This document shows positions 1 to 64,000 of a stretch of DNA of 64,000 nt, piece by piece. The position numbers and the translations under genes are program-made. The stretch is taken from the IMG/VR virus record IMGVR_UViG_2904150443_000004, positions 32,001-96,000 of that record. One strand, written 5' to 3'. The notes under the pieces are model-generated. The model worked only from the letters and a program-made list of their open reading frames with translations, was not told where the DNA came from and did not search any database. Every line of letters starts with the position of its first letter. Position 1 is the stretch's first letter. The DNA is from a virus. Lineage: Duplodnaviria; Caudoviricetes.

Positions 1-477
1 TCACTTATCAAATCACATATTCCTCCGATATTACTTTTCTCCGTGTAAAATGAAATACATGGTCAACGGATACGAAGATCTAAGCTTTCAAATAGACTCA
101 TGACTTCCACTTCTAGACCGTTTTTAAAAATAACGAATTTATTATTATCCCTTCAATGCACGACAGGTGAGGGGAGGTGTGTGAAGACCTGTGTATGATA
201 AGGGAGTGGTATCAAAGCACAGGCAATGTGGAAAAATCACACACCAAACTTTTTACTCAAAATGAGCAAACAAAAAGAACCGACAAACATCGGTTCCTAC
301 GGTTCAATCATTTTATGTATTTGTTTAATTTATTTATTAAGAATCTGTCTTAGCAAATCCATCTCTTCGTTCTTAATACATTGAACAATACCATTTTCAT
401 TAACTACGACTTCTGGTTGCTTTACATTAACAATGTAATACATAATTTATGTTCCTTTTTTTTATATATTTAATATT

Positions 478-1659
478 TTATAAATCGATTGTAATTGTAT
501 ACTCAATTTTATCCTTATCATTGAAAATATGCATTTTTTGCATTGGTTCAGCGAATACACGTCTTGATACAGCATAATCATCTGCACCGATTAAGCTACC
601 GTTTGAGATAACTTTAGTTCTTCCATACTCCTTCACCGTATCGTGGTGAATATGAGCACTGAATACATAAGAGGGGACAATTCCAATCATCTGAGGTAAG
701 TTTTTTGCGACAGAAGTTACATGATCCAAGTCTCCATGTACATAAACATGAGCAGGGGAGAAAGTGTTATCAATATAGTATCCATCTGTATCCTTGAGAA
801 TTTGAACGTTACTAAACCCATTCAATCTACTCTCTAGATACCACGGAATAATATTCTCTAAATTCTCGGTGAAAACAGACTCACTTTTATTTGCTATGAG
901 TCTAGCATGGTTCCCAATGATATTAATAAATCTAATCTGTCTAAAATGTTTAGATAGTTCAGCAACAGCCTCAGATAACGTTTCAGCTACATGCTGAACC
1001 TGCTTAATTACATCTTCACTAGCTTGTACTCGTGTCGAAACGTGAATAGCTCCACCTATGAAGTCACCAAGTGCCCCGATTGTAAGAGTATCTACTTTAT
1101 GTTTAATCCCGTATTCAATAGTTCTAGAGATAAGCTCTTGCACTCTATATTTAAAAATATTTGGATTATATGTATTAAAACTATTCGAAAAATCCATGCC
1201 ATAATGCCAATCTGACCAAAGCACATTTGCTCTTACTTCAGTAGGTTCTTTGTTAGTAGCTTTGAACTCCAACGGTTTACTAGTTGATAGCTCAGTAATG
1301 GCCTTGTGAATTTCATCTTTAAGATGCTCGAACCTTGCCTGTAAACGTACTATATTGTTGTACTCACGTTTTTGATCTTGAAACCTAATCTTTTCCTTCT
1401 GGAGCTCAATAGTCTTATCGTGTATATCCTTCATATATTCATCGCTATTAGCAAGTTTATCTGTGAGGAATGGTTTCCACTTAGCATATGAAGCGTAATC
1501 TTTACGCCATTTAGACTCTGAATACTCCTCATCAGCTTCTCTGTTCAATAGTTCAGCAGCAGTATTCCAATTCAGTCCATATGTCTCTAAATTATCTCCA
1601 AGCCTGACATGATACTCTTCCAAAGTTTCATTGGTGTTTCTTAGTATCTTAGCAGTCAT
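478..1659 (-). CDS. Calcineurin-like metallophosphoesterase (YonJ-like)
   Basis: Motifs SDWH, LGD, GNH, HGD and HIH; N-terminal coiled coil; position next to HU/yonO. Confidence 0.85.
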   Translation of the reverse strand: MTAKILRNTNETLEEYHVRLGDNLETYGLNWNTAAELLNREADEEYSESKWRKDYASYAKWKPFLTDKLANSDEYMKDIHDKTIELQKEKIRFQDQKREYNNIVRLQARFEHLKDEIHKAITELSTSKPLEFKATNKEPTEVRANVLWSDWHYGMDFSNSFNTYNPNIFKYRVQELISRTIEYGIKHKVDTLTIGALGDFIGGAIHVSTRVQASEDVIKQVQHVAETLSEAVAELSKHFRQIRFINIIGNHARLIANKSESVFTENLENIIPWYLESRLNGFSNVQILKDTDGYYIDNTFSPAHVYVHGDLDHVTSVAKNLPQMIGIVPSYVFSAHIHHDTVKEYGRTKVISNGSLIGADDYAVSRRVFAEPMQKMHIFNDKDKIEYTITIDL

Positions 1660-1663
1660 ACAT

Positions 1664-1855
1664 TTACTCCTTGTTTAGAGTATCTGTAAGAGTATACTCT
1701 TCACTTGGTTTAACTTTAATCTTATCTCCATTTACATCAACGTTGATAGCTTTTGCATTTGGATAGAGACCATATAACAGCTCTTTAATTTCATTCAATA
1801 CTTCTTGCTTATTATTCATTATTAATTCACTCCCTGAATTATTTTTAGAAAGCAC
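1664..1855 (-). CDS. Small hypothetical protein (likely start at the MNNK ATG)
   Basis: Tightly packed upstream of the phosphoesterase; GGGAGTG RBS precedes the internal ATG. Confidence 0.6.
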   Translation of the reverse strand: MLSKNNSGSELIMNNKQEVLNEIKELLYGLYPNAKAINVDVNGDKIKVKPSEEYTLTDTLNKE

Positions 1856-1946
1856 AAATAGACCAACTTAAATGTTGGTCAGAGAGGATAGGGGAGTAGT
1901 AGAAATAAATCTACCACTCCATATATGTATTAAAGTTAGGAGGTTT

Positions 1947-2222
1947 TTACTTACCGATAATACTTTGTAGACGCTTAAGGGCTGTCCACTTATACTTTCG
2001 TCCAGCAGGGATATCGATTTCTTCACCAGTTTGTGGGTGACGACCTTTCCGTGCTTTAGTAGGCACTACTTCGATTCGAAAGCGCTTAGTAATATCCACA
2101 AAGTCATCCTGCTTTAGTCCGTCTTCAATAATATCTAGAAAAGTATCAAATTGTTCTTCCGCTTCTTTTTTGGAAATACTACGCTTCTCGGCATACAGTT
2201 TTTCGATATCTACTTTTTTCAC
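1947..2222 (-). CDS. hup: HU family DNA-binding protein (YonN-like)
   Basis: KARKGRHPQTGEEIDIPA arm signature; 91 aa. Confidence 0.9.
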   Translation of the reverse strand: MKKVDIEKLYAEKRSISKKEAEEQFDTFLDIIEDGLKQDDFVDITKRFRIEVVPTKARKGRHPQTGEEIDIPAGRKYKWTALKRLQSIIGK

Positions 2223-2465
2223 TTTATTTTCTCCCTTTAATTTTCTTTTTGTTAAGTAGGGGATTCATGATCGTCTCTTTTATGTGGATATTAGCTTTCA
2301 TGTTCCCTTATATACCATTACGATTTTTATGTATAGATTAACATATAGACGATAGAACTTAGTAAAAATCTATGTTTTATCACACAGTAGAAAATAAAGT
2401 TAAATATAAAATAAGAAATATATATAGATAAAAACCAGTAATTTACTGAGTTTAATGAAAAAATC

Positions 2466-5072
2466 CTATTTTATACCCTTTTCTTTTTTTAATTTTTCCC
2501 TATATTTTTTCTTTGCTTCTTTTACTTGAGCTCTAATAATTATTTTTGAGCAATCAGCACAATATTTTTTTGCGTTATTGGTTGCCAGCACACGTAAACC
2601 GCATAACTCGCAAGCTATGTATTTGTGATTGTATTTATTGTGAATATTTGCTTTTAAATTTTCAACTATAATGTCCCCAAAAGTAGACCATAGTGTTGTT
2701 TTATGACTGCTATTTTTGTCTCCATACAGATATTTCACTAATATGTCAACAACGTAGTAAGGATCACTATTGGTTTCAAGTAGCTCGTTACGGATTTTTC
2801 TATATGTATGAGTATTTTCAAAGGACGAACTGTTCTCGTCATAGTCAATTGAAATGAAGCGTTTCTTAAGATCTAACTTTGAGTATTTCTCTATGATGTC
2901 TTGATTCATTTCCACATCAAGTGATTTCATTAAATTGATGTAATCAAACGAGCCAATATTTGTTCTATTAAAGTTGATCCTACTGTTCGGAATTAGTTTA
3001 CCCATTCGATTCACAGTGCTGTTACTCATGGGTTCTACGTTTGATTCATTTTTATCCTTGGCATGAATAAAAAAGTGTGGAACTTTAGTCCTTGTATATC
3101 GAGTTATAAGTCTGTTGATTTTTTCTGGTCTTGTTGGTTTGTACAATGTCTTAGCATAATCAATAGTAAAGTTATTCTCCATACATAGAATCTTGATCAC
3201 ATCTAGGTTAATATCATTACTGTTCCATATTTTAGTTATATCATTGCTTATTACACCAATATTACCACCAGTGTAAGCAGCCTTAAGTCCATTGTAGATA
3301 TTCTCGGTATTAATTAACTCTGCACCTGCTTTTGCCATGTTGTAGTAAAGGGGAACAATGTCCTTCATATTTCTCTCGGCAACAGTAACTAGGGTAATGT
3401 CGTTCGATACTAGACTCTTGTCACCGTCATTGTCAAACATAAGCACTTTGCTTATGGGATCTTGGCAGCTCGTGTACAGACTCTTTGTGACATACCATCT
3501 TTTCATTTCTTTAGTTATTGTATTCATCCTGATTGCATGTTCTCGATACAAATGAGGACTTCTTAAGCAATCAAGCTTCTCATTATGGTTATAGAGTGAG
3601 CAAAATATATCTCCATTAGACAGTAATCCTTTTGGATTAGACTCTTTCAGAAATATAAATTCGCAGAATGCGTAAAGATCAGGAGATATGAAAGTGTACT
3701 TTCCTTCAATATCGATTTTTCCAGCCTTCGCATTTTTAATCAGACTCTTTTTAGTTTGCTTAATGATTTCTCGACTATATACATCTTTCAGTAGTTCAGG
3801 ATATATATCTAAAGCCTGTTGGAAGTAGTTCTTGTTTGTATTAGATTCTGTTACACCAAGAACTTTTAACATTGTTCTACGATCTTCTCCAAGGGAAGTA
3901 ATGACTTCCTTGGTTGAACTAGTAAGTTCAATTAGTTCATCTTCCGTAATGTCTGTTAAAGTCTGAATCATCTGATAATTTAATTTAGCATTTCCAATAA
4001 CATCTTCCTCTTCATTACACATTCCAGCTTGGCAGCCATATTGCTTGTAATAGAGCTTATATTCATCCCATGATGAATAATACTTCCACATTTTAAACTG
4101 ACTTTTAGTGAATATAACTTCAATTTTGTCTTTTAGAATATCGTATTCTTTCCCATAAATATCTTTTACAATTCCAGTATTCATGGGCGTCTCCTTGTTC
4201 TTCTCCCTAATGAATTTATCGAAAGGGAAGGGGACAAGTAATCCCTTCATCCAAGGCATTCTTATCATAACTGCTTTACCTTGGGTACGGGGTAGTATCA
4301 TTCCGCAGCCATCAGTATGGGTGATAGGTATGTCCATTTCCTTGCGCGAGATTGAGTATGTTTTATCATCAATAAAATCTACCGTTGCTTGAACATTAGT
4401 CTCCATATCTTCAACTACAATGGACTTATCAATATCGAATCCAATCCATTGCTCTGTAGCACTGTTACATAGGGCTAGGTAGGCGAGAAATTTATTAATA
4501 TTTACCCCACCAAGTTCATTAATTCGCTCAATCGACAGGCCACACATTAATGATTTTATATACTGACCCAGAATAGACTCTTTGATAAAGAGTGTTTTCT
4601 TGGTACGGATCTGACCTGCTGAAGCAGTAAAGCAAACATACTTTTCGTTCTTGTAAGTGAATCCATCTAAAATTAAATTCTGAAGAACTTTAAAGTGATA
4701 AGCTTGAACGATTATGATGTCTTCTGTTAATGTATTAGGTTCCATGCCTAATGTCCTAGTTAGTACTGACTCAAATACTGAAACAATGTTTTTGTCTTTT
4801 ATGTATTTATCATTGAAATCACGTACAGAGTTATTGGACTGCAATTTATCTAACAACAGGCTCTTTAAGTATGTTATTCGACCATTGAGTCTTTTTATTT
4901 GATTTTTTTGTTTTTTGATAAGTACTTCATCCTGCGTCTCATCCATAAGAGAGCGTATTTTCTTTTTATAATGACGGGAAATTTTTAACTTGCTATGTAT
5001 TTTGTATTCTTCCTTTGTGTAAAAAAAGCTCGTGTCTACACTGTATAACTGCACTTGCTTGTTAAGATTTAT
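2466..5072 (-). CDS. yonO: YonO-type single-subunit RNA polymerase; probable ATA start at 5072
   Basis: Catalytic DNDGD, LRSPH, ASAGQIR, HTDGCG; C-terminal CxxC..CxxC; GGGAGGG RBS 8 nt before an in-frame ATA. Confidence 0.92.
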   Translation of the reverse strand: MNLNKQVQLYSVDTSFFYTKEEYKIHSKLKISRHYKKKIRSLMDETQDEVLIKKQKNQIKRLNGRITYLKSLLLDKLQSNNSVRDFNDKYIKDKNIVSVFESVLTRTLGMEPNTLTEDIIIVQAYHFKVLQNLILDGFTYKNEKYVCFTASAGQIRTKKTLFIKESILGQYIKSLMCGLSIERINELGGVNINKFLAYLALCNSATEQWIGFDIDKSIVVEDMETNVQATVDFIDDKTYSISRKEMDIPITHTDGCGMILPRTQGKAVMIRMPWMKGLLVPFPFDKFIREKNKETPMNTGIVKDIYGKEYDILKDKIEVIFTKSQFKMWKYYSSWDEYKLYYKQYGCQAGMCNEEEDVIGNAKLNYQMIQTLTDITEDELIELTSSTKEVITSLGEDRRTMLKVLGVTESNTNKNYFQQALDIYPELLKDVYSREIIKQTKKSLIKNAKAGKIDIEGKYTFISPDLYAFCEFIFLKESNPKGLLSNGDIFCSLYNHNEKLDCLRSPHLYREHAIRMNTITKEMKRWYVTKSLYTSCQDPISKVLMFDNDGDKSLVSNDITLVTVAERNMKDIVPLYYNMAKAGAELINTENIYNGLKAAYTGGNIGVISNDITKIWNSNDINLDVIKILCMENNFTIDYAKTLYKPTRPEKINRLITRYTRTKVPHFFIHAKDKNESNVEPMSNSTVNRMGKLIPNSRINFNRTNIGSFDYINLMKSLDVEMNQDIIEKYSKLDLKKRFISIDYDENSSSFENTHTYRKIRNELLETNSDPYYVVDILVKYLYGDKNSSHKTTLWSTFGDIIVENLKANIHNKYNHKYIACELCGLRVLATNNAKKYCADCSKIIIRAQVKEAKKKYREKLKKEKGIK

Positions 5073-5227
5073 GATTAAAACCCTCCCTTGGTTTGTTTAT
5101 AAGAAAAATATAACAAAACACAATATTGAAAGTCAACAAAATTAAAAACAAAATATCAATATCATATTGACAAAAATAACCGACTAATCTAAATTTAGAG
5201 TATATTAGTTGGTGAGGTGATATTCAA

Positions 5228-6256
5228 GTGGAGAGCTGTACAATACAGGGATTAGTGTTAAACAACGTATACTCTGACATTATGGCATTTCTAAATCAGT
5301 ATGAGAGTAAAAACACAAGGAAAGAGTACAGAAGAGACATACAAGAATTTTTTCATTTTATATGCGGAAAAGAACTTGAATCATTGTTACCTGAAGATGT
5401 AATTAGTCGTAAGGGTACAAGATTATCTAAAAAGTGTGTTATTGAGTATCGTAATTACCTGAACTCAAAAGGTAATTCTAAAGGAACGAGAAACAGAAAA
5501 ATGTCAGCAACACGCAACCTCTATAAATTCTTACAGAGTGAAGGTTATGATATTGATCATATGATATTCGCTTTAAAACCACTCAAATACATTCCAGACA
5601 GTTATGAATCATTAACAAAAGAGGAGGTTATGACTCTAGCTGATTACTTAAAAAAACAAAGGTATGGAGATGAACTATATGCTTTTGTGTACTTAGCAGT
5701 TATCACAAGTTTTAGGGTGGACGCAATTTTAAATATAGATAAAAAGAAAGATATAAGAAAAGACAAGAACTCAGAGTTCTATCTTGTAACTGCTGTTGAT
5801 AAAAGAAATCAAAAAAGATCAATGCCTATTGAACTATGGTTATTTGAATTACTTGATAATCTTAATGGAGACACGCGCCTGTTTGAGAATCTAACAGTAG
5901 ATATTATTCATGATGCAATAACAAAGGCTGCAAAGGCTTTGGAGTTTGAAGGAAGAGTGGTAACACACTCACTAAGAAAAGTAGCGCCTACATTCGGACA
6001 AGAAAACGGGAATAGTGTGAAATCAGATATGGAACAAACAGGCCACGCCTCAGTCCAGACATTCATGAGTACATACGTGAAAGAGAAAATAAATTATGAG
6101 GATCTAGCTGGCATACAAATGTTCCGTACCATCGATGAGACGGTCTTTGATGACTTAAGTAAGGAACAGGTTTTGTCTTTACTGAAGAGCTTAAATCAAA
6201 ACGTATACAACCAACTTGCGAGACATCTGATGAGGGATGACAAAAAGGTTGTCTAA
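5228..6256 (+). CDS. Tyrosine recombinase with full catalytic set (YopP/SroD-like)
   Basis: N-terminal SAM-like domain (SKNTRKEYRRDI), R (SFR), K (DKRNQKR), HSLR, TGH and Y (MSTY). Confidence 0.88.
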   Translation: MESCTIQGLVLNNVYSDIMAFLNQYESKNTRKEYRRDIQEFFHFICGKELESLLPEDVISRKGTRLSKKCVIEYRNYLNSKGNSKGTRNRKMSATRNLYKFLQSEGYDIDHMIFALKPLKYIPDSYESLTKEEVMTLADYLKKQRYGDELYAFVYLAVITSFRVDAILNIDKKKDIRKDKNSEFYLVTAVDKRNQKRSMPIELWLFELLDNLNGDTRLFENLTVDIIHDAITKAAKALEFEGRVVTHSLRKVAPTFGQENGNSVKSDMEQTGHASVQTFMSTYVKEKINYEDLAGIQMFRTIDETVFDDLSKEQVLSLLKSLNQNVYNQLARHLMRDDKKVV

Positions 6257-6625
6257 TTGAAAACACTAAGTGGCACATTATCGTGACAAAAACATCAAAA
6301 ACAGAAAATGGTTATATGACAAAAGTATCTGAATCGAAACAGTACCAAACCCTTATAAACTAAGGGCTAGAGCGATTTGCTCATGAAAATATAGTTGATT
6401 TGAAAGAGCTTATAAATAACTGCCTTGACAAAAACACCGTTTTTGAAAAATCAGAGTACAAAAAACTTTGACAAAAACATCGATTTTGACTATATATAGA
6501 AAACACCATTTTCTTGACAAAAAGCTAAAAATGAACACAAAAATGAGGATGAGTGCGTGACAAAAAGCCCATTTTTGACTATAGAGTTAATAGATTTAAT
6601 AATTATTTAGTTAATATATTTAATA
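6238..6625 (+). repeat. Iteron-like TGACAAAA direct repeats plus AT-rich tract; candidate replication origin
   Basis: TGACAAAA at 6238, 6284, 6317, 6426, 6469, 6515 and 6558; near-pure A/T tract at about 6587-6625; directly upstream of the HTH protein. Confidence 0.65.
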
Positions 6626-6836
6626 TCTCCTGAACAAAATGAGATTTTGTCCAGTGGAGGAGAGTTCTTTTTGGATGTTAGATTGGTTGTTGTATTGTAA
6701 GACAATTATCTTTAGTTTTAGAGTGTATTGTACTTAGGATATGTATTTATATTGTCTTAGGGGGGATGTGTTCTGATTCCTGTAACTGGACTTAGAAATT
6801 GGACTGTAGAATTGATGTTAGAGAAAGAGGTGATAT

Positions 6837-7613
6837 GTGTATCTCATGAACTTTTGTATGAAGAGGATATATGTTAAATCTAATTGGTTTGATGATGGTA
6901 GTAACAAGTATCAGAAAATAGGGATAGATGGTTTCAATCTGTATTTAAATATGTTTCGGTTCAGACTATTTAATCAGGAACATGAATACACGTTTATTAC
7001 GTCGATATCTCTACTGAGAAAAGAAACGAAATACACAGCTCAGAGAATATTGGAGTTGTTAAAGGTATTAGTTAAAGAGAAAATTATTAAGATTGATATT
7101 TCCCGTTGGGATAGACTTCTTGATGTAAATGGGAAGATTGATACTGATAAGACAATTGTCATCACGGCTATTGATAAACCAGTTACGGATAAAAGAAGGA
7201 ATGAACATGGTGATATGATTGATTATCCTGTAACTATAAATGACCAGTACATAAGCTTAGATTTACCCCTTATGCAGCATTACATAGACTTAGGATTTGG
7301 TGAGAGGTATTTGGGATTACATTGTTTACTGAGCAGGTATTCGAACAATTCAGAAGGCAAGGCATGGATGTCCATTAATAAGATGGCTAGCACATTAGGA
7401 TTTGGGTATAAGAGTGTCCATGATATGATTCGTGAGTTGAATAAAAGGTATTTGTTATATAGTCGATATATTGAAACTGAGCAAACTGTTAATGGCAAGT
7501 CAGGAACAAAGTTTGAACACTACTTGTTGACTAATTTGGACTATAGAGACGAGTTTCTGAGAAGTTATAAGGATTTGATTGATAAGAATATTAAAAAGTG
7601 GGATAAAGAATAG
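6837..7613 (+). CDS. Winged-helix protein, putative replication initiator
   Basis: AWMSINKMASTLGFGYKSVHDMIRELNK is an HTH_36-like motif, with a second HTH-like segment N-terminally; adjacent to iterons. Confidence 0.6.
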   Translation: MYLMNFCMKRIYVKSNWFDDGSNKYQKIGIDGFNLYLNMFRFRLFNQEHEYTFITSISLLRKETKYTAQRILELLKVLVKEKIIKIDISRWDRLLDVNGKIDTDKTIVITAIDKPVTDKRRNEHGDMIDYPVTINDQYISLDLPLMQHYIDLGFGERYLGLHCLLSRYSNNSEGKAWMSINKMASTLGFGYKSVHDMIRELNKRYLLYSRYIETEQTVNGKSGTKFEHYLLTNLDYRDEFLRSYKDLIDKNIKKWDKE

Positions 7614-7622
7614 TGTGTATTT

Positions 7623-7655
7623 AACAGTTACCTTGTTACTGAGGTAGCTGTTTTT
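7623..7655 (+). terminator. Intrinsic terminator
   Basis: ACAGTTACCT/AGGTAGCTGT stem plus T tract after the initiator-like gene. Confidence 0.7.
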
Positions 7656-8589
7656 GTTTTGGATGAAAATTATCCCCCCATACTGGTACGTAATCGTGAG
7701 TGTAAAAAGTGATAATCGTGATTGCGATTATTTTAGGTGAGAAATGAGGATAGAGAGTAGTGTTTATATGGGCTAGAGAGTGATTTATGAGGTGACGTGA
7801 TAGAGAGAAGATTAGGTGATATCGCTAGAACTGAGCAATTATAAGGGTTATTTGGATACCGAAGGAGAGATATTAGACTAAATTGACGTTTTGGAGTGAA
7901 AATTGGAAATTTTAAAGGGTTATTTGAGACGATTACGAGAGAAGTAAAAGGTGATGAAAAGTGAGGATAGGTGAGTGATTATATGGGCTATATAGCTGTA
8001 TAGGAGAGATGAGTCACGATGTGTGTTGCGATTATAGTTACGATTATTTGAGTGTCAAAATTGGAAATTCTGAAGCGGGAAATGAGGTGATAATGTATAT
8101 CGGATGTTTTGTAAGTTGGCTGTGTGGATTGATGTGTTAGCCGACTTTTCCGACCAATTAGACTGATTTTAGTTGTAAACTACCCCCCTCTATATGGTCA
8201 TAAAACCCTTATGTTTACTGACTTTTAGCACCAACTAATAGACATTAGTAGCATTTTAACTGTTTTAGTTAGATTATTATATTAGTTGGACGATATTTTG
8301 CTTATTATTTTAGTGTGATGAGAGTGAGAAGGAGAAAGGGGAGACCAACGACACCACCATTATTAATAATAGTTAGGCTCCGAATAATCGTTATTGTAAC
8401 AGGAGCCGTTTGGCCAGTGTGATAAAGCAAGTTGTATAACTATATATGTGTATCAACACTCAATTACTGTTCATAGTCATATCACTTATCACGGCTTACA
8501 AGTTTATATCATATAAGAGAACTTCATCACAACATAACAATTAACACTATTTATTTAATAATTTACATTCATATATCAACTTTGATATA

Positions 8590-9864
8590 ATGGAATCACA
8601 AGCACATATCCTAATCACAACACAATCAAAGGAGGAAGTAACCATATCAACAATCAAAGTAGTCGATTCCATAATGGGGTCTGGTAAGACATCAGCAGCT
8701 ATCAACCTTATGAACTATGATCATGAGAACAATTACATTTTTATCACTCCATATCTATCAGAAATTGAACGAGTAAAGAAAGCATGTACTAGACGATTCT
8801 ATGACCCTAAGATCACAACAGTAGACGGTGAGAAGCACACTAAGTTTGACTCATTACATTATCTACTCATCAACAACAAGAACATTGCTTCTACTCATGC
8901 ACTATTTAAACGAGCTAATGAGGAGACAAAAGATCTTATCCATAGTGGTAATTATATTCTAATCCTAGATGAAGTAATGAACGTTATAGAGCAACTTGAG
9001 CTTAAACAGGGTGACATTGACTTGCTATTCAAACAAAAGCTTATCTATGAGAAGGATGGTTATATCCATTGGAACGAGTCCCAGAAGGATTATGACTCAC
9101 GATATAATGACATTAGAGATATGGCACTTAATAAGAACCTAATCATACATAAAGGTAAGATTCTAATCTGGACATTCCCAATAGAAGTATTCAAAGCCTT
9201 CAAGGAAGTATACATATTAACTTATCTATTCGATGCACAGATACAAAAATATTATTATGATATGAACAATGTTAAATATGAAAAGTATGAAGCAGTAGAA
9301 GATAGAGGATTCAACTATTACACATTCAGGGCAAAAACAGATAATACATATGAGGAACAGATTAAGAAAGAAATTAAAAGTAAAATAACTATTTATCAAG
9401 GTACATTAAATAATATTGGCGATCCTGATTACTCTTTATCAAAAAGTTGGTACACAAATAAAAAAGATCTATTACCTAAACTTAAAAACAATACTGAAAA
9501 CTATTTTAAGAACAAAGTAAAAGCTAAGTCTAATCAAGTAATGTGGACTACATTTAAACAGTTTCAATCTAAGATAAAGGGACGAGGATATGCCAAATCA
9601 TTTGTTCCATGTAATGCAAGAGCCACAAATGAATTTAAGGATAGAATACATATTGCATATACGATTAACTATTTCCTTAATCCTATTATTGAAGGTTTCT
9701 TTAATGACAAGAATGTGAAGATTAATGAAGATCTATATTCCGTATCAGACTTGTTACAATGGGTATGGAGAAGCGGGATAAGAGAAGGGAATAGTATAAC
9801 TATATACATTCCATCTAAGCGAATGAGAGGACTATTAAAGCAATGGTTAGATAATGAACTATAG
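8590..9864 (+). CDS. SF2 DEAD/DEAH-like helicase (YonV-like); possible ATA start at 8644
   Basis: Walker A DSIMGSGKT, LILDEV and QWVWRSGIR; GGAGG RBS at 8631-8635. Confidence 0.85.
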   Translation: MESQAHILITTQSKEEVTISTIKVVDSIMGSGKTSAAINLMNYDHENNYIFITPYLSEIERVKKACTRRFYDPKITTVDGEKHTKFDSLHYLLINNKNIASTHALFKRANEETKDLIHSGNYILILDEVMNVIEQLELKQGDIDLLFKQKLIYEKDGYIHWNESQKDYDSRYNDIRDMALNKNLIIHKGKILIWTFPIEVFKAFKEVYILTYLFDAQIQKYYYDMNNVKYEKYEAVEDRGFNYYTFRAKTDNTYEEQIKKEIKSKITIYQGTLNNIGDPDYSLSKSWYTNKKDLLPKLKNNTENYFKNKVKAKSNQVMWTTFKQFQSKIKGRGYAKSFVPCNARATNEFKDRIHIAYTINYFLNPIIEGFFNDKNVKINEDLYSVSDLLQWVWRSGIREGNSITIYIPSKRMRGLLKQWLDNEL

Positions 9865-10117
9865 AGCTAGTAAAACATATTTACTAAGTGGGTGTCTAAA
9901 AGTCAATAAATATCTACTCTATAGGCTCGTTGCTCTTAAAGGGAGGTAAGATTATTTATCAAGAATATAATACAGCTAACGCGCATTCAAAAGGCAGAAT
10001 GCTTGTTCATCCCATCTAAGACCGTGATGGGCTGTTATTGGGATCTATAATGTTGTCAGGAATGTTCCGTATTCAAATTTCACGATGAGTTAATTTATTG
10101 ATATTTAATTATAAAGA

Positions 10118-10147
10118 CTTTACAAATGAAAAGGTATGTATTATAAT
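10118..10147 (+). promoter_or_regulatory. SigA-type promoter with CTTTA-N6-(T/A)AAAG operator
   Basis: TTTACA(10119)-17 bp-TATAAT(10142); palindrome at 10118-10133. Confidence 0.7.
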
Positions 10148-10182
10148 CATAAATATAAAATAACACTAAAGGGGATATAATA

Positions 10183-10788
10183 ATGAACAATAATGCAACA
10201 TATAGTAATGGTACTTGGAAAAAGGGACTCGGAACAGAACTTGAATTGATATACATAATTGAAACCACCAAATTTGATGAGGAAGTAGACAGAGATTTTA
10301 CCAACATCAAAAGATATGAGCGCAACAATATTCAAGAGGCAATCGACTTAATCAATCAATTCCAACAACATGGGTACAAAAACATTAACCTTATGACCCA
10401 GATCAATCATAACGGTGATACAATTCTAGAGGATTCGAGCGAAACAGGTATCGAATTTGCTGTTAATACATCAATCAATAAAGATTATAATGAAGTAAAT
10501 AAGCAAAAAGAATTATTAATGAATAATGAAAAACTGTTCAATGGGTTCATTGAAAAATATAAAGCAGAAAAGGCATTCATTGAGTTTAAAGACGAACAGG
10601 CAAACAATAGGGATGAACAGGGCTTACACTGGTACGAAATGCTGCTTCGTCCATTGTCTCCATATTGCCAACCAAATGGGCACATTAAATATGATGAGAC
10701 TAAAGGAAGACATGGAATTATTGCATATGATAGAGAATTAACCGCTAACGAATTAGAAGAGTATGAATTAAGAAAATGGATCTTATAA
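10183..10788 (+). CDS. Protein with C-terminal DarA_C-like (defence against restriction) domain
   Basis: C-terminus YEMLLRPLSPYCQP...RHGIIAYDRELTANELEEYEL resembles DarA_C. Confidence 0.55.
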   Translation: MNNNATYSNGTWKKGLGTELELIYIIETTKFDEEVDRDFTNIKRYERNNIQEAIDLINQFQQHGYKNINLMTQINHNGDTILEDSSETGIEFAVNTSINKDYNEVNKQKELLMNNEKLFNGFIEKYKAEKAFIEFKDEQANNRDEQGLHWYEMLLRPLSPYCQPNGHIKYDETKGRHGIIAYDRELTANELEEYELRKWIL

Positions 10789-10882
10789 AATAAAGTATTG
10801 AAATAAACAAGACGTTTACTATGCATATATAAAGAAATATATTATAATATCACTATAAACAATAAAGGAGTGCTATTATATT

Positions 10883-11164
10883 ATGAAGCCATTAGACAAA
10901 GAAACACTCTTCAAACTCGTAAAAGGACTGATGAACAAAGGATTCTATGTTATATCAACACATGCAGAAGATCGCATGAAAGAACGTGGATTTACAAGGG
11001 AAGAGATCGAACACATACTGTTTAACCCTTGTGATCTTGTAGGTGAACCACGATATGATGAAGAATATAAAACATATAAATATAGAATTAAAAATGAAGA
11101 GAATAGAAGCGTAGTTGTCAGCATAGACTTTGATAATCTTGTAATAGTGGTAACAGTCATATGA
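10883..11164 (+). CDS. DUF4258-family (BrnT/RelE-like) putative toxin
   Basis: STHAEDRMKERGFT...VIVVTV pattern. Confidence 0.7.
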   Translation: MKPLDKETLFKLVKGLMNKGFYVISTHAEDRMKERGFTREEIEHILFNPCDLVGEPRYDEEYKTYKYRIKNEENRSVVVSIDFDNLVIVVTVI

Positions 11165-11209
11165 TTGTTGCCTTTTCTCTTTGCCGAGTGATATATTAAT
11201 GATCAAGAG

Positions 11210-11452
11210 GTGATACAAATGTTGGAGCAAGATAAGCAAGAACTAATTAACCTTGGTAAGCGAATGTTTTGCACAGAGTGTGGGAAGCGAGAACATGAGT
11301 TTACGACCATTAATAAAGAAGAAACGATTAACGGTAAAGTCTACACTATTCCTAACGTCCCTGTGATGCGTTGTAAGCATTGTAATGCTATTGCTTATCC
11401 ATCGTTTGCATTCGACCATATAGACGAATACAAAGAACAATTAAACCAATAG
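11210..11452 (+). CDS. YgiT/MqsA-type zinc-finger protein, putative antitoxin
   Basis: CTECG...IPNVPVMRCKHC directly downstream of the DUF4258 gene. Confidence 0.75.
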   Translation: MIQMLEQDKQELINLGKRMFCTECGKREHEFTTINKEETINGKVYTIPNVPVMRCKHCNAIAYPSFAFDHIDEYKEQLNQ

Positions 11453-11524
11453 GGAACGAATGGCCTTATTGGTTTTTCTTTTGAAAAATAATAATAGAAA
11501 ATAATAAAAATCATCTTATAACCA

Positions 11525-11554
11525 CTTTACATATATAAAGATATATGTTATATT
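11525..11554 (+). promoter_or_regulatory. SigA-type promoter with perfect CTTTA-N6-TAAAG operator
   Basis: TTTACA(11526)-17 bp-TATATT with TG extension. Confidence 0.65.
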
Positions 11555-11743
11555 TAATTCAACGAAGGAAATGAATAAATATAAAAAGGTGGTAATGAAG
11601 ATGAGCAGAACACAATTAATCGTTGCAATGTCAAAGATCCAAAGAAAGCAAGAAATTAAAAAGTTAACGGTTGTTGGTGCATTGCTCTCTAAGTAATAAA
11701 ACAAATAATTAAAAAACTATAATATACTAAAGGAGAAAATAAA

Positions 11744-12070
11744 ATGAAAAAAACATTTATCGTAGTATTCACACTTGTAATGATGATGATTAGCACGAAT
11801 GTTGTTAAGGCTGCTGAAGCAAATCAAGTTTCTACTAAGGTTGATTACATCTACTTTGATAAGACTTCGAAAGTGTATTATGCGGTATCTGTAAAAGATG
11901 CAGACGGTGGACATTGGGTAGTAGACTTGTTGTATTACGATACATATGACGAAGTACTGGAAAAGGCGCTTAACAAGTCTCTTAAAGGGAAGAAACTTAA
12001 AATCAGCTACGAAGGCAATCTGGAAACTGATGAGGAAGTGTTGATTGTCGAAAGTGAAATTGTAAAATGA
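11744..12070 (+). CDS. Secreted hypothetical protein
   Basis: MKK + hydrophobic stretch + VKA signal peptide; AAGGAG RBS. Confidence 0.7.
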   Translation: MKKTFIVVFTLVMMMISTNVVKAAEANQVSTKVDYIYFDKTSKVYYAVSVKDADGGHWVVDLLYYDTYDEVLEKALNKSLKGKKLKISYEGNLETDEEVLIVESEIVK

Positions 12071-12082
12071 CAAAAATAAAAT

Positions 12083-14193
12083 ATGGTTCTAGAAACAATA
12101 AAAAAAGTGAATGCAAGTGATGTGTTCCTTCCCCTCATTACTGAGGGGGAGGAGGATGCAAATAACTATAATAATGGAGGAGTTAAAATGAACAAATCAA
12201 AAAGAGAAAGAAAGTTTAAAATTGGTGATGATGTTATTTGGACGAATTCAAATGGAGTGAATCTTGGTAAGCGAAAAATTATAGGATATGATACAAGGTC
12301 AGGTGAAACATATTTTGAATATACTTATTACATTGACCCAATTGATACACCTTGGTTTTCCATTGGTGAAAGTGAATTAAAGTTGTGTAATCCTTTAAAG
12401 CAAGAAAAAAACTAGAATATTCTGAATGGAGGAATAAAAAATGCTGGTAGTTGATGCGAGTTTGTGGGGCGACTGGGACGAAATGTTCAAATATATACGA
12501 CAATTTAAAGATAAATGTAAAATTACAATTGTGAATGCTTCATATTTGTTAGAGGTTATGTATGGTGAAGAGTTAAGGGAATTAGGATTTATCAAATAAA
12601 ATTAACATTCACTACGAAAGGACAGTGATTTTAATGAATAAGTTGAAGAAGAAAGTTATAAAACTACTTGAATCAAATGGGTACGATCTTGAAGTAGAAG
12701 GCCATATAATTTATACACCAAATTGTACAATTGAGATTCGTAATGATCAGATAACCGTTAATGAACAACCAATTGACTATAACAGTGATATTGATGAAAT
12801 ATATTACGCAGTTGCTGAAGTAGAGGGGTAGTAAGCAAATCAAATTTTAATTATATTCGAACTTGGAGGAATCGGAATGGCAATAGAAAATGTGTATGTA
12901 CAATTAGAAATTAATAAAGACACTGATGCAGTCCATATTGATAAGATGTTCTTAGCTCCAGATCTACAAGAGAATTATAACTATGACTTGAATTTGCACA
13001 AAGGTTATTCATGGGCTGATAAATTTGAAGTATTAGAAGGATATGAGTTGAAATTTATTTTACTAAAGGATGTAAATTATGACGGAAGAAAACGTAAAAT
13101 TACAGATAGCGATATTAAAATTAAATTGTCTGAATTAAATTTAGCTCAAATTCCCAAAGAACCATCGATGTTTGGATATTCGGCTAAGGCTACAGAGAAA
13201 TTAAAAGAATTAGTTTTAAACAACTTAGAAAAACGTAAACAGTTAATAGGTGAAGGTAAAATAATTAATTTAAAAGATATTGCATAATCAAATGAAATGT
13301 TATTTCAATATGATACGGAGGAATAAATATGGCGCGATTTAATGGAGTTGAGTTAACAGACGAATCAATTCAGAAAACTAGAAAATGGTTTGCCGATAAT
13401 GCAATAGCGTGTATCGAGGAAGTCAAAAGTGGAAAACAAAATGTAAATGATAGTGAAGCGTATTTTTCGTGGAGAAATGATCAAGCAAGAGAATACAAAG
13501 AAGGTCACAGTGATCACACTTTAACATTCTTGCAACGTGCATATTTTATTCAAAGTGGAGAATGCATAGCATTATTGCCTCAAACTATCAAACAGACAAT
13601 GAAATGTTACTTTCATATAAATAAAATAATAATTAAAGTATAATAAATATATTGACTTTATATTTATAAAGTTATATAATAATAATATAAAGAAAACACT
13701 CATATACATAGAGGAGGCTGTAATAAATGGGGAAATTGCAATTTATCGAAAAAGCAAATGTTGAATTATTATATGGGCGTGGAGTTGTAGAAAGAAAAAT
13801 ATTTGAATATGAAGATAAGGCGATTTTTAAACATATGGGATCATGGCACTTTTGTAAAAAGGTGGATGGAAAATGGAAGAAATATGAGATTAAAGTAGAT
13901 CAATACAGAATTTTAAAGCCTAAAGTTTAAGACGGATGGAGGATTTATTGAGCTGCTACTAATATATAGGAGGAATAACAATGGATTTCAAATTAGCTGT
14001 AAAATCATTGCCTGAAGGTGTTTCATATGACCCTATGGAACACACTTCAATATATGATTTAATATATTTGGTACAACATGAGTTAGATCTAATTGAGGAA
14101 GAGCCAGAACATTATAATCATTTATCAGTAAGGGAACTAAATAATCTTAAAATTAATTGCGGAAAATTTATAAGGAAATATCTATTATGTTGA
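12083..14193 (+). other. Run of small hypothetical phage genes (12083/12188, unlisted 12441-12599, 12625, 12877, 13329, 13727, 13981)
   Basis: Co-oriented short ORFs with GGAGG-type RBSs. Confidence 0.7.
13652..13680 (+). promoter_or_regulatory. SigA promoter with CTTTA-N6-TAAAG operator
   Basis: TTGACT-17 bp-TATAAT; palindrome at 13656-13671. Confidence 0.8.
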
Positions 14194-14350
14194 AATACTG
14201 TTTTCATTAATTCGATATATTACAAAAAATCAATAGTATTTATTGCTTATATTATAACGATTATGTGTTGAAATCTATTAGGTCATATGGTAATATATTC
14301 CTAGAAATACACAATCCAATACATCATACTATTTTGTAGGAGCGTGTAGA

Positions 14351-14788
14351 ATGAAAAAGAAAGTAGTTTTATTCCTTACTGTTTTAACTCTGACTGCCCT
14401 TCCAACAAGTGTTTTTGCTCAAAGTGTGACTTCATACAATCCACTCAAGAATGTATTCAATCAAAAATATTCACCACTCGCTTATGAATCAAAATCAGGT
14501 GTGTTGCCAAGCAGCGGAGAAGTTGAATATTCAATCGATTACAGTTCTGAAGATGGTGCCCACCTCAGAGTATATTTAGGGGATGACGATAAAAAGGGAA
14601 TGAAATTGGTAGTTTACGATCCGAGCAATAAAGTATTTGCTTCTGGAGAAACAAAATCAAGCAATAGCTATCAAGTAACGTTGGAAACAAAGCCAACAAA
14701 GGAAGGAACATATAGAATTAAGATCGTATCTAACGATGGTGACGGTGGATGGGATTACGGTTACACTTCCGCAGCTAGAGTGTATTAG
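14351..14788 (+). CDS. Secreted beta-sandwich (PPC-like) protein
   Basis: Signal peptide ending VFA; EGTYRIKIVS motif; followed by its own terminator. Confidence 0.65.
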   Translation: MKKKVVLFLTVLTLTALPTSVFAQSVTSYNPLKNVFNQKYSPLAYESKSGVLPSSGEVEYSIDYSSEDGAHLRVYLGDDDKKGMKLVVYDPSNKVFASGETKSSNSYQVTLETKPTKEGTYRIKIVSNDGDGGWDYGYTSAARVY

Positions 14789-14849
14789 TTAAAAGTTAAA
14801 ACATTCTACTAAAGAAGAGATAGCAACGGAATTAAACATATTGTACATG

Positions 14850-14873
14850 AGAGCCTTTAGAGGCTCTTTTTTT
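14850..14873 (+). terminator. Intrinsic terminator
   Basis: AGAGCCT-TTAG-AGGCTCT plus T tract. Confidence 0.85.
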
Positions 14874-14905
14874 AGTGTAAAATATCAATAAATAATAAAA
14901 TTATA

Positions 14906-14934
14906 TTGACTTCGCAAAAATAAAGAATTATAAT
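14906..14934 (+). promoter_or_regulatory. SigA promoter with degenerate operator
   Basis: TTGACT-17 bp-TATAAT; CTTCG-N6-TAAAG. Confidence 0.75.
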
Positions 14935-14967
14935 GAATATAAGATAAATACATAGGAGGCATTTAAT

Positions 14968-15677
14968 GTGGATAAGATGGAAAAAGCTATTAATAGAGTT
15001 GATCGCTATGAATCAAAGTTAAATAACCATCTAGAATTAATAAAGAAGTTGGGTATTGATGCAGGTGCGTTTTGGGCTTCATTCCCTGCTGGTTCTGAAG
15101 AAAGAAAATCACTTACCGAACTAGAGAGAATACAACGTGATTTGAGCAATGCTAGAGAAGAACTTTCTAAGAGAGTGAAAATTGAAAACAAGAAAGGCAC
15201 GAAATCAGAACAGCCAATGAAGCATGATAGACCTTCTCTTTGGATGCAATCAAAAACTGGCATGTGGCATAAACATGCAGGCAATTATTTTGGTGAAGCA
15301 ATTGCAAGCTGTCAAAGTTACAACTTAGATAGAATAAATGCATTATACGGTGATCCTGTAAGTAGTCCACCAGATGGAGCAAAGATATGCAAGAAGTGCT
15401 TGAGCAAGAGTTCAGGAAAGACATGGAGAGAATGAGAATGGAAGCTATAAGAGAAGAATTTGAAAGAGTAAGGAACAACATGGCGAATGGTGATACACTT
15501 CATTTACTGGTTGCAGGATATGAGGCCGAATTTATATACACTAACGAAAATTATGTATTGAAAATAAGAAGGGAACAGGAAGTGCTATTTTATCATGGAA
15601 ATATTGATTTTGAGAAAATAGTTAATCTTGAAGAATACTACTTACAAAATAATTGCTTTCCAGATTGTCTAACGTAA
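14968..15677 (+). other. Two hypothetical genes (14968-15435 with Cys/His-rich C-terminus; 15387/15432-15677)
   Basis: RBS AGGAGG; overlapping stop/start; bidirectional hairpin at 15676-15706. Confidence 0.6.
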
Positions 15678-15703
15678 AAAGCCTGTAGGATTGTACTACA
15701 GGC

Positions 15704-16174
15704 TTAACTTATTTTATCCATGGCCCCAAGATCCTTGGCACGTCTCAAAATCTCCATAAGACTATTCAAGTCATCACTATTAGTATTCTGTCTTAAACTT
15801 CTTACTTCATCCTTAAGGTGCTGAATCTGCTTGTCCTTTTCATTCAGCAATTGTTCGAATCTGGAAAGGTAAGCAATGATTGAATCAAAGGGCGTTGTTG
15901 AACTCTCAACTTTTACTGACTTATTTCCCTTCAATTTTGCACGTTCTGTCTTGGCCTGTCTTATCTCGTTCTTATAGTCGTTTCTAACCTCTGAATTCCA
16001 TCTGAATCCACAAGCTGCTGGCGTTCTATTTAACGCTTCTGCGACCTCATCAAAGGCGTTTAATTGCGTACTGCCTTTGCTAATGTGAGATATCACAGTT
16101 TGAGCTAGTAAAATATTTTCTTGATTAGACCACTTGTCCTTTCTTTCCATATGTACAACCCTCCTTAGATCCAT
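15704..16174 (-). CDS. rsfA: RsfA/YlbO-family sporulation transcriptional regulator
   Basis: RKDKWS...GSTQLNAFDEVAEALNRTPAACGFRWNS signature. Confidence 0.88.
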   Translation of the reverse strand: MDLRRVVHMERKDKWSNQENILLAQTVISHISKGSTQLNAFDEVAEALNRTPAACGFRWNSEVRNDYKNEIRQAKTERAKLKGNKSVKVESSTTPFDSIIAYLSRFEQLLNEKDKQIQHLKDEVRSLRQNTNSDDLNSLMEILRRAKDLGAMDKIS

Positions 16175-16335
16175 TCTATACAGTCAAATATCAATTTATA
16201 CTTAGGGTATGAAATAGTTCTTTTATAAGAAAATAATGGTTGACGCACATACGACATTGTGATAAATTGGATTTAGTAAGTCGTACATACGACAAATGCC
16301 AAGATATCAAATGATGATGAGAGGATGAAGAGAAT

Positions 16336-16691
16336 ATGAAATCATGGACGCGCCAAGGATATAGAGTAGTTGAATCTGAATTAAATTTTGACTTACATCA
16401 ATTTGAAGTGATTCAAGACGAAAAGGTAATAGCTACTATTGTACCTCCAGATATGGAATCAATGGAGCAAATAATAAGCGATTTAGATGCTGGTGAAGAT
16501 GTGAACGGTTGGGAAGATGGAATGGGCAATACGATATATATCGAAAAAAAGTAACACCGCTGGACTGTGTAACCACAGTAAAAGGATATGCAATAGAGAA
16601 TGATATTAATATTCGCACAGTTCAGCGTATGTGTGAAGACGGAAGACTAAAAGCAAAGAATGTACACGGTGTTTGGTTAATAGAATACTAA
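16336..16691 (+). CDS. 72-aa hypothetical domain joined by a -1 frameshift to an excisionase-like HTH
   Basis: A_AAA_AAG (16545-16551) immediately before TAA; the -1 frame reads VTPLD...RTVQRMCEDGRLKAKNVHGVWLI. Confidence 0.6.
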
Positions 16692-16752
16692 AAACTCATT
16701 CTTTGCTTCACCTTTTATAAAATAAAATATATGATCAATAACAAAATATATA

Positions 16753-16781
16753 TTGACTTTATTTTTCTAAAGGGATATAAT
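16753..16781 (+). promoter_or_regulatory. SigA promoter with CTTTA-N6-TAAAG operator
   Basis: TTGACT-17 bp-TATAAT; palindrome at 16757-16772. Confidence 0.8.
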
Positions 16782-16819
16782 AAAATTATCAAATACATAG
16801 TACGTGGAGGCAATTATCA

Positions 16820-17044
16820 ATGAAAAAATCAGAACTAACAATTTCAGAAATTATACAATTATCTACTGAACTTGGGAGCTTTGGATATAGAACAATTGAT
16901 CAGTTTTTATTTAAAAAGTTTGGATTCGATTATTATGAACTTCCTTTTTACAATGACTTAAAAACAACATTAGAAGCAATCATGGAACGTGTCGAAATTA
17001 AAAACCCTAATGGGTATGTTGAATATCAATGGGTTGATAAATAA
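16820..17044 (+). CDS. Hypothetical protein
   Basis: GGAGG RBS; directly behind the promoter. Confidence 0.65.
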   Translation: MKKSELTISEIIQLSTELGSFGYRTIDQFLFKKFGFDYYELPFYNDLKTTLEAIMERVEIKNPNGYVEYQWVDK

Positions 17045-17100
17045 AATAAATTAATTAATGTAATACAATCAATACAATACATAATCTGGAGGCGTTAGAT

Positions 17101-19368
17101 ATGTACTATGGAGATAAGAGAGAAGCAAAAGTAATGATCATGGAAAAGTTAATTGAAAACGGTTGGAAAGTGTATGGATATAAAGCAGATGAATCTGACT
17201 CGATGGTTGATTACTACTCTCCAGCTTCATGGGATGGAATCGCAGAAAAAAACGGATATGTTCTTGTTATCGATCAATACAATAATCGCCAATCTGGATA
17301 TCAAGTAAAAAAATATAATTATAATAACAAAAAATACATAGAAAATAAGAGGATTGCAAAACTAACTGCAATGATGAACGATTCAGCATCCACTGAAAAT
17401 GAAAAAGCTTCTTGTGCTGTGCTTATCGAAAAAGAGAAAGAAAAAGCAGGAGAGGGGCAAGAATATACAGTAATCGAAACTTACCCAACGTTTCAACATG
17501 GCAACCCTAAAGCCTGCTCATGGCACATTGAAAAAGATGGTCAAATTATTGCTAAGGGGAAAGGTGTATTTTCAGTTAATGAATACAATTGGGAAGATAA
17601 AACTAAAACAGCAGATGAACAAAAAGCAGAAAAACTAAATAAATTCGTTAAGAAAATTGAAAAAGTATTAACTGACTCGGATGCATTAAAATCTGAAGTA
17701 GTGAAAGTAGAAAAGACAGTTATTAAACCAGTTGAAAAGGAAGGAAAAACTATTAACATTGGTGACATCCTTTCTTTTTCGTATCATGGACATTATTGGA
17801 TTGTCAATGATGTTTATACAGTAGGTGAACAGATTCGCGTAACGTATGAGATTCTAGGAAGCGAAAAAAGAGGGTATCAACGTAAAAAAAATGCTAAGAG
17901 ATACTACCAACCAATGAACCGCCTTGAAAAAGAAATGCAAGAAGGGAGGGTAAAAGTTTACACATTACAAGAGGTAATCGAATATACAGAAAAAACTGTA
18001 TTCACTAAAACAAAACGTTCTCAGAAAGTTACTAATGCTATTCAGCTTGAAACACAAGAAGCATATGACACACAAACACAAGACCCAAAAGAGAATAATG
18101 CTACGGATCAAGAACAAGCTTCTAAACGTCAACTGTGGGCTTTACATTGTGCCACAAGATTAAATACAACTAATCTAGTCATTAGTAAACAGAAGGCCAG
18201 TGATTTGATTAGCAAATCGAAGGCAGGTCAAAATATTGTTGAAGAAATTGAATTTATGATGAATATCGATGATAGCAACAATGAAGCTAAAGTAAGTCAA
18301 ACAACCGAAAGTAAAAAGCAACACGATCAAACAAATTTCATTGAAAAAATTGATAAACAGATCGAGTCAGCCCAAATTAAATTAGATTCTTTATCTGGTA
18401 ATTATAAAACAAATACGTGGAAACGGCAGCAAGAAGAAGTCGGTAGAGAAATGAAACGTAATTCATTGCGTTTTGATATTTCTTTGCTTGAGTATCTTAG
18501 AAATAAAGCTACATTGAACGAAATGACTAATTTTGAGCAATGTCTTTTAGTTGGATCTTTTCGTGATCAGATACAGAATTATTCAATACAGAAATATGAA
18601 TATAAATATCCTGAAATTGATACTCGTTTTGATTTAAATAACTGGTATAATGCTGAAATACCTAAAAAGCAAAAAAGACTGCAAAAGGCAGGGATATATA
18701 ATACTCATCAACTGATTGAAGCAGTAGAAGAATATAAAATTATTAAAGATAAAATACAAAGACCTATTGATCCAATCAAAGTAAAAATCAAGAAACTGGA
18801 ATCAAATGTGAAATTGGTTAAAATTTATGGATATTTTCCTACACCTGCGAACATTGTTAATCAAATGATTGAATTGGCAGATTTAAGAGACGGAGAAATA
18901 GTTCTAGAACCGTCAGCAGGCAATGGCAATATACTAGATGGAATAACCGTCCATGCACAAGAAAATGGTTTAGAATTGAAATTAGAAGCGATTGAACGGA
19001 ATCATACTTTATCAGAAATATTAAAATTGAAAAACTATAATGTAATTTCAGATGACTTTATAACATATGAATGCGAAATAAAATATGATAAAGTTATTAT
19101 GAATCCACCATTTGAAAAGAATCAGGATATTGAACATGTATTACATGCTTACAGTTGCTTAAAAGATGGAGGTAAATTGATTGCTATCATGTCGCCTCAT
19201 TGGACATTTGCAAATGACGCTAAAAGTATACATTTCCGAAGTTGGTTAAGTGACAAAGGATATTATGAAAAGCTCCCAGATGGTTCATTTAAAGAGTCAG
19301 GAACAGGGGTGAATACTATATTAGTTGTGATTGAAAAAATTGAAATCGAAGCATCTGAAGCCGTTTAG
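17101..19368 (+). CDS. Large multidomain protein with C-terminal N6-adenine DNA methyltransferase
   Basis: YFPTP, VLEPSAGNG (motif I), IMNPPF (motif IV), FKESGTGV. Confidence 0.85.
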   Translation: MYYGDKREAKVMIMEKLIENGWKVYGYKADESDSMVDYYSPASWDGIAEKNGYVLVIDQYNNRQSGYQVKKYNYNNKKYIENKRIAKLTAMMNDSASTENEKASCAVLIEKEKEKAGEGQEYTVIETYPTFQHGNPKACSWHIEKDGQIIAKGKGVFSVNEYNWEDKTKTADEQKAEKLNKFVKKIEKVLTDSDALKSEVVKVEKTVIKPVEKEGKTINIGDILSFSYHGHYWIVNDVYTVGEQIRVTYEILGSEKRGYQRKKNAKRYYQPMNRLEKEMQEGRVKVYTLQEVIEYTEKTVFTKTKRSQKVTNAIQLETQEAYDTQTQDPKENNATDQEQASKRQLWALHCATRLNTTNLVISKQKASDLISKSKAGQNIVEEIEFMMNIDDSNNEAKVSQTTESKKQHDQTNFIEKIDKQIESAQIKLDSLSGNYKTNTWKRQQEEVGREMKRNSLRFDISLLEYLRNKATLNEMTNFEQCLLVGSFRDQIQNYSIQKYEYKYPEIDTRFDLNNWYNAEIPKKQKRLQKAGIYNTHQLIEAVEEYKIIKDKIQRPIDPIKVKIKKLESNVKLVKIYGYFPTPANIVNQMIELADLRDGEIVLEPSAGNGNILDGITVHAQENGLELKLEAIERNHTLSEILKLKNYNVISDDFITYECEIKYDKVIMNPPFEKNQDIEHVLHAYSCLKDGGKLIAIMSPHWTFANDAKSIHFRSWLSDKGYYEKLPDGSFKESGTGVNTILVVIEKIEIEASEAV

Positions 19369-19531
19369 GGGGACTGGTGATTTACCTATTAATAGAAAAG
19401 AAATGTATTGAAAAATGTTAAGAAAATTGAGAAATAAAAGTGAAATATTTATAAACAATCAATTATTCAATAGAATAACTTACCTTTCACCTTACTATTG
19501 AATTATTAGTATAATGGAGTAGGGTGATATT

Positions 19532-20371
19532 ATGTTCGTTTCTCCAATGTTACTACAGTACACAGAAAACAATCTTCCTTTTGATAGTCCAAACCACGCT
19601 GCCGAATTGAAGTTTGATGGATTTAGGCTTGTATTATCTAAAATGGATCAGGTTAGATTATATACACGGCACAATAACGAAGTAACCACGACCTTTTCTG
19701 AGTTACTTGAGATTGATTTACCCAATAATACAATACTAGATGGTGAAGTTATATTAACAGACAATCAAGGGAAGCCAGATTTTGAAGAGCTACAAAAGAG
19801 ATTCAAGTCTAAACGTGATAAGCGTAAAGTCACATTTGTTGCATTCGACATTGTTATGTATAAGGGTGTTGATGTTACAGGCTTGCCATTGTTCAGACGA
19901 AAGGAATTGCTTGAGGAAGCCTTTCCAGAATCAGATAGACATACTAAGAGTAGATTCATGACAGGAAGCCCAGTAGACGTCTTTGAGGTCGTTAAAGGAG
20001 CCATGCTCGAAGGCATTGTAATCAAGAATATAAATTCGACTTACAAAGTAAATAAGCGTTCATGGGATTGGCAAAAGGCAATAAATTGGACATATGCTGA
20101 TGTGCATATCACAGGTTATAGAAAAAATGAGTTTGGATGGTTAACATCGATCATAACTGAGAATGGAACGTTAAGGCCAGTTGGTATTTTAGAGTTGGGG
20201 GTTTCCCCAGATCAAAAGAAAGAGTTTAACCGTGTGAAAAAGAAATTGGCTTATAAAGAAGATAATAATTATGTTTATATGGAGCCATTTGTTAAAGCCA
20301 GAGTAAAGACTCGAAACTGGACTAAGAATGGTATGTTAAGATCGCCAGCAATGGAATCATTTATTTTATGA
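19532..20371 (+). CDS. ATP-dependent DNA ligase (LigD ligase domain / SPbeta LigB-like)
   Basis: ELKFDGFR, LDGEV, AFDI, EGIVIK and LRSP motifs. Confidence 0.92.
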   Translation: MFVSPMLLQYTENNLPFDSPNHAAELKFDGFRLVLSKMDQVRLYTRHNNEVTTTFSELLEIDLPNNTILDGEVILTDNQGKPDFEELQKRFKSKRDKRKVTFVAFDIVMYKGVDVTGLPLFRRKELLEEAFPESDRHTKSRFMTGSPVDVFEVVKGAMLEGIVIKNINSTYKVNKRSWDWQKAINWTYADVHITGYRKNEFGWLTSIITENGTLRPVGILELGVSPDQKKEFNRVKKKLAYKEDNNYVYMEPFVKARVKTRNWTKNGMLRSPAMESFIL

Positions 20372-20372
20372 G

Positions 20373-20394
20373 GCCGAAGAAATTCGGCTTTTTT
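20373..20394 (+). terminator. Intrinsic terminator
   Basis: GCCGAA-GAAA-TTCGGC plus T6. Confidence 0.85.
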
Positions 20395-20506
20395 ACATAT
20401 TTAAAGGAATAAAATATGAAAATATATTATAGATATTGTATTGACATCACGCGTGCGTGAATGATATACTAGTACCAAGATAAGGAAATAGAGAAAAGGT
20501 GATTGG

Positions 20507-20896
20507 ATGTTAAGAATTAACCTGAATGATCCTGACATTATGAGCACCAAGGAAGCAGCTACTCGATGGGGCAAAAAGGATGATTCCTCGATAAGACATC
20601 GAAGAGATGAATTCCCAGATGGTACGCTTCGAAAAGTAGGGCGTGATTGGGTTGTTACTAGGGAAGGTATGGAATTTGTATTTGGATTATCAACAGAGGG
20701 TTATTATATGGAAAGACAATCATTTATTGGACTTCAAAAAGAAAAGAGAGTTGAACATGAATTGTTAGGTAAGGGCACTGTAACAGCAATTTCACCTACT
20801 CATGATGTTGTGGTACAAGTACTATTTGATAATTATCAAGGTAGTGCACAATGGATGGTTGATGCAACATTGGTGAAAATAGAAAGCGATATTTAA
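20507..20896 (+). CDS. Excisionase-like HTH protein
   Basis: IMSTKEAATRWG...RKVGRDWVVT; palindrome TCACGC-GT-GCGTGA (20447-20460) in its promoter spacer. Confidence 0.7.
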   Translation: MLRINLNDPDIMSTKEAATRWGKKDDSSIRHRRDEFPDGTLRKVGRDWVVTREGMEFVFGLSTEGYYMERQSFIGLQKEKRVEHELLGKGTVTAISPTHDVVVQVLFDNYQGSAQWMVDATLVKIESDI

Positions 20897-20945
20897 ATGT
20901 AACTGTTGATTCAACGGGAAATAGATTAATACTAATACCATAGGA

Positions 20946-22461
20946 GTGATAGAAATGAGTAATCAGCTGAAGGATTTTTATGAAACAAATGCTTTTGAGT
21001 GTCCAACAACTAAAGCGCTAATCAAAGGTGTATATTTTCCGAGTTTAAATGAATTAAAATTTAGAGTGAACGAAAAAACAGAAGAAACCGACTGGGAGAC
21101 ACTAAAATGGCGCTTGAAAGCAGAAATTAGAATTTTAGGTGGCCTTAAGGCTGCAAACGATCATCTAGAAAAACTAGGATTGAATGTAGCGGAAATTAAT
21201 TTTAACTAAATTACTGTTTTATTTTAGAAAGGAGAGGTATCGATGAAATTGTTTTATGCCTATCATGAAAAGTACATAGAGGATTTTGGAGTTTACGCAG
21301 TTAAAAGCTCAGATGAGTTAATGGAAATTTTAGCAAAGGAAGAAAACAAGGAAGTTACATATGTGCGACAAAATTATATTTACGGTGAAATGACGCAATA
21401 TATAAATGAGAGAACAGGAAAGAAATATAAAGTTGTTCTTGAAGAAGTATAAGGTAAACAATGAAAAGGTTATCGGATATCGGAGGTGCATTAAATGAGA
21501 GTATTTATGATTGATGGAGAAAAATACACTACTTTCGAATACGGAATGTACATGCTAGATAAGACCTTTTCTGAAGGTAATGGGATTCTTGATCCTAAAG
21601 TAATGACGCATGATGAAATATCTGCATGGGGATTAGGATTCATTCTTGTTCAATTAAGTGAACGTGATGATATTGAAGAAATTGTATCATAAAAGGGTTA
21701 TTTCATAGGGTAAAATTAAAAGAGATTGGAGAGCTAATAAATGAATGTTTATGAACTCATTTGGTTACATGGCAAGAAAGAATTTGTTATTGGAAATGAT
21801 ATCTCAGATGCCATAAATAATGCAGGAATCGGCAGAGGAGCTTTACAAGCACTGGACTATTGGAAAGAGGTCAGCGAGTTACCAGATCATTTGAAGAAGT
21901 TTGAAATCGTATCTGACAATGGAACCACTGATGAAATTTTTAATCCAAGCTTCATAAATAAGTTGAATGAAACGAGTTTTGAAGTTGGTTCTATCACTGA
22001 GATAAAACTAAGTACCCTGATATTCAAATATCAATTTATTGGTAAGTCAAAAACTGGATATCAATATAAGCAAATAGCATCATGATTCTAAATGAAATGA
22101 CTGTTTGATGGGAGGACTTACATTGAAAGCGAAAGTATTTGTGGATGAAGGGACAGGCTTATGTCAAGAACAGAAAGATATACTCACTAGAAGATATGAA
22201 TCATATGTGACTTACGCGGTACCTTTGATTGTTAACTATGAAGACATGATCATTCTCGACCAAAATTTAGATTTAACTGAAACACTTGATTATGTTTTTG
22301 CTTGTTCAAATGTTAAGTTTCTTAATTTCTTTATGGTTAGATTGGCTAAAGAAGCTGGAAGACAAATTGCAAACAGTAGATTTGTTAATGTCAACACTCC
22401 TATAGGGGTATGCGCTTTTGTTCATGACGAAAAAAATGATCAATGGACATTGGTGAATTAA
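20946..22461 (+). other. Small hypothetical genes (20946, 21243, 21495, 21741, 22105)
   Basis: Short co-oriented ORFs, several separated by the 16-bp boundary motif. Confidence 0.7.
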
Positions 22462-22484
22462 TGTGAAACTGTTTTAAACGAGGT

Positions 22485-22778
22485 TTGAAATATAACTTGA
22501 ATATAACAGCAATAGGAGGTAACAACATGGCAAAACCTAAGGTACCAAAACGTCCGACACGTGATGAATTTGTTTTAGAGGAATTAGGAAACCAACTGAC
22601 TGAAGCTTATCAAGAAGAGTCTGCTATAGTACTGACGGTTTGGGGGCGGGAAGAGCCAGTAAAAGGACAAATTATTAAAATGGACTCAAGAACAGGAAAA
22701 GTTCATGTAAGACAAGACGAAGTAATTACAAAAGTCCCATTTATGGATATTATGAGCATGGATTATCCAAGGGATTAA
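22485..22778 (+). CDS. YolD-like protein (true start probably ATG 22527)
   Basis: KRPTRDEFVLEELG...KVPFMDIM; GGAGG RBS. Confidence 0.75.
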   Translation: MKYNLNITAIGGNNMAKPKVPKRPTRDEFVLEELGNQLTEAYQEESAIVLTVWGREEPVKGQIIKMDSRTGKVHVRQDEVITKVPFMDIMSMDYPRD

Positions 22779-22978
22779 ATTTTAATGAATTGAATATTTA
22801 TGTTTCAAAAAATGGTGGGACATAGATATGGATTTGAAAATATACCCGTTAAAAGGGATATAAAGGACTTGAGTTAATTGAGTTTGATGAAACTGTTATA
22901 TATGATCTGGGTTGTATAATTAAATCAGTTCGTAATTAATATTTTTTCGAATCTTATGAATTATAATAAAATACAAAT

Positions 22979-23752
22979 ATGAAAGGAAATAATAATATGA
23001 ATATACATATTCCTATTGATTGGGGAAGTTATATTATTTCTATTCCACTGATATTGGCGACAGTGTGGGCAGGCTTAAGGTTCTTGGCAAAAAAATATGT
23101 TGAACAAGAGTTCTCTAAAAGAATAGAAAATCACAAACACGATTTGAATTTATTAGTAGAGGCCAATAAATTTGATATTCAAAGAAAGATGTATGATTTC
23201 AATTTGTATACGACTAAAAGGCACGAAACATATATGAAGTTGTATAATTTATTTTTAGAAGCATCAAGCCGAGTAAGTAGATTTCAAGGGATCAGGCAAA
23301 TACCAGATTTTAAAAATTTCTCAAATGAAGTAATAGCGGAATATTTAAGACGTTTTAATCTGTCAGAAAGTGAATGGTTAACTATTGCTGAAAACTGGAA
23401 TAACGGAACAGATCCATACTTAGTTAAAAAAGTAGAGAGTTATTACAATATAAACGAAGTTAGGGAAATGGAGGCCGCTTATGTAAAAGCTAAAAACGAA
23501 TATTTATTAACTCGTTTATACTTGTCAAAGAAAGTAGAAAGCATATGCTTGATCTTATCTTCAAAATTGACAGAAGCTTTACTTGAGCTAGAAGAAATAT
23601 ACGATATAAACTATATTGAACAAGATATTAATTTAACCGAGTCACGAAAAAACTTAAGAAAAATACACGATGATATTAATTTGCATAGTCTAGAGTTAAA
23701 AGATGAAATGCAAAAAGAATTGTCAATTGGATATTACGACAATACAAAATAA
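22979..23752 (+). CDS. Membrane-anchored hypothetical protein
   Basis: Single N-terminal TM helix plus coiled coil; stop codon lies in the boundary motif. Confidence 0.7.
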   Translation: MKGNNNMNIHIPIDWGSYIISIPLILATVWAGLRFLAKKYVEQEFSKRIENHKHDLNLLVEANKFDIQRKMYDFNLYTTKRHETYMKLYNLFLEASSRVSRFQGIRQIPDFKNFSNEVIAEYLRRFNLSESEWLTIAENWNNGTDPYLVKKVESYYNINEVREMEAAYVKAKNEYLLTRLYLSKKVESICLILSSKLTEALLELEEIYDINYIEQDINLTESRKNLRKIHDDINLHSLELKDEMQKELSIGYYDNTK

Positions 23753-23812
23753 AAGACATGTTTCATTATATATAAAATCACATAATTTAGATTATGTTCC
23801 CTTTATGTTCGG

Positions 23813-25997
23813 TTGTATTACACAACCGAATTTGCTATATTTAGATTAAGAAGAATAGACGCCGCAAAGATTACAAAGATGGCGCAAATTGATGAAGAAG
23901 AGAGGATGATAAGAATGAAAAAGGAAAATTTCGAAAATGGGGTTATTATTAATTCGGAAGCTGCTTTACAATATTTACTCGGCAAAAGTAGTATCGATGC
24001 AGATGGTGGTCATTACATACTTGACATTCAAGACGAAGGGGAAGAAATCGCAATTACTGTTGATTATACGCGTACAGTTGCAGATGCCGAGTATCACGTT
24101 CTTGGAACGAATTGTGTTTTCAACGTAACATACTCAACTGACAGATACTCTCAGAATCATTTCTCATTTGAAGTGCTCATCAATGACTTGCACGAGCAAC
24201 ACTTGGATGAAGTTGAAGCTTGGTTGTACGAAGCGGTACTCAAATACGGAGAGATGGAGGGTTCAGAAAATGATTAAAGAAAACACATTGGTTCCTGGGT
24301 TAATTCCGACTTTGGAAAAAGTCGTCTACACTTATCAATACAGGTATAGTGATAGCCGCGAATGGAAATATCACGAATACGCGTTTCTTCCAGAAGAGTT
24401 GACACCGGATATTTCACCATATTCACTGGGGGAAAAGCTATATCGGGAAATGCGATGTGCGGAAACACGGTATCTAGAACAGAAAAGGTACGCCTATATC
24501 ACATGTTCAGAATGCGGGCATAAGGTACTCGTCAATAGAGATGGATGGACAAAATGTGATGAGTGCAAAACGTACTTCGAACAGTTCAAACATGTGGATG
24601 AACTGTTCTATCCAAGAACTTTATTAAAAAAGTATGAGGAAGAGGTTAAGAACCTTCTAAGTGAAGATGACGAATTTTTGCAAGACATAGAATGTGATGA
24701 TGACTGCTCCGTTACATTCAGTGTGTCTGCTACCCGATACAAGAATAAATGGGCTATGTATGTATGGGTTAACGAAAATTATGATGACCCAGAAGATGAG
24801 GCTTACTCTTACAACCATAGTCATGTGTATTGGATTGGAGAATTCCAACCGCGTCACTGGATTGGTGAGTGCGTTAGTACTGTACCTAACTTGGACAGGT
24901 ACATGAAGTACGTGAACAGTTTAAACGATGTACAAGAAATATAAAAAGCAGCCATAGGCCGGCTGCTCCTCTCGGTGGTTCTTTCGTTAATCCTCATAGG
25001 TACGATAAAAGGGCCACCGATCCCTTGTGCACGTATTTATATTACCATAAAGGGAAGATGTGTACAAATGAAAATTGTTGAGTTTGTTGGTGCAGCTGCA
25101 TTTGCCAAAATGCTCGGCACGTCACAGCAAAACGTTAGCAAGTCTGGAAAACGAGCGCTTGATCCAAACTATCGCGGCGATTTCTTGAGGCCGGACGCTA
25201 TATGCGAAGGTCGTCCGCTTTGGCTTAAGGAAGAAGCTGAAAAGTTTGCAAGGAGTGAGTTTTAAATGAATCACAAAAGCGCAATCACCGATGAGGTTAG
25301 AAATAGGATAGTTAACCTGTTGAGGGGTGGTCATACAATAGTCAAAATCGAAGAGTTGACTGGTGTCCATCGAACGACTATTTTTAAGATAAAATGCAAA
25401 CTTGGATTGGTGAAAAACTACAAAAGTTTTACTTGCCTGAGTAAGAAAAAAGTCCGCGACATTCAAAGAGATCTTGATAATTTAGATCGACAGCCTAATA
25501 GTGACGATATAAAACGACTTTCTAAATTGCATGACGTTTCGGAGCCAAACATACTAAAGGTCATAAAGGAAGGGATTAATGCGGTATCAAAAGTACGCCC
25601 TCTCAAACCGCAGAAAATACAGATGATATACAAATCCCTTGAAGAAGGGAAGCAATCAGAGGAAATAATAGAAAAAACAGGTGTTTCGAGAACAACACTG
25701 GTGTATTACAGGGAACGATACAATCGCGGAAAAGATATTAGGGTATGTGCATCTTCTGATTGTGATAATACATTCTTACCACGACTGGATGGAAAGCCGA
25801 AGCTATATTGCTCCACGCGCTGTCGCGATCGCGAGAAACAGCGTAGATATAGATCATTATACTCAAAACAAAATCGGTGTCCACAATGTGGTGGTGAATG
25901 GGTCGAGCCCAACGAGACATACCGAGGAAAGCCAAAGCATTGCCTAAATTGTCAAGAGTATTACCATTTGAGATATGAAAAGAATAAAGATGTTTAG
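23813..25997 (+). other. Four-gene block: two hypotheticals (one with CxxC), HTH protein (24975/25068-25265), multi-HTH/zinc-finger protein (25266-25997)
   Basis: FVGAAAFAKMLGTSQQNVS HTH; repeated TGVHRTT/TGVSRTT HTHs and CxxC clusters; more GC-rich than the flanks by eye. Confidence 0.65.
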
Positions 25998-26174
25998 TTA
26001 TTGCCATTATATGAAAGTGGAAACTAAATACTGAATTTTGTATATAAACACAAATTGGGCTCACAGCTCTATTGTGTTTTTTTGTTTATTCAAATGACAT
26101 TATATGATCACAGAACATGTATTATGTCAAGGATTTTGTTTTTTATTTTAAATTTCTTGACTATATGAATAATG

Positions 26175-26186
26175 GAACAAACGTTC
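26175..26186. promoter_or_regulatory. LexA (Cheo) box
   Basis: GAAC-AAAC-GTTC upstream of mazF. Confidence 0.7.
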
Positions 26187-26261
26187 CCTTGTTAAATATC
26201 AAATATGAATTATAATAAAACTATACAGATAACTAAAATATATTAGTTTGGATGTGTAAAT

Positions 26262-26660
26262 ATGACTGACAGAGTTGTTCAATATAAGAGAGATGATATT
26301 TGGTTGGCAGATTTGGGTGGATCAGCTGGTTCTGAGCAAGGTGGAATTAGACCTGTATTATTGATTTCGAATGATATTGGGAACCGCTTTAGCCCTGTAG
26401 TTATCGGTGCTGTAATTTCTTCTGCAACTACTAAAAAGAGAATGCCAACACATGTAAGTCTGCCAGCCAACAGGCATGGGTTAATTAAAGACAGTTTTGT
26501 TGGTACTGAACAATTAAAGACAATTGATAAATGGTGTCTGATTGAAAAATTAACAACAATAGATGAAGAGACTATGGACGAAATAAACGAAGCATTGATA
26601 TTAAGCTTAGGACTGAGAGATTACATAGATAAAAAATATATAAAGAGAAAGGATGTATAA
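26262..26660 (+). CDS. mazF: PemK/MazF-family endoribonuclease, no upstream MazE
   Basis: KRDDIWLADL...GSEQGGIRPVLLISNDIGN...EQLKTIDK. Confidence 0.92.
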   Translation: MTDRVVQYKRDDIWLADLGGSAGSEQGGIRPVLLISNDIGNRFSPVVIGAVISSATTKKRMPTHVSLPANRHGLIKDSFVGTEQLKTIDKWCLIEKLTTIDEETMDEINEALILSLGLRDYIDKKYIKRKDV

Positions 26661-26661
26661 A

Positions 26662-26817
26662 ATGTTTAAAGTTGTTGGACAAGGGATTTTTACAAAAGAG
26701 GATTTAATAAATAAATTAATTGAATGGGGGATTGTAAATGCATCGTGGGTTGTAATGGAGGCTGAGAAGAAAGGTCGTTTTGAGTATGGTAAACATAGAA
26801 TACTCGTTTTTAGATAG
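26662..26817 (+). CDS. Unlisted 51-aa protein co-transcribed with mazF
   Basis: ATG 1 nt after the mazF stop (MFKVVGQGIF...RILVFR); terminator hairpin at 26826-26863 follows. Confidence 0.6.
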   Translation: MFKVVGQGIFTKEDLINKLIEWGIVNASWVVMEAEKKGRFEYGKHRILVFR

Positions 26818-26907
26818 TCTTACATAAGTCACTCGATCATTAATGTAGATTGAGTGACTTTTTAATTTTAATATAAAAGAAAATACTAAAAATATCTGTT
26901 TTATATA

Positions 26908-26936
26908 TTGACTTTATATAAGTAAAGATGTATTAT
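26908..26936 (+). promoter_or_regulatory. SigA promoter with CTTTA-N6-TAAAG operator
   Basis: TTGACT-17 bp-TATTAT; palindrome at 26912-26927. Confidence 0.75.
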
Positions 26937-27124
26937 CATATTAAGGCCGACAGGCAAGATAATCCAGATAATTAAAAGTAAAATAATTTAATAGTAATCA
27001 ATAAACGGAGGTGTTAATTAGTGTATAAAAATGGTAGACTTATTGACGGGAAATTATACATACATACAAAAATGGGTAACAGAATAAATCTAAAATTGTT
27101 CAAGGATGAGCATCTGAACAACTA

Positions 27125-29038
27125 ATGAAACTATGTTTTTATAAGGAGAAAAATGAGGAGTGCAAAATGACAGGTGAGAACTTTAAAAGAATAAATCGTA
27201 AAAATTCAGAAGTTGAAAAACTTAAAGAGGAACTAGAAAACGCAAGAGTAGCATTCACTAATTATAGTAAAGCACCTGATGAAGACAGTTGGAGTTTTGA
27301 TGAGTTGTACAGGCTTCAAAATACTGTTATTAATTCAGAATATAATTTATACTGTGCTAGGTATGAAGATAACAGAAGAAGAAACTGGAGATAAAAGATT
27401 ATTTAGAGAGGTGTAAAATGAGACTGCGGAACAAACTTATTAAAACTGTTGCCCAAAGTGAAGAATTAAGAAGTAAATTTTCTCTATATTCTACTTATAA
27501 AGAACCTGATATTGATAGAACTAGATTTGTACTAACTGATTCAACTGATATTGTAATATGCAATGAAGAAGAAATTAATAACTATTTAAGTGCAGGATTC
27601 AGTATTTTTGGTTCAGCACAGTCTAATGAAGAAGTAGATGCAATTATTTCGAGAGCTGAAGTATCTTAACATGAAGCATTCAAAAGGAGACTGATAATTA
27701 TGGAATCGGCGTTGAACTTGTTTGGAATAGAAATTTTGAATTGCATATCTTATGATTTCACTGAAGATGGGATTCAATACAATAGCGTGACGTTTTGTAT
27801 TAGCTCTCTAAAAAAATACGATGGCCTGTGTGTTGAAGTAAATCATGATTGGAAAATAAGAATTTGGAGTGTGTTAGGGGAAATTGTTAAAGAATTTTAC
27901 ATAATCGAGAACGAAGAGTTTAAGAGATTGCTTTATAGTAAATATCCTTTGAAATAATATTAAAAAAGGTGGTGGAAATGTGAGCAAGAATAATTTTGAA
28001 GTGGGTAAGAAAGTATATTTGTCACTAGGAATTAACAAAAGTAGATATAGTAGTGTGGATTATGTTGAAGGTGAAGTAACAAAAGTAGGTAGAAAGTATG
28101 TCACTGTTAAAATAGGGATTACCCAATATCAGTTTGATCTCACAGATAATCTAAGACAAAAGACGGATTACGCAGAAGATTACTATCTCTACGAATCCCT
28201 AGAAGAATTGTTAGATGAAAAAAGAAGAGAAGAATTAGCTCGACATTTGAGCGTGTATTTCTCAGGCTCCTATAATATAAAGAACAAGCTAACGTTAGAT
28301 CAAATGCAGCGAATCAAGGATATTATTTCTGAATAAAATGATCCTTTCAAGAGGTGATTGGTATGAAATTTAATTTTGAAGATTCAGAAGAATTAAAGCC
28401 AGTTTCGTGGATCGATGTTTGGTATGACAGAAGACAGAGACTATGGACAGCGATACTAAAGAATGATGATGATTTTCAAATAGGTGATGCTGAATATGGT
28501 TCAAAAAGTGATATAGGAGCTATAGTGGAATCTTGGATTAACGAATATGAATTAGATAGAACATACATCTCAAAAAAACAAATCCAACAAAAGAAAAGAC
28601 ACTGAGATTAATCACAGCATTTTAGATGAAATGAATATTTGATGGGGAGTGAGTAATGTGGATTATAAGTTTCGTATAGTAAGCACAATGGAGATTACAG
28701 GTGAAGTGGACAATGAACAGTATCAGATTAATGAAGGGGAAGAGTTAATTATTCAGTCTCAATCAATTGATAAATTAAAGTGGTTCGTATTTATTCCATC
28801 TATTGAAAAGTTTGATTACATAGAAAAGTATAAGATTGATTTACTAATTACAGATTACATATTCTATCCGCAATATTACGGAGAATTTCAATTGCCAGTG
28901 ATTAGTGATAACATCCACACTTACGCATTTATCACCCCTAGTGGATATGTTCAATGTGCATCAAAGAAAGATATAATCGAATTAAAATCATACAAGGAGG
29001 TACAGCGAATTAGCAGTGATGAGATTCGATTTAAATAA
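27125..29038 (+). other. Small hypothetical genes (27167, 27418, 27700, 27980 beta-barrel-like, 28354, 28649)
   Basis: Co-oriented ORFs with RBSs and boundary motifs. Confidence 0.7.
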
Positions 29039-29067
29039 AAACAATTCTTTGAATAGGTGATAACAAG

Positions 29068-29577
29068 ATGGATGAGAGAATAATTTTCGACACGCACACA
29101 GAGAACCTAAAACGTGAGTTAAACGTTGATCCCTTAGTTTTCTTTGGTGATGAAGCGAAAGAAAAAACTAAAAAATATGGTTCAATATTTCATGGAGCTC
29201 ATGTTTGGGAAGAAGAGTCTGAGTTTGTGGCTGTAAAGGACATAAATCAGATAGGGACTCTTGCACATGAGATGCGTCATAGTTGGCAGTACAAGAATAA
29301 AGACAAAGAGAACTATATATTTCGAAGCAGTAAAGACAAGCCATGGATAATAAGAAAACTAATACGAGCTTTATATTTAATATATTACCCGTTTAATAGA
29401 AAAGAATTGGATGCCAATAAGTATGCAGTTGAATATTGCACAAAAACAGGTTTACAAGCTGAAGTATTAAGAATTGAAAAGCTAATAACGGGAAATAGAA
29501 TAGCACAAGTAATCACTTTAGCAGCACATCTATTATTTTTTTATTTGATATACCTCATTTGGATTATTGTTAAATGA
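29068..29577 (+). CDS. HExxH zincin-like protein with C-terminal TM helix
   Basis: TLAHEMRHSWQ...ELDANKYA. Confidence 0.7.
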   Translation: MDERIIFDTHTENLKRELNVDPLVFFGDEAKEKTKKYGSIFHGAHVWEEESEFVAVKDINQIGTLAHEMRHSWQYKNKDKENYIFRSSKDKPWIIRKLIRALYLIYYPFNRKELDANKYAVEYCTKTGLQAEVLRIEKLITGNRIAQVITLAAHLLFFYLIYLIWIIVK

Positions 29578-29828
29578 TATTAATAGGGAGAGAAAAAATG
29601 AGAAAAACTGGAAAGAAACTATTGATAGTTTGGGTACATTTCCACAGCGTCAAGACTCAGTAGTAGAACAACTAGAGGATTTAGTTTACGTTGCTAATAA
29701 ACTAGGCTTTTACGATGCAGCTGACATTATAAAGGTAATGGCAATTAGAGAGCATAGAAAAGCTTTTAAAAGTGAATAAAAAGATTATTATATTTGCTTT
29801 GATTACAGAAGGGAGAAAATGATAAGGA

Positions 29829-30515
29829 TTGAAAAGTAAAAAATGTACAAAATGTGGTGAAGAGTTACCTAAAAATGAAGAGTACTTCTATAAACAACTG
29901 GTAAGATGCCAAAGGAAATCAGATTACTATAAACTAACATCATGGTGTAAAGACTGTTCTAAGAAAAATACTAAAAATAACATCGATAAAGATCGAGAGG
30001 GTTTTTATAAAAGACAAAAACCATACCAAGATGCAAATCAAGGCATAAGAAATAAGCGTGCTAGAGATTGGAGAGTCAATAATCCAGATAGAAATCGAGA
30101 TAATCAATCAAATTATTATATTAGAGAAAAAGATTCTGGTAGATTTAAAATGTATTACAGTAATAGAAAAAAGAAAAATCATAAAATATCAGCAGAAGAG
30201 TGGGAACATAATAAAAGATATTTTAATTACAAATGTGCATATTGTGGCATGAAACTAGAAGAACATTATAGGCTTTATGCTGGAAAATTACAAAAATACG
30301 ATTTTCATAAAGAACATTATGATGACAACGGAGCTAATGATCTTAGTAACTGCGTCCCAAGTTGTGGAAGTTGCAATAGTCAAAAATGGGAATTTGAAAT
30401 TGGAGAATGGTATAACGAAAGCAATCAAAAATATTCAGAAGAACGCTTTAGTAGAATTATTAAATGGATAAAAGAAGATTATATATTTTACATAGAAGGT
30501 AAAGATAAAATGTAA
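29829..30515 (+). CDS. HNH endonuclease
   Basis: N-terminal CxxC pairs; KCAYCG...KEH...NCVPSCGSCNSQK. Confidence 0.85.
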   Translation: MKSKKCTKCGEELPKNEEYFYKQLVRCQRKSDYYKLTSWCKDCSKKNTKNNIDKDREGFYKRQKPYQDANQGIRNKRARDWRVNNPDRNRDNQSNYYIREKDSGRFKMYYSNRKKKNHKISAEEWEHNKRYFNYKCAYCGMKLEEHYRLYAGKLQKYDFHKEHYDDNGANDLSNCVPSCGSCNSQKWEFEIGEWYNESNQKYSEERFSRIIKWIKEDYIFYIEGKDKM

Positions 30516-30589
30516 AAGTAAATGCTTCTATGATATATAGAGCAAATGAAAGGATTCTTTTACTTGAAATGAAAAAACGGGGGAGTTAG

Positions 30590-30820
30590 ATGTTTGAGGA
30601 GAAGACATTGTATTCAATCGTTGAAAAAGCTAAAAAATATGATGAATTAATTAAATTTCCTAGTACGGATAAAGAGGTGTCATGTTCGTTTTGTGGCAAA
30701 TCACAAACTTCCGTAAAGAAAATCATTACAAACCACGAAGTTTCAATATGTAATGAATGCATAGAGTTATGCGTAGAGATTTTATCAGAACAAGAAAATG
30801 ACAGCGATAAAACAGAGTGA
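30590..30820 (+). CDS. Stand-alone ClpX C4-type zinc finger protein
   Basis: [15 protein letters not shown]...[13 protein letters not shown]. Confidence 0.85.
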
Positions 30821-33419
30821 AAGAAATTCTTTATCAAGAATTAGAGGTAACAAGAGAAAAAGTAGTGAGACACAGGGAAAAATATTATGCAAAAGAGATT
30901 ACGTCTTTTGAGCAGCTAAACGAACTTAATAATAGAGCAGAAGTTGCTATCATGAACAATTGTAATATGGTTGTAGGCCGAATTATGTATAGAGAAAAAA
31001 ATTGGATATTGATTGATGTAGTAACTGGGACTGTTTCAGTAAATGAAGATAGTTTTAGGCATGGTAATTTTATGTATGAACTTGAACTATATTAAAAAAT
31101 GGATCTATTACAGGAGGTAAAAATGAGCGTAAGAACTACATATGATGAAAAGAGAGACATACTGAAGAAAACATTACAAGAGTGCTTAGAGCAAGCAAGG
31201 GAACTTCTTGATGAAGATATCTGGGGCTATGAAGAGATGAGAGAGGGATATGCTTTAGATGTGTATGTAGCGGTGAAAAAAGCGAAGGATACAGTCTAAT
31301 TAAAGTTGTAATAAAAGATGTTCAAAGAAAAGGGTGATACATTTGGGTTGGAAAATCAAATTTATTGAGAATTTTGAGGATTATAAAATAGGAGATACAT
31401 TAGAGTGTGATGAAATGGGCTTACCATTGTTTTATTGCGGCATGATGAAAGTGGCAATACGAATAGAATAAGAAAATGAAAGAAGTATTTTATAACAAAA
31501 GGAGTTGCTAATCGATATGAATAGATTAAATTATTATAGTGATAACGATGAAATGACTTTAGATGAAGAAATGTTGTACAATCAGGCATTAAGCACAGTA
31601 AAGATCATTGAAGAAAACGTGAGATTAAGAAGGGAAAATAAGAGACTTATGAACAAAGTCGCTGACAATGAAGAGTGGACTAATCAACAGTTACAAGAAA
31701 ATATTAAGTATGCTGGTAATCTACTTGACTCACTTATTAAGAAATCGGATACTAAGTAAAATATGTGTATTATGAAGTAAATTCCGTTATAGGAGGGCTA
31801 ATATGGACAGATATCTTAATACAATCATGAATCGACTTGCAAATATTATTCATAATGAATCGCAACATCCCAGCAAAGAGAGTTGTAATCTTATTATTGA
31901 TTCATTGTCTCGATTAGTCAAAGAATACAACGAAGAATTTGATAGAAACATTGACGTTACGGATTATAGAAAAAAGAACATGAAGTAAGTCTTTCACGGG
32001 AGGTTGTCATTTGAGGACGATAACTGAAGCTCAATATAAAAGGATTCTGAATATGTATAACGATACAGTAGATAAGGAAGTAAGTGCAATGACCACAGTG
32101 TTATCTTCGTGGGGGAGAAATTCGGAAATTGATAAACTACATATTAATGCTGAAGCTAAGAAAGAAAGTTTTAAAAACATATTTAATTGAATTAATTCAA
32201 ACAGAATTGAGGATTGAAACTATGAAATCTAAAATATTTAAAAGTGAAAATGGATTGGAGTTATTAGTTAAAAATAGAAAATCAGCAGTAATTTTAGAAA
32301 TGAATCCAAGCCAGATGGACTCTAAGTATAAAGTTGAATTTAAATTTAATTCTAGAGATTTTGACGAATTATATAGTTATATCGATACCGCTGCAAATGA
32401 GTCATGGGACATTATCATTTCCAAAGAAGCAAGTAGTTTAGGGTCTGACTATTATGAGTACTACGATAAGGAACTTGATAGCAATGGATATCTTTGTATT
32501 CGAGAAAATACGATAGTTATTAATAGGCCATCATTAGAAAGTAATAAGCTATATCAATTCAACAAAAGAAAGATGGAGTCTTTCGCTTACGATTTTAGAA
32601 AATCAGTTGCTAACAAAATGGTGTGATGAAATTAATGAATATGTAAAGAGTATGAAATCTGATTTTCATTGGAGGAATAAAATATGAAAGCTAACCAAAT
32701 GACTGTTTATGTGGAGTACAAAGGCTCAGAGGTGCGTGTAGAAGTTCCTTGTTCTCAAGACACTCAGTATTATGAAGCACAGGTAAAAGCTCTTAGAATG
32801 CTTTCTAATTCGTTTAAGGAGGTTGATGCAGCATGACGACTTATACATATCGTTTCATTGAGAAGGACTATTTTCGTTCCATAATAAAAGGAAATTCTGA
32901 TTTTCTTGCGGATAATGAAATTGATGAACTCTTAAGTGAGCAAAGAACATGGGAAGATGTAACGATAAAAATAAAAGAAACAAATTTCAGATTAAATACA
33001 GTGTTCATTGATAATATCACTGATGAGGTTATTGAATTTGAGGATATATCAAAGGCTGCTCAGATTTACGCAGAAAATATATTAAGGAAATTACGCAAGA
33101 GCAGGGTGAAATCATTACTCGGCAAAGACTCAACAAGTATTGCTATTGTCTGAAAAGATTCAAAACAAATATAGGAGTGATATTAATGGCGAAATATAGT
33201 TCTGGAGATAAATTCGCGTTGAAAAGTGATCTAAATCGCTCATCTATAATCGAAATAGTTTTTGTTCCACCTATTGATGGACGTGGAATTCAATATTATC
33301 TAATGAGAACAGGAGGAGGAGTAAATACCATAAAAGGAATAGAACATTTATATAAAGAAAGTGAAATTGATGAGCTTTTTATTCTAGTCAAACAGAAGAA
33401 AGAAGGAGAGCCTAATTAA
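30817..33419 (+). other. Small hypothetical genes (30817, 31099, 31505, 31803, 32129/32222, 32833, 33177)
   Basis: Co-oriented ORFs with RBSs and boundary motifs. Confidence 0.65.
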
Positions 33420-33433
33420 TTGAAAAATTAGGC

Positions 33434-33631
33434 TCATTTATTCCATTCGAATTTTAACTCATCGGCAATTAATAAGTGCTCTTTACCTTTCCTACATTCC
33501 ATTGAAGCTTCCATTTTTACTATATCGAATGTTTCTCTAGCATAATTAAGGGCAGCTTCATCACTATCAGCAATAACTGAAAATGAGAAAGGAATAATAA
33601 TATGACCAGACACTTCTCTAAGTTGCTTCAT
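33434..33631 (-). CDS. Small hypothetical protein, divergent from the XRE gene
   Basis: AGGAG RBS; shared hairpin at 33408-33436; AAAC-ATGT-GTTC LexA-like box at 33687-33698. Confidence 0.6.
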   Translation of the reverse strand: MKQLREVSGHIIIPFSFSVIADSDEAALNYARETFDIVKMEASMECRKGKEHLLIADELKFEWNK

Positions 33632-33779
33632 TTATTCAACTCCTAGCTTCAAGTAAATTGATTATAGCACGATTATCAAAAGGTGCAAACATGTGTTCTT
33701 ATAAATGATCTTATTGGACTAATTGACTTTAGATATCTAAATATATTATAATAAGACTGTGGAAACATTAGACAATTAA

Positions 33780-34229
33780 ATGCATGTGAGGATGTTCAAA
33801 ATGATTAGTTATCAACCACTTATTGACCTGATGGAAGAAAGAAATATTAAGTACAAAGATCTCGAATCACTGGGCGGGTTTTCGTCTGCAACACTTGCCA
33901 AGATTGAAAAGGGTAAGTCAGTAACTGCTGATACTTTAGATAGGCTCTGTTTGTTGTTGGGGGTTCCAATTGAGAAGGTAATGAAAATAGTTGGATATGA
34001 AGATAGTAATTCGGAGTTAGCAAATATCGAAGTTAAGAGAAATATCACAAAAAACAAACTGAAGGAGATTAGATCTAAGCATAAATATACACAGGCACAA
34101 TTAGCTGATTTACTTGAAGTAAGCCAGCCGATGATTAGCATGTGGGAAAATGATGATTCTAAGATTCCGAAGGATGCTTGGGAAAAGTTAAGTAGGGTAC
34201 TTAAGTTATCACAAGATGAATCGGAATAA
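33780..34229 (+). CDS. Tandem XRE/Cro-type HTH regulator
   Basis: ISYQPL...SATLAKIEKG and LKEIRSKHKYTQAQLADLLEVSQPMISMWE. Confidence 0.88.
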   Translation: MHVRMFKMISYQPLIDLMEERNIKYKDLESLGGFSSATLAKIEKGKSVTADTLDRLCLLLGVPIEKVMKIVGYEDSNSELANIEVKRNITKNKLKEIRSKHKYTQAQLADLLEVSQPMISMWENDDSKIPKDAWEKLSRVLKLSQDESE

Positions 34230-34453
34230 AAGTCTGATTTCATGACAGAAAAAGAGGAGAGAAATATGGTTAACTGGGCATCTGAAGATACAAAATTGGA
34301 ATTTTTAGAGGGTTATATTATCAAAGAATTTCTATGGAACGAAGTAGGTGACAGGATCACAATTAAACTTACTTCTGGGGATATTGTTGAAATCTATAAC
34401 GAGAGAATAACCTTTAATGGGAATGAAGTAGTCAATGGAAAAGTAATGAATAG

Positions 34454-34822
34454 GTGAATAGGAGGAGAGCAGCAATGAATAGAAATCTGTGGGGCTATGA
34501 TTACATAGATGGTGAACTCGTTGTAAATGAACGTGAAGCAGACATGGTTCGTCGTGTTTATCGATTTATGGTACGTTTGGATAAATACGATTTACCATTT
34601 AATGATGCAGCGTATATACGCTTAGAGAAGTACTGGATTCGACTTAAGAAACGCGCAGGAATAGAGAATGTATCTAAGCCTTCACCTGATTTCTGGAAGA
34701 ATGAAAGACAATCTAGAGGCGTAATTGGCAAAAATGATGATTCAAAATTATTAGCTCTAGAGTGCGCTCCATTAATTTCTGCTGATTTGTTTGAAAAAGT
34801 AGCAATTGAGACTATGAACTGA
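34454..34822 (+). CDS. Isolated recombinase DNA-binding domain of a large serine recombinase
   Basis: WGYDYIDGELVVNEREADMVRRVY...PLISADLFEKV. Confidence 0.65.
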   Translation: MNRRRAAMNRNLWGYDYIDGELVVNEREADMVRRVYRFMVRLDKYDLPFNDAAYIRLEKYWIRLKKRAGIENVSKPSPDFWKNERQSRGVIGKNDDSKLLALECAPLISADLFEKVAIETMN

Positions 34823-35095
34823 TATTAATGTGGGGGGGAGAGCAGTGAGATACAGAAGAAGATATCTTATTTCATGGACTTGTAATGGCAACAATGGAAG
34901 AGATCATTGGGTAATGGAGAGAAACGGAAAATTATCCGCTGCCGACATAAAGAGACTGGAAAAAGATCTATCTAATAAATGGGGTTTAAGTAGACCAGTG
35001 ATTATTACAAACTACATACAAATCAATTAAAGATAAGATGAAACACGGATTTCATAACACTAATATTATAATTAAAAAAAAATGGAGATGTAGTA

Positions 35096-35653
35096 ATGGG
35101 AAACAACAACATAATAGATCAACAATCTCTATTAATAACAAACCCTGAAATCGTCGAGCATTGGGATTCGTCAAAAAATAAAGGCTGTACACCTGATGAT
35201 GTATTCTCCCATTCACGTAAAAGGATCTTCTGGATTTGCGAGGACGGTCATACTGCATTTGAACCAGTTCGGGTAAGGGTGAAGCGTGGTGGATGTGTAG
35301 AATGTATTAGAAAAGTTAAAAAAGAAATAGTCTCGCCACCCATAGAAATGAGAAATACATTCTATCATCTCCAAAAGAACAGTTCTATGAAACTTAAAGA
35401 TTTCTTCGATATACAGCACGTACCTGCCACTCCAATTGAGGCTTTAGTTTTTATAGAAGCTGGTTCAAATAGAATAAGAATATACAATGTTTTGAGACGA
35501 TATGATATAAGAACACTGGAAGAGCTTCTAGATTGTACTTTTGAAGAGATTTCACGTTTTAGGAATCTAGGGGAGAAAAGCCAGAAAGAATTATTTGAAA
35601 TCTTAAAAGAGTATTTAAATGAGGAAGATCCGGATTATCATCAACGAGTATGA
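35096..35653 (+). CDS. Zinc-ribbon domain fused to an RNA polymerase alpha-CTD-like domain
   Basis: NPEIVEHWD..KN...FWICEDGH...CVEC; RIYNVLRRYDIRTLEELL...RNLGEKSQKEL. Confidence 0.75.
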   Translation: MGNNNIIDQQSLLITNPEIVEHWDSSKNKGCTPDDVFSHSRKRIFWICEDGHTAFEPVRVRVKRGGCVECIRKVKKEIVSPPIEMRNTFYHLQKNSSMKLKDFFDIQHVPATPIEALVFIEAGSNRIRIYNVLRRYDIRTLEELLDCTFEEISRFRNLGEKSQKELFEILKEYLNEEDPDYHQRV

Positions 35654-35680
35654 AATAGATTCTAAGGGGGTGCAAGAATA

Positions 35681-36169
35681 ATGAGTGTTATTGCTTATTG
35701 CAGGGTTGGAACCAATGAACAGAGTTTAGATGGTATGAGAGAAAGACTTGAGTTGTTTGCACATGAGGAGAAATTGATTATCAAAGAATTATTTATTGAT
35801 AAAGGATATAGTTCAAATCAGGAACGTCCAGAATTCGCAAAAGTTAGGCAACTGCTTAATGATGGTGGAGCAACTCTAATTACGCTTAAGGCAAATCAAA
35901 TGTATCGGAACTTTTCAGAACTTCTAAAGTTACTGGATGAAACAAAGAATGCAGGTAGTAGAATTATTACTGCTGATGGTAGCATTGATACAGACAACGA
36001 GGTTAGCTACTTTATCGAAGCACTTAGGAATACAATTGCTGTAATAGAAAATGATCATGAAAGAAATAAAAAGCTTCTCAATGTCTTTAACAAGAGAAAG
36101 AAAGATTTGGAGATTGATGAAGCACAGACACAGACTCACAATATGAAAGACAGGGATTATATCGACTGA
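35681..36169 (+). CDS. Resolvase/serine recombinase catalytic domain, nucleophile Ser replaced by Gly
   Basis: IAYCRVGT (canonical YxRVST), DKGYS and RPEF. Confidence 0.75.
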   Translation: MSVIAYCRVGTNEQSLDGMRERLELFAHEEKLIIKELFIDKGYSSNQERPEFAKVRQLLNDGGATLITLKANQMYRNFSELLKLLDETKNAGSRIITADGSIDTDNEVSYFIEALRNTIAVIENDHERNKKLLNVFNKRKKDLEIDEAQTQTHNMKDRDYID

Positions 36170-36932
36170 TATTAATAAAGAGGAGAATGTTGTAAATGAC
36201 GCAACTCAAAGATCTCTCTAAGAATGCTAGACAAACTTTAGCATACTATGTTGATGTATTAGTAAGAAAACAATTTAGTCTCGAATATCAAGAGCATAGC
36301 GAGAAAGACATAATGAAAGTTGTAGAGCGAGTTAAGGAGAACTACACACGACGCCGATTAGAAAAAGAAGCTTATGAAGAAATTTATAATGCATTGCAGA
36401 GTCAAGAGTTTATAAATGATCTTAAAATATACATCAGTAACTTTTTAAATAATAGACCTACTGTTGAAAGAATCACCTATTATCGTAGTCTCTGTCGACA
36501 ATACGGCTTAGGTATAGGAAGTAATATTAATAAAAAGACATTAGAATTGCGTATTGCTAGGATAATTGAAACTGGCGGTAAAGATCAGAATATTACTCGT
36601 TAAGTGCAAGTAAAAGATTGGTTTCATGGGAGGCTTGGAATTGAAATTACCCAAAGAGATAAAAAGTGCAATTCGAAAGAGCGCGAAGCACTATGCAGCA
36701 GCTAGGGAAGCGAATAATATAGTGCGTGATTATCTAGATCAAGTCTTAGGCTCTGATTATTGCGATTCTTCTGCATTCAATAAAGTAGGTCACGATTTCT
36801 TTCTAGATCAGTTAATTGATGGGACGGAGATAGGTTGCGATCCTGAGAATGTAATTAAGTTTTTTGAAAACAACCTACCAGACGAAGATGAATAAAATAC
36901 TAGTTTCATTAAATTTTGAGAGGTGATTTAAG

Positions 36933-37556
36933 TTGAAATATACTTTACAAGAAAACGGTATAGATTCTTTAAAGGCCACATATGTCAATATTGAAAAAAT
37001 GCATAATCTCTTAGAAGGAATCGAGCATTGTCTAAAAGATTGTATTCTGACTATGCATCATTCAATAGAGATTTTGTTCAAATCAATCCTAAAAGACATA
37101 GACGAGAGTCTTATCTTCTCAAATAGAGATAGGTATGAAAAGGCTAAAGAGGCTGCACTAAAACAAAAGAAAAAAGATGTGTTTGAAGTAAACCCAACAT
37201 TAAGAACTATTACTTTGTTTGAAGCGGTTGAACTTGCCGAGAATGAATGTGACCTTAGTATCCCAGAGAAATATAAGGTGCTGATAAACTATCTAAACAA
37301 AATTCGAAACCAGCTTACTCACTATGGGATTGAATTTGACGATGCAGAAGTTTTAAAGTTAACTGTAAACCTGCAATTGTGTTATGAATATACTATTAAT
37401 TTCTTCAAGTCTCACATTGCTGAATTGGAGAAGCTACTAAATAACGCTAGATTTGAAATGTCTTTGGATGAATATGAGAGTAATATGTCTGATATCTATG
37501 CAGACATGGCTTATGAAGAACATAGAGAAGAGCGATTATTGCACGGTTTTGAATAA
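36933..37556 (+). CDS. HEPN-like protein, candidate defence RNase
   Basis: EILFK motif and RNQLTH (Rx4H). Confidence 0.55.
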   Translation: MKYTLQENGIDSLKATYVNIEKMHNLLEGIEHCLKDCILTMHHSIEILFKSILKDIDESLIFSNRDRYEKAKEAALKQKKKDVFEVNPTLRTITLFEAVELAENECDLSIPEKYKVLINYLNKIRNQLTHYGIEFDDAEVLKLTVNLQLCYEYTINFFKSHIAELEKLLNNARFEMSLDEYESNMSDIYADMAYEEHREERLLHGFE

Positions 37557-37633
37557 AGTGACTATGAAAGAGTTTGTTCATAATTTAATCGATCTTTTAT
37601 GTCTAAAATCAAAAGAGGAAGAAGGTTGGTTTA

Positions 37634-38260
37634 ATGACTGCTATAAATTTTATTTATGAAGAAAATCAGGTCACTATTTATATGGATACTCTTTCACTAG
37701 ACTTAAATCGAAGACCACTTAAGTTTGTGAGCAAAATATATCCTATCCCTCATTTAAAGACAGTAATTTGTGGTACTGGTAATATGGATCTTATTTTGGA
37801 TTGGGTCTATTTTGTTCAAAGGAAACTAACTGCGGCAGACATTGCATACTTACGGGAAATTACATCTGAAACATTAAGTGAATTGAATAAAAAATACCCA
37901 CCCGATATCAGTACAACAATATACCAATTTGGTTATTCTCAAATAGATGAAAAGATTAAAGGATATGCTTATAGAAGTACTAATAGTTTCAATCAAGAAG
38001 AATATGATTATGGTTTTGGGATTAAGCCACAAATTGACTTTGATTTTGGATCTGAGGTGGATCTAGAAAGTGCTTTTGTTCATCTTATGATTAAACAAAA
38101 AGAAAATGATGATTTGAGTCCTACACGCATAGGAATTGGTGGAGAGATCCAGAGACTGATTATGAAAAAGGATACATTCTTATTGCAAACAATACACCGA
38201 TTTTCAGACTTTGATGAATGTTACGCTGAGATACTTGAGAATTTAAAGAATTATAAATGA
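37634..38260 (+). CDS. Ntn-hydrolase/proteasome-beta-like protein (tentative)
   Basis: N-terminal M-T, then D, SKI, GTG and IGG spacing. Confidence 0.45.
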   Translation: MTAINFIYEENQVTIYMDTLSLDLNRRPLKFVSKIYPIPHLKTVICGTGNMDLILDWVYFVQRKLTAADIAYLREITSETLSELNKKYPPDISTTIYQFGYSQIDEKIKGYAYRSTNSFNQEEYDYGFGIKPQIDFDFGSEVDLESAFVHLMIKQKENDDLSPTRIGIGGEIQRLIMKKDTFLLQTIHRFSDFDECYAEILENLKNYK

Positions 38261-38317
38261 GCCAAACTACTACACAGTTTGAGTGCATAAAAATCGAAGT
38301 AATATTAAGAGGGGTGT

Positions 38318-38764
38318 GTGAAGCTGCATGATTTTGAAATAGATGAGATCAAACGATTGGGATTAGATTTTCGTCAAGCAATAATGTCACTACCACTTAG
38401 TAAATTCCCTAATTCATCATTTTTTGAAAACTTTCCTCGTGGCTGCTGTGGAGATACATGTCACTTGTTTGCAAAGTATCTGATGTTTAAAGGCTATGAG
38501 GTAGATTACGTATGGGGATGGAAGGGGAAGCAATCTCATGCTTGGCTAGAACATAATAATCTAATTGTTGATTTAACTGCCGATCAATTTTCTGATATTG
38601 ATGAAACAGTCGTTGTTACATGTGATAAAAGCTGGTATAACACCATTCAAAAACAACAGAAGAGTGAAGTTGATTTTGAAAAGTTCGACGGTTATAACCA
38701 TGTAAGATTAAAAAAAATTTATAATAACATTCTTGAGATATTACATAACGAGGATGAAACCTGA
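38318..38764 (+). CDS. Papain/transglutaminase-like protein
   Basis: GCCGDTC...HAWLE...DLTADQF (Cys-His-Asp). Confidence 0.65.
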   Translation: MKLHDFEIDEIKRLGLDFRQAIMSLPLSKFPNSSFFENFPRGCCGDTCHLFAKYLMFKGYEVDYVWGWKGKQSHAWLEHNNLIVDLTADQFSDIDETVVVTCDKSWYNTIQKQQKSEVDFEKFDGYNHVRLKKIYNNILEILHNEDET

Positions 38765-38784
38765 ATTTCATAACTCATTACAAC

Positions 38785-39384
38785 ATGTTTTATGAGAACT
38801 ACTATAACTTAATGAGGACGATTAGATCGATGAGAAAGTGTATATTGCCTCTATTGATTGTTCTGGCCTTACTATCAGGATGTTCAAATAATTCTAATCT
38901 TTCAGACGGAAATAATGAGCCGCTAGATAGTATGTCTCTTATGGACAAGTTAGTTTCAGATGGTCACCCTAAATATGGCGATGATTACGAGTCATTTAAA
39001 AGCTTCTATGGGAAAGATAAGAATAAATATTTCCTTTCTGGATTACTATATGCCGAGTATTTTAAAGATAAGCCAATCAATGATTTGCAGATTTATTTTC
39101 AAAATAATAATATTTCAATAAGTGTTAAGGAAGCGTTTGACTTGGCAAATAAGTTTGCTCCAGATGACTTTAAGGATAGTCATGAATTAGTAAACGAGTA
39201 TGCACTACGGTCTTCCGATGAAGATGTACACTACTATATCAAGGAATATTTTAAGAAGAACAATAGCGAATTTTTAGCTCCAATTCATATTTATGTAGAA
39301 ACTGATAAGGATGAAGTGAAAATGCTAAGAATGGCGAGCTCAACTCCAAGGTATTTTGAAACATATAAGCGAAATAATAAGTGA
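38785..39384 (+). CDS. Lipoprotein
   Basis: Lipobox LLSGC after a hydrophobic stretch. Confidence 0.75.
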   Translation: MFYENYYNLMRTIRSMRKCILPLLIVLALLSGCSNNSNLSDGNNEPLDSMSLMDKLVSDGHPKYGDDYESFKSFYGKDKNKYFLSGLLYAEYFKDKPINDLQIYFQNNNISISVKEAFDLANKFAPDDFKDSHELVNEYALRSSDEDVHYYIKEYFKKNNSEFLAPIHIYVETDKDEVKMLRMASSTPRYFETYKRNNK

Positions 39385-40283
39385 AAATATCAATAATGGA
39401 GGAATGAATATGGGGTATTTAATAGGAATTTCTTTGTACGTACTGCTTGCAGCTATTCCAATCACAGCTATGATTGCTGCGCTAAGAATGAAGAGGAAAT
39501 TTATCAGAGAGCAGAGAGAAAGAGAAATTAAGTTTGCTATTGAGATGGAAAAATTGTTTGAAATAGATAAGCTTCCAAAAGAGAAACAGGATTCATTCCG
39601 AAAAGCGTTCAAATGAAAACTGACTTTCAATGTATGTGGAGGAAGGTATTATGGAATTATTACTTGAAGAAGATAAACAGTTTTATGGACTTTTCGAAAA
39701 GTACCTGAAAGGCAAATCTGGTAGAATTGAGATTGCCTTAGGAATTGATTATACGATAGACATTAACAATTATGTCGCCTTAGTTGTTGAAGATTGGTAT
39801 GAAGATAAAATACCAATGCTATCAGATTTAAGAAGTAAGAATTGTTACAATACAGATGAAATTTTTTCAATATGGCATAAGTTCACGAAAATAGTTTGCT
39901 GTGATGAAGAAACAAATAAAAGTAATAAAGATGATGAGGATGACCACTTGTCTGATAATTTTGCATTCTCATTGATTTATGATGAAGGTGAAGAGTATAT
40001 GGTTAGTTTTTACTATGAATAAAAGTTCACTTTCACTCTGCGCGAAAGGTAGTGATGGGAATTGAGTAATGCTCAGTCATTTTCAAGGTCGAGAGTTATT
40101 GAGACAATAAAGTTTCACCATAATAAAATGAAATCTCTTGAGAAAAATATTAAAGATGATTCAATTACTGATACAGCTAAAAGCGATATGCTCTCAGATT
40201 ATCTAATCATAAAAGAACTGGTTGAGCATTATTGTAAAGGGTTTGGGCTAAGTGAGAACGAACTGTCTGGCAAGCTAGTTTAA
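39356..40283 (+). other. Three small hypothetical genes (39356/39403 membrane, 39630, 40062)
   Basis: Separated by boundary motifs at 39614 and 40020. Confidence 0.65.
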
Positions 40284-40520
40284 TATTCGACTCTAGAAGT
40301 GCTAAAAAACAATTATCGACCTTTAACTACACATTATAAATGAATATATGAGCACACAGACATATATACGAGTCTACTATAATAGATTATAATGAAATTA
40401 TCTTTTTAAAATTCTTATACATATCTTACATTTGTTTTTTAATGTGAGTATGTATATTTTTTGTTTTTTGTGTTACACTTCATATTATTATGATATTTCG
40501 CTCTTAGAGGAGATGATAGA

Positions 40521-41858
40521 ATGAGTGGAAATGTACAAACGGTTGACCTGTACGAAGTGCTTCCAGATGTGCTTACTGAAGTGAATAAAAACAAAGAAAT
40601 GCAAAGAGATATTGAAGAGATACTTGCAACAAAACATAACATCGCAAGAGGAACATTTGCTGAAATTTTGATAAATAATGGTCGTTTCGACGAAATATTA
40701 AATAACATTGAACGTACAGTCGTTGTTAAAGTTGTGAATGAAATAACTAATGACAATAGAGTGAATCCAAGTAATTTTTACACAAAAACGGAGATCAATA
40801 AAGCAAATAAGTACAAAAGAACAAATGGTGGAGAAGTGTCACTTCCATATACTTTTGAGTCTGTACTGAAGACTTCAGATATTGATTATTTAACCGTTTT
40901 AAGTTACCAAGACATCGCAAAACTTTGGAACTACGGAATTCTAACTTACAATTTCCAATCTCAAAGATTATCCAAGAAAAAAATGAATTCAAAAAATAAA
41001 ATTGTTGAGAAGGCTGATGTTAATTTACGAAGCGTGAAAAACATTGTTAGATTGATGCAAGAGGGCAAATATAGTCCATCAACATTACTATTTAATGTAC
41101 TTGTCGATGGTAAAAGTTCTATTGAATACGAAGATGGAGAACTTACAGTTACCGAAGAAAGTACTATCAACTTAATTGATGGCATGCATCGCGTACAAGC
41201 TATTTTGAAGGTGATTGAAGAGAATCCTGATTTTGAAGGGTATATGAATGTTGATATAAAACATTACACCCTTGAGAAAGCTCAACAGCTCTTAGCCATA
41301 ACAAATATGGTAAACCGTTTTGATAAGACATTGATCAAAAATTATATGGCTGAATCGATTGGCGCGAAGATTACAAAAGATTTGATGACTATAGCTGAAC
41401 TCAAAAATAAAGTGTCTATTAAGACCACTTTAGACAAGAAGCTTAATTACTACACAAACTTTGCAATCTTGTCTGAAGCTATTGAATCTGTATTTGAGCC
41501 TGAAAATACTAAGGATCAGTTCGACTATGCCGATGTTCTTAAAAAGTTCTTCGGTTACATGATCCCCTCATATGAAGAGAAATTCAAAAATAAGAACGAG
41601 GAAATCAAAACAAGTTGGTTTACACATCACAACATGTTCGTAGGTTTTGTAGTGATTGCTAAGAAACTTTATGATAAATACGGAAAAGATTATCCAGTTG
41701 ATGAGATTGTAAGAATTATTGATGGAATAGACTTTTCGAAGAATGAAGATTCTGAACTGAATCAGATTTTGACAACACAAGGGAAAGTAAATAGTAATAA
41801 AGTTAAGAAGAATATTAGAGAGTTTTTTGATACGAAGGTAGACGAGCTGCTTTCATAA
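40521..41858 (+). CDS. DndB/DGQHR-family ParB-like protein (YopQ/SroE-like)
   Basis: INLIDGMHR motif; about 445 aa; directly upstream of the YopR-like gene. Confidence 0.8.
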   Translation: MSGNVQTVDLYEVLPDVLTEVNKNKEMQRDIEEILATKHNIARGTFAEILINNGRFDEILNNIERTVVVKVVNEITNDNRVNPSNFYTKTEINKANKYKRTNGGEVSLPYTFESVLKTSDIDYLTVLSYQDIAKLWNYGILTYNFQSQRLSKKKMNSKNKIVEKADVNLRSVKNIVRLMQEGKYSPSTLLFNVLVDGKSSIEYEDGELTVTEESTINLIDGMHRVQAILKVIEENPDFEGYMNVDIKHYTLEKAQQLLAITNMVNRFDKTLIKNYMAESIGAKITKDLMTIAELKNKVSIKTTLDKKLNYYTNFAILSEAIESVFEPENTKDQFDYADVLKKFFGYMIPSYEEKFKNKNEEIKTSWFTHHNMFVGFVVIAKKLYDKYGKDYPVDEIVRIIDGIDFSKNEDSELNQILTTQGKVNSNKVKKNIREFFDTKVDELLS

Positions 41859-41891
41859 GTAGCTCATAATCCTCTCAAGGAGGTATTTGTT

Positions 41892-42869
41892 TTGTCTAAT
41901 AAGATATATGAAGATAAATTGTTCAATGAAGATTTAAAATATGAGTTCATCAATCAATATGGATTTGGTACTCAAAAAGTTATTGTTCGCCTATTTAAGG
42001 TTTCTCAAGTAATGGAGTCTGATATGGGAAAGGATATATATGACTTCAATCGTGAGGAATTAAGAAAATTCTTTTTTTATCTTTTACCTAAGACTGAAGC
42101 TGCGAGTAATTCGAATGTCACTTGGATTCAGAAATATATTGAGTGGGCAATTGATGAAGGCTATAAGGAAGGGCTAAACCCTCTCGACATGGTCGATTCA
42201 ACTTGGAAGAAGCAGTTTGCTAATGCTAATCTGAAGCAGCTCTGGACTGACAAAGAGATAGATGAGATTGTTGACCCAACTAAACGTGCTAATTATCAAG
42301 ACGCTGCACTTGTTATGATGCTTTTCTCAGGGATTAAAGGCCAAGGGAACAGTGAAATACTTAGTCTTAGAGAAAAGGATATAAACTTTAAAACAAATGA
42401 AGTGCTATTACACGATGAAGATGGAAGCACAAGGACTACAATCGTAAGTGATAAATGTATTGAATTCATGCGTAAGGCATTAAATGAGACAGAATATGAA
42501 AAGATGAATGGCTTTGCTTCGCCAGATATCAAAGCTCCAACTGCGAAGTTGGTTGAAAATGAATATGTGATCAAGAGTGCAACAACACGCACTATTCACT
42601 TTGAAGAGGCAGATAAGTTCATTGTAAGTAGAAGGATCTCAAAAATTGCAGATGAATTAAATATGCCTACATTTACGCCTACTGCAATCTTTAGAAGTGG
42701 CATGCTCGCACTGGCTAAGGATGCTTACTTGCAGTCTGGTGAGTTAACTGATGACGCAGTAAAAGTGATTCAAGTGAAATTTGGTGGTAGTGGTGACACA
42801 ATCGATTATAGATTGAAGCAAGATTTATTAAATGCAGAACTTGTAAAAGAAGTTTATCAAATACCCTAG
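41892..42869 (+). CDS. Catalytically degenerate integrase-fold repressor (YopR/MrpR/SroF-like)
   Basis: MGKDIYDFNREEL N-terminus, FSGIKG (catalytic R lost), AIFRSGM (HxxR lost). Confidence 0.8.
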   Translation: MSNKIYEDKLFNEDLKYEFINQYGFGTQKVIVRLFKVSQVMESDMGKDIYDFNREELRKFFFYLLPKTEAASNSNVTWIQKYIEWAIDEGYKEGLNPLDMVDSTWKKQFANANLKQLWTDKEIDEIVDPTKRANYQDAALVMMLFSGIKGQGNSEILSLREKDINFKTNEVLLHDEDGSTRTTIVSDKCIEFMRKALNETEYEKMNGFASPDIKAPTAKLVENEYVIKSATTRTIHFEEADKFIVSRRISKIADELNMPTFTPTAIFRSGMLALAKDAYLQSGELTDDAVKVIQVKFGGSGDTIDYRLKQDLLNAELVKEVYQIP

Positions 42870-42931
42870 ATTATAATTCTAGGGTATTTTTATTATTTTG
42901 CTTGACTATATGGAGATAAATATGGTAAATT
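42859..42931 (+). promoter_or_regulatory. Terminator followed by the promoter of the agr-like operon
   Basis: AAATACCCTAGA/TCTAGGGTATTT hairpin; TTGACT(42902) and TGnTAAATT(42923-42931). Confidence 0.65.
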
Positions 42932-42959
42932 ATACTCATAAAGAAGAGGGGATAGAAGA

Positions 42960-43481
42960 GTGATAAGTAAATTAAGTAAAAAGTTAGCGAAATATTTGTT
43001 TAGTAATATTGATGAGAATGATATGACTAGATTTGCCAACAAGGGATATGATATAGTTGAACTAGAGAGCAGGTTAAAAGTATTATTTATATACATGTTT
43101 ATGATACCAATTATTATCATTGAAAGTGCATTTACGGGATTATGGATGGAGAATCTTATTTCACTAGTTATAGTTTTTGGATTAAGAGTTCTAAATAAAG
43201 GGCATCACTTTTCGCCTGATGTGTGTCTTATTGTTACAACTTCTATTATTGTATCTGTGCCTTTGATTAGTGAGTTTTTAAATAATGATTTATTAAAATT
43301 AAATATAGTAATAATAACAATTATATTATACATATTGTTTCCAGAACAGTTGAGTACTAAGAATTATCATAAGAAATTTATTTCAATAATATTGTGTGTT
43401 TTTGGTTATTACTTAATTGATTTACTTTTAGCTGCTCTGTTTATCTTATCATTTGATCAACTAAAACTAAAAAGAGGGTAG
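42960..43481 (+). CDS. agrB: AgrB-family peptide-processing membrane protease (AloB-like)
   Basis: MISKLSKKLAKY amphipathic N-terminus; LRVLNKGHHFSPDVC with catalytic His and Cys; multiple TM helices. Confidence 0.85.
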   Translation: MISKLSKKLAKYLFSNIDENDMTRFANKGYDIVELESRLKVLFIYMFMIPIIIIESAFTGLWMENLISLVIVFGLRVLNKGHHFSPDVCLIVTTSIIVSVPLISEFLNNDLLKLNIVIITIILYILFPEQLSTKNYHKKFISIILCVFGYYLIDLLLAALFILSFDQLKLKRG

Positions 43482-43490
43482 GGCATTTTA

Positions 43491-44153
43491 ATGCTAAATG
43501 ACTTTTTAGGGTATTCGCTATTTTCAACTTTAGAATATCTGGGTATATTCTATATGATATTTACGCTATTTAGCTTACATCCTTCTTATCACATTATTAA
43601 ATTAGTAACAATGTCATTAATAATATCAATATTGTCGTATATATGTGTAGTTTTTAAAATATACGACCTCATTCCAGCACCTTTGATAACAATACTTACA
43701 ATATCTATGATGATTCATTTTATAATAAGAAAAAAAGTTGTTTATAGTTTTGTTATCACTGGAGCTGGTGTAGCAATTGCGGCAGGTATACAACTAAGTA
43801 CCACAGGTTTGTTCCTTTTGAATAATTTTCTATCCATAGAGCAATTATCACATTCATTTGGTATTAAGACATATGTGATACAGTCAATAAATACATTCGC
43901 ATACTTCTCGATATCATTAATTTCACATCACACACATGGTCGCTTTGGTTACAGCTTTAGAAAAGGGAATGAATATAAGAAATTTGTTGTGCTTGCATTG
44001 TTACTAGTGGTAACTATATCAATATTTTTCATAGCGTTCTCATTTATTGACACAACTGAGTTGACATATTTATTTTTATTTATTGTAGTTGTATTATCAG
44101 CTATTATTTTCTTATACCTGTCTAATAAACAAGATGAGTATGAATTTAAATAA
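43491..44153 (+). CDS. Polytopic membrane sensor (AgrC-N/AloC-like) lacking a kinase domain
   Basis: About 7 TM helices, 220 aa, no H-box or ATPase domain; lies between agrB and the peptide gene. Confidence 0.7.
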   Translation: MLNDFLGYSLFSTLEYLGIFYMIFTLFSLHPSYHIIKLVTMSLIISILSYICVVFKIYDLIPAPLITILTISMMIHFIIRKKVVYSFVITGAGVAIAAGIQLSTTGLFLLNNFLSIEQLSHSFGIKTYVIQSINTFAYFSISLISHHTHGRFGYSFRKGNEYKKFVVLALLLVVTISIFFIAFSFIDTTELTYLFLFIVVVLSAIIFLYLSNKQDEYEFK

Positions 44154-44187
44154 TATATAAGTTAACTAATTTGAGGAGGTGAATAAA

Positions 44188-44295
44188 ATGAAAAAGTCGA
44201 AAATGAATGTAGCAGGTGCATTGCTTGTGGCTGTGTTTGCACTTCCATCTGTAGTTGTTGGCAAGTTCTTCTTGTTCTGTGATACAAGCAAGTAA
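44188..44295 (+). CDS. 35-aa signalling pro-peptide (AgrD/AloP-like), absent from the ORF track
   Basis: GAGGAGGTG RBS; MKKSKMNVAGALLVAVFALPSVVVGKFFLFCDTSK; hairpin at 44339-44361 downstream. Confidence 0.8.
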   Translation: MKKSKMNVAGALLVAVFALPSVVVGKFFLFCDTSK

Positions 44296-44394
44296 TATCA
44301 AACATAAAGAGTTACATAAGAATTATACATAGTGAAATGAGCGTATCTATTTGATACGCTCTAAATACACCATCGCATCAACAATAATAAGGGG

Positions 44395-44895
44395 ATGGAT
44401 TATACTATGTTTCGAAAAATAATTGAAACCATTAAAAGAATGTCTGCAAATGAACTGATAAGTGTGTCTTCTGAAGTTGATACTGAATTATCTAAATTAG
44501 ATGGTGTAGTTAAAATTCCTGTGGGAGTAAATAAATTTACTGTCATTGAGGTAGACACCATAAACTACATAGTTTGCCCTAAAAATAAGGTGGCTATCAT
44601 TCATTTGAATGATGGAAAATCTATTGAATGCAAACTTTTATCGAATGAGCTTTGTGAATATTTAGAGTTTAATCATAATAACTTTAGAATGTTAGACAAC
44701 GGATTGTTGGTTAATATAGATAATATTATTGAATATGATTCATATATGCTGAAAATTTATTTTACAGAAGAGAAGTTCGCTGTTATAAACAAAAAAGCAA
44801 TGAAAAATATTGTTTCTAAATTAAATATTGAGGATATAACAAAATCTGCTGATCCCCAATTGGATTACTTAGTTAAGTTTGTAAAGAATTCTTAA
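44395..44895 (+). CDS. LytTR-domain regulator without receiver domain (AloR-like)
   Basis: IEVDTINYI...FRMLDNGLLVNIDNIIEYD. Confidence 0.75.
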   Translation: MDYTMFRKIIETIKRMSANELISVSSEVDTELSKLDGVVKIPVGVNKFTVIEVDTINYIVCPKNKVAIIHLNDGKSIECKLLSNELCEYLEFNHNNFRMLDNGLLVNIDNIIEYDSYMLKIYFTEEKFAVINKKAMKNIVSKLNIEDITKSADPQLDYLVKFVKNS

Positions 44896-45005
44896 TACCA
44901 TGCCTGAAGCATTCTGTCAAGGATTTTGTTTTTTTGAAAAAAGTTGTTTAAAGATATTTATTAGGTTGATATAATTTTAATATCAATATTTAGTAAAAGG
45001 AGGAA

Positions 45006-45254
45006 TTGCCGATGACATCAATACAGGATGTGCTTTGGAGCAATTGGGAGACTAGTGTCCATCATTTTTTCTTGTGGATTAGAAATGTATGCGAGATAGA
45101 TGAGAATAGTGTAACTTATCAACAGTTACGTGAAATAATACATAGTGTTAATGACATCTCAGATTTTACAAACTTCTTTGATGGTGACATTGACAATATT
45201 TCTGATGCTGTTAGTGGACTTATTCGGTACAAAGAACTTTTTCGTATCGCGTAA
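45006..45254 (+). CDS. Hypothetical protein
   Basis: AAGGAGG RBS; terminator-like hairpin downstream. Confidence 0.6.
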   Translation: MPMTSIQDVLWSNWETSVHHFFLWIRNVCEIDENSVTYQQLREIIHSVNDISDFTNFFDGDIDNISDAVSGLIRYKELFRIA

Positions 45255-45411
45255 TCAAAATGGAGGAGGTTTGTCTAATGGTGAACTTTCTCCATTAAAA
45301 AAATAAAATATAAAAAACCATTGACATTAGATAGTGTGATTTGATAAATTAATCTCAGAAGTTAATACATAAGCAGTAATGAAAGATAGATTTCATAGTA
45401 AGTTAATCAAT

Positions 45412-45486
45412 GGACTCATAGCTCAGTGGTAGAGCGTTCGGCTCATAACCGATTGGTCGTAAGTTCAAGTCTTACTGAGTCCACCA
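45412..45486 (+). tRNA. tRNA with CAT anticodon, Ile2-type (lysidine, reads AUA)
   Basis: GGACTCA/TGAGTCC acceptor, CTCATAA loop, encoded CCA. G1:C72 pair and overall sequence resemble Bacillus tRNA-Ile2 rather than fMet. Confidence 0.85.
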
Positions 45487-45489
45487 TGT

Positions 45490-45561
45490 GTCTCTATGGC
45501 CAAGTGGAAAAGGCGCAGATCTCCTAAGTCTGTATCGATGGTTCGAATCCATCTAGGGGCG
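45490..45561 (+). tRNA. tRNA-Arg(CCT)
   Basis: GTCTCTA/TAGGGGC acceptor, CAGAT-CTCCTAA-GTCTG anticodon arm, GTTCGAATC T-loop; no encoded CCA. Confidence 0.8.
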
Positions 45562-45654
45562 TTTGAAATCAACACTCATTAAGAGTGATTAAATAGATTG
45601 CTTTTTGTTTGTTGATTTAAAAATAAAATTATAAGGGAGATTGATGAAATTAGT

Positions 45655-46794
45655 ATGGCAAAGACAAAACAAAAAGAAATCGTAAAAGTAGGTAAGAACG
45701 GAAGCAAGGAGTTTAAGGCACGTTTCCACCATGTAGGTAAGGTAAGTCCAGTACGGAAGAAAGAGCAAAATGGTGATAACTGGTTTGATGTTCCTTACTT
45801 TGAAGTGAAACCGACAAAATCAGGTAAACCGCGTCGAGTAACACAACTTCAGCTTGAGACTGCTATGAGTAATAATTTGAAATTTGAAGTCGCAGGTATG
45901 GAACAAGATTTTGCATATCCATATAGCATGAAAGAACGAAATTCATTTAAAATCACATGGGAAGATCGACTTGATAAAACAAAATATCCTAATGAATCCT
46001 ATCATATTATTAATGGAACTGATTGGGATAGAGCTGGTGAAGTTGGTGAACTTCTTCAAAATGCCGAGGGTGATATTTGGGCAGAGGTTCGAGGGATTTA
46101 TGAATTTAGTACTCTCGAAAATGATAACGGTGAAGAACGAACTTTTGTAAAACGAAACATTGAGCAATTTAATATAATTGAAAATGGAGCCGAGATCAAT
46201 CTTGGGCGTAACAATACTATTACTTATGTAACAGATTTCGAATCTCCTGATTTTATTGAAGTTAATACATATACGATGCAAATCGGAATTAAGAGCACAT
46301 ATCAAGAAGATGAAGGCAAAGACACAAAAGTTAATGCAGTATTTTTGCAAAGTAGTAAGGTGCGATCAGAACCATATGATGTTGAACTTATAGTATCATA
46401 CAAAGAGCCAAAAGAAGGGACAATTGCTCTAGCAGATGCATTTGCATCATTGAATCATTTGGACTTTATTGAGGCAATTGGGCAAGATCATAACCGTGCC
46501 ACTTTCACTTATGTAGATATTGAAGAAACCCTATCAGATGAAGATCCTTTTAATGAGGTTGCATCTGATGAGAAAGTAGTAAGACAAGAGCGAGTTGTTT
46601 CTGGAGATAAAAAAGGATTTGAAATTACAGGTTATACAGCAGGAACAATTGCTAGAGGATTTTTGACTGAAGAGGAAATTGCAAAGTCTACTAATCCGTT
46701 TAATACACAAAATTCGAGCAATAAAGATCCATTTGATCCTTTCTTTGATGAGGGGAAGCCAATTGATATTTCTTCAGATGATTTGCCGTTTTAA
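45655..46794 (+). CDS. Putative phage ssDNA-binding protein (YorF-like)
   Basis: Acidic C-terminal tail DISSDDLPF; beta-rich; upstream of an AAA ATPase. Confidence 0.6.
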   Translation: MAKTKQKEIVKVGKNGSKEFKARFHHVGKVSPVRKKEQNGDNWFDVPYFEVKPTKSGKPRRVTQLQLETAMSNNLKFEVAGMEQDFAYPYSMKERNSFKITWEDRLDKTKYPNESYHIINGTDWDRAGEVGELLQNAEGDIWAEVRGIYEFSTLENDNGEERTFVKRNIEQFNIIENGAEINLGRNNTITYVTDFESPDFIEVNTYTMQIGIKSTYQEDEGKDTKVNAVFLQSSKVRSEPYDVELIVSYKEPKEGTIALADAFASLNHLDFIEAIGQDHNRATFTYVDIEETLSDEDPFNEVASDEKVVRQERVVSGDKKGFEITGYTAGTIARGFLTEEEIAKSTNPFNTQNSSNKDPFDPFFDEGKPIDISSDDLPF

Positions 46795-46846
46795 TCACTT
46801 ATAAAATAAACAATTAAAATAATTATAAAAGGATGATACACAAATA

Positions 46847-47998
46847 ATGAGTTGGAGACAACAGGCAGTAAAAAAGAATACTCCCAAGGTTGATTTGCAA
46901 GCGTACAACGTTCTTGTGGCTGGTTCATTTAAAAGTGGCAAGACTCGTCTTTGGAAAGAAGTAATGGAGCTGCACTACCCTGATAATCCAGATGCAGGGT
47001 TGCTCCTTGCTTTTGAGGATGGCTATACAACGTGGGAGCTAGATTCTTATATAGATATGCACAATAAGGATTGGAACTATTTTAAGAAAGTTGTAGTTAA
47101 GAACCTTGTTGAAGAGGCTAAAGATGGAGCCATCACTAAAGTACTTGGTATTGATACAGTTGATCGTCTAATTGATATGGCTTCTGACTGGATGGTAGAA
47201 ACATGGAACAAGAAATATAGTAAAACATATACATCAATTCAGGAATTTAATGAAAATATTAAAGACGAGAACATTTATTTAGAGCTCAAGAAGGAAATTT
47301 GGAAACAGATTGACACACTAAAACGAGCTGGTTATGGATTCTTCTGGCTTGCTTGGACGAAAGAAAAAGAGACAACTACTATTGATGGTCTAAAGTTCCA
47401 ATCCATTGAATTGATGATGAGCAAGACAGGAAAAGATATTTTTGAATCTCAAGCACACTTGATTACTTGTTTGTTTAATGAAGTTATTGTTACAGACAAG
47501 GAAGGAAATGAACTTGAAGAAAACCAAAAAACTAAAAAAGGTAAGGAAGTCGCTTCTAAATTCCATAAAACACAAACTTATATGTACTTCCGTCCTTCTA
47601 GTTATGTAAACATTGCAGGTGGTCGATTTACTGACTTACCAGATAGAGAAGAATATAGTGCTGAAAACTTCATGAAGGTGTTTGAACAGGCAGTTGAAGG
47701 CCAGTTGAAACGGACTAAAAAGAGTGTTGCTGAATTACGTGTTGAACAAGAAAAAGAACGTGAGGAGCAAGCAGGAAATATCGATACAGAAGAGGTTGTA
47801 CCTCGTCCTGTCAATGAGATTCATGAAGATATTCGCAAGGCAATTACTCCACATATGGGAGATGAGAAGAAGAAAGCTGAAATTGCCGTAAATTTTAAGC
47901 GGATTTTTGGTACAGATCAAGCGAACTACCTTTTGATCACTGACTCAAAATTACTTGAAGATGCATTAAAATGGGTACAAGAAACTTTTTCAAATTAG
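46847..47998 (+). CDS. AAA_24/Sak4-like ATPase (YorG-like)
   Basis: GSFKSGKT Walker A, LLAFEDG and GIDTVD. Confidence 0.8.
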   Translation: MSWRQQAVKKNTPKVDLQAYNVLVAGSFKSGKTRLWKEVMELHYPDNPDAGLLLAFEDGYTTWELDSYIDMHNKDWNYFKKVVVKNLVEEAKDGAITKVLGIDTVDRLIDMASDWMVETWNKKYSKTYTSIQEFNENIKDENIYLELKKEIWKQIDTLKRAGYGFFWLAWTKEKETTTIDGLKFQSIELMMSKTGKDIFESQAHLITCLFNEVIVTDKEGNELEENQKTKKGKEVASKFHKTQTYMYFRPSSYVNIAGGRFTDLPDREEYSAENFMKVFEQAVEGQLKRTKKSVAELRVEQEKEREEQAGNIDTEEVVPRPVNEIHEDIRKAITPHMGDEKKKAEIAVNFKRIFGTDQANYLLITDSKLLEDALKWVQETFSN

Positions 47999-48470
47999 GG
48001 CTATGAAAGAGATATTTCGTAGCGGAGGTGAGAAGTGTGCTATCTTATCCAATAACAGGCGGACATACATTCAAAATTAATGAAGACAAGTCTAATCATA
48101 ATCATGGTTTGATGTTTACTCATAAGAACGAAATGATTTTAAGTAAGGAACAAGCGGAAAAGTTGTTAACAATTAATTTAGGGGGCTGTAATTTGGAATC
48201 ACTGTATCATGTAATCGTAATAACGCAAAATAGTGAAATTTTGATTGATAAAAAAGTAGTTTCAAAATCAGAGGAAACGGCTAAGTTTAAGGTTGGGGCT
48301 TATGCTTGTCTTGAAGATAATAAACTAACGCCTGATGATGTAACAATTATCGTTAAAAATCTAGGCAGTGTCAAAGTAGTAGATAAATAATACATAAGAG
48401 TCACAGTCCCAGAGATTACATTACAGTTGCAAGTCTCTGGGACTATTAATTAGTATCTTAGGAGGGAATC

Positions 48471-49115
48471 ATGGGAAGTGGAATCCTATCTTTATTAATC
48501 GCAATTACATCTATTCTTAGTGTTTGTGATTATGGAGAAGTGAATAAGAATAATAGCTCAATTCAAGTAAATGTTGAGGAACTGGAGACTGTGAAAGGTA
48601 ATCAAGATGTTCAAATAGCTTCAGTAAATGTTAAGAGTAGTAGACTAAAACTAAATAATGTTCCGTTATCAAATGAGCTTCTGGATTTCATCTATTATCA
48701 TACAACTAAGAGTGAGATTGATTACGTTACATTCGTAGCTCTAATTAAAACTGAGAGCAGCTTTAATTCAAACCACATTAATTACAATACAAATAACACA
48801 AATGATAAAGGAATTGCACAAGTTAATTCTGAAAATGTTGCAGGTTTAACTAAGACCGTAAAGAAAAAGTATGGGATTGAAAAGGTAGATATTTTTAACC
48901 CATACCACAATACTCTTCTTGCTATTGAAGAATTACTAGAAAGCAGAGATTATTTCAAAGATACATACAGTGATAAAGATCTTGATATTGCAATGTTTGG
49001 TGCATATAATTTTGGAAATTTTGGAATGAAAGAGTTTATAAGAAAAAACGGTCATATGCAAACACAATACATAGAGAGATTGAGTAAAAACAAAAAGTCA
49101 TTACTTGGGGAGTGA
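48471..49115 (+). CDS. SLT-family lytic transglycosylase
   Basis: IKTESSFN, GIAQVN and AYNFG; N-terminal hydrophobic segment. Confidence 0.85.
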   Translation: MGSGILSLLIAITSILSVCDYGEVNKNNSSIQVNVEELETVKGNQDVQIASVNVKSSRLKLNNVPLSNELLDFIYYHTTKSEIDYVTFVALIKTESSFNSNHINYNTNNTNDKGIAQVNSENVAGLTKTVKKKYGIEKVDIFNPYHNTLLAIEELLESRDYFKDTYSDKDLDIAMFGAYNFGNFGMKEFIRKNGHMQTQYIERLSKNKKSLLGE

Positions 49116-49121
49116 GTTACA

Positions 49122-49751
49122 ATACATATCTTCACACTAGAAGGCTTAGATAAGAGTGGTAAATGGAGTCAAGCTGAGAAGCTATATACAAGACTGATGG
49201 CTGAAGGTTATAAAGTAGTAAAGTCAGAACATCATCGATATGATACTCCAACAGGACAATTGATTATGGATTGGTTGACACGTAAATACGATGTCGATCA
49301 ACGAACTATCGAGCTCATCATGACCGCTGATAAACAGGCTCAACAGAGCTGGTATCAACAGTTAGAGCAAGATGGTGTAGAGGTATTAATTTTAGATCGC
49401 TATATGCTTTCTCAGTTGGCCTACTCTAAGGCTGCTGGTGTAGATCTAGAGTGGTCATTACAGCTTCAAAAGTATATGAGAAAGTCCGACATTGATTTTG
49501 TTATTGATATTCCACCAGATGAGTCAATGAGGCGCAAAGGAAAACATAATAATGGCGTAAACGATAAATACGAATCAGATTATAAACTCCTAAGTAATGT
49601 TCAAAATAACTACATTCATCTACCTATTGAGCACACATCCAAGGAAAAATACATAGTAAACGGAATGCAAACAATCGAAGAAATACATGATGAAATTTAC
49701 TCTATTGTGAAAATTCACTTGGAGGACTATGAGAAAGAAAATCGCAATTGA
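49122..49751 (+). CDS. tmk: Thymidylate kinase; probable ATA start at 49122
   Basis: In-frame P-loop EGLDKSGK lies upstream of the listed ATG; LDRY motif. Confidence 0.85.
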   Translation: MHIFTLEGLDKSGKWSQAEKLYTRLMAEGYKVVKSEHHRYDTPTGQLIMDWLTRKYDVDQRTIELIMTADKQAQQSWYQQLEQDGVEVLILDRYMLSQLAYSKAAGVDLEWSLQLQKYMRKSDIDFVIDIPPDESMRRKGKHNNGVNDKYESDYKLLSNVQNNYIHLPIEHTSKEKYIVNGMQTIEEIHDEIYSIVKIHLEDYEKENRN

Positions 49752-50259
49752 TCAAGATCAGGTACTAGCCGATTTCCTACAGGAGTTAGCATATCGATAT
49801 AACAGTGATTATAATGATAATCTTACTCCTGAATCATTCACAAATTGGAACCTGATGAAGGCTGTTAAGCCCGAATGCGGAATAAAAATATTTCAGTATC
49901 TGGAGGATGGCAAGTTCTTTGCCAACCTTCCAGTAATTAAGGATAGTCAGGAAGTTGTATATGAGTTGAGTAGAATGTTCGAGATATTTATTGTAACTTC
50001 TCCTTGGAACAAATACAGTGTAATCCATAAGTTTGAATGGCTGGAAAAGAACTTTCCATTCTTAGACACAAGGAATTTTGTATTTACGCAGAATAAGCAA
50101 ATTATTAATCCTGATTATTTTATTGATGATAGAGCATTTAATTTCGAAGGAATTAGTGGACATAAATTATTATTTGATGCAGCACACAACCAGAAAGAAA
50201 CAGGATATTACAGAGTGCATGACTGGAAGGAGATTGGCGATATCTTTAAAGTAATCTAG
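49729..50259 (+). CDS. 5'(3')-deoxyribonucleotidase (NT5C, YorS-like)
   Basis: IAIDQDQVLADF, KFEWL, FIDD and HN motifs. Confidence 0.9.
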   Translation: MRKKIAIDQDQVLADFLQELAYRYNSDYNDNLTPESFTNWNLMKAVKPECGIKIFQYLEDGKFFANLPVIKDSQEVVYELSRMFEIFIVTSPWNKYSVIHKFEWLEKNFPFLDTRNFVFTQNKQIINPDYFIDDRAFNFEGISGHKLLFDAAHNQKETGYYRVHDWKEIGDIFKVI

Positions 50260-50332
50260 GATTTATATCATGATAAAGAAGTCAGACAGGTAAGCGATAA
50301 AAGGAATGTTTCATTAATAAAGAGGTGTTCAT

Positions 50333-51319
50333 TTGAAATTTCCTGATGAGTGTATTTGTGCCATTAAATATAATTTGAATACAATTAAAACAGTAGAACG
50401 CAGAACAGAATACTTTTCATTCATTGAAAGACAGGAATTCATTAAAGAGTATTATCGACTTAAAAAGGCATGGTACGCAAGTGATGTTAAAGCATATTAT
50501 GCAGAGTTGAAAGAGATGATCGATGTCAATCAAATGTTGACTTCGATTTAGAAAATTATAAAAAGGAGAATGTTCATGCCTAGATCAAGAACGTATAAGC
50601 TGTTTCATTCGTGTGAGGAAGAAGAGAGTAAAATCTATTTTAAAACTACTATGAAAGATGAATACTTGATAAAGCTTATTAAAATCTGGTTGCTGCGTCT
50701 TTCAAATATTGTCCAAGAATATGACTTCGGAACAGATGAGATGATGAAAATCCTTGAGACATTCAATTGTGTGCAGGTTAATGAAAAAGATGTTAGAACT
50801 TACTATGAGGCCAATTTGTATGATATCTGGGAGTATGCGAACACATGGTATTCTGATGAGGAGGTTTACAGTCCTGAGTTTACTAATCCAGAAGCAGAGA
50901 AAGTATTTAAGCTAGTAGTTAAACGCAATGAAGAATGGTATGGAAAGCTTAGATGTGAAGAAAATAATTCAACACGCAAAAAATTGTGGGAAGAATTATG
51001 GAAAGATATTTGTACTAATGAAGATGGCACATTAAATCTTGAGCAGATTCAACGAGAGCTTGCCGATTTACATTATATGATAGAGCATGTTCCTAAAGTA
51101 TACAGTGCAGTAACAGGGGACACATTATCTAAGCCAACTTATGCCTCAAAAACGGTTATTAGATTCTATGAAAATCACTTAAATGAAGTGGTAAAAGATA
51201 GGTTTGATGAGGTAATTACTGCTCTTGAAGAAAAGTGGAATAACGCAGATTTAGATGGTGAGGATGGAATTGCTGAAGGGCTTACGTATGCTATTGACTT
51301 GATTGAAAATTATAAATGA
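50333..51319 (+). other. Two hypothetical genes (50333-50551, 50570-51319)
   Basis: RBS-preceded ORFs upstream of the PAPS reductase. Confidence 0.65.
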
Positions 51320-51331
51320 TAAGAGGAGCGT

Positions 51332-52276
51332 GTGGAATTATTGAAAAGAGGCTCAAAAGAATATCCTAGACATGTTTGTGGTTTAAGTGGAGGCAAGGAC
51401 TCTACGGCGATGGTTATATACATTAAGGAAAACTATCCAGAAATATTTGATAAACTTGAACTATTCTTCACAGATACGGGAAGCGAACTACCTGAAATTT
51501 ATACATATCTTGATAGGCTAGAGAAGCATCTAGGAAAGCCCATTCTACGGATTAAAGCTGCTCCAAAAACAACTGAAAAATTTAAAGTTGTAAGTGGGAT
51601 AGATGAATCGAATCCTTTCGAGGAACTATTGGAACAATATAACGGTTTTCTTCCAGCACCAAATGCAAGATGGTGTACCAGAACAATGAAAATTGTCCCT
51701 TTAGAACAGTGGATTGGTAAAGACCATTGTGTAAGTTATATTGGGATTAGAGCTGATGAAGAAAGAGAAGGCTATAACAGCTCAAAAAGCAAGAGTAAAA
51801 ACATTAAATCTAGATTCTTGTTTCAAGAGGATGGATTAGTACTTAAAGATATTTATCAAATTCTTGAAAATTCTATTGGACTTCCCGAATATTATAAATG
51901 GAGAACAAGATCAGGATGCTATTTTTGTTTTTATCAACGTCGTGTTGAATGGGCTATCTTATATAATCTACATCCAGAATGGTATGAGGAATCTAAAAAA
52001 TATGAAACTCAACATTCTGACGGGAGATTATATACATGGGTGAAAGATAAACCTCTTGAGTATATTGAACAAAATTCAGTTGAAATAATAATTAGATACA
52101 TAAAAAAACAATATAAAAAAGCAATAAATAAAAATGTGTTCACCTTCAAAGAGGATGAAATGATAGAGCTGATTAAAAGTGGGGAACTGAAGAAGCTGCT
52201 AGATAGTTGGGACATGAAAAAACTGCATGATATTGATGGCGAAAATAAAGATGGTTGTACAATATGTGCTATATAG
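51332..52276 (+). CDS. PAPS reductase-family (DndC-related PP-loop) protein
   Basis: SGGKDS, DTG, RWCT..MK, GIRADE, RSGCYFC and terminal CxxC. Confidence 0.9.
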   Translation: MELLKRGSKEYPRHVCGLSGGKDSTAMVIYIKENYPEIFDKLELFFTDTGSELPEIYTYLDRLEKHLGKPILRIKAAPKTTEKFKVVSGIDESNPFEELLEQYNGFLPAPNARWCTRTMKIVPLEQWIGKDHCVSYIGIRADEEREGYNSSKSKSKNIKSRFLFQEDGLVLKDIYQILENSIGLPEYYKWRTRSGCYFCFYQRRVEWAILYNLHPEWYEESKKYETQHSDGRLYTWVKDKPLEYIEQNSVEIIIRYIKKQYKKAINKNVFTFKEDEMIELIKSGELKKLLDSWDMKKLHDIDGENKDGCTICAI

Positions 52277-52291
52277 GGACGGTGCTTCTGA

Positions 52292-52882
52292 TTGGACTGG
52301 AAACTTTATCGCGCTAATGGAGAATTTCTTCAGGAGGTGAATTGTCAGTACGATTCACTTGATATCGCCGTAATGATGTATGATGCTACTAAAATTGAAG
52401 TTGATTTCATCAATAAGGAAGCTAGAATACTTGTAATTGGAAATATTACAGAAGTAGAAGAGCTAAAGAGTAGGCTTCTTAATGTGGGAGCTTGGAAAAG
52501 AGAAGGTAGAAAAGCTCCTCATAAACCTTTATTATTATTGTTCTCATTAAGCAAACTACTTAAAGAGAATAGAAAAACTCTAAAGTTTGATGAAATAAAA
52601 AATGAATTCAAGAAAATCCTTCTTAAATTCGGCGGAACAAAGCGACCACATCCTGAGTATCCATTTATATATCTTAAAAACGATGGGATTTGGAAGCTTA
52701 ATGCCGACATTAATGGTAAGCATATGAACAGTGAACAATTGAGTATGCTTGTTGGTGGATTTAATGATGATATTTGCTCAATCTTGGAGAATAATCATGA
52801 ACTAATTGAAGATTTGATTGACATGATATTAGAAGAGTTCTTCCCTAAAGAAGTGCATTGTAGTTTATTAGAAGCTATATAA
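52292..52882 (+). CDS. Sulfur-binding-domain (SBD)-like phosphorothioate DNA reader, no nuclease domain
   Basis: WKREGRKAPHKPLLLL and PEYPFIYLKNDGIW match SBD-HNH family motifs; the ORF ends before any HNH. Confidence 0.7.
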   Translation: MDWKLYRANGEFLQEVNCQYDSLDIAVMMYDATKIEVDFINKEARILVIGNITEVEELKSRLLNVGAWKREGRKAPHKPLLLLFSLSKLLKENRKTLKFDEIKNEFKKILLKFGGTKRPHPEYPFIYLKNDGIWKLNADINGKHMNSEQLSMLVGGFNDDICSILENNHELIEDLIDMILEEFFPKEVHCSLLEAI

Positions 52883-52906
52883 GGAATACAATAAAAACAA
52901 TATTTC

Positions 52907-54365
52907 ATGAGCCAATCACGAAAGGTGGGGTTTGGAGAAATGAAAATCCATGGAGATGCTAGTGATAATGAAATAAGTATTGAAATTGGAGATATTATTT
53001 CCATAGGAAGCAGTTACTATCTAATTGCTTGGAACTTAAAAGAGTTCCAAAGTGTAAATGGATATCATCATGACGGAATTCGATTAGTTAATTTATCTAC
53101 TAGTACAGTAACAGAGCAGCGTTACGGCAGTATTAGTGAGCTAAAAAGTATCTTGCTTCGTGAAGATAGAAAAGTTGTGATATATGATGGTGAGAGTGTA
53201 GAAATGATTTTATCTAGAAAATAAAAAGTTAAAACTATACATATAAATGATGAAATATAGATTTTAAAGGGTGATACTATGAATTTCAATAATAAGATGA
53301 ATAAACTCAGGGAAGAAATTGAGTTGAAACAGCGTGAGTTAGATATATTGGAAAAGGATAATTTTAATCCATTAGGAAAGTGGAGAATTAGCACCGAGGG
53401 AGATTGTGAAGGTCGTTCTAAGAAACAGCTTGGGGATTATACAGGTAATTTACTTGATATTGTAAAACAATTGAGTAATCAAGCATTCTATTCTCTAGAC
53501 TGTGAGAGAGTTGAGTATTTACATACAGAACATAAAAAGGAGAGTAAGGAGGTTCATTTTAGGGTTATAGATAAAAGCATAAAACTGTTTGATAAAGATG
53601 AGCAATTACGTAAGTTGTTACCACATGTTTCCGAAGGTCATTCTTTAAGTCATGGTTATTATTTTGGCGCTGTGAAGTTGGAATGGGAAGAAAAGTGAAA
53701 CCTAATCTATTCTAAAAGGAGAAGTGATAATTATCGGTAAAACTATTTGTAAGTTTATTGCTTATACATTAATTGGCGTTATTCTTTATTTCTCGATATT
53801 CATGCCTGAACTATCAATTACTTTAACTGGTGGTTTTGCATGGGCTGCTGTTCTATTATCTTATGGTTTTGGATTTATTCTTGTCTACATTGGTTTGTTT
53901 GGAGGAGAGTTCACTTACAGCTCTAAAGGTATTAAGGGTTGGATTAAGGAAATGAGAAAAAGAAACCAAAAATAAATAATAAAAACATGTAAGGGGATTT
54001 ATGAAATGAATAAACGAGATCTTGATATTGATCTTGTAATATGCAATGCTGCAACTCCTTTGCCATGGTTTGTACACAACACTCAGCTTGGAAGATGCCA
54101 TACGTACACCAGCATTGACGGTGTATTAACGATGGTAGCAGAAGATGCTCATACAGCAGATGCAATATTCATTGCGGCAGCACGCGAAGGTTGGCCTGAA
54201 GCCATTAGCAGAGCAATATCAGCTGAAAGAGAGGTAGATAGGCTCCAAAAGGCATTACATGAGATCAACGATCATATAAGAGGCACATCTAATCCAATAT
54301 CATATATTGTAGAAACACTACATCAGACATTGCCAGAATACATAGAAAAAGCACCTGAATTTTAA
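52907..54365 (+). other. Hypothetical genes (52907, 53279, 53724 membrane, 54006 Ead/Ea22-like)
   Basis: 54006 has AATPLPW...ADAIFIAAAREGWP; boundary motifs between genes. Confidence 0.65.
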
Positions 54366-54399
54366 CATGTAATGAAAGCATCCTTTCATGGGATAGGAG

Positions 54400-55056
54400 G
54401 TGAATGGAATAGCACTTAAATTACCGACTGTTGAAGAAATTAAACAATCAAGACTTAGGTGTAAAGAGGAGGGACAGCTTGAGCGTGTAACATGTGGATT
54501 TACTGGACATAGACCAAGTAAGTTAGGTGGTTGCTACAGTTTAAAGCATCCTGAATCTCTTAGAATTGTGGAGACTCTTAAGCCAATACTTGAGCAACTA
54601 ATTAATGAAGAAGGAATCAGACAGTTCATTTCAGGTGGAGCTATTGGATTTGATCAAATTGCATTCTGGACTGTTCAGTCATTGAAAAAGCAATATCCTG
54701 AACTTGTAAATATTGTAGCGGTTCCTTTTAAAAATCAACCGTGCAAATGGACAGATAAGGAGACTCTTCACTGGTATAACAAAATGCTTCAGGTGGCAGA
54801 TGAGGTTATTTATGTTGACACTCTCGACAAATACAGTGTTGATGGAACAAAAGTTGAAGAATATCATGTAGCAAAAATGCAGAAGAGAAATGAATTCATG
54901 GTTGATAAGAGTAGAGTAATGATTGCCTGTTATGATGGGTCAAGAGGTGGTACTGGAAATTGCGTAGCTTATCTAACAAAGAAGGGAAAAACACTATATC
55001 AAATCAATCCAAATTATAATTATAAACTGGAAGTGAGATATGGAATATTCCATTGA
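54400..55056 (+). CDS. YspA-type SLOG family protein (YoqJ-like)
   Basis: FTGHRP, ISGGAIGFD, RNEFMVD and GGTGNC. Confidence 0.85.
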   Translation: MNGIALKLPTVEEIKQSRLRCKEEGQLERVTCGFTGHRPSKLGGCYSLKHPESLRIVETLKPILEQLINEEGIRQFISGGAIGFDQIAFWTVQSLKKQYPELVNIVAVPFKNQPCKWTDKETLHWYNKMLQVADEVIYVDTLDKYSVDGTKVEEYHVAKMQKRNEFMVDKSRVMIACYDGSRGGTGNCVAYLTKKGKTLYQINPNYNYKLEVRYGIFH

Positions 55057-55894
55057 GGAGGATGAAAGAATGTCAAAAAAATATAAATATTATCAAATAG
55101 GGTTTGCCGAAAGAGAGTCTGATATAAAATTAATTGATGACATTGTAACTTTCTTTGGAAGTGTTGAAGTAATAAAAGAAATTGAAAACTCAGGTAGACA
55201 GAATCTTTGGTCAACATCGAAATTTTATCATCTCGCTTACTCTCTATTTTTCTTTTCGATTAGGGAAAGGTATTGCGATGCAGCAAGACATAAAGAAGCT
55301 GTAAAATATAAAAAATCAAGTGAACTTGAGAATTTACCAATATTAATAGTATAGGATCATAGTGGATAGGAGATGGAAATGACAATTAACATTAATAAAC
55401 CAAGTTGCTACGAATTAAAGTTATTCATTACAAAAGGCACATTACTTATTGCTAATACAAGCGAGTTCGATTTAACAGAGGGTAGGATATATGCAGCCAT
55501 GAGAAACCAAGGAGATAGCACTTTCGGTGATTGCATCTTCATTAAGAATAACAAGGGTAATGTAGAAGATTATACATTAGAGAACTTTTGTCTATACGAA
55601 GGGGAAATAGTATCACAATAACTTCAAAAATATCTAAACTACTTCTATCAACGGAATAAAACATATCTTTCATGCAGTGATTAAAATATTTGAGCTAATC
55701 TTCATGATGATGCTAATCATTGCTAGGGGAGTATGTTGATGAAAAATTTTAAAAGTAAAAGATGATACAAAGACGTTCGAGCATAATTGGAATCGAAGAA
55801 AGATGCAAATAGAGTTTGGGATAAGGTTGATGATTGGTTAGACATCTTACAGTAAAAATAAAATAGACCGTCACAATGGACGGTCTGCCCTGAA

Positions 55895-56197
55895 TTAGAT
55901 GACTTTGATATGCCATGTCCAGATATGAACGCCATTCTTATATCCGTAAATAACAGCATTTCCATAACCTTTAGTCACAACTTTAAGTGTTGGTCTTATT
56001 TCTACCACCGAGAAACCAGATACTACTTCAAAACGAAGATCATCTCTAGGAAGCGGATAAGCGCCACCATAATACAGTTCTACGTATGTGTCTCCTGCTG
56101 CTGCTTCAACAGATGTTGCGGGTGTTAAGGTGATTCCAACAATTGTGCTCAAAGCCAGTGATGTACAAAGAAGAATTTTTTGAAGTGATATTTTCAA
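55895..56197 (-). CDS. Secreted protein, inverted relative to the array
   Basis: AAGGAGG RBS, signal peptide ending VEA, hairpin at 55864-55886. Confidence 0.7.
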   Translation of the reverse strand: MKISLQKILLCTSLALSTIVGITLTPATSVEAAAGDTYVELYYGGAYPLPRDDLRFEVVSGFSVVEIRPTLKVVTKGYGNAVIYGYKNGVHIWTWHIKVI

Positions 56198-56408
56198 GAA
56201 AATAACCTCCTTTTACTGGTATACGTTCAATAGCAGTCTAACATACTATAAAAAGGAAATCAATGAAATAATAGACATCTATGGGGTTCCTTACTTCTTA
56301 ATCACATGTGGAGAATAAAGAGTAGAGAGAGTTTAAAAGATTGGTCATTTAGGGGAGTTATTATTAGCTAGAATAAAATCAAATCAAATTTTTATGAGGT
56401 GATATTAA

Positions 56409-58582
56409 ATGAACTTTGATCTTGTGTATCTTGAACCGCTTAGTATTCATGCTTATAGAAGACCTGATTGTGGAATTCCACTGGTTACAGGAGTGTACTT
56501 TATTGAACCAGATGAACACCTTGAAGGTAGACTGTGTTATGAAGTAACCTATGAAGATGGATACAAAGATTATGTAACTAAGAGTGATGTAGATGAGGGG
56601 AAATACAGATTTTTAGTTAAATAAAATATATATAACTACTATATATTATACTTATGGAGGAAAAAATTGAAAAAATTTATTTGTGAAGTAGTTAAAAAAG
56701 ATAGGTATGAAATTGAAATCGATGATCAAATGTTAGATGAGGACTGGATGGAGCGTTTTAATTTCTGTAATAGGCTTGAATACGACTGTCTTGAAGAACA
56801 TGCAGTACGCATCTCTAAACATATGTCAAAAAGTTATGACAGTTATATTGATGGATATGGATACCCTCTTATCAATGGGCATAAGCACTATGCTGCGTTT
56901 GATTATCAAGTTGAATCTGGTATAAATATCAAGATTCTCAATGATGAGGATGATATTGAAGTAGATGTTTTTGAGATATAAAATTACGTTTTTATCATAC
57001 ATAAGGAGGAATCTGTTATGGGGATTATTGATAAATTTAAGGGTTGGTTTGGTAAGAAGGAGATGGAGAGTGCTATTGATAGCATCAATATGGAAAAAGC
57101 GAAACAAGATATCAGTGATGCTGCAAGCAGACTTATTGAAGCGTTCGGAACTCTTTCAAAGAGTATGGAATATCAAATGAATAACAAAGATATTTGTGAA
57201 CATGGAAATGAAATTGAACGCTTGACTAAGATTATGAGCAACACAAAAAACAAAAGAATTAAAAAGAAATTGTTGAAGAGAATCGAGATTCTTAAAGAAA
57301 GTGGGTTCTAAAAAAGTGAATAATATAAATATTGAAAAGGTGTTTGTAAATCAGTTTGGCTCGAAAAAATGGTTCGAAGTTCATTTTAAGTATGATGAAC
57401 AAACTATCAGTATTAATCTTGACCTTGAGGAAATGAAAAAGCTAGGAGTAACAAAGTCTTTGAATGGTACAAAAAAGCTAAGAGAATGGCTAATGTCTGA
57501 TAAAGGCTATGACTATATTAAACGCAGTATGAAATAACTATTTCAAAGGAGATTAAATGCAATTTTATATACCATTATGGGCAATTCCAGTTATTGGCAC
57601 TGTTATTATTGTTGGGATTATTTCAATTTGGAAGGTGCTAAGAAAACCTTTAGGTTAAATTATATGAAATTAAATAAAATAAATATATGAGGTGATAAAA
57701 TGAGTATGCAATATGGAGCTGACGATAAGAGCAAAGTTGGAGAGTTAGTTCAAAAATTATTGGATTCATGGCCTTATGATGATGAATACTTGAAGATTCG
57801 AGTACATTATTCGGATGGATCTTGGTTTGTAACACGAGACCATAAATAAGTAGGTTATAAATTCTTGATTTTATAAAAAAGACAGCCTCACCGTAGCAAG
57901 ACCGCCTTAACCAAATCTATTTAATTGATAAGCAATGACCATTGCCACTCGAAGTCAAAGTGATTGCGAAGAATCCACTTATTTGTATCTTCGAGATCGC
58001 CTGAACAACTATTACCTGAACTACATAAAAAATAAACAGGTTTATCAAACTGCTCTGAGATCGAGTTTCTAATAATAAAGTAACTATCAGGATTTTTTTC
58101 AAGCTTCCAAGATAACATTACTACTACAAATTCTTTTTTCACAAAGTATTTAAATTGCATAATATCACTCCTTTCAAGAATTATTTTAAGAGGGCTCTCC
58201 TCTTTAAGCTAATTATGCAGAAAAATATGAGATTAAAGTAAGAAAATCGGTTCTACCTTGTTCAATAAAATTTTAAAAAAGGAGATTCAAAATTATGAAT
58301 GAAATCAAAATCAAACGTGAACTGCTAGAAAAGTATGGGCTACCTGATTGTGGAATCAATGGAGTGAAACTTATTAGAGATGATATTACAGACAATTCAA
58401 GATGGTCAATTCACCATGAAATAATTTTCAAGTGGACTGATGGGAAATTCTATAGAGCGTATTATTCTGTAGGTGCAACAGAATCACAAGATGAGGCTCC
58501 ATGGGAATACGAGGATGAAGTCGAATGTGTAGAGGTGTATCAAGTTGAGAAGATGGTCAAAGTTTGGGAAGATGTTTTATAA
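56409..58582 (+). other. Small hypothetical genes (56409, 56667, 57018, 57301, 58295; 57921-58160 on the - strand)
   Basis: RBS-preceded ORFs with boundary motifs. Confidence 0.65.
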
Positions 58583-58610
58583 ATATCTAATGAAATAGGA
58601 ATTTGATAAG

Positions 58611-58936
58611 GTGAGTGTAATTAATATGAACGAACATAAGATTGATCACATAGAAAAAGCTCTTAATGCTACTCTTACTGGTCAACAAAGGATGAGTTTA
58701 TTATCTGATGAAGATGTGTTCTGTGTAGGTGGAAGAGGAAGTGGACGGACTTTTGTACACTGTATCAAACTTGCCTTATCAGATGGAAACCCCTTGATAT
58801 AAGGAAGTCAGAAAAATTCTCTGACAGTAGTGATAGTGAAGTACTGTATGCTCGTGGATATTATAAAAGAATGTTTATGGAGGTTTGGCATAGTCTCCGT
58901 GATTATGGATTCAAGGTGAGAGAAGTGAAATCTTGA
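58611..58936 (+). pseudogene. Frameshifted hypothetical gene
   Basis: Stops at 58802, but the -1 frame from about 58793 stays open to TGA 58936 (LDIRKSEKFSD...GFKVREVKS). Confidence 0.5.
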
Positions 58937-58949
58937 GAACGTCTTCCAG

Positions 58950-59000
58950 TTTACAGAACGTTTGTTTGGTGTATAATAAGAATGCAAACAAACGTTCTGT
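58950..59000 (+). promoter_or_regulatory. SOS promoter with two LexA boxes
   Basis: TTTACA/TATAAT flanked by the perfect inverted 16-mers ACAGAACGTTTGTTTG and CAAACAAACGTTCTGT. Confidence 0.85.
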
Positions 59001-59016
59001 ATGAGGTGGAGTTGAA

Positions 59017-60252
59017 ATGAAGAAGCGGATTATTATGCTTGTGGATATGCAATCATTTTACGCAAGTGTTGAAAAGGCGATGCAACCACAATATAAGGAC
59101 ATGCCATTAATTGTTGCAGGAGATCCAGCTAGAAGATCTGGAATTGTTCTTGCTGCATGTCCAATAGCAAAGAGCTACGGAATTTCAACCGCAGATAGAC
59201 TTTGGGAGGCACTTAATAAGTGTCCTGACGTTGTAGTTATTCAACCTCATCTGCAACAATATATAGACGTTTCCATGCAAATTACGACGATCCTAGAAAC
59301 GTACACTGATTTGGTGGAACCGTATTCGATAGATGAACAGTTCATTGATGTAACGAACTCCATTCATCTCTTTAATATGACTCCCGAAGAATTGGCTGCT
59401 GACATTCAGCAACAGATACTACATCAGACAGGAGTATGGGCTAGAGCAGGAATCGGAGAAAACAAGATCATCGCTAAAATGTGTTGTGACATGCTGGCGA
59501 AGAAAAATAAATCAGGAATCTTCACTTTAAGAAAAGACGAGTTAGACAAGCATCTCTGGCAAAAGCCAGTTGAAGATATGTGGGGCGTAGGCTCCCGAAT
59601 GAAACGGCACTTTTATCGTATGGGAATTAGAACGATAGGAGATTTAGCCAGAACCCCACTCCCTAAGTTAACGAAAAAATGGGGCGTTAACGGTCAAGTT
59701 TTATGGCAGTGTTCGAATGGAATCGATAATTCTCCCGTTACAAAGGATTCACATAGTGGGCAAAAGGTTATTGGTAATGGTATGACTCTTCCAAGAGATT
59801 ACGCTGAGGTTTGGGAAATAAACGTGGTAATCATGGATATGGTTAATCAAGTTTGCAGAAGGTGCAGACAAAAGAAGGTAAGAGGTTCTGTCTTAAATGT
59901 GAGCTGCATGGGAGCTGATTGGGATCATCCAACAGGATTCAATCGACAGATTAAACTAATGGATGCCACCAATGTAACTACAACAGTATATAAAGCAGCG
60001 GTTGACTTATTCCATAAATTTTGGGATGGTGAACCAATTAGACGGATTGGAGTATCAATGTCTGGATTAGAAAGTGATGAAGTATATCAATTAACACTTT
60101 TCGATGATCAGGTTAAAAATAGAAAGATTGATCAAGTTATGGATGCGGTAAGAGATAAGTTTGGAGAGACATCAATAGCATGGGCAAGCACATTTACCTC
60201 AGCAGGACAGACAATGGATCGTGCATCTAAGATTGGGGGTCATTATAAATGA
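59017..60252 (+). CDS. dinB: Y-family DNA polymerase (DinB/UvrX/PolY2-like)
   Basis: VDMQSFYASVE, YSIDE and WGVG motifs; C-terminal IGGH. Confidence 0.95.
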   Translation: MKKRIIMLVDMQSFYASVEKAMQPQYKDMPLIVAGDPARRSGIVLAACPIAKSYGISTADRLWEALNKCPDVVVIQPHLQQYIDVSMQITTILETYTDLVEPYSIDEQFIDVTNSIHLFNMTPEELAADIQQQILHQTGVWARAGIGENKIIAKMCCDMLAKKNKSGIFTLRKDELDKHLWQKPVEDMWGVGSRMKRHFYRMGIRTIGDLARTPLPKLTKKWGVNGQVLWQCSNGIDNSPVTKDSHSGQKVIGNGMTLPRDYAEVWEINVVIMDMVNQVCRRCRQKKVRGSVLNVSCMGADWDHPTGFNRQIKLMDATNVTTTVYKAAVDLFHKFWDGEPIRRIGVSMSGLESDEVYQLTLFDDQVKNRKIDQVMDAVRDKFGETSIAWASTFTSAGQTMDRASKIGGHYK

Positions 60253-60578
60253 GAGGAAAGTTAAGCGGAAATATTATGTGGGAGGCGAGTAGAATGATGT
60301 TGCCTGAACATAAGGAGGCAATTAAACAACATAGCCATGTTAAAGGTGAATACAAGAAACCAGAGCTATGTGAGGAAAGAATTGAAGAGATAATGCTAAC
60401 GATTAGAGAAGCCTTCGAACAGCAAGCAGATATCAGTGTTGAATTTTATCAAAAACAAGGTAACAGAAAAGTTCAGGGCAAAGTGGCCAAGTTTGATCAA
60501 TTCGGGAAAAAGATTCGGATTGATTTTAATATGGGATATGAGTGGATAGATCTTGCTAAAATAGTATCAGCTACATAG
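60249..60578 (+). CDS. yolD: YolD-like protein
   Basis: MWEASRMMLPEH; overlaps the Pol Y stop. Confidence 0.88.
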   Translation: MRGKLSGNIMWEASRMMLPEHKEAIKQHSHVKGEYKKPELCEERIEEIMLTIREAFEQQADISVEFYQKQGNRKVQGKVAKFDQFGKKIRIDFNMGYEWIDLAKIVSAT

Positions 60579-60793
60579 GGCACTAAATTGTGCTCTTTCT
60601 TATTTTATATAAATAAAATATTGACTGTTTCATATTGATAATGATATTCTTTGAATAGATAAATGTTGGAAATATGTGAGTGGAGTATAAGCATAAATCT
60701 TTCATTTATCTTTCTTTAATTGTTTGGTTAATTCTGTGAATTGGAGATATAATTACAATAGAGTAAAAAGCCATTTCACAGGAGGTTGATAGA

Positions 60794-63732
60794 GTGTATA
60801 ACAATATGATAGTTACATCGATTTATATTGAAGCACCACCTGTATTAACTGTTTCTACAAACGAACCAAATAAGAAACAAATCGTACATTTAATAGGACG
60901 CATTGCTGATAAAAGAGAAATTGATGGTGAAACAAAATATATAAGCTATGAAGATCTCAAAAATGGAGATAAGTTATATAAGTTTACAGTTGGTGATAAA
61001 CAAGTAATGGTAGTAGTGGAAAGACTCCCGATACTTACTTTCGCTAAGAACTCAGATGAGTATACATTTGATCCTGTAGAAATTCGTAGTTAGCATCATA
61101 ATATATTCACAAATAGGAGGATGTTTATATGAGCCAAAGTCCATTGTATAAAAAGATGATTTCTCTTACTCCAGCTTTAAATGGTGTTATTGAAGTTGCT
61201 TCTGAAGTAAAGCAAGCTAGAGAGGATTTTAATAGAAGGTATCCCAAGGTGACTGGTCACATCGCAGAACATCTAGATGAATATATAAAGGATGAAGATA
61301 TCCGTATTGCTAAGGAAAAATTCATATCTTATATGAACCGACTATCTTACGATGACGTGGTTATTATAGATGCAATAATGCTTGTGGGCAGACAAGAGAA
61401 AGATCCTGAAGAATATATTCAGGCCAAAGTTGAAACTGAAAAAGAAGGATACGAATGGCTTGAGCCGGAAGAAGGTGTTTTTGATTCACCTCAGAAAAAG
61501 GTATTTGATTATTTAAAGTACATAAAGAGCTTAAATACAACTAAAACGGAAATTATCTTCTCGATGATGGAGAAAGCGCCTTTAATCGATTTCTTACAGC
61601 GAGGAATGCATATTCTCGATATTCAAGACAAGACCAGAGTTTAAAGGGGTGAATCCAATGAAAATTATATGTAAAGGTCAAATAAAAGGTTCGTTTCGGG
61701 GCTGGAAAAATAGAGACACGGAATATCAATTTGTAAGCGGCGAGAAGTGGAGGCAAGAAGAATACCATTATCATTATCACTATTCTTACTATCCAAATGC
61801 GAAGGTAATTCAAACAGCAAGAGGTTTCGAAATGCATGTTGATGGATTGAATTTTGGAATGCTTGTTAAGAGAGTGTATTGAAATATCGTTTTTATGGGG
61901 AGAGGTAAAGGTTGAATTGGATATCTAATTCACCAATACAAGACAGAAATGAGCATGGAAAAGATTTGAGGGTTGAAATATTTGATGATCGTTCTGAATT
62001 CCCTGAAGTTGGAGAGGAATACGTCATTTACTGTGAACGTGGATATTTTGAAATTGAACCTACAAGGTATATTTGGGGAGAATTTCAAGGGGAAAAGATG
62101 TATCTCCTTTTGCATAAAGGTGTATTATGATAAAATTGGCATTTTATAAGGAGAAATATATATGACTTACAGCAAACCAAAATGTCACTGTGGTACAGAG
62201 CTGGTACACAGTTTGGAGTATATTTATCGTGAGGATAGAAGAATATCGTTAAATGGACAACCACTGAAAAATAAATGCAACAAACCATTAGAAGATCTTG
62301 TTCCATACGATGATCCTCATGAGTATTTACGATGTCCAGAATGCTATTTCCGATATGAAATGGATTATGATGAGCAAGGAAGGATCATAACAATCGGAGG
62401 TATTAAGCCGCATCCGAATGATACTGGATTAGGATAGGAGAATACATATGAACTATAAAATACCTACATGTACATGCGGTAGTGAACTAATGTTAAGAAT
62501 GCAGCCAGCATTTGAGATTGAGCTTAAACCATTAAAAAACGGAAGATATCCAAATATCAAAAAGAAGGATATCAATCTTTCTAAGATAATTCCTGATAAC
62601 TATCCAGAATGGCTTCAGTGTCCAAATTGCGACACCGAATACGAGTTTATTCAAGACGAAAAGGGCATGGTAAAAGATATTTGGAAAAGATAATAAAATG
62701 GGGATTTGATGAAGCTCATAGTTCTAAAGGAGAGATCATATTAATGCCAGAGTTCTTTTCGGAATTATTTTCAACAGAAAATATAATTAAAATGATAACG
62801 ACAGGACTTCCCACATTGCTAATTGCTCTACTAGTTCCCTTATATTCTGTAAGGGTTGCCTTAAAGCAATTTTATAGTCAGAAATGGTGGGAAACAAAAG
62901 CTAAAGCATATTTTGAAATCATTGAAAATTTATCTACTTTAGAATATATCTACGGAGAGTATTTTGAACATTATGTGATGAACAGTATTAAATTTTCAGA
63001 CGAAAAAATAAACAGTTTCTATGAGATACAAGTTAAGGCTCTTTCTGAAATAAAAAAGTATTCGGCTATGGGTAATTACATTATCTCCAATGAAGTGTCT
63101 GAGGTATTGAAAAATCTATTGAGAGAGCTAGATTATAGACACAAAGAAGGTAACTGGTTTGAAGACATAGAACATCATCATGGAGCCATTATTGAATGTT
63201 TAAAACTGACAAAAGAGAGCGCTAAAAGTGATTTGAATAGAAGAAAGATGAAATAATACTTTTATAACCGAAAGGGGACGAGCAAAGTGAATGTTTTTGA
63301 GGCATTTAATTTGATGAATGCAGGTCACATAGTAAAGGATGACTATGGTTATTGGTTTAAAAAAGATGATAATCAACTAATTGATTCTATAGATGAAGGA
63401 AAGACATGGCACCCAACGGAAGAATTTAAGTATGGTTACATTAATCAAAAATGGCATTTAGTTAAATGAAGATAAAACAATTCATTTATTTGGAGGTGTT
63501 ATGAAAAATGGACGGTCTCGAATCATGTAGTTATTGTAAACCGAAAAACGCGAAAACATTGCTTGCAGGTAAAGCAGCGTATATGTCAGCATGGGTACAA
63601 ATTTATACTAATGATAGTGATGTAAGATTGGGATTGAGCGCAAAAGGAGAAAGTGATATTGGAAATTCAGTTGAGATTTTTTACTGTCCAATGTGCGGTA
63701 GAAAATTAAGTGGCAAGAACAAAACGAAATGA
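60794..63732 (+). other. Small hypothetical genes including a DUF3775-like protein (61129), zinc-finger proteins (62162, 62448, 63508) and a membrane protein (about 62743-63256)
   Basis: CxC/CxxC pairs; boundary motifs at 61880, 62131, 62694, 63249, 63473 and 63725. Confidence 0.65.
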
Positions 63733-63764
63733 GTATTTTATTTGAACTGAGGGAGGAATGTGAA

Positions 63765-64000
63765 GTGAAGCGAGACATGGAACTTATCATTGAAATTTTA
63801 AAGGTAGTTGAATCAAAAACAGAACCATTTATTATGAGTATTGAAGGTAAAGATTATGGACTGGTTCAGTACAATGTAGGCCTCGCGGTTGAACATGGAT
63901 TGATTGTTGCTTCATCTAAAATTATTGAGTGCGTGCCAACATATCTGATTAGCGGTCTAACTTGGGATGGTCATGAGTTCTTAGATTCAGTGAAAAATGA
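63765..64000 (+). CDS. DUF2513-like protein, truncated by the window end
   Basis: MKRDMELIIEIL...LTWDGHEFLDSVK. Confidence 0.7.
   Translation, partial: MKRDMELIIEILKVVESKTEPFIMSIEGKDYGLVQYNVGLAVEHGLIVASSKIIECVPTYLISGLTWDGHEFLDSVKN

Follow-up and report, generated by a model that had tools for sequence, protein, structure and literature searches.

A short DNA palindrome punctuates the small early genes of a large SPbeta-like phage and is a favoured place of gene swapping in its relatives

MrpR, the master repressor of phage SPbeta, reportedly lacks crucial catalytic residues and gave only ten peaks in ChAP-seq (PMC10516654). Its counterpart in phi3T, SroF, binds as a monomer to an asymmetric box of 26 bp, and SroE is discussed in the same work as a second repressor whose position in the model is unclear (bioRxiv 10.1101/2025.11.27.690993). 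Here we describe a different element, a short DNA palindrome which punctuates the small early genes of a large SPbeta-like phage and which, as far as the literature could be searched, has not been described. It differs in sequence from SPBRE, the MrpR site of SPbeta. The window considered below is the whole stretch of 64,000 nucleotides that was analysed.

The palindrome has the consensus A-T[G/A]AAA-N6-TTT[C/T]A-T and occupies 38 distinct sites in the window (Table 1), where the earlier note had counted at least 33 copies. Strand matches to T[GA]AAA-N6-TTT[CTG]A total 69, whereas 100 dinucleotide-preserving shuffles yielded 8.25 +- 3.42 and none of them reached 69 (maximum 17), and TGAAA-N6-TTTCA ranks first among all 5-mer inverted repeats with gaps of 0–12 (9 observed, 0.5 expected). 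Over the entire 146-kb phage, TRAAA-Nx-TTTYA with x rising from 2 to 10 occurs 1, 7, 6, 3, 62, 6, 7, 4 and 7 times; the N6 spacing is strict in G000, SPbeta, Perkons, E3 and PBC2. The three copies originally quoted as examples (32653, 35039 and 54373) have the sequences given for them, and the statement that all cores differ is true of the whole phage (62 of 62 distinct), but it carries no evidential weight because chance alone predicts less than one duplicate pair. The conserved arms of the window phage span only 6–7 bp; in the SPbeta family the site is extended to an 11-6-11 layout, the size of dif or lox, which a pure regulator fails to explain.

The sites are strung along the rightward arm, which carries small early and accessory genes, in the gaps between a stop codon and the next Shine-Dalgarno (SD) sequence. 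According to a crude gene call, 33 of the 38 lie in junctions (no more than 62% of their bases coding) and five wholly within ORFs (13600, 28364, 48249, 51192 and 59600); the next start codon follows 4–59 nt past the site in 22 cases, and three further sites precede ORFs overlooked by the gene caller. Under a stricter mask (ORFs of at least 50 aa, counted from the first start) 29 of the 38 are mostly non-ORF, compared with 15.7% of the stretch (binomial P = 1.7e-16), so that the boundary location claimed from inspection is borne out by enrichment. All ten left arms named as supplying the upstream stop codon agree with the ORF ends, as do all three stops placed within the core (38755, 57530 and 63249). 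The claimed absence from the yonJ-yonV and repressor/agr blocks also holds, since the pattern scan returned no sites in positions 1–13599 and 40409–45379. The lysogeny-control block has no palindromes and the structural arm few, and comparison of the SPbeta site list with the annotation placed none at the yorF-yorL and nrd gene junctions. This avoidance of conserved multi-gene modules is not explained by a pure regulator.

Table 1. Palindrome copies and candidate reader or repressor genes in the window
Feature	Position	Strand	Remarks
YopP/SroD-like Xer-family tyrosine recombinase; candidate reader or recombinase	5228..6256	+	Pfam PF02899, PF00589; 29% identity to SPbeta YopP
palindrome TGAAA-TGTTAC-TTTCA	13600..13615	.	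within 3' end of ORF 13329-13643; 34 nt upstream of sigma-A-like -35 box
palindrome	14191..14206	.	left-arm TGA = stop of ORF 13981-14193
palindrome	16210..16225	.	intergenic; minus-strand gene one side, plus-strand gene other
palindrome	21690..21705	.	left-arm TAA = stop of ORF 21495-21692
palindrome, right arm TTTGA	22093..22108	.	stop-to-SD gap
palindrome	23750..23765	.	left-arm TAA = stop of ORF 22979-23752
palindrome	27126..27141	.	junction; SD few nt downstream
palindrome	28334..28349	.	left-arm TAA = stop of ORF 27980-28336
pattern match	28364..28379	.	coding, at gene start (ATGAAA...); probably incidental
palindrome, right arm TTTGA	28627..28642	.	stop-to-SD gap
palindrome	30547..30562	.	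junction
palindrome	31477..31492	.	junction
palindrome	32653..32668	.	core TCTGAT; SD begins 2 nt past flanking T
palindrome	34227..34242	.	left-arm TAA = stop of ORF 33780-34229
palindrome	35039..35054	.	core CACGGA; junction
palindrome	36611..36626	.	junction
palindrome	36893..36908	.	left-arm TAA = stop of ORF 36626-36895
palindrome	38755..38770	.	core holds stop of ORF 38318-38764
palindrome	39614..39629	.	left-arm TGA = stop of ORF ending 39616
palindrome	40020..40035	.	left-arm TAA = stop of ORF 39630-40022
palindrome	40393..40408	.	last copy ahead of YopQ/YopR block
YopQ/SroE-like protein, DndB/ParB-superfamily; candidate reader	40521..41858	+	Pfam DndB 1.8e-15; 26% identity to SPbeta YopQ
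MrpR/SroF (YopR)-family master repressor homologue	41892..42869	+	Pfam MrpR_N_CB, MrpR_C_cat; PDB 8a0a 5.4e-28
palindrome	45380..45395	.	first copy past agr-like block
pattern match	48249..48264	.	within ORF 48028-48390; possibly incidental
palindrome	50298..50313	.	junction
pattern match, right arm TTTGA	51192..51207	.	within ORF 50570-51319; possibly incidental
palindrome	52892..52907	.	junction, immediately 5' of ORF 52907-53224
palindrome	53251..53266	.	junction 5' of ORF 53279-53698
palindrome	54373..54388	.	core GCATCC; junction 5' of ORF 54400-55056 (YoqJ-like)
palindrome	55657..55672	.	intergenic
palindrome, left arm TCAAA on + strand	56379..56394	.	5' of ORF 56409-56624
palindrome	56979..56994	.	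left-arm TAA = stop of ORF 56667-56981
palindrome	57530..57545	.	core holds stop of ORF 57301-57537
palindrome, right arm TTTGA	58591..58606	.	stop-to-start gap
pattern match	59600..59615	.	within Y-family DNA polymerase gene 59017-60252; probably incidental
palindrome	61880..61895	.	left-arm TGA = stop of ORF 61649-61882
palindrome	62131..62146	.	immediately past stop of ORF 61912-62130
palindrome, right arm TTTGA	62694..62709	.	immediately past stop of ORF 62448-62693
palindrome	63249..63264	.	core holds stop of ORF 62609-63256

The palindrome is phage-specific: 38 of 44 genome-wide 18-mers in one host (G001; control pattern, 5) and 25 of 34 in another (G005; control pattern, 8) are located within the prophage early arm or next to it, a region that makes up about 1% of the genome. 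It is conserved throughout a supergroup comprising the window phage, SPbeta, two Paenibacillus prophages and eight other large Firmicute phages. Co-occurrence was analysed in ten motif-positive phages, five of them scored against a reversed-pattern control only and without a spacing profile, and in two phages that lack the N6 peak. A YopR-like gene is present in all ten positives and a YopQ-like gene in nine, both being absent from the two negatives. YopP-like proteins are clear in nine positives and marginal in c-st (E = 7.5e-6), and PMBT69 encodes a strong YopP (E = 3e-69) despite having no N6 peak. YopQ and the HU-like protein were missed by tblastn and recovered by profile searches, therefore single-sequence misses, such as that of YopQ in the motif-positive phage Nate, are unreliable. 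By co-occurrence YopQ (SroE) is a slightly better candidate for the reader than YopP (SroD), the profile being weak because all motif-positive phages come from a single extended lineage, which also shares structural and replication genes.

Evidence of exchange comes from eight non-independent genomes of the SPbeta family, which are better-sampled relatives and not close kin of the window phage. Breakpoints of homology occur at 9 of 13 palindromic junctions and at 11 of 65 others (Fisher p = 3.5e-4); over all eight genomes together the counts are 109 of 137 and 258 of 844. Between 14 and 30% of unique breakpoints are no more than 20 bp from the centre of a palindrome, in a zone that makes up 1.0–1.7% of each genome, and 70–86% lie away from palindromes. 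In this family every 16-mer, together with its particular 6-bp centre, is an "address" that is fixed and collinear: shared 16-mers keep the same order in all 15 pairs of complete genomes, and among the 58 shared by at least two of the eight genomes, 45 have unrelated DNA on at least one side (both sides 29, left only 10, right only 6, neither 13). Isolated islands of identity (median length about 19 nt) hug the palindrome; among the 255 distinct islands that reach 18 nt or more, 97 contain a palindrome, while palindromes account for 0.85% of the sequence. In related phages the palindrome is thus a favoured place of gene swapping, and we infer the same behaviour for the window phage. The breakpoints favour palindromic junctions but are not placed in the N6 core, as homology usually stops at the palindrome edge; in our reading of 18 alignments of SPbeta with phi3T and Goe14, the whole palindrome is retained beside the downstream block roughly twice as often as beside the upstream one. 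In four laboratory phi3Ts x SPbeta hybrids, 8 of 8 major parent switches lie within stretches of 1.4–18 kb identical in both parents, which is explained by ordinary homologous recombination.

One reading of the exchange joints is a natural recombinase-mediated cassette exchange, in which the Xer-like YopP would bind the arms and swap strands over the central 6 bp; recombination would be confined to sites with identical centres, and therefore co-infecting or resident relatives would swap blocks in register, with gene order kept. It accommodates the symmetric arms around an asymmetric 6-bp spacer (11-6-11 in the SPbeta family), the islands centred on the palindrome, the frequency of in-register replacement (45 of 58) beside the rarity of deletion between unlike sites, and the avoidance of conserved modules. 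The YopP profile matches XerC-like 4a8e (E = 1e-10) and the family aligns to XerC-like, XerA, XerD and XerH, with catalytic residues largely kept, unlike those reported for MrpR: all 15 homologues retain Arg-I and His-II, 14 of the 15 retain His-III and the Tyr nucleophile, and all catalytic positions are intact in the window copy. Nonetheless we consider this reading rather unlikely. Arg-II is Arg in 7 of 15 homologues, including the window copy, but Lys in 8 of 15, including SPbeta's; PMBT69 has a strong YopP without the N6 peak and c-st the motif with only a marginal YopP; the arms of the window phage are short; most breakpoints lie elsewhere; all eight hybrid switches fall within the long stretches that both parents share; the recombinase gene has no adjoining palindrome; public sequencing runs yielded no read evidence for such exchange; and YopP/SroD has been called an auxiliary repressor. 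An integron-like system, with which the earlier note had explained the array (capture, shuffling and deletion of 1–3-gene cassettes), would excise single genes as circles and reinsert them at any site, tolerating unlike cores. Although the sites bracket one to three genes and often overlap stop codons, and one clean between-site deletion exists (2,836 bp between two phi3T sites, replaced in SPbetaL5 by one site joining the outer flanks), this is the only such event in eight genomes under strict criteria, the match of the YopP profile to IntI4 is limited to positions 220–282 and that to Xer proteins is better, and free reinsertion would erode the perfect collinearity of shared addresses. Unlike integron attC, the phage sites are 16–18 bp double-strand palindromes; they are not attC-like because arm covariation is absent and folding energy negligible, and no attI-like site adjoins the recombinase gene, the nearest palindrome being 7.3 kb away. 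With attC and attI features absent and crossovers outside the N6 core, the integron analogy is largely refuted and hardly credible; what survives of the first interpretation is the junctions as exchange points, in relatives only.

A signal at the RNA level in polycistronic early transcripts (a hairpin, processing site or translational element 5' of the RBS) would suit the closeness of most sites to the next SD and start codon. The arm statistics, however, are strand-symmetric: combinations at positions 2/15 of the 38 sites are A,C 11; G,C 9; G,T 9; G,G 4; A,G 2; A,T 2 and C,T 1, so that A,C, a mismatch in mRNA, is about as common as the G,T wobble. Watson-Crick-compatible pairs (11 of 38) fall below the prediction of independence, the half-sites being independent; the folding energy has a median of -0.25 kcal/mol, 37% of sites remaining unfolded, and the all-A/T arms of SPbeta and its relatives would fold more weakly still. 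The hairpin was rejected on these grounds, and an RNA-level role appears highly improbable. We regard as very doubtful, too, that the integrase-fold master repressor (the YopR/MrpR/SroF homologue) uses the palindromes as its operators, the alternative raised at the outset by likening them to SPBRE. It is in line with the YopR-like gene following the motif in all ten positives and neither negative, and with a palindrome within 250 bp of three of the ten MrpR-bound SPbeta promoter regions. Yet MrpR-bound promoters share approximately CAAATACAAAWAATATGTATA, which is distinct from the palindrome, and SPbeta has 36 palindromes against ten MrpR peaks. Moreover, the palindrome is identical in both genome types while the boxes switch with the repressor: SPBRE-like boxes number 4–8 in SPbeta-type and 0–1 in phi3T-type genomes, the phi3T-type box core 5–8 and 18–19, respectively, and 11 of 283 palindromes adjoin either box. 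For the window's own homologue we expect operators of another kind, a long asymmetric box.

The explanation we tentatively prefer is that of a docking site with dyad symmetry, bound by a protein of the phage and doubling as a preferred joint for in-register gene exchange. Two half-sites A-T-R-A-A-A flanking a fixed 6-bp centre would be recognised in double-stranded DNA, probably by a phage-encoded protein binding as a pair, and dozens of such sites could let a single phage regulator act along the entire early arm. The regulator would probably come from the conserved sroD/E/F repression module, with YopQ/SroE and YopP/SroD as candidates. Related phages would exchange gene blocks in register at the palindromes, and these would be preferred joints because they are the only short sequences conserved between unrelated neighbour genes, each keeping its own centre. 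The closest working analogies to such an array are the KorB operators of plasmid RK2 and the stoperators of cluster A mycobacteriophages.

The inverted repeat AT(G/A)AAA-N6-TTT(C/T)AT, hereafter the palindrome, is a real, phage-specific and dyad-symmetric DNA site. The pattern proposed by the earlier note matched the window 69 times over both strands, which corresponds to 38 sites, more than the minimum of 33 copies claimed there and far above the value for shuffled sequence (8.25 ± 3.42 strand matches). A survey that ranked every 5-mer inverted repeat (gap 0–12) without prior choice of motif also placed TGAAA-N6-TTTCA first, and over the whole phage the N6 spacing accounts for 62 copies, while each other spacing from 2 to 10 accounts for 1–7. 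The conserved unit extends to 18 bp, with A before the left arm at 34 and T after the right arm at 29 of the 38 sites, and the first and last positions of the 6-bp core show weak symmetric preferences among the window sites. It had been claimed that nearly all copies lie between genes and that at 13 of them the arm or the core supplies the upstream stop codon; 33 of the 38 sites are indeed located in junctions and all 13 stop-codon assignments are correct. According to our own gene call, the next start codon follows 4–59 nt downstream at 22/38 sites. Sites occur throughout the rightward small-gene arm (~44–140 kb of the phage), with few in the leftward structural arm.

The window (bases 32001–96000 of a 146,367-bp phage record; GC 33%) contains 15 ORFs of at least 40 aa that match SPbeta at 26–56% amino-acid identity (see the table), and the phage, judging from these predicted proteins, is a distant relative of SPbeta. 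No close relative was found by a megablast search of 12 kb against the phage collection, nor was a relative found in a scan of viral_contigs with the YopR homologue; the best YonO matches reach 56% identity in phage records and 62% in prokaryote genomes. The YopR homologue is a clear member of the MrpR family, and a tblastn comparison of the window with SPbeta found no AimR homologue. PAPS-reductase and DndB domains, each of which is associated with DNA sulfur modification, are encoded together in the window. The recurring ATATTGACTTTA-type elements are candidate early promoters of the window phage. A AATACATAG-like stretch is found just before the SD of three genes, two of them behind sigma-A-type promoters, and could possibly be an operator of the phage's own MrpR homologue. 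In many SPbeta-family phages, including Goe11, Goe14, SPbetaL3–L7 and phi3T, yonO is matched in two pieces with at least one ORF between them (yonO_1 / hypothetical / yonO_2), suggesting that an element has inserted into this RNA polymerase gene.

Features of the window, with coordinates and supporting matches
Feature	Position in window	Remarks
YonJ, HU-like YonN, YonO RNA polymerase, LigB, Y-family polymerase		Among the window's SPbeta matches
YopP (SroD) homologue	5228-6256	SPbeta match
Sigma-A-type promoter, ATATTGACTTTA-N17-TATAAT-like	13649-13660; 16750-16761; 26905-26916	Recurring; also at 100268 of the whole phage (G000)
AATACATAG-like stretch, third gene	~14947	Just before SD
Myb-like DNA-binding protein	15704-16174 (-)	Pfam 9.7e-6; 39% identity in both Paenibacillus prophages; without SPbeta match
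PemK/MazF-like toxin gene	26262-26660	Pfam 6.3e-28; kept in both Paenibacillus prophages
YopQ (SroE) homologue	40521-41858	SPbeta match; DndB/ParB-superfamily domain
YopR/MrpR (SroF) master-repressor homologue	41892-42869	Pfam MrpR_N_CB and MrpR_C_cat; PDB 8a0a, E = 5e-28
agr-like module	42960-44895	Directly after the YopQ/YopR genes
AgrB (PF04647)	42960-43481	In agr-like module
220-aa ORF		In agr-like module; no family match
LytTR, weak match	44395-44895	In agr-like module
Stretch resembling a tRNA gene start (…GGACTCATAGCTCAGTGGTAGAGCG…)	~45415-45445	Right after palindrome 45380
PAPS-reductase-domain protein	51332-52276	Co-resident with the DndB-like YopQ homologue

The palindrome is shared with a range of other phages. 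SPbeta has 36 copies, mostly of the form TAAAA-N6-TTTTA (34 observed vs 2.3 expected). The palindrome tops the inverted-repeat survey in two Paenibacillus prophages (26 vs 1.3 and 15 vs 1.0), as well as in Psychrobacillus phage Perkons, Geobacillus virus E3 and Bacillus phage PBC2, and it outnumbers a control pattern in Clostridium phage c-st (14 vs 2), BUCT082 (15 vs 0), a Staphylococcus SPbeta-like phage (10 vs 0), Mammaliicoccus phage phi6255 (26 vs 0) and Bacillus phage Nate (18 vs 0). The N6 peak is absent in Enterocloster phage PMBT24, which has 2 copies, and in Lactococcus phage PMBT69, where the 10 copies are no more than are found at other spacings; 75 yonO loci (~22 kb, with few sites) were kept out of the survey and serve as leads only. 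A search of viral_contigs with the exact 18-mers of two window sites gave three matches: one in a related contig of 180 kb, where the flanks are unrelated, and the others in unrelated DNA, a total at the chance level. The window phage and its distant kin have nine 16-mers in common vs 2.7 under a column-shuffle null (P = 0.002), several of them in opposite orientation or off-junction. No description of the palindrome was found in the portion of the literature searched; literal spellings of the motif returned only an unrelated archaeal paper, and "Palindrom" occurs 0 times both in the SPbeta-relatives preprint and in the hybrid-prophage preprint (bioRxiv 10.1101/2020.05.06.055103, whose Supplementary Table 1 gives the recombination sites of the laboratory hybrids considered below).

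Several kinds of signal can be set aside. A hairpin is contradicted by the arms, whose would-be pairing positions show no covariation: 11 of the 38 sites are Watson-Crick compatible, mismatched A,C combinations form the commonest class (11/38), and the median folding energy of the sites is -0.25 kcal/mol, with no stable stem. The palindrome cannot hold a promoter, because an SD follows within 1–12 nt at many sites, and the phage's own sigma-A-type promoter recurs elsewhere. A host regulon is excluded by two Paenibacillus genomes with related prophages, in which 38/44 and 25/34 of the genome-wide copies lie in or beside the prophage arm, which makes up ~1% of each genome. YonO was rejected as the reader: it starts a single late operon, upstream of yonK (PMC5467207), and the motif is present in E3, PBC2 and Nate, in which no match to YonO was found. 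In GC-rich Paenibacillus host DNA (G002) we also observed tandem and dispersed CCTGC-N6-GCAGG repeats with ~42-bp periodicity, which resemble REP-type elements and have no connection with the palindrome; other stretches (G003) gave no signal, and both sets were left out of all counts.

The alternative raised in the earlier note, that the palindromes are operators of the integrase-fold repressor MrpR (SroF), is not supported. The ten MrpR-bound promoters of SPbeta (peaks named in PMC10516654) share approximately CAAATACAAAWAATATGTATA and not the palindrome, and SroF of phi3T is described as a monomer on a 26-bp asymmetric box (bioRxiv 10.1101/2025.11.27.690993). A multi-copy motif of the RRAWAAAAATAAAAW form in SPbeta-family loci is the reverse complement of the published phi3T SroF box core. 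Its plus-strand copies number 18–19 in phi3T, L3 and L5 vs 5–8 in SPbeta-type genomes, while boxes like SPBRE, the MrpR operator of SPbeta, number 0–1 vs 4–8 in the same two groups; the counts are thus reversed between the phi3T and SPbeta types, and therefore the operator sets switch with the repressor type, whereas the palindrome stays constant. A composite site with SroF boxes was likewise rejected, as only 7 and 4 of 283 palindromes adjoin one.

Within the SPbeta family the palindrome is a preferred, although not the sole, joint for in-register exchange of gene blocks. The genomes compared were SPbeta, phi3T, Goe14 and SPbetaL1–L5, with phi3T and Goe14 represented by the rightward part only. 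Against phi3T and Goe14, 16 of the 68 SPbeta homology-block ends are no more than 25 bp from the centre of a palindrome (random expectation ~1.4), 12 of the 38 intergenic block ends are near a centre (3.1 ± 1.6 for random intergenic positions), and a breakpoint is present at 9/13 palindromic junctions vs 11/65 others (p = 3.5e-4). Over 28 genome pairs, 14–30% of the unique breakpoints per genome fall inside the 20-bp zones on either side of palindrome centres, which make up 1.0–1.7% of the genome, and breakpoints occur at 109 of the 137 palindromic junctions vs 258 of the 844 others, the genomes being non-independent. The earlier note asked whether breakpoints between relatives fall in the N6 core; in this family they favour palindromic junctions, and in the comparison of SPbeta with phi3T and Goe14 homology ends -12 to +28 from the palindrome start, usually at an edge.

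The individual 16-mers behave as fixed addresses, each with its own 6-bp centre. Of 88 distinct 16-mers in the family, 30 occur in a single genome and 58 in more; the flanks of the shared ones are unrelated on both sides in 29 cases, on the left only in 10, on the right only in 6 and on neither side in 13, in an ungapped comparison where small indels inflate these classes somewhat, and one 16-mer has six left and six right contexts among seven genomes. Palindromes make up 0.85% of the sequence, yet of the 255 distinct isolated islands of identity (18 nt or longer) they provide 97, the remaining islands being mostly the two SroF box types (lengths of 18 and 20 nt were used, since at 14 nt chance matches dominated). 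In all 15 pairs of complete genomes the shared 16-mers, 17–27 per pair, stand in collinear order; none is duplicated within one genome, as chance alone would also predict. Symmetry in the SPbeta family reaches ~11-6-11.

As to the protein that might read these sites, YopR-like proteins are present in all ten motif-positive phages and absent in both phages lacking the peak, and YopQ-like proteins in 9/10 (in PBC2 by profile search only; not found in Nate) and 0/2, respectively. YopP-like proteins are clear in nine motif-positive phages, with only a marginal match in c-st, and strong in PMBT69, which has YopP without the motif. The motif-positive phages have structural and replication genes in common and form one extended lineage; therefore such co-occurrence is weak evidence. 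Published experiments on SPBRE and the SroF box rule out YopR as the reader, which leaves YopQ/SroE and YopP/SroD as candidates. Brady et al. reportedly found in 2023 that SroE and SroF bind multiple sites, and SroD is said to be an auxiliary repressor. SroE is called a second repressor of unclear role in bioRxiv 10.1101/2025.11.27.690993, and PMC8612738 places the YopQ-type DndB domain in the ParB superfamily. In PBC2 the YopQ-like and HU-like proteins were missed by tblastn and recovered by profile searches; the YopQ-like match there (~53.7–54.0 kb) is divided between neighbouring reading frames (E = 7.7e-13 for one part and 1.8e-7 for the other), reflecting either a frameshift or two genes.

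We propose that the palindrome, at the 5' edge of accessory early genes, most likely serves to dock a phage protein that would bind as a pair. That it forms a docking-site or operator array, with exchange following from the conserved short identity, is the reading we favour, albeit tentatively and at somewhat less than an even chance. Its main rival, which we consider unlikely, is core-matched site-specific exchange by YopP. This protein aligns with Xer recombinases, and the window homologue has an intact catalytic Arg-Lys-His-Arg-His/Trp-Tyr set; Arg-II is Lys in 8 of 15 homologues. A crossover within the palindrome cannot be placed, because the arms are identical by definition; in 18 alignments judged by eye, the downstream block retained the whole palindrome about twice as often as the upstream block did. 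Of two public sequencing sets, one is probably the source assembly and the other yielded short pieces of low identity; both consist of contigs, which carry no information on rare joints. Across the 28 genome pairs 70–86% of breakpoints fall away from palindromes, and in four laboratory phi3Ts x SPbeta hybrids all eight major parent switches lie in parent-identical stretches of 1.4–18 kb, for which ordinary homologous recombination suffices. Also unlikely is the broader proposal of an "addressed" exchange throughout the SPbeta supergroup, in which the conserved Xer-like YopP would act on lox-like sites that number in the dozens and are each distinguished by their 6-bp centre; related phages and prophages would then swap accessory-gene blocks strictly in register, as in laboratory recombinase-mediated cassette exchange.

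The integron analogy, in which the phage would capture, shuffle or delete gene cassettes at these sites, is not supported, even though gene-sized units do lie between recombinase-type sites that can include the stop codon. Integron attC sites are imperfect palindromes of 57–141 bp with paired R''/L'' and L'/R' boxes, and are folded as single strands; the sites described here have 16–18 bp and arms that neither covary nor fold stably. There is no adjacent attI-like site, the recombinase gene being at 5228–6256 and the first palindrome at 13600, and several separate sigma-A-like promoters inside the arm are found in place of a common cassette promoter. Exchange between unlike sites is rare: in the eight SPbeta-family genomes, to which this comparison refers rather than to the window phage itself, we found one clean deletion between two different sites, whereas the flanks were replaced in register at 45 of the 58 shared 16-mers.

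SPbeta has long served as a model phage, and its lysis-lysogeny circuit is under active study, yet no account of its 36 palindromes was found in the literature searched; the phages that bear such palindromes span Bacillus, Paenibacillus, Geobacillus, Psychrobacillus, Clostridium, Staphylococcus and Mammaliicoccus. Should SroE, the second repressor, or SroD turn out to bind the palindrome, a missing piece of the present repression model would be supplied; should a recombinase act on it instead, viruses would be seen to organise their modular evolution in a novel manner. Each reading lends itself to direct tests in Bacillus subtilis 168. The palindrome also cleanly marks gene boundaries and identifies members of the SPbeta supergroup, and the fixed addresses are natural landmarks for the engineering of large SPbeta-like phages.

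Among known systems, SPBRE differs from the palindrome in being a long, asymmetric, monomer-bound promoter element that varies with the repressor type and has about ten sites in each genome (PMC10516654; bioRxiv 10.1101/2025.11.27.690993). The two have in common the phage family, dispersal on the same arm and involvement of a recombinase-fold protein family. The PeSL (promoter-early stem-loop) cassettes of T4-type phages, reportedly described by Arbiol et al. in 2010, are similar in that a short repeat 5' of small accessory genes marks gene-content differences among relatives; the palindrome at many sites leaves no room for a promoter before the SD, forms no stable stem-loop, and differs in that each copy has its own conserved centre. 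Stoperators of cluster A mycobacteriophages are repressor sites spread by the dozen through the phage genome; they lie in short gaps between genes, often in contact with a stop or start codon, and have been proposed to halt elongating RNA polymerase in the lysogen. They are asymmetric, 13–14 bp long, orientation-dependent and bound by a monomeric immunity repressor, whereas the phage palindrome is symmetric and the master repressor family uses other boxes.

Inverted arms around an asymmetric spacer of 6–8 bp are characteristic of Cre/loxP with heterospecific spacers (used in laboratory RMCE), Xer/dif and the pdif sites of Acinetobacter plasmids. The palindrome has the same geometry, with inverted arms at a spacing of strictly 6; as in Cre/lox, only like spacers would recombine, leading to in-register exchange, and the 11-6-11 site of the SPbeta family has the size of dif in phages that encode an Xer-family protein. 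Its arms are symmetric, unlike those bound by XerC and XerD, and measure 6–7 bp in the window phage, and co-occurrence does not single out the recombinase. Short palindromes dispersed across a whole mobile genome are also seen in KorB/OB of RK2, ParB-parS and Noc-NBS. The OB operators are read by a ParB-superfamily dimer, KorB, which is a global repressor, and on the phage side the DndB/ParB-superfamily protein YopQ is encoded and tracks the motif in nine of the ten positives and neither of the two negatives. The phage palindromes differ from OB in being 3–5 times more numerous, in having a free centre, and in lying within operons at stop-to-SD gaps rather than near promoters.

Follow-up and report, generated by a model that had tools for sequence, protein, structure and literature searches.

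A kinase-less agr-like gene cassette beside the YopQ/YopR repressor genes of an SPbeta-like Paenibacillus alvei prophage

Related peptide-signaling and LytTR systems

The agr system of the Staphylococcus aureus type comprises AgrB, AgrD, AgrC, and AgrA. The cassette analyzed here shares with it an AgrB-family peptidase with an adjoining small pro-peptide gene, a multi-helix membrane protein with a predicted AgrC-type sensor fold, and a DNA-binding protein most closely related, among solved structures, to the LytTR domain of AgrA. It differs in gene order, in having no histidine kinase or receiver domain, either in its own proteins or in the provirus, and in its peptide, which misses the AgrD model and ends without a C-terminal tail beyond a Cys-x4 ring position. 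Hargreaves et al. (2014, PMC3901668) noted AgrB and AgrD, as well as membrane proteins devoid of a kinase, in the Brevibacillus phages Abouo, Davies, and Emery; no mention of a LytTR gene for these three phages was found in the available part of that paper. According to the same source, no response regulator was found in the Clostridioides difficile phage phiCDHM1, whose agr3 locus, unlike the cassette, encodes a full-length AgrC kinase. Compared with the agr genes of the Brevibacillus phages and phiCDHM1, the present cassette lies in a 146-kb SPbeta-like prophage, begins with AgrB, and encodes a different type of peptide.

In LytTR regulatory systems such as HdrRM and BrsRM of Streptococcus mutans, a LytTR-only regulator is described as being kept inactive by an adjacent membrane protein (PMC6193735). 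The cassette likewise contains the gene of a soluble LytTR-only regulator beside a membrane-protein gene, with no phosphorylation partner. However, its membrane protein has seven helices and belongs to another family (no match to DUF3021 or DUF2154 in Pfam), its membrane-protein gene precedes the regulator gene while the inhibitors described in that source are encoded downstream of it, the unit includes AgrB and a peptide gene, and no direct repeats are present ahead of its promoter. With arbitrium (AimR-AimP-AimX) of SPbeta and phi3T, the cassette shares a phage-encoded peptide signal, putative in our case, near yopQ-yopR; its components are unrelated, an AimR homologue is lacking, and sensing would take place at the membrane and not after import. 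The Alo systems of Paenibacillus polymyxa, described as an intracellular TPR receptor (RRNPP) with a peptide gene (Voichek et al., 2020, PMC7425212), resemble the cassette as peptide signaling in Paenibacillaceae with many copies per genome, but differ in their intracellular receptor and, as far as described there, have no component in common with it. An earlier note on this DNA had applied the label "Alo" to agr-like operons; this was mistaken, as Alo of P. polymyxa denotes aloR-aloP RRNPP pairs (PMC7425212). The cassette is a variant of an already known, agr-like kind and is not unique to one phage. Kinase-less four-gene cassettes of this sort, putatively for peptide signaling, are common in Paenibacillaceae and their phages, yet unstudied.

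Gene content of the repressor region and the cassette

The window, that is the whole stretch of 64,000 nucleotides analyzed, belongs to a large Paenibacillus alvei prophage of the SPbeta-like type (146,367 bp; completeness 100% by CheckV). The earlier note had described yopQ and yopR directly followed by genes for AgrB, a kinase-less seven-helix protein, a pro-peptide, and a receiver-less LytTR protein. This gene set was confirmed by domain and model matches, with all six genes on the + strand and at the same or nearly the same positions as first assigned, while the interpretation given to the cassette was supported in part.

The first gene of the repressor pair (40521..41858) encodes a YopQ-like protein of the DndB/DGQHR type (445 aa; Pfam DndB, 1.8e-15; phrog_5732, 1e-77), which is 38–60% identical to the syntenic proteins of three other SPbeta-like Paenibacillaceae prophages, L093, L094, and L097. 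The second (41892..42869) encodes a YopR/MrpR-like protein with a tyrosine-recombinase fold (325 aa; Pfam MrpR_N_CB, 2.6e-25, and MrpR_C_cat, 1e-19), about 32% identical to YopR of the phi3T/SPbeta group (tblastn). Judged by these matches, its product is a homologue of the SPbeta master repressor; the lysogenic state of SPbeta is reported to require MrpR (YopR) (PMC10516654). With adjacent YopQ (DndB-like) and YopR/MrpR genes, ordered as in phi3T, an SPbeta-type repressor module is present. A hairpin resembling an intrinsic terminator, with a 12-bp stem followed by a T-run (42859..42889, + strand), overlaps the yopR stop codon and, as a predicted terminator, parts yopR from the cassette; by eye, similar hairpins were seen 3' of yopR in L093 and L094. 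Downstream of it lies a sigma-A-type promoter-like site for the cassette (42902..42931, + strand; TTGACT, 18 nt, TAAATT, with TG), recognized by consensus match only, in a scan whose overall site count was no higher than in shuffled sequence. By eye, the arrangement TTGACT...TGnTAAATT was also seen in L093, and a similar one in L094. No direct repeats (9-mers with at most one mismatch, 9–24 nt spacing) were detected in 42860-42960 or in the other intergenic stretches of the cassette, nor were convincing LytTR-type repeats found in the stretches searched.

The first cassette gene (42960..43481) encodes an AgrB-like membrane peptidase of 173 aa (Pfam AgrB PF04647, 30.6 bits at a cut-off of 23; phrog_10353). 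It contains a His/Cys pair at a distance of seven residues, preserved in the alignment with its relatives, which we take to be the catalytic residues by comparison with S. aureus AgrB. The gene of the 35-aa pro-peptide lies in the AgrD position (44188..44295), with GGAGG 9 nt before its ATG; an alternative GTG start, giving 38 aa, abuts the ribosome-binding site. AgrD-type pro-peptides have a ring-forming Cys or Ser with a charged tail behind it. The pro-peptide of the cassette did not match the AgrD model TIGR04223 (0 families at E ≤ 1), and its sole Cys occupies the fifth position counted from the end, so that no tail is left for canonical AgrB cleavage. The syntenic peptide of L097 meets the same model (19.5 bits, cut-off 19), and small ORFs in the equivalent position in L093, L094, and two further loci, L095 and L096, have a hydrophobic N-terminus and a conserved C-terminal decapeptide in common. 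The stretch separating the peptide gene from the LytTR gene contains a 9-bp stem-loop (44339..44361, + strand; RNA fold of the intergenic stretch −16.0 kcal/mol, z −1.8), which possibly serves as an attenuator or 3' stabilizer. Stable hairpins occupy the equivalent place in L093, L094, L095, and L096 (−14 to −27.8 kcal/mol, z −2.7 to −6.2); with a weak one in L097, the hairpin is stable in five of six loci.

The seven-helix membrane protein (43491..44153; 220 aa; phrog_15604, 5.3e-10) has no kinase domain and is the putative peptide receptor. Its AlphaFold2 model (pLDDT 87.8) consists of seven long helices. As its relatives, 58 representatives among 1.84 billion proteins, all measure 139–237 aa, the kinase-less form is the norm of the family and not a truncation; HMMER returned no relatives of greater length at E ≤ 1e-3. 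In a structural comparison, the entire Atlas model aligned with the membrane domain of HATPase_c_5/SPOB_a kinases (TM 0.71–0.80); Foldseek against the PDB gave no match, and the sequence-level comparison to kinase sensor domains by hhalign was not significant (probabilities 13.5% and 7.8%). In proteins of 413–421 aa, the seven-helix domain (E 1e-10 to 1e-18) is fused to a soluble domain that aligned to the DHp/CA region of HATPase_c_5/SPOB_a kinases with an hhalign probability of 56%. In this alignment the residues differ at the positions of the H-box His and the N-box Asn, both of which have roles in histidine kinases. Related seven-helix proteins adjoin soluble HisKA/HATPase kinases in some genomes, and a partner kinase acting in trans is therefore conceivable for the family.

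Pfam and NCBIfam searches assigned no family to the seven-helix protein, which leaves room for a role other than that of a receptor: it might help in peptide maturation, export, or self-immunity, with the LytTR protein as an independent regulator of the operon. A membrane helper of AgrD processing is described in S. aureus, namely MroQ (10.1101/2021.12.29.473670). Moreover, membrane protein, peptide, and LytTR gene are retained in L095 and L096, where AgrB was not detectable; these two loci nevertheless fit a receptor that only listens better than a helper. The closest structural neighbors of the protein are AgrC-type kinase sensor domains and not proteases or transporters, its conserved columns contain no His or Glu motif of the kind typical of CPBP proteases, and the fused forms bear a kinase-like cytoplasmic domain. 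A role in maturation, export, or self-immunity is in our judgment highly improbable.

The last cassette gene (44395..44895; alternative start 44407) encodes a LytTR-only DNA-binding protein of 166 aa, composed of two N-terminal helices and a LytTR domain. Pfam LytTR gave 19.0 bits, under the cut-off of 22.6; the family profile A4 recognized the LytTR domain of AgrA (E = 2e-9), and the AlphaFold2 model (pLDDT 85.5) matched AgrA LytTR structures at TM 0.81–0.83 (E about 1e-6). In the model, two short helices occupy the place of the receiver. The description of the system as kinase-less and receiver-less held for the whole provirus, in which neither the histidine-kinase ATPase domain (HATPase_c, PF02518) nor the receiver domain (Response_reg, PF00072) was matched; the positive controls of both searches were.

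Distribution, arbitrium searches, and genomic setting

The membrane-protein family was detected in 188 of 301 sampled Paenibacillaceae genomes, and in 24 of the 301 genomes of a class-level sample (E ≤ 1e-5). Of 30 loci, 28 have AgrB adjoining the membrane-protein gene and 24 have a LytTR-only gene no more than 1.5 kb away from it, with one more LytTR gene recovered by phmmer; a small ORF was present between the linked cassette genes in every locus inspected for one. Since the same gene set is seen again in many genomes, the cassette is not a chance arrangement. Its linkage to yopQ-yopR, pointed out in the earlier note, is conserved as well: L093, L094, and L097 show the same order, yopQ-yopR-agrB-7TM-peptide-LytTR-ORF82, and the cassette directly follows yopQ-yopR on the 3' side in all four SPbeta-like Paenibacillaceae prophages that carry it, with agrB abutting yopR in L097. 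Within this set of four, the cassette proteins are 21–43% identical, compared with 38–63% for YopQ and YopR. This faster divergence fits diversifying signal-receptor pairs.

The absence of arbitrium from the window, as claimed in the earlier note, was borne out, and the check for AimR in the rest of the phage that it had suggested was run on the complete provirus without finding one. Pfam PF22871 had no match in the whole 146,367 bp even at E ≤ 10 (a Bacillus subtilis positive control matched), the phi3T AimR protein gave none as a query against the provirus, and none of 14 provirus proteins tested matched phrog_1728, the family that is matched by phi3T AimR; phi3T served as positive control in the arbitrium searches. 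TPR/RRNPP families were likewise not found in Pfam scans of 104 ORFs of the window and 71 ORFs from the remainder of the provirus. AimR was also not found in the five genomes holding the nearest relatives of the cassette.

Together with the position of the cassette, these results raise the question of a functional replacement of arbitrium, the main idea of the earlier note, in which the peptide would report how dense the infected or lysogenic cells are, while the LytTR protein would tune the yopQ-yopR circuit or early lytic promoters, setting the frequency of lysogenization or induction. The arbitrium genes of phi3T precede the equivalent yopQ-yopR pair by about 2.4 kb, and the repressor-side location in four of four carrying prophages, the fast divergence of the components, and the at least three of six copies of P. 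alvei DSM 29 that lie in prophage contexts are in line with such a role. In the small temperate phages Abouo and Harrison, matched by the membrane-protein profile at 7e-25 and 3e-20, respectively, the cassette stands beside integrase and repressor/Cro-like genes. However, both AimR and the cassette are absent from the SPbeta-like phages Sundance and KKP_3916, so that a missing AimR demands no replacement, and the family also occurs in ordinary chromosomal settings with host-like GC content. The predicted terminator insulates the cassette from yopR, and the single direct repeat of 9 bp that precedes yopQ is close to chance level (by our own estimate roughly 1 per 300 bp). We hold a replacement of arbitrium to be unlikely, while some role of the cassette in lysis-lysogeny is possible.

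The chromosomal copies bear on another alternative, raised in the earlier note as manipulation of host quorum sensing, in which the cassette, expressed from the prophage, would be a moron acting on the host, either by adding a signal or by interfering with paralogous host cassettes and neighboring kinases, and would not control the phage decision. Host genomes contain 1–6 paralogous cassettes each, and SPOB_a/HATPase histidine kinases, the type matched by the Atlas model of the membrane protein, adjoin the chromosomal ones in 5 of 12 loci examined. Copies in P. alvei DSM 29 lie at prophage ends after the lysis genes, a typical moron position, and the cassette in the window has its own promoter-like site and hairpins resembling terminators on both flanks. 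Host-directed roles of phage agr genes have been proposed by Hargreaves et al. (PMC3901668). If the cassette did act in this way, it could change how the host sporulates, produces antibiotics, or becomes competent, or could enable kin lysogens to be recognized. Pure cargo, however, does not explain the conserved position beside repressor genes in four large phages and, in the two small ones, beside integrase and repressor. In addition, the peptide type in the window is unlike the chromosomal type-A peptides of the host species, and cross-talk with host cassettes is therefore not evident. A purely host-directed function seems to us about as unlikely as a replacement of arbitrium. As a side observation, the LytTR gene is labeled "peptidase" in the GenBank records of Harrison and Abouo.

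Putative signaling route and candidate output gene

The explanation that we favor, and regard as moderately probable on the basis of sequence, structural models, and analogy, is that the cassette is a self-contained, phage-borne agr derivative whose receptor acts on the LytTR protein by direct contact and without phosphorylation. Going by family membership and gene order, the AgrB-like peptidase would process and export the 35-aa pro-peptide, and the released peptide would build up with the density of prophage-carrying cells. The seven-helix protein, with its predicted AgrC-type sensor fold and the kinase lost, would sense the peptide at the membrane and would hold or release the LytTR-only protein there, in the manner of the inhibitors of streptococcal LytTR systems; the gene order, reversed relative to the described LytTR regulatory systems, speaks against this explanation. 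As the phage encodes neither kinase nor receiver, direct contact between receptor and LytTR protein appears the most likely route. Candidate contact sites are, on the receptor, a conserved cytoplasmic loop (GFGFxFR-like) and the C-terminal tail (KRDxxEF-like) and, on the LytTR protein, its two N-terminal helices. The promoter-like site of the cassette, its hairpins, and its position beside repressor and integrase genes fit expression from the prophage.

The LytTR protein, once freed or captured, would alter transcription from phage or host promoters. One candidate target is a conserved small ORF just downstream of the cassette (45006..45254, + strand), which matched no Pfam or PHROG family. 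In L093, L094, and L097, homologues of this ORF immediately follow the LytTR gene (phmmer 4e-15, 1e-18, and 1e-11, respectively). The consensus scan placed a promoter-like site at 44947-44975, ahead of this ORF, a candidate output gene of the cassette.

The cassette and its prophage

The six genes that the earlier note had read from the sequence were all recovered, in the order described and on the plus strand. A YopQ-like gene (40521-41858) and a YopR-like gene (41892-42869) are followed by an AgrB-like gene (42960-43481; PF04647, 30.6 bits, cut-off 23), a gene for a 220-aa membrane protein without a Pfam or NCBIfam family (43491-44153), a 35-aa ORF with a good ribosome-binding site (44188-44295) and the gene of a 166-aa LytTR protein (44395-44895). 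On the same strand, the AgrB-like gene is preceded by a hairpin resembling a terminator (42859-42889) and by a promoter-like site (42902-42931), and the LytTR gene by a stem-loop (44339-44361). The cassette is closely followed by genes for tRNA-Met (CAT) and tRNA-Arg (CCT) at 45412-45562, with a TTGACA promoter-like site ahead of them at 45321. A DNA search of the 4.4-kb region against phage records gave no match, and no related loci were found in viral contigs. The search of sequencing runs matched one DNA run, which may be the source sample, and no RNA run was among the matches listed.

The provirus record, of which the window covers bases 32001-96000, comprises 146,367 bp and is 100% complete according to CheckV. 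Its right end has a large serine recombinase gene and, after it, a SpoVK-like C-terminal fragment (AAA_lid_6) and hflX (142937-146367 of the record; 11937-15367 of its sub-locus L007). The encoded HflX shares 100% identity with its counterparts in Paenibacillus alvei TS-15 and 'P. suaedae' chi10, which places the host in the P. alvei group. The prophage may interrupt spoVK; its left junction was not found within the record. An SPbeta-like phage integrating at spoVK has been described (bioRxiv 10.1101/2021.11.22.469490). The present phage is a distant relative of SPbeta. Family profiles match its YopQ-like (DndB-type) and YopR/MrpR-like pair, which is about 30% identical to the counterparts in phi3T/SPbeta, Geobacillus E3, Alicyclobacillus KKP_3916 and Brevibacillus Sundance, and the lysogenic state of SPbeta depends on MrpR (YopR) (PMC10516654). 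The provirus also encodes a YolD/UmuC pair, DNA ligase, ribonucleotide reductase and a Pol III alpha subunit, along with further genes characteristic of large temperate siphoviruses.

The statement of the earlier note that arbitrium is missing held for the whole provirus. Neither the AimR family PF22871 nor the phi3T AimR protein as query matched anywhere in it, and neither did Response_reg or HATPase_c, while control genomes were positive in each case. The PHROG family matched by phi3T AimR was not matched by any of 14 provirus proteins compared alongside it, and no TPR/RRNPP receptor was found in Pfam scans of 104 ORFs in the window and 71 outside it. The first interpretation is supported in part, as to the gene identities, the absence of kinase, receiver and AimR, and the position after yopQ-yopR. 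Its label 'Alo' was an error, as that name belongs to aloR-aloP pairs with intracellular RRNPP receptors (PMC7425212). From P. polymyxa, a classical agr-like locus with thiodepsipeptide autoinducers made by AgrBD and an acetylase (PMC12180512) and a classical agrABCD locus with kinase and response regulator (PMC13700820) have been reported.

The LytTR protein, the membrane protein and the pro-peptide

The 166-aa protein scores 19.0 bits against Pfam LytTR, under the cut-off of 22.6. A profile of 30 members of its family matched the LytTR domain of AgrA at E=2e-9, and its AlphaFold2 model (pLDDT 85.5) superimposes on crystal structures of that domain with TM values of 0.81-0.83. Based on the family profile and the model, the LytTR identity is secure despite the low Pfam score. 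In the model, the LytTR domain is preceded by two short helices and no receiver. The LytTR-only genes Harrison gp41 (5648-6004 of the phage Harrison locus) and Abouo gp47 (5651-6019 of the phage Abouo locus) are annotated as 'peptidase', as is the family phrog_15081. This label is probably a propagated error; in Harrison and Abouo the product is a LytTR DNA-binding protein, which corrects the database entries.

The membrane protein is modeled with seven long helices (pLDDT 87.8, pTM 0.84). Among 1.84 billion representative proteins, a profile search found 58 relatives, all of 139-237 aa and none fused to another domain; entries named by their source are called 'hypothetical protein'. A word-based protein search returned a single relative (59% identity). 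Conserved columns fall in three places: an FSSLEY-like motif at the N-terminus, a GFGFxFR-like loop that connects helices 5 and 6, and a KRDxxEF-like tail at the C-terminus; by the positive-inside rule we read the loop and the tail as facing the cytoplasm. Two other readings were rejected. A CPBP/MroQ-like protease would be expected to show a Pfam match and a conserved His or Glu motif, of which the membrane protein has neither, and the idea that the cassette is a decayed agrBDCA operon is at odds with the short membrane protein being the conserved norm. A separate Rce1/CPBP-like membrane protease (PF02517, 1e-19) is encoded about 58 kb from the cassette, at 133125-133736 of the record (L007 2125-2736). 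MroQ is assigned to the same superfamily as the Rce1/CPBP proteases. In S. aureus, MroQ contributes to the processing of AgrD (10.1101/2021.12.29.473670).

The Atlas model of the membrane protein (residues 1-220) aligns with the membrane domains of HATPase_c_5 kinases of 444-506 aa at TM values of 0.71-0.80, and one matched kinase cluster has the make-up SPOB_a/HATPase_c/HATPase_c_5 that is also found in kinases adjoining chromosomal cassettes. Three genomes encode proteins of 413-421 aa in which the seven-helix domain (E 1e-10 to 1e-18) is fused to a soluble half (L135, 2288-3553; L136, 2433-3674; L137, 1734-2999). This half is collinear with the DHp/CA region of the kinases above (hhalign probability 56%). 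The alignment places other residues where these kinases have their H-box His and N-box Asn, and a Pfam scan of the fusions recognized no kinase. Together, the kinase-like soluble half and the structural match to kinase membrane domains suggest a path from an AgrC-type kinase through a pseudokinase to the bare seven-helix protein. Homology to AgrC-type sensors is rated as likely and no higher, because the corresponding kinase matches were absent or non-significant: HMMER recovered no kinase among the relatives, an hhalign comparison of the family with four HATPase_c_5 kinase N-termini gave 13.5% probability with the last helix alone aligned, hhalign against seven cassette-adjacent kinases gave 7.8%, yet collinear over 144 columns, and Foldseek found no match in the PDB at E<=0.001. 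Two of the fusion loci, L135 and L137, also encode a stand-alone soluble HisKA+HATPase_c protein (269-270 aa) just upstream of the fusion, and AgrB downstream.

The 35-aa peptide has a basic and then hydrophobic N-terminus and did not match AgrD models. It shares the C-terminal decapeptide K-[FVL]-[FW]-x-F-[CL]-D-x-x-K-stop with the peptides of four related loci (L093, L094, L095 and L096), the preceding residues being variable. The Cys of the window peptide stands at the fifth position from the C-terminal end, so that canonical AgrB cleavage behind a five-residue Cys ring would have no tail to take off. At L095, a locus without detectable AgrB, Leu replaces this Cys. The syntenic peptide of L097, another SPbeta-like prophage, is a classical AgrD (TIGR04223 at cut-off) with Ser at the ring position and an EVPEEL-type tail. 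Cassettes in which the membrane protein gene comes first (L055-L062 and the Harrison and Abouo loci, L112 and L113) encode peptides without Cys at the ring position; in all nine that were read, an invariant Lys stands five positions ahead of a Gly-(Ser/Ala) junction, and the same nine have an AgrD-like Pro-x-Glu-Leu tail. Aligned Lys to Lys, both peptide types show a five-residue K-x-x-x-(G/F) core and then a tail, which spans 11-15 residues in the counted peptides of the P. alvei group and 5 in the window type. We speculate that the ring might be closed through Lys as a lactam instead of through Cys; the peptides of the membrane-protein-first cassettes may be lactam-type autoinducers. At one locus of P. 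alvei DSM 29 (L058, G003:C15:130000-139836), the peptide ORF continues into a 278-aa LytTR ORF with no stop in between, so that either peptide and regulator are fused or the start was called wrongly.

Carriers and gene orders

The position after yopQ-yopR, pointed out in the earlier note, recurs in low-GC prophage regions of three other genomes (G292, G054 and G113), where the order yopQ-yopR-agrB-membrane protein-peptide-LytTR is followed by a homologue of the small ORF at 45006-45254. While YopQ and YopR are 38-63% identical between these SPbeta-like prophages, the cassette proteins share just 21-43%. By eye, the hairpin after yopR and a TTGACT...TGnTAAATT promoter-like site recur in L093, and similarly in L094; in L097, agrB directly abuts yopR.

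With the membrane protein of the window as query, tblastn gave no match in phage records; with a type-A relative, it matched five sequenced phages, which are cassette carriers: Harrison and Paisley of Paenibacillus larvae and Abouo, Davies and Emery of Brevibacillus. In Harrison and Abouo, the cassette sits between the integrase and repressor/Cro-like genes. P. alvei DSM 29 has six copies, some adjoining lysis cassettes and some small resolvase genes; one lies near a terminase gene and a large serine recombinase gene that adjoins a PrkA fragment. In the L058 prophage, a 155-aa PrkA AAA fragment adjoins the large serine recombinase.

A 38-sequence profile of the membrane protein detected the family in 188 of the 301 genomes sampled from Paenibacillaceae, with 1-6 copies each, and in 24 of 301 genomes of the class sample (E<=1e-5); the family numbers more than 300 copies in Paenibacillaceae. 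The linkage of the four genes is tight. Of the 30 best loci, 28 had AgrB next to the membrane protein and 24 had a LytTR-only gene within 1.5 kb, and phmmer recovered one more LytTR gene. The order membrane protein-AgrB-peptide-LytTR occurred in 23 loci (regulators of 111-143 aa where found) and that of the window, AgrB-membrane protein-peptide-LytTR, in five (153-186 aa where found); the remaining two had membrane protein, peptide and LytTR gene without detectable AgrB. Loci L095 (G033) and L096 (G210) are these two; they carry close relatives of the window's membrane protein, peptide and LytTR gene, away from yopQ-yopR.

The cassette is not confined to phages. Five of 12 further loci with host-like GC place it in one conserved chromosomal neighborhood (PrkA, a GH18 enzyme, a methyltransferase and MatE), and there one or two SPOB_a/HATPase_c/HATPase_c_5 kinases adjoin it (L116, L119, L121, L123 and L128). 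These kinases may sense the same peptide.

The cassette is a variant of agr that was remarked on in passing in 2014, when AgrB, a putative AgrD and possible AgrC homologues without an ATPase domain were noted in Abouo, Davies and Emery (Hargreaves et al., 2014, PMC3901668). The passages of that article on these phages mention no LytTR gene, and phiCDHM1 is described there as without an identified response regulator. This was the only remark on a kinase-less AgrB/LytTR cassette found in the literature; the variant has remained uncharacterized and its LytTR-only regulator was not recognized at that time. That it is very common in Paenibacillaceae and fixed beside the master-repressor genes in a clade of SPbeta-like prophages is shown here.

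Proposed mechanism and possible outputs

We propose that AgrB makes and exports the peptide, that the seven-helix protein would sense it, and that this receptor would control the LytTR protein, which would then regulate promoters. As a phosphorylation partner is absent, control would be by contact, by analogy with the membrane inhibitors that control the regulators of LytTR regulatory systems (PMC6193735). The cassette works like such a system at most and is not a member, because three defining features fail: it differs in membrane-protein family, in gene order and in promoter repeats. No LytTR-type direct repeats were found in the intergenic stretches of the cassette. Upstream of yopQ, a 9-bp repeat pair with 20-nt spacing (40344/40364) is at chance level by our own estimate, and the direct-repeat search gave one 12-bp pair in L094. 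The element ATTCGACA occurs just after the LytTR stop codon in L093, L094 and L097, in L093 three times with two copies 21 nt apart, and is absent from the window. If the proposal is true, a membrane peptide receptor would act on a LytTR regulator by a route free of phosphorylation, and there would be an explanation for a very common unannotated Paenibacillaceae family (188/301 genomes), labeled 'hypothetical', 'membrane protein' or 'peptidase'.

That the output governs lysis-lysogeny is an argument from position, and we consider it unlikely. In four phages the cassette lies beside repressor genes and in two more it adjoins integrase and repressor, and genomes have several divergent copies; however, kinases adjoin the chromosomal copies, a terminator follows yopR, some SPbeta-like phages have neither AimR nor the cassette, and the search gave no credible binding sites. 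A host-directed (moron) role appears about equally doubtful. The rest of the probability goes to a signalling unit whose output we do not name.

Phage peptide communication known so far, in arbitrium and the phage Rap-Phr systems, relies on peptides that are imported and bound by RRNPP receptors in the cytoplasm. The cassette has a different architecture, fixed beside the master repressor of SPbeta-like phages and in the lysogeny regions of small temperate phages whose hosts are bee-associated bacteria. A second kind of communication between phages, new in mechanism and arbitrium-like but built from agr parts, is conceivable, if improbable: each Paenibacillaceae prophage would release its own AgrB-processed peptide, perhaps with a ring closed by the conserved Lys as a lactam, which would be sensed externally by a kinase-shed, AgrC-derived receptor that directly gates the LytTR protein. 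This regulator would set induction or lysogeny through the yopQ-yopR circuit, and dialects would separate co-resident prophages. If the proposed mechanism is true, the cassette offers a tractable model for whether agr-type signals can govern lysis-lysogeny.

Some further features of the provirus were observed. A PemK/MazF-type toxin gene lies at 26262-26660 of the window (6e-28); host MazEF is the route of phi3T arbitrium action (PMC10769878). GC content reaches 0.41 at 24001-26000, compared to about 0.32 around it, and this segment contains an HTH_7 and zf-CGNR protein. Inteins with LAGLIDADG domains were found at 26960-30082 and 127185-130427 of the record, hosted by a 1040-aa protein adjoining the portal gene and by the large subunit of ribonucleotide reductase.

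Follow-up and report, generated by a model that had tools for sequence, protein, structure and literature searches.

Why would a phage carry an enzyme of the type found in bacterial DNA phosphorothioate (PT) systems next to a predicted PT-binding domain that has no nuclease attached? To our knowledge, PT is the only known natural modification of the DNA backbone, and the pairing of SspD with a cutter-less reader hints that phages may themselves write or mask this sulfur mark. The reading that we favor, at a probability of roughly 45%, is that of a phage-borne PT module assembled from Ssp-type parts, in which a writer and a reader together play a counter-defense role. Two testable questions follow from the locus: whether phages can phosphorothioate DNA unaided and whether natural "reader-only" sulfur-binding domain (SBD) proteins serve to shield against PT-based immunity or to decoy it.

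Genomic context of the gene pair

The window (the whole 64,000-nucleotide stretch analyzed) comprises bases 32001 to 96000 of a 146,367-bp IMG/VR provirus. Its GC content is ~33%, and its genes lie nearly all on the plus strand. From the gene content, which includes an MrpR-type recombinase, YolD with an ImpB/UvrX-type polymerase, and a YpsA/SLOG protein, we take the provirus to be SPbeta-like, a type represented by Bacillus and Paenibacillus prophages. An earlier note, made from the letters of the window alone, had described two adjoining genes separated by a 15-nt gap, and this arrangement is as stated: the ORFs at 51332 to 52276 and 52292 to 52882 are both on the plus strand. Just upstream are thymidylate-kinase-like and NT5C nucleotidase genes that form one plus-strand run with the pair. 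No terminator-like site was found on the plus strand between 48000 and 56000, and the next gene follows the second ORF after 24 nt. The note had also enclosed the pair in an interval delimited by a boundary motif at 50298 and 52892. That delimitation was not confirmed: no repeated element was found at these positions, the 21-nt word at 52881 to 52901 is single-copy in the window, and the region has weak two-copy repeats only. The upstream ORFs at 50333 to 50551 and 50570 to 51319 have neither a family nor relatives in any mapped locus, and we leave them outside the module. The pair itself resolves into four features:

51332..52276, plus strand: orphan SspD-type PP-loop enzyme (PAPS-reductase family), 314 aa, GTG start, as called by PADLOC SspD and our own HMM
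52292..52441, plus strand: N-terminal small-protein domain, residues 1 to 50 of a 196-aa fusion, from matches to stand-alone proteins
52442..52462, plus strand: junction, residues 51 to 57, in place of the stop codon and intergenic spacer of relatives
52463..52882, plus strand: predicted complete sulfur-binding domain, residues 58 to 196 plus the stop codon, with no nuclease, as judged by profile, pocket, and fold

A phage database searched at the DNA level with positions 50298 to 53300 gave zero matches, as did a tblastn search of the same database with the 196-aa SBD protein. With SspD as the query, 177 records of the phage database were matched, all at <60% identity and none spanning 80% of the query. 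The window also encodes a DndB-family protein, for which no similarity to the neighbors of bacterial SspD proteins was found.

An orphan SspD-type enzyme with intact motifs

The first protein had been proposed to belong to the PAPS-reductase family. PADLOC, our own alignment, and a phylogenetic tree agree and indicate, more specifically than a generic PAPS reductase, an SspD-type enzyme. The PADLOC SspD model retrieved the 314-aa ORF with an E value of 5.5e-90 and 299.8 bits, residues 13 to 313 aligning to model positions 1 to 276 of 277, while the competing PADLOC models scored far lower (33.9 bits for BrxP and 28.5 bits for DndC). Because the SspD model also matches 6 of 14 control genomes at an E value of ≤0.001, the call is carried by the score and not by the match alone. 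The ORF further matched Pfam PAPS_reduct (E value of 5.3e-12) and PHROG 424 (3.6e-35), and it scored 371 bits with our own SspD HMM, which was made from 45 SspDs (the window's own, those of L009 and L010, and 43 taken from SspD loci of bacteria or of IMG/VR). Neither Pfam nor PADLOC searches detected a methylase domain in the 314-aa protein.

The window SspD contains the PP-loop residues S19, G20, G21, K22, D23, and S24 and the conserved cysteines C115, C196, C199, C309, and C312. Every position conserved in at least 90% of the 45 SspDs is kept, the PP-loop and the five cysteines included, and these motifs are invariant across 28 phage-type sequences (55 to 76% identity). With its motifs intact, the enzyme looks active.

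In comparison with the SspDs of SspABCD(-SspE/FGH) systems, the window SspD has a full-length profile match, 38 to 50% identity to SspDs of SspA-B-C-D operons, and the same PP-loop and cysteines. It differs from most operon SspDs by extra inserts at residues 77 to 92, 258 to 262, and 284 to 301. In the tree, 30 phage-type SspDs are split from 42 operon SspDs with an SH-aLRT value of 100%; by their source names, members of the phage-type group derive from Paenibacillus and from three Bacillus species (B. subtilis, B. velezensis, and B. halotolerans). A 316-aa SspD (cluster of P0057) is carried by SPbeta-like prophages of the B. subtilis group. The window system departs from SspABCD not only in this separate grouping but also in the small protein that follows SspD and in the lack of the other Ssp components. 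Searches of the 146-kb provirus with PADLOC models and our own HMMs retrieved SspD alone and no SspA, SspB, or SspC, and the enzyme is an orphan within the provirus. The minimal sets for PT synthesis given in PMC12914056 are sspBCD, dndCD, and brxPC, with an NTPase partner needed; of the sspBCD set, the 146-kb provirus has no SspB, no SspC, and no NTPase partner.

A sulfur-binding domain without a nuclease

The second ORF (52292 to 52882, plus strand, TTG start) encodes 196 aa. The motifs on which it had been assigned to the SBD family are present, namely, H77-K78-P79-L80-L81-L82-L83 and Y123-P124-F125..L128..D131-G..W134. The NCBIfam model NF045808 ("phosphorothioated DNA-binding restriction endonuclease") matched the ORF with an E value of 1.5e-31; this match is confined to model positions 2 to 149 of 284, and its 109.6 bits lie below the 180-bit whole-protein cutoff. 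Sequence matches were also obtained to the SBD chains 7CCJ, 7CC9, and 7CCD (E values of ~7e-4) and to 8H0L (0.018). An AlphaFold model of the 196-aa protein (mean pLDDT of 84.2) retrieved 14 PDB matches by Foldseek at an E value of ≤0.001, all of them SBDs, with TM scores of ~0.7 on the target; the SBD entries were 7CCJ, 7CC9, 7CCD, 5ZMO, 5ZMN, 8H0L, and 5ZMM.

The sulfur pocket of ScoMcrA is described as consisting of H116, R117, Y164, and P165 (PMC6224610). The corresponding stretches of the window protein, A75-P76-H77-K78 and Y123-P124, are invariant among the 24 sequences of alignment A1, and H77, K78, Y123, and P124 also align to the SBD of SprMcrA. Lys takes the place of R117 in most homologs. 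Profile, pocket residues, and the match of the modeled fold to solved SBD structures thus agree on the SBD identity, and the second protein is predicted to hold a complete, PT-DNA-binding SBD without an HNH domain. Both the fold (TM score of ~0.7) and the His-Lys/Tyr-Pro pocket are shared with the SBDs of ScoMcrA, SprMcrA, and SBD-Hga (5ZMO, 7CC9, and 8H0L). In contrast to the SBDs of these type IV enzymes, the window SBD is accompanied by neither an HNH nor an SRA domain, is fused to a 50-residue domain, and is prophage encoded.

That the SBD lacks a nuclease had been claimed as well, and several lines of evidence concur. The NF045808 match covers only the N-terminal half of the model, the ORF terminates inside the SBD-HNH linker (alignment A1), and Pfam found no HNH_2 domain in the 196-aa ORF. 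When the 146,367-bp provirus was searched by tblastn with an HNH half, no HNH debris was retrieved (best E value of 0.35). All 196 codons are open, and all family-invariant residues are kept (alignment A1).

The window 196-aa protein and the related proteins P0001 and P0160 matched no family in the Pfam set, which has no SBD model. The entry PF26340 was met solely as a precomputed label.

A small protein family that accompanies phage PP-loop enzymes

The earlier note did not recognize the first 50 residues of the second ORF as a distinct, fused small protein, and it likewise missed the absence of SspA, SspB, and SspC. These residues match 14 stand-alone proteins of 48 to 74 aa at 55 to 70% identity. 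Invariant in this family (alignment A3) are W3, K4, L5, N17, C18, Q19, Y20, D21, D24, and A32. The predicted topology is beta-beta-alpha-beta-beta, and an AF2 model of the domain has a pLDDT of 95.1. We found no relative of this domain among solved folds (Foldseek best E value of 0.31; VIA-align best Z score of 4.5) and neither a family nor an Atlas match for the small protein (Atlas best of 0.77). Resemblances to an MnmA (sulfurtransferase) domain (Z score of 4.0), to the putative formate dehydrogenase accessory protein 2pw9 (3.9), and to FdhD 4pde (3.5) were discarded, as these scores fall within the range that the tool calls common.

The genomic neighborhood of the family is more telling. 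In each of the 10 loci examined, a phage gene of the SspD or DndC type is found no more than 3 kb from the small gene, usually no further than one gene away. An SspD-type gene is upstream in six loci (the window, L008, L009, L010, L171, and L202), while in the other four (L170, L172, L173, and L174) an orphan DndC-type gene is directly downstream; the DndC-type protein of L170, for example, has 492 aa and matches PADLOC DndC at 3.4e-74. Given these SspD- or DndC-type neighbors in 10 of 10 loci, the small protein appears to be a phage partner of PP-loop enzymes from both PT families. The small protein was not seen in the mapped SspA-B-C-D operon loci. Among the SspD-type loci, SspD is fragmented in L008 and L202, and neither L009 nor L171 has an SBD in addition to its SspD and small gene; the DndC-type loci with the small partner have no SBD either. 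Two weaker candidate loci, L175 and L176, were unconfirmed by tblastn and were not counted.

Linkage of SspD and SBD genes in bacterial loci

To place the pair among its relatives, we mapped 80 bacterial and 7 viral loci that were fetched with the SspD protein, with cluster representatives named by PADLOC. The usual gene order is SspA, SspB, SspC, and SspD, followed by a variable partner, which may be SspF/SspH, PbeA/PbeC, a helicase-nuclease set, or an SBD-HNH enzyme. In 9 of the 80 loci (L010, L011, L021, L023, L028, L037, L051, L070, and L075), the start of an SBD-bearing ORF falls no more than 160 nt past SspD, and an SBD lies within 7 kb of SspD in 15 of the 80. The linkage that had been proposed for the gene pair therefore extends to other genomes, including the Paenibacillus prophage-like locus L010. 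Conversely, none of 20 solitary Paenibacillaceae SBD-HNH loci had SspD in the 1.5-kb flanks. A published neighborhood survey places <3.6% of predicted PT-dependent enzymes near dnd clusters (PMC7461809).

Origin and maintenance of the fused form

The closest relative of the window locus is L010, in a prophage-like region of Paenibacillus sp. HGH0039. Its gene order is SspD (70% identical to that of the window), the small gene, a 64-nt spacer, and a full 286-aa SBD-HNH protein. The L010 small gene has an ATG start with an AGGAGG Shine-Dalgarno sequence and ends at 11096; the SBD-HNH gene starts at 11161 in another frame. In the window, the start is TTG with a weaker Shine-Dalgarno sequence than that of L010, the stop codon of the small gene is lost, the frame runs into the SBD, and the HNH domain is gone. 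Because L010 retains a separate small gene and a full SBD-HNH gene, the window form arose by gene fusion and loss of the HNH domain.

A search of 1.84 billion representative sequences yielded three matches at an E value of ≤1e-30: the called protein of the window itself, P0160 (197 aa), and P0161, a 286-aa SBD-HNH protein. P0160 aligns with window residues 1 to 196 without a break at 48% identity and with 2 gap positions, has its junction at the same place, and extends two residues further. Its source, a Paenibacillus genome, also has P0028, a protein that shares 73% identity with the window SspD. For P0160 and P0028 alike, the longest contig listed is one of 1,266,271 bp, and their genes are likely adjacent. 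The position of the pocket His is occupied by Tyr in P0160 and by Asn in P0161. That the frame stays open through 52% amino acid divergence argues for a fused, HNH-less protein that is under selection and is not a decaying remnant. The earlier note had raised the case of a truncated remnant of an SBD-HNH gene. Descent from such a gene stands, since L010 and P0161 keep the HNH domain; decay does not, since P0160 keeps the fused architecture.

The fused form is nevertheless rare and occurs in 2 protein clusters only. It was found in none of 93 genomes from the genus of L009 and in none of 401 sampled Paenibacillaceae genomes. Matches were obtained in 28 of these 401 genomes, with 22 SBD matches in open frames of 273 to 337 aa and 2 matches to the small gene alone. 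In one genome of the genus Paenibacillus (G094), the ORF behind an Ssp-like cluster encodes 174 aa that comprise an SBD alone, and no remnant of an HNH domain was found. Because this ORF sits among full-length enzymes on the tree, loss of the HNH domain recurs. In the SBD tree, from which the truncated sequences P0004, P0012, and P0016 were left out, the four phage-type SBDs fall near one another without forming a supported clade and point to no particular donor. Three further candidates for stand-alone SBDs were rejected: P0162 and P0167 both run into the HNH motif before they stop, and P0164 carries an unrelated tail.

Proposed function and alternative readings

The biochemical steps and the biological role that we infer for the module would be as follows. 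During phage DNA metabolism, SspD would thiolate DNA at the expense of ATP, with a cysteine desulfurase of the host supplying the sulfur. The small domain may serve as an adaptor or as a sulfur relay, the latter possibly through C18, its one invariant cysteine. The tethered SBD would bind the PT product without cutting it and, once bound, could either hold the writer on PT-DNA or block PT sites from SBD-HNH nucleases and PT-sensing effectors. The net role would be protection of the phage DNA, i.e., counter-defense.

An enzymatic module that acts on DNA is favored because the catalytic motifs are intact and because the conserved small partner also accompanies orphan DndC genes. Pointing the same way are the "Rosetta-stone" fusion of this partner to a domain that binds the expected product and the placement of the genes beside nucleotide-metabolism genes. 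Precedents, too, lend plausibility to PT writing by a phage in a counter-defense role. In a Vibrio phage, two genes, one of them for a PAPS-domain protein, are reported to confer anti-Dnd activity; the PAPS-domain protein combines a PAPS-reductase domain with a Dam methylase and was compared with DndC (bioRxiv 10.1101/2021.05.05.442762). By description, the likeness lies in a phage-encoded orphan protein of the PAPS-reductase family that adjoins a gene of unknown function, while the window protein differs in that it is of the SspD type, is not part of a fusion, and has an SBD as its partner. In the account of PMC12914056, established PT writers need several proteins, with the exception of the Tdp system, in which PT synthesis needs a single dedicated gene, that of TdpC. 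TdpC, likened to the window SspD by description only, is thus a precedent for one-gene PT writing.

However, several observations weigh against the writer model. The routes to PT described for Ssp, Dnd, and BREX type 4 systems need an NTPase, which is absent here. The module is unstable in relatives, in that the SspD genes of L008 and L202 are disrupted and the SBD is absent from L009 and L171. The full SBD-HNH enzyme beside the putative writer in L010 fits awkwardly with a phage that thiolates its own DNA. Finally, the fused form is rare, and the pocket His is replaced in both P0160 and P0161. A broader proposal, which we regard as somewhat unlikely, is that large Firmicutes phages, SPbeta-like ones included, possess a self-sufficient DNA-sulfur writer made up of an orphan PP-loop enzyme of the SspD or DndC type and the 50-residue Cys protein. 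The latter would replace SspB/SspC or DndD/DndE, and its fusion in the window to a nuclease-free reader would let new PT sites be occupied at once and hidden from PT-dependent nucleases or PT-sensing effectors.

A different form of counter-defense would involve no writing at all. Here, the SBD would coat PT sites of the host and blind SspE-like effectors, while the orphan SspD would poison or titrate the host Ssp system. The activity of SspE is described as dependent on PT in the DNA of the host (PMC9646914), a masking protein would be expected to resemble a reader devoid of nuclease, and the partners for known PT synthesis are absent from the provirus. Between the two genomes with the fused form, moreover, the SBD fusion evolves faster than SspD (48% versus 73% identity), a pattern reminiscent of an arms race, and the anti-Dnd precedent of a phage PAPS-domain protein would suit masking as well (bioRxiv 10.1101/2021.05.05.442762). 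Yet a decoy needs neither a PP-loop nor conserved cysteines, and both are invariant in the 28 phage-type sequences. The small partner is also found beside orphan DndC-type enzymes in loci without an SBD, which suggests an enzymatic core. We consider masking alone an unlikely explanation.

Defense genes are common on prophages, and the pair could instead be a prophage-carried defense of the lysogen, a cut-down Ssp and SBD-HNH system that would mark self DNA and restrict invaders, whether PT-modified or unmodified, and of which the HNH-less window form would be a regulatory or weakened variant. The order of SspD followed by SBD-HNH recurs in the same 9 of 80 bacterial loci, with the SBD gene in the place that SspFGH or PbeA/PbeC takes in other loci, and L010 retains the nuclease. 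Similarly, mcrA lies within a BREX type 4 PT locus, in a stretch that was cloned as brxP-mcrA-brxC, and it is dispensable there for PT synthesis (PMC12914056). A pair without a nuclease cannot restrict, however. Its genes are co-oriented within a nucleotide-metabolism and replication block and are not set apart from it, and SspB and SspC are missing from the provirus. Lysogen defense is improbable as the role of the window form.

The weakest account, a nonfunctional leftover in which a truncated SBD-HNH gene was fused by accident to the upstream small gene in a decaying region, can draw on the derived nature of HNH loss and fusion, the relatives with a broken SspD (L008 and L202) or a lost SBD (L009), the TTG start with its weaker Shine-Dalgarno sequence, and the HNH-less SBD of G094 inside a clade of full-length enzymes, but it is very unlikely given a frame open over 196 codons with every family-invariant residue kept, the unbroken architecture of P0160 in a second genome at 48% identity, and the closely following next gene with no HNH debris in between.

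Relation to published work

SspD and the SBD are known families. The orphan phage SspD group, the small partner family, and the fused, nuclease-free SBD were found in no paper in our literature searches. Likewise, these searches gave no account of an SspD carried by a phage or of a phage SBD without a nuclease, although orphan SspD nodes may appear in the supplementary network tables of PMC12914056. Stand-alone SBDs are described as tools for the detection and separation of PT (PMC9982451 and PMC11349849), and a natural nuclease-free SBD variant such as that of the window could serve the same uses.

SBD-bearing genes and SspD in bacterial loci

In eight bacterial SspABCD loci (L011, L021, L023, L028, L037, L051, L070, and L075), which span several phyla, a gene encoding a sulfur-binding domain (SBD) adjoins the 3′ side of SspD. 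The proteins encoded at this position are mostly SBD-HNH enzymes of about 300 aa; in L021 and L051, the SBD forms the head of far bigger proteins (1507 and 786 aa, respectively).

An SBD-only open reading frame accompanies Ssp-like genes in locus L181 of genome G094:

7510-15974, minus strand: Ssp-like cluster

Judging from their translations, two proteins of this cluster appear to be SspB-like (291 aa) and SspC-like (1113 aa). The cluster also encodes a divergent PAPS reductase of 266 aa, a label backed by the family scan, to which the SspD of the window gave no tblastn match. After the Ssp-like genes come a protein resembling mycobacteriophage L5 gp82, as identified by the family scan, and the SBD-only frame itself, which encodes 174 aa and is devoid of an HNH domain.

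Small NCQYD genes and disrupted SspD in relatives

The small NCQYD gene, which stands alone in several relatives, was also found beside orphan DndC-type genes. At 7538-9630 of L170, a locus in a 178-kb viral contig, a nucleoside 2-deoxyribosyltransferase-like gene is followed by the small NCQYD gene and then by an orphan DndC-like gene, which encodes 492 aa and begins before the small gene has ended. No DndD- or DndE-like gene was seen within the 7 kb examined (4501-11498). The same arrangement, with a DndC-type gene after the small NCQYD gene, recurs in loci L172 to L174.

Phage-type SspD is disrupted in two relatives. It is split over several frames in a 128-kb viral contig (L008, 7992-8938) and lacks residues 194-269 in genome G142 (L202, 8730-9447). 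The small gene downstream of the broken SspD is intact in both.

Other genes of the provirus

The provirus encodes a second phosphorothioate-associated family, that of DndB, and its gene lies directly upstream of one for a MrpR-type recombinase (window coordinates, here and below):

40521-41858, + strand: DndB-family protein, 445 aa (Pfam PF14072, E = 1.8e-15; PADLOC DndB, 4.4e-8)
41892-42869: MrpR-type recombinase

When the DndB-family protein was compared with the neighbors of bacterial SspD loci, none was similar (blastp, E ≤ 0.01).

The gene after the SBD, at 52907-53224, has only a weak match, to PHROG 1945. Its start is probably the ATG at 52940, with GAAAGGTGGGG ahead of it, rather than 52907. 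Additional conflict-related genes in the provirus are as follows:

10183-10788: DarA_C-like protein
17101-19368: 755-aa protein with a DNA methyltransferase domain at its C-terminal end
26262-26660: PemK/MazF-like toxin gene
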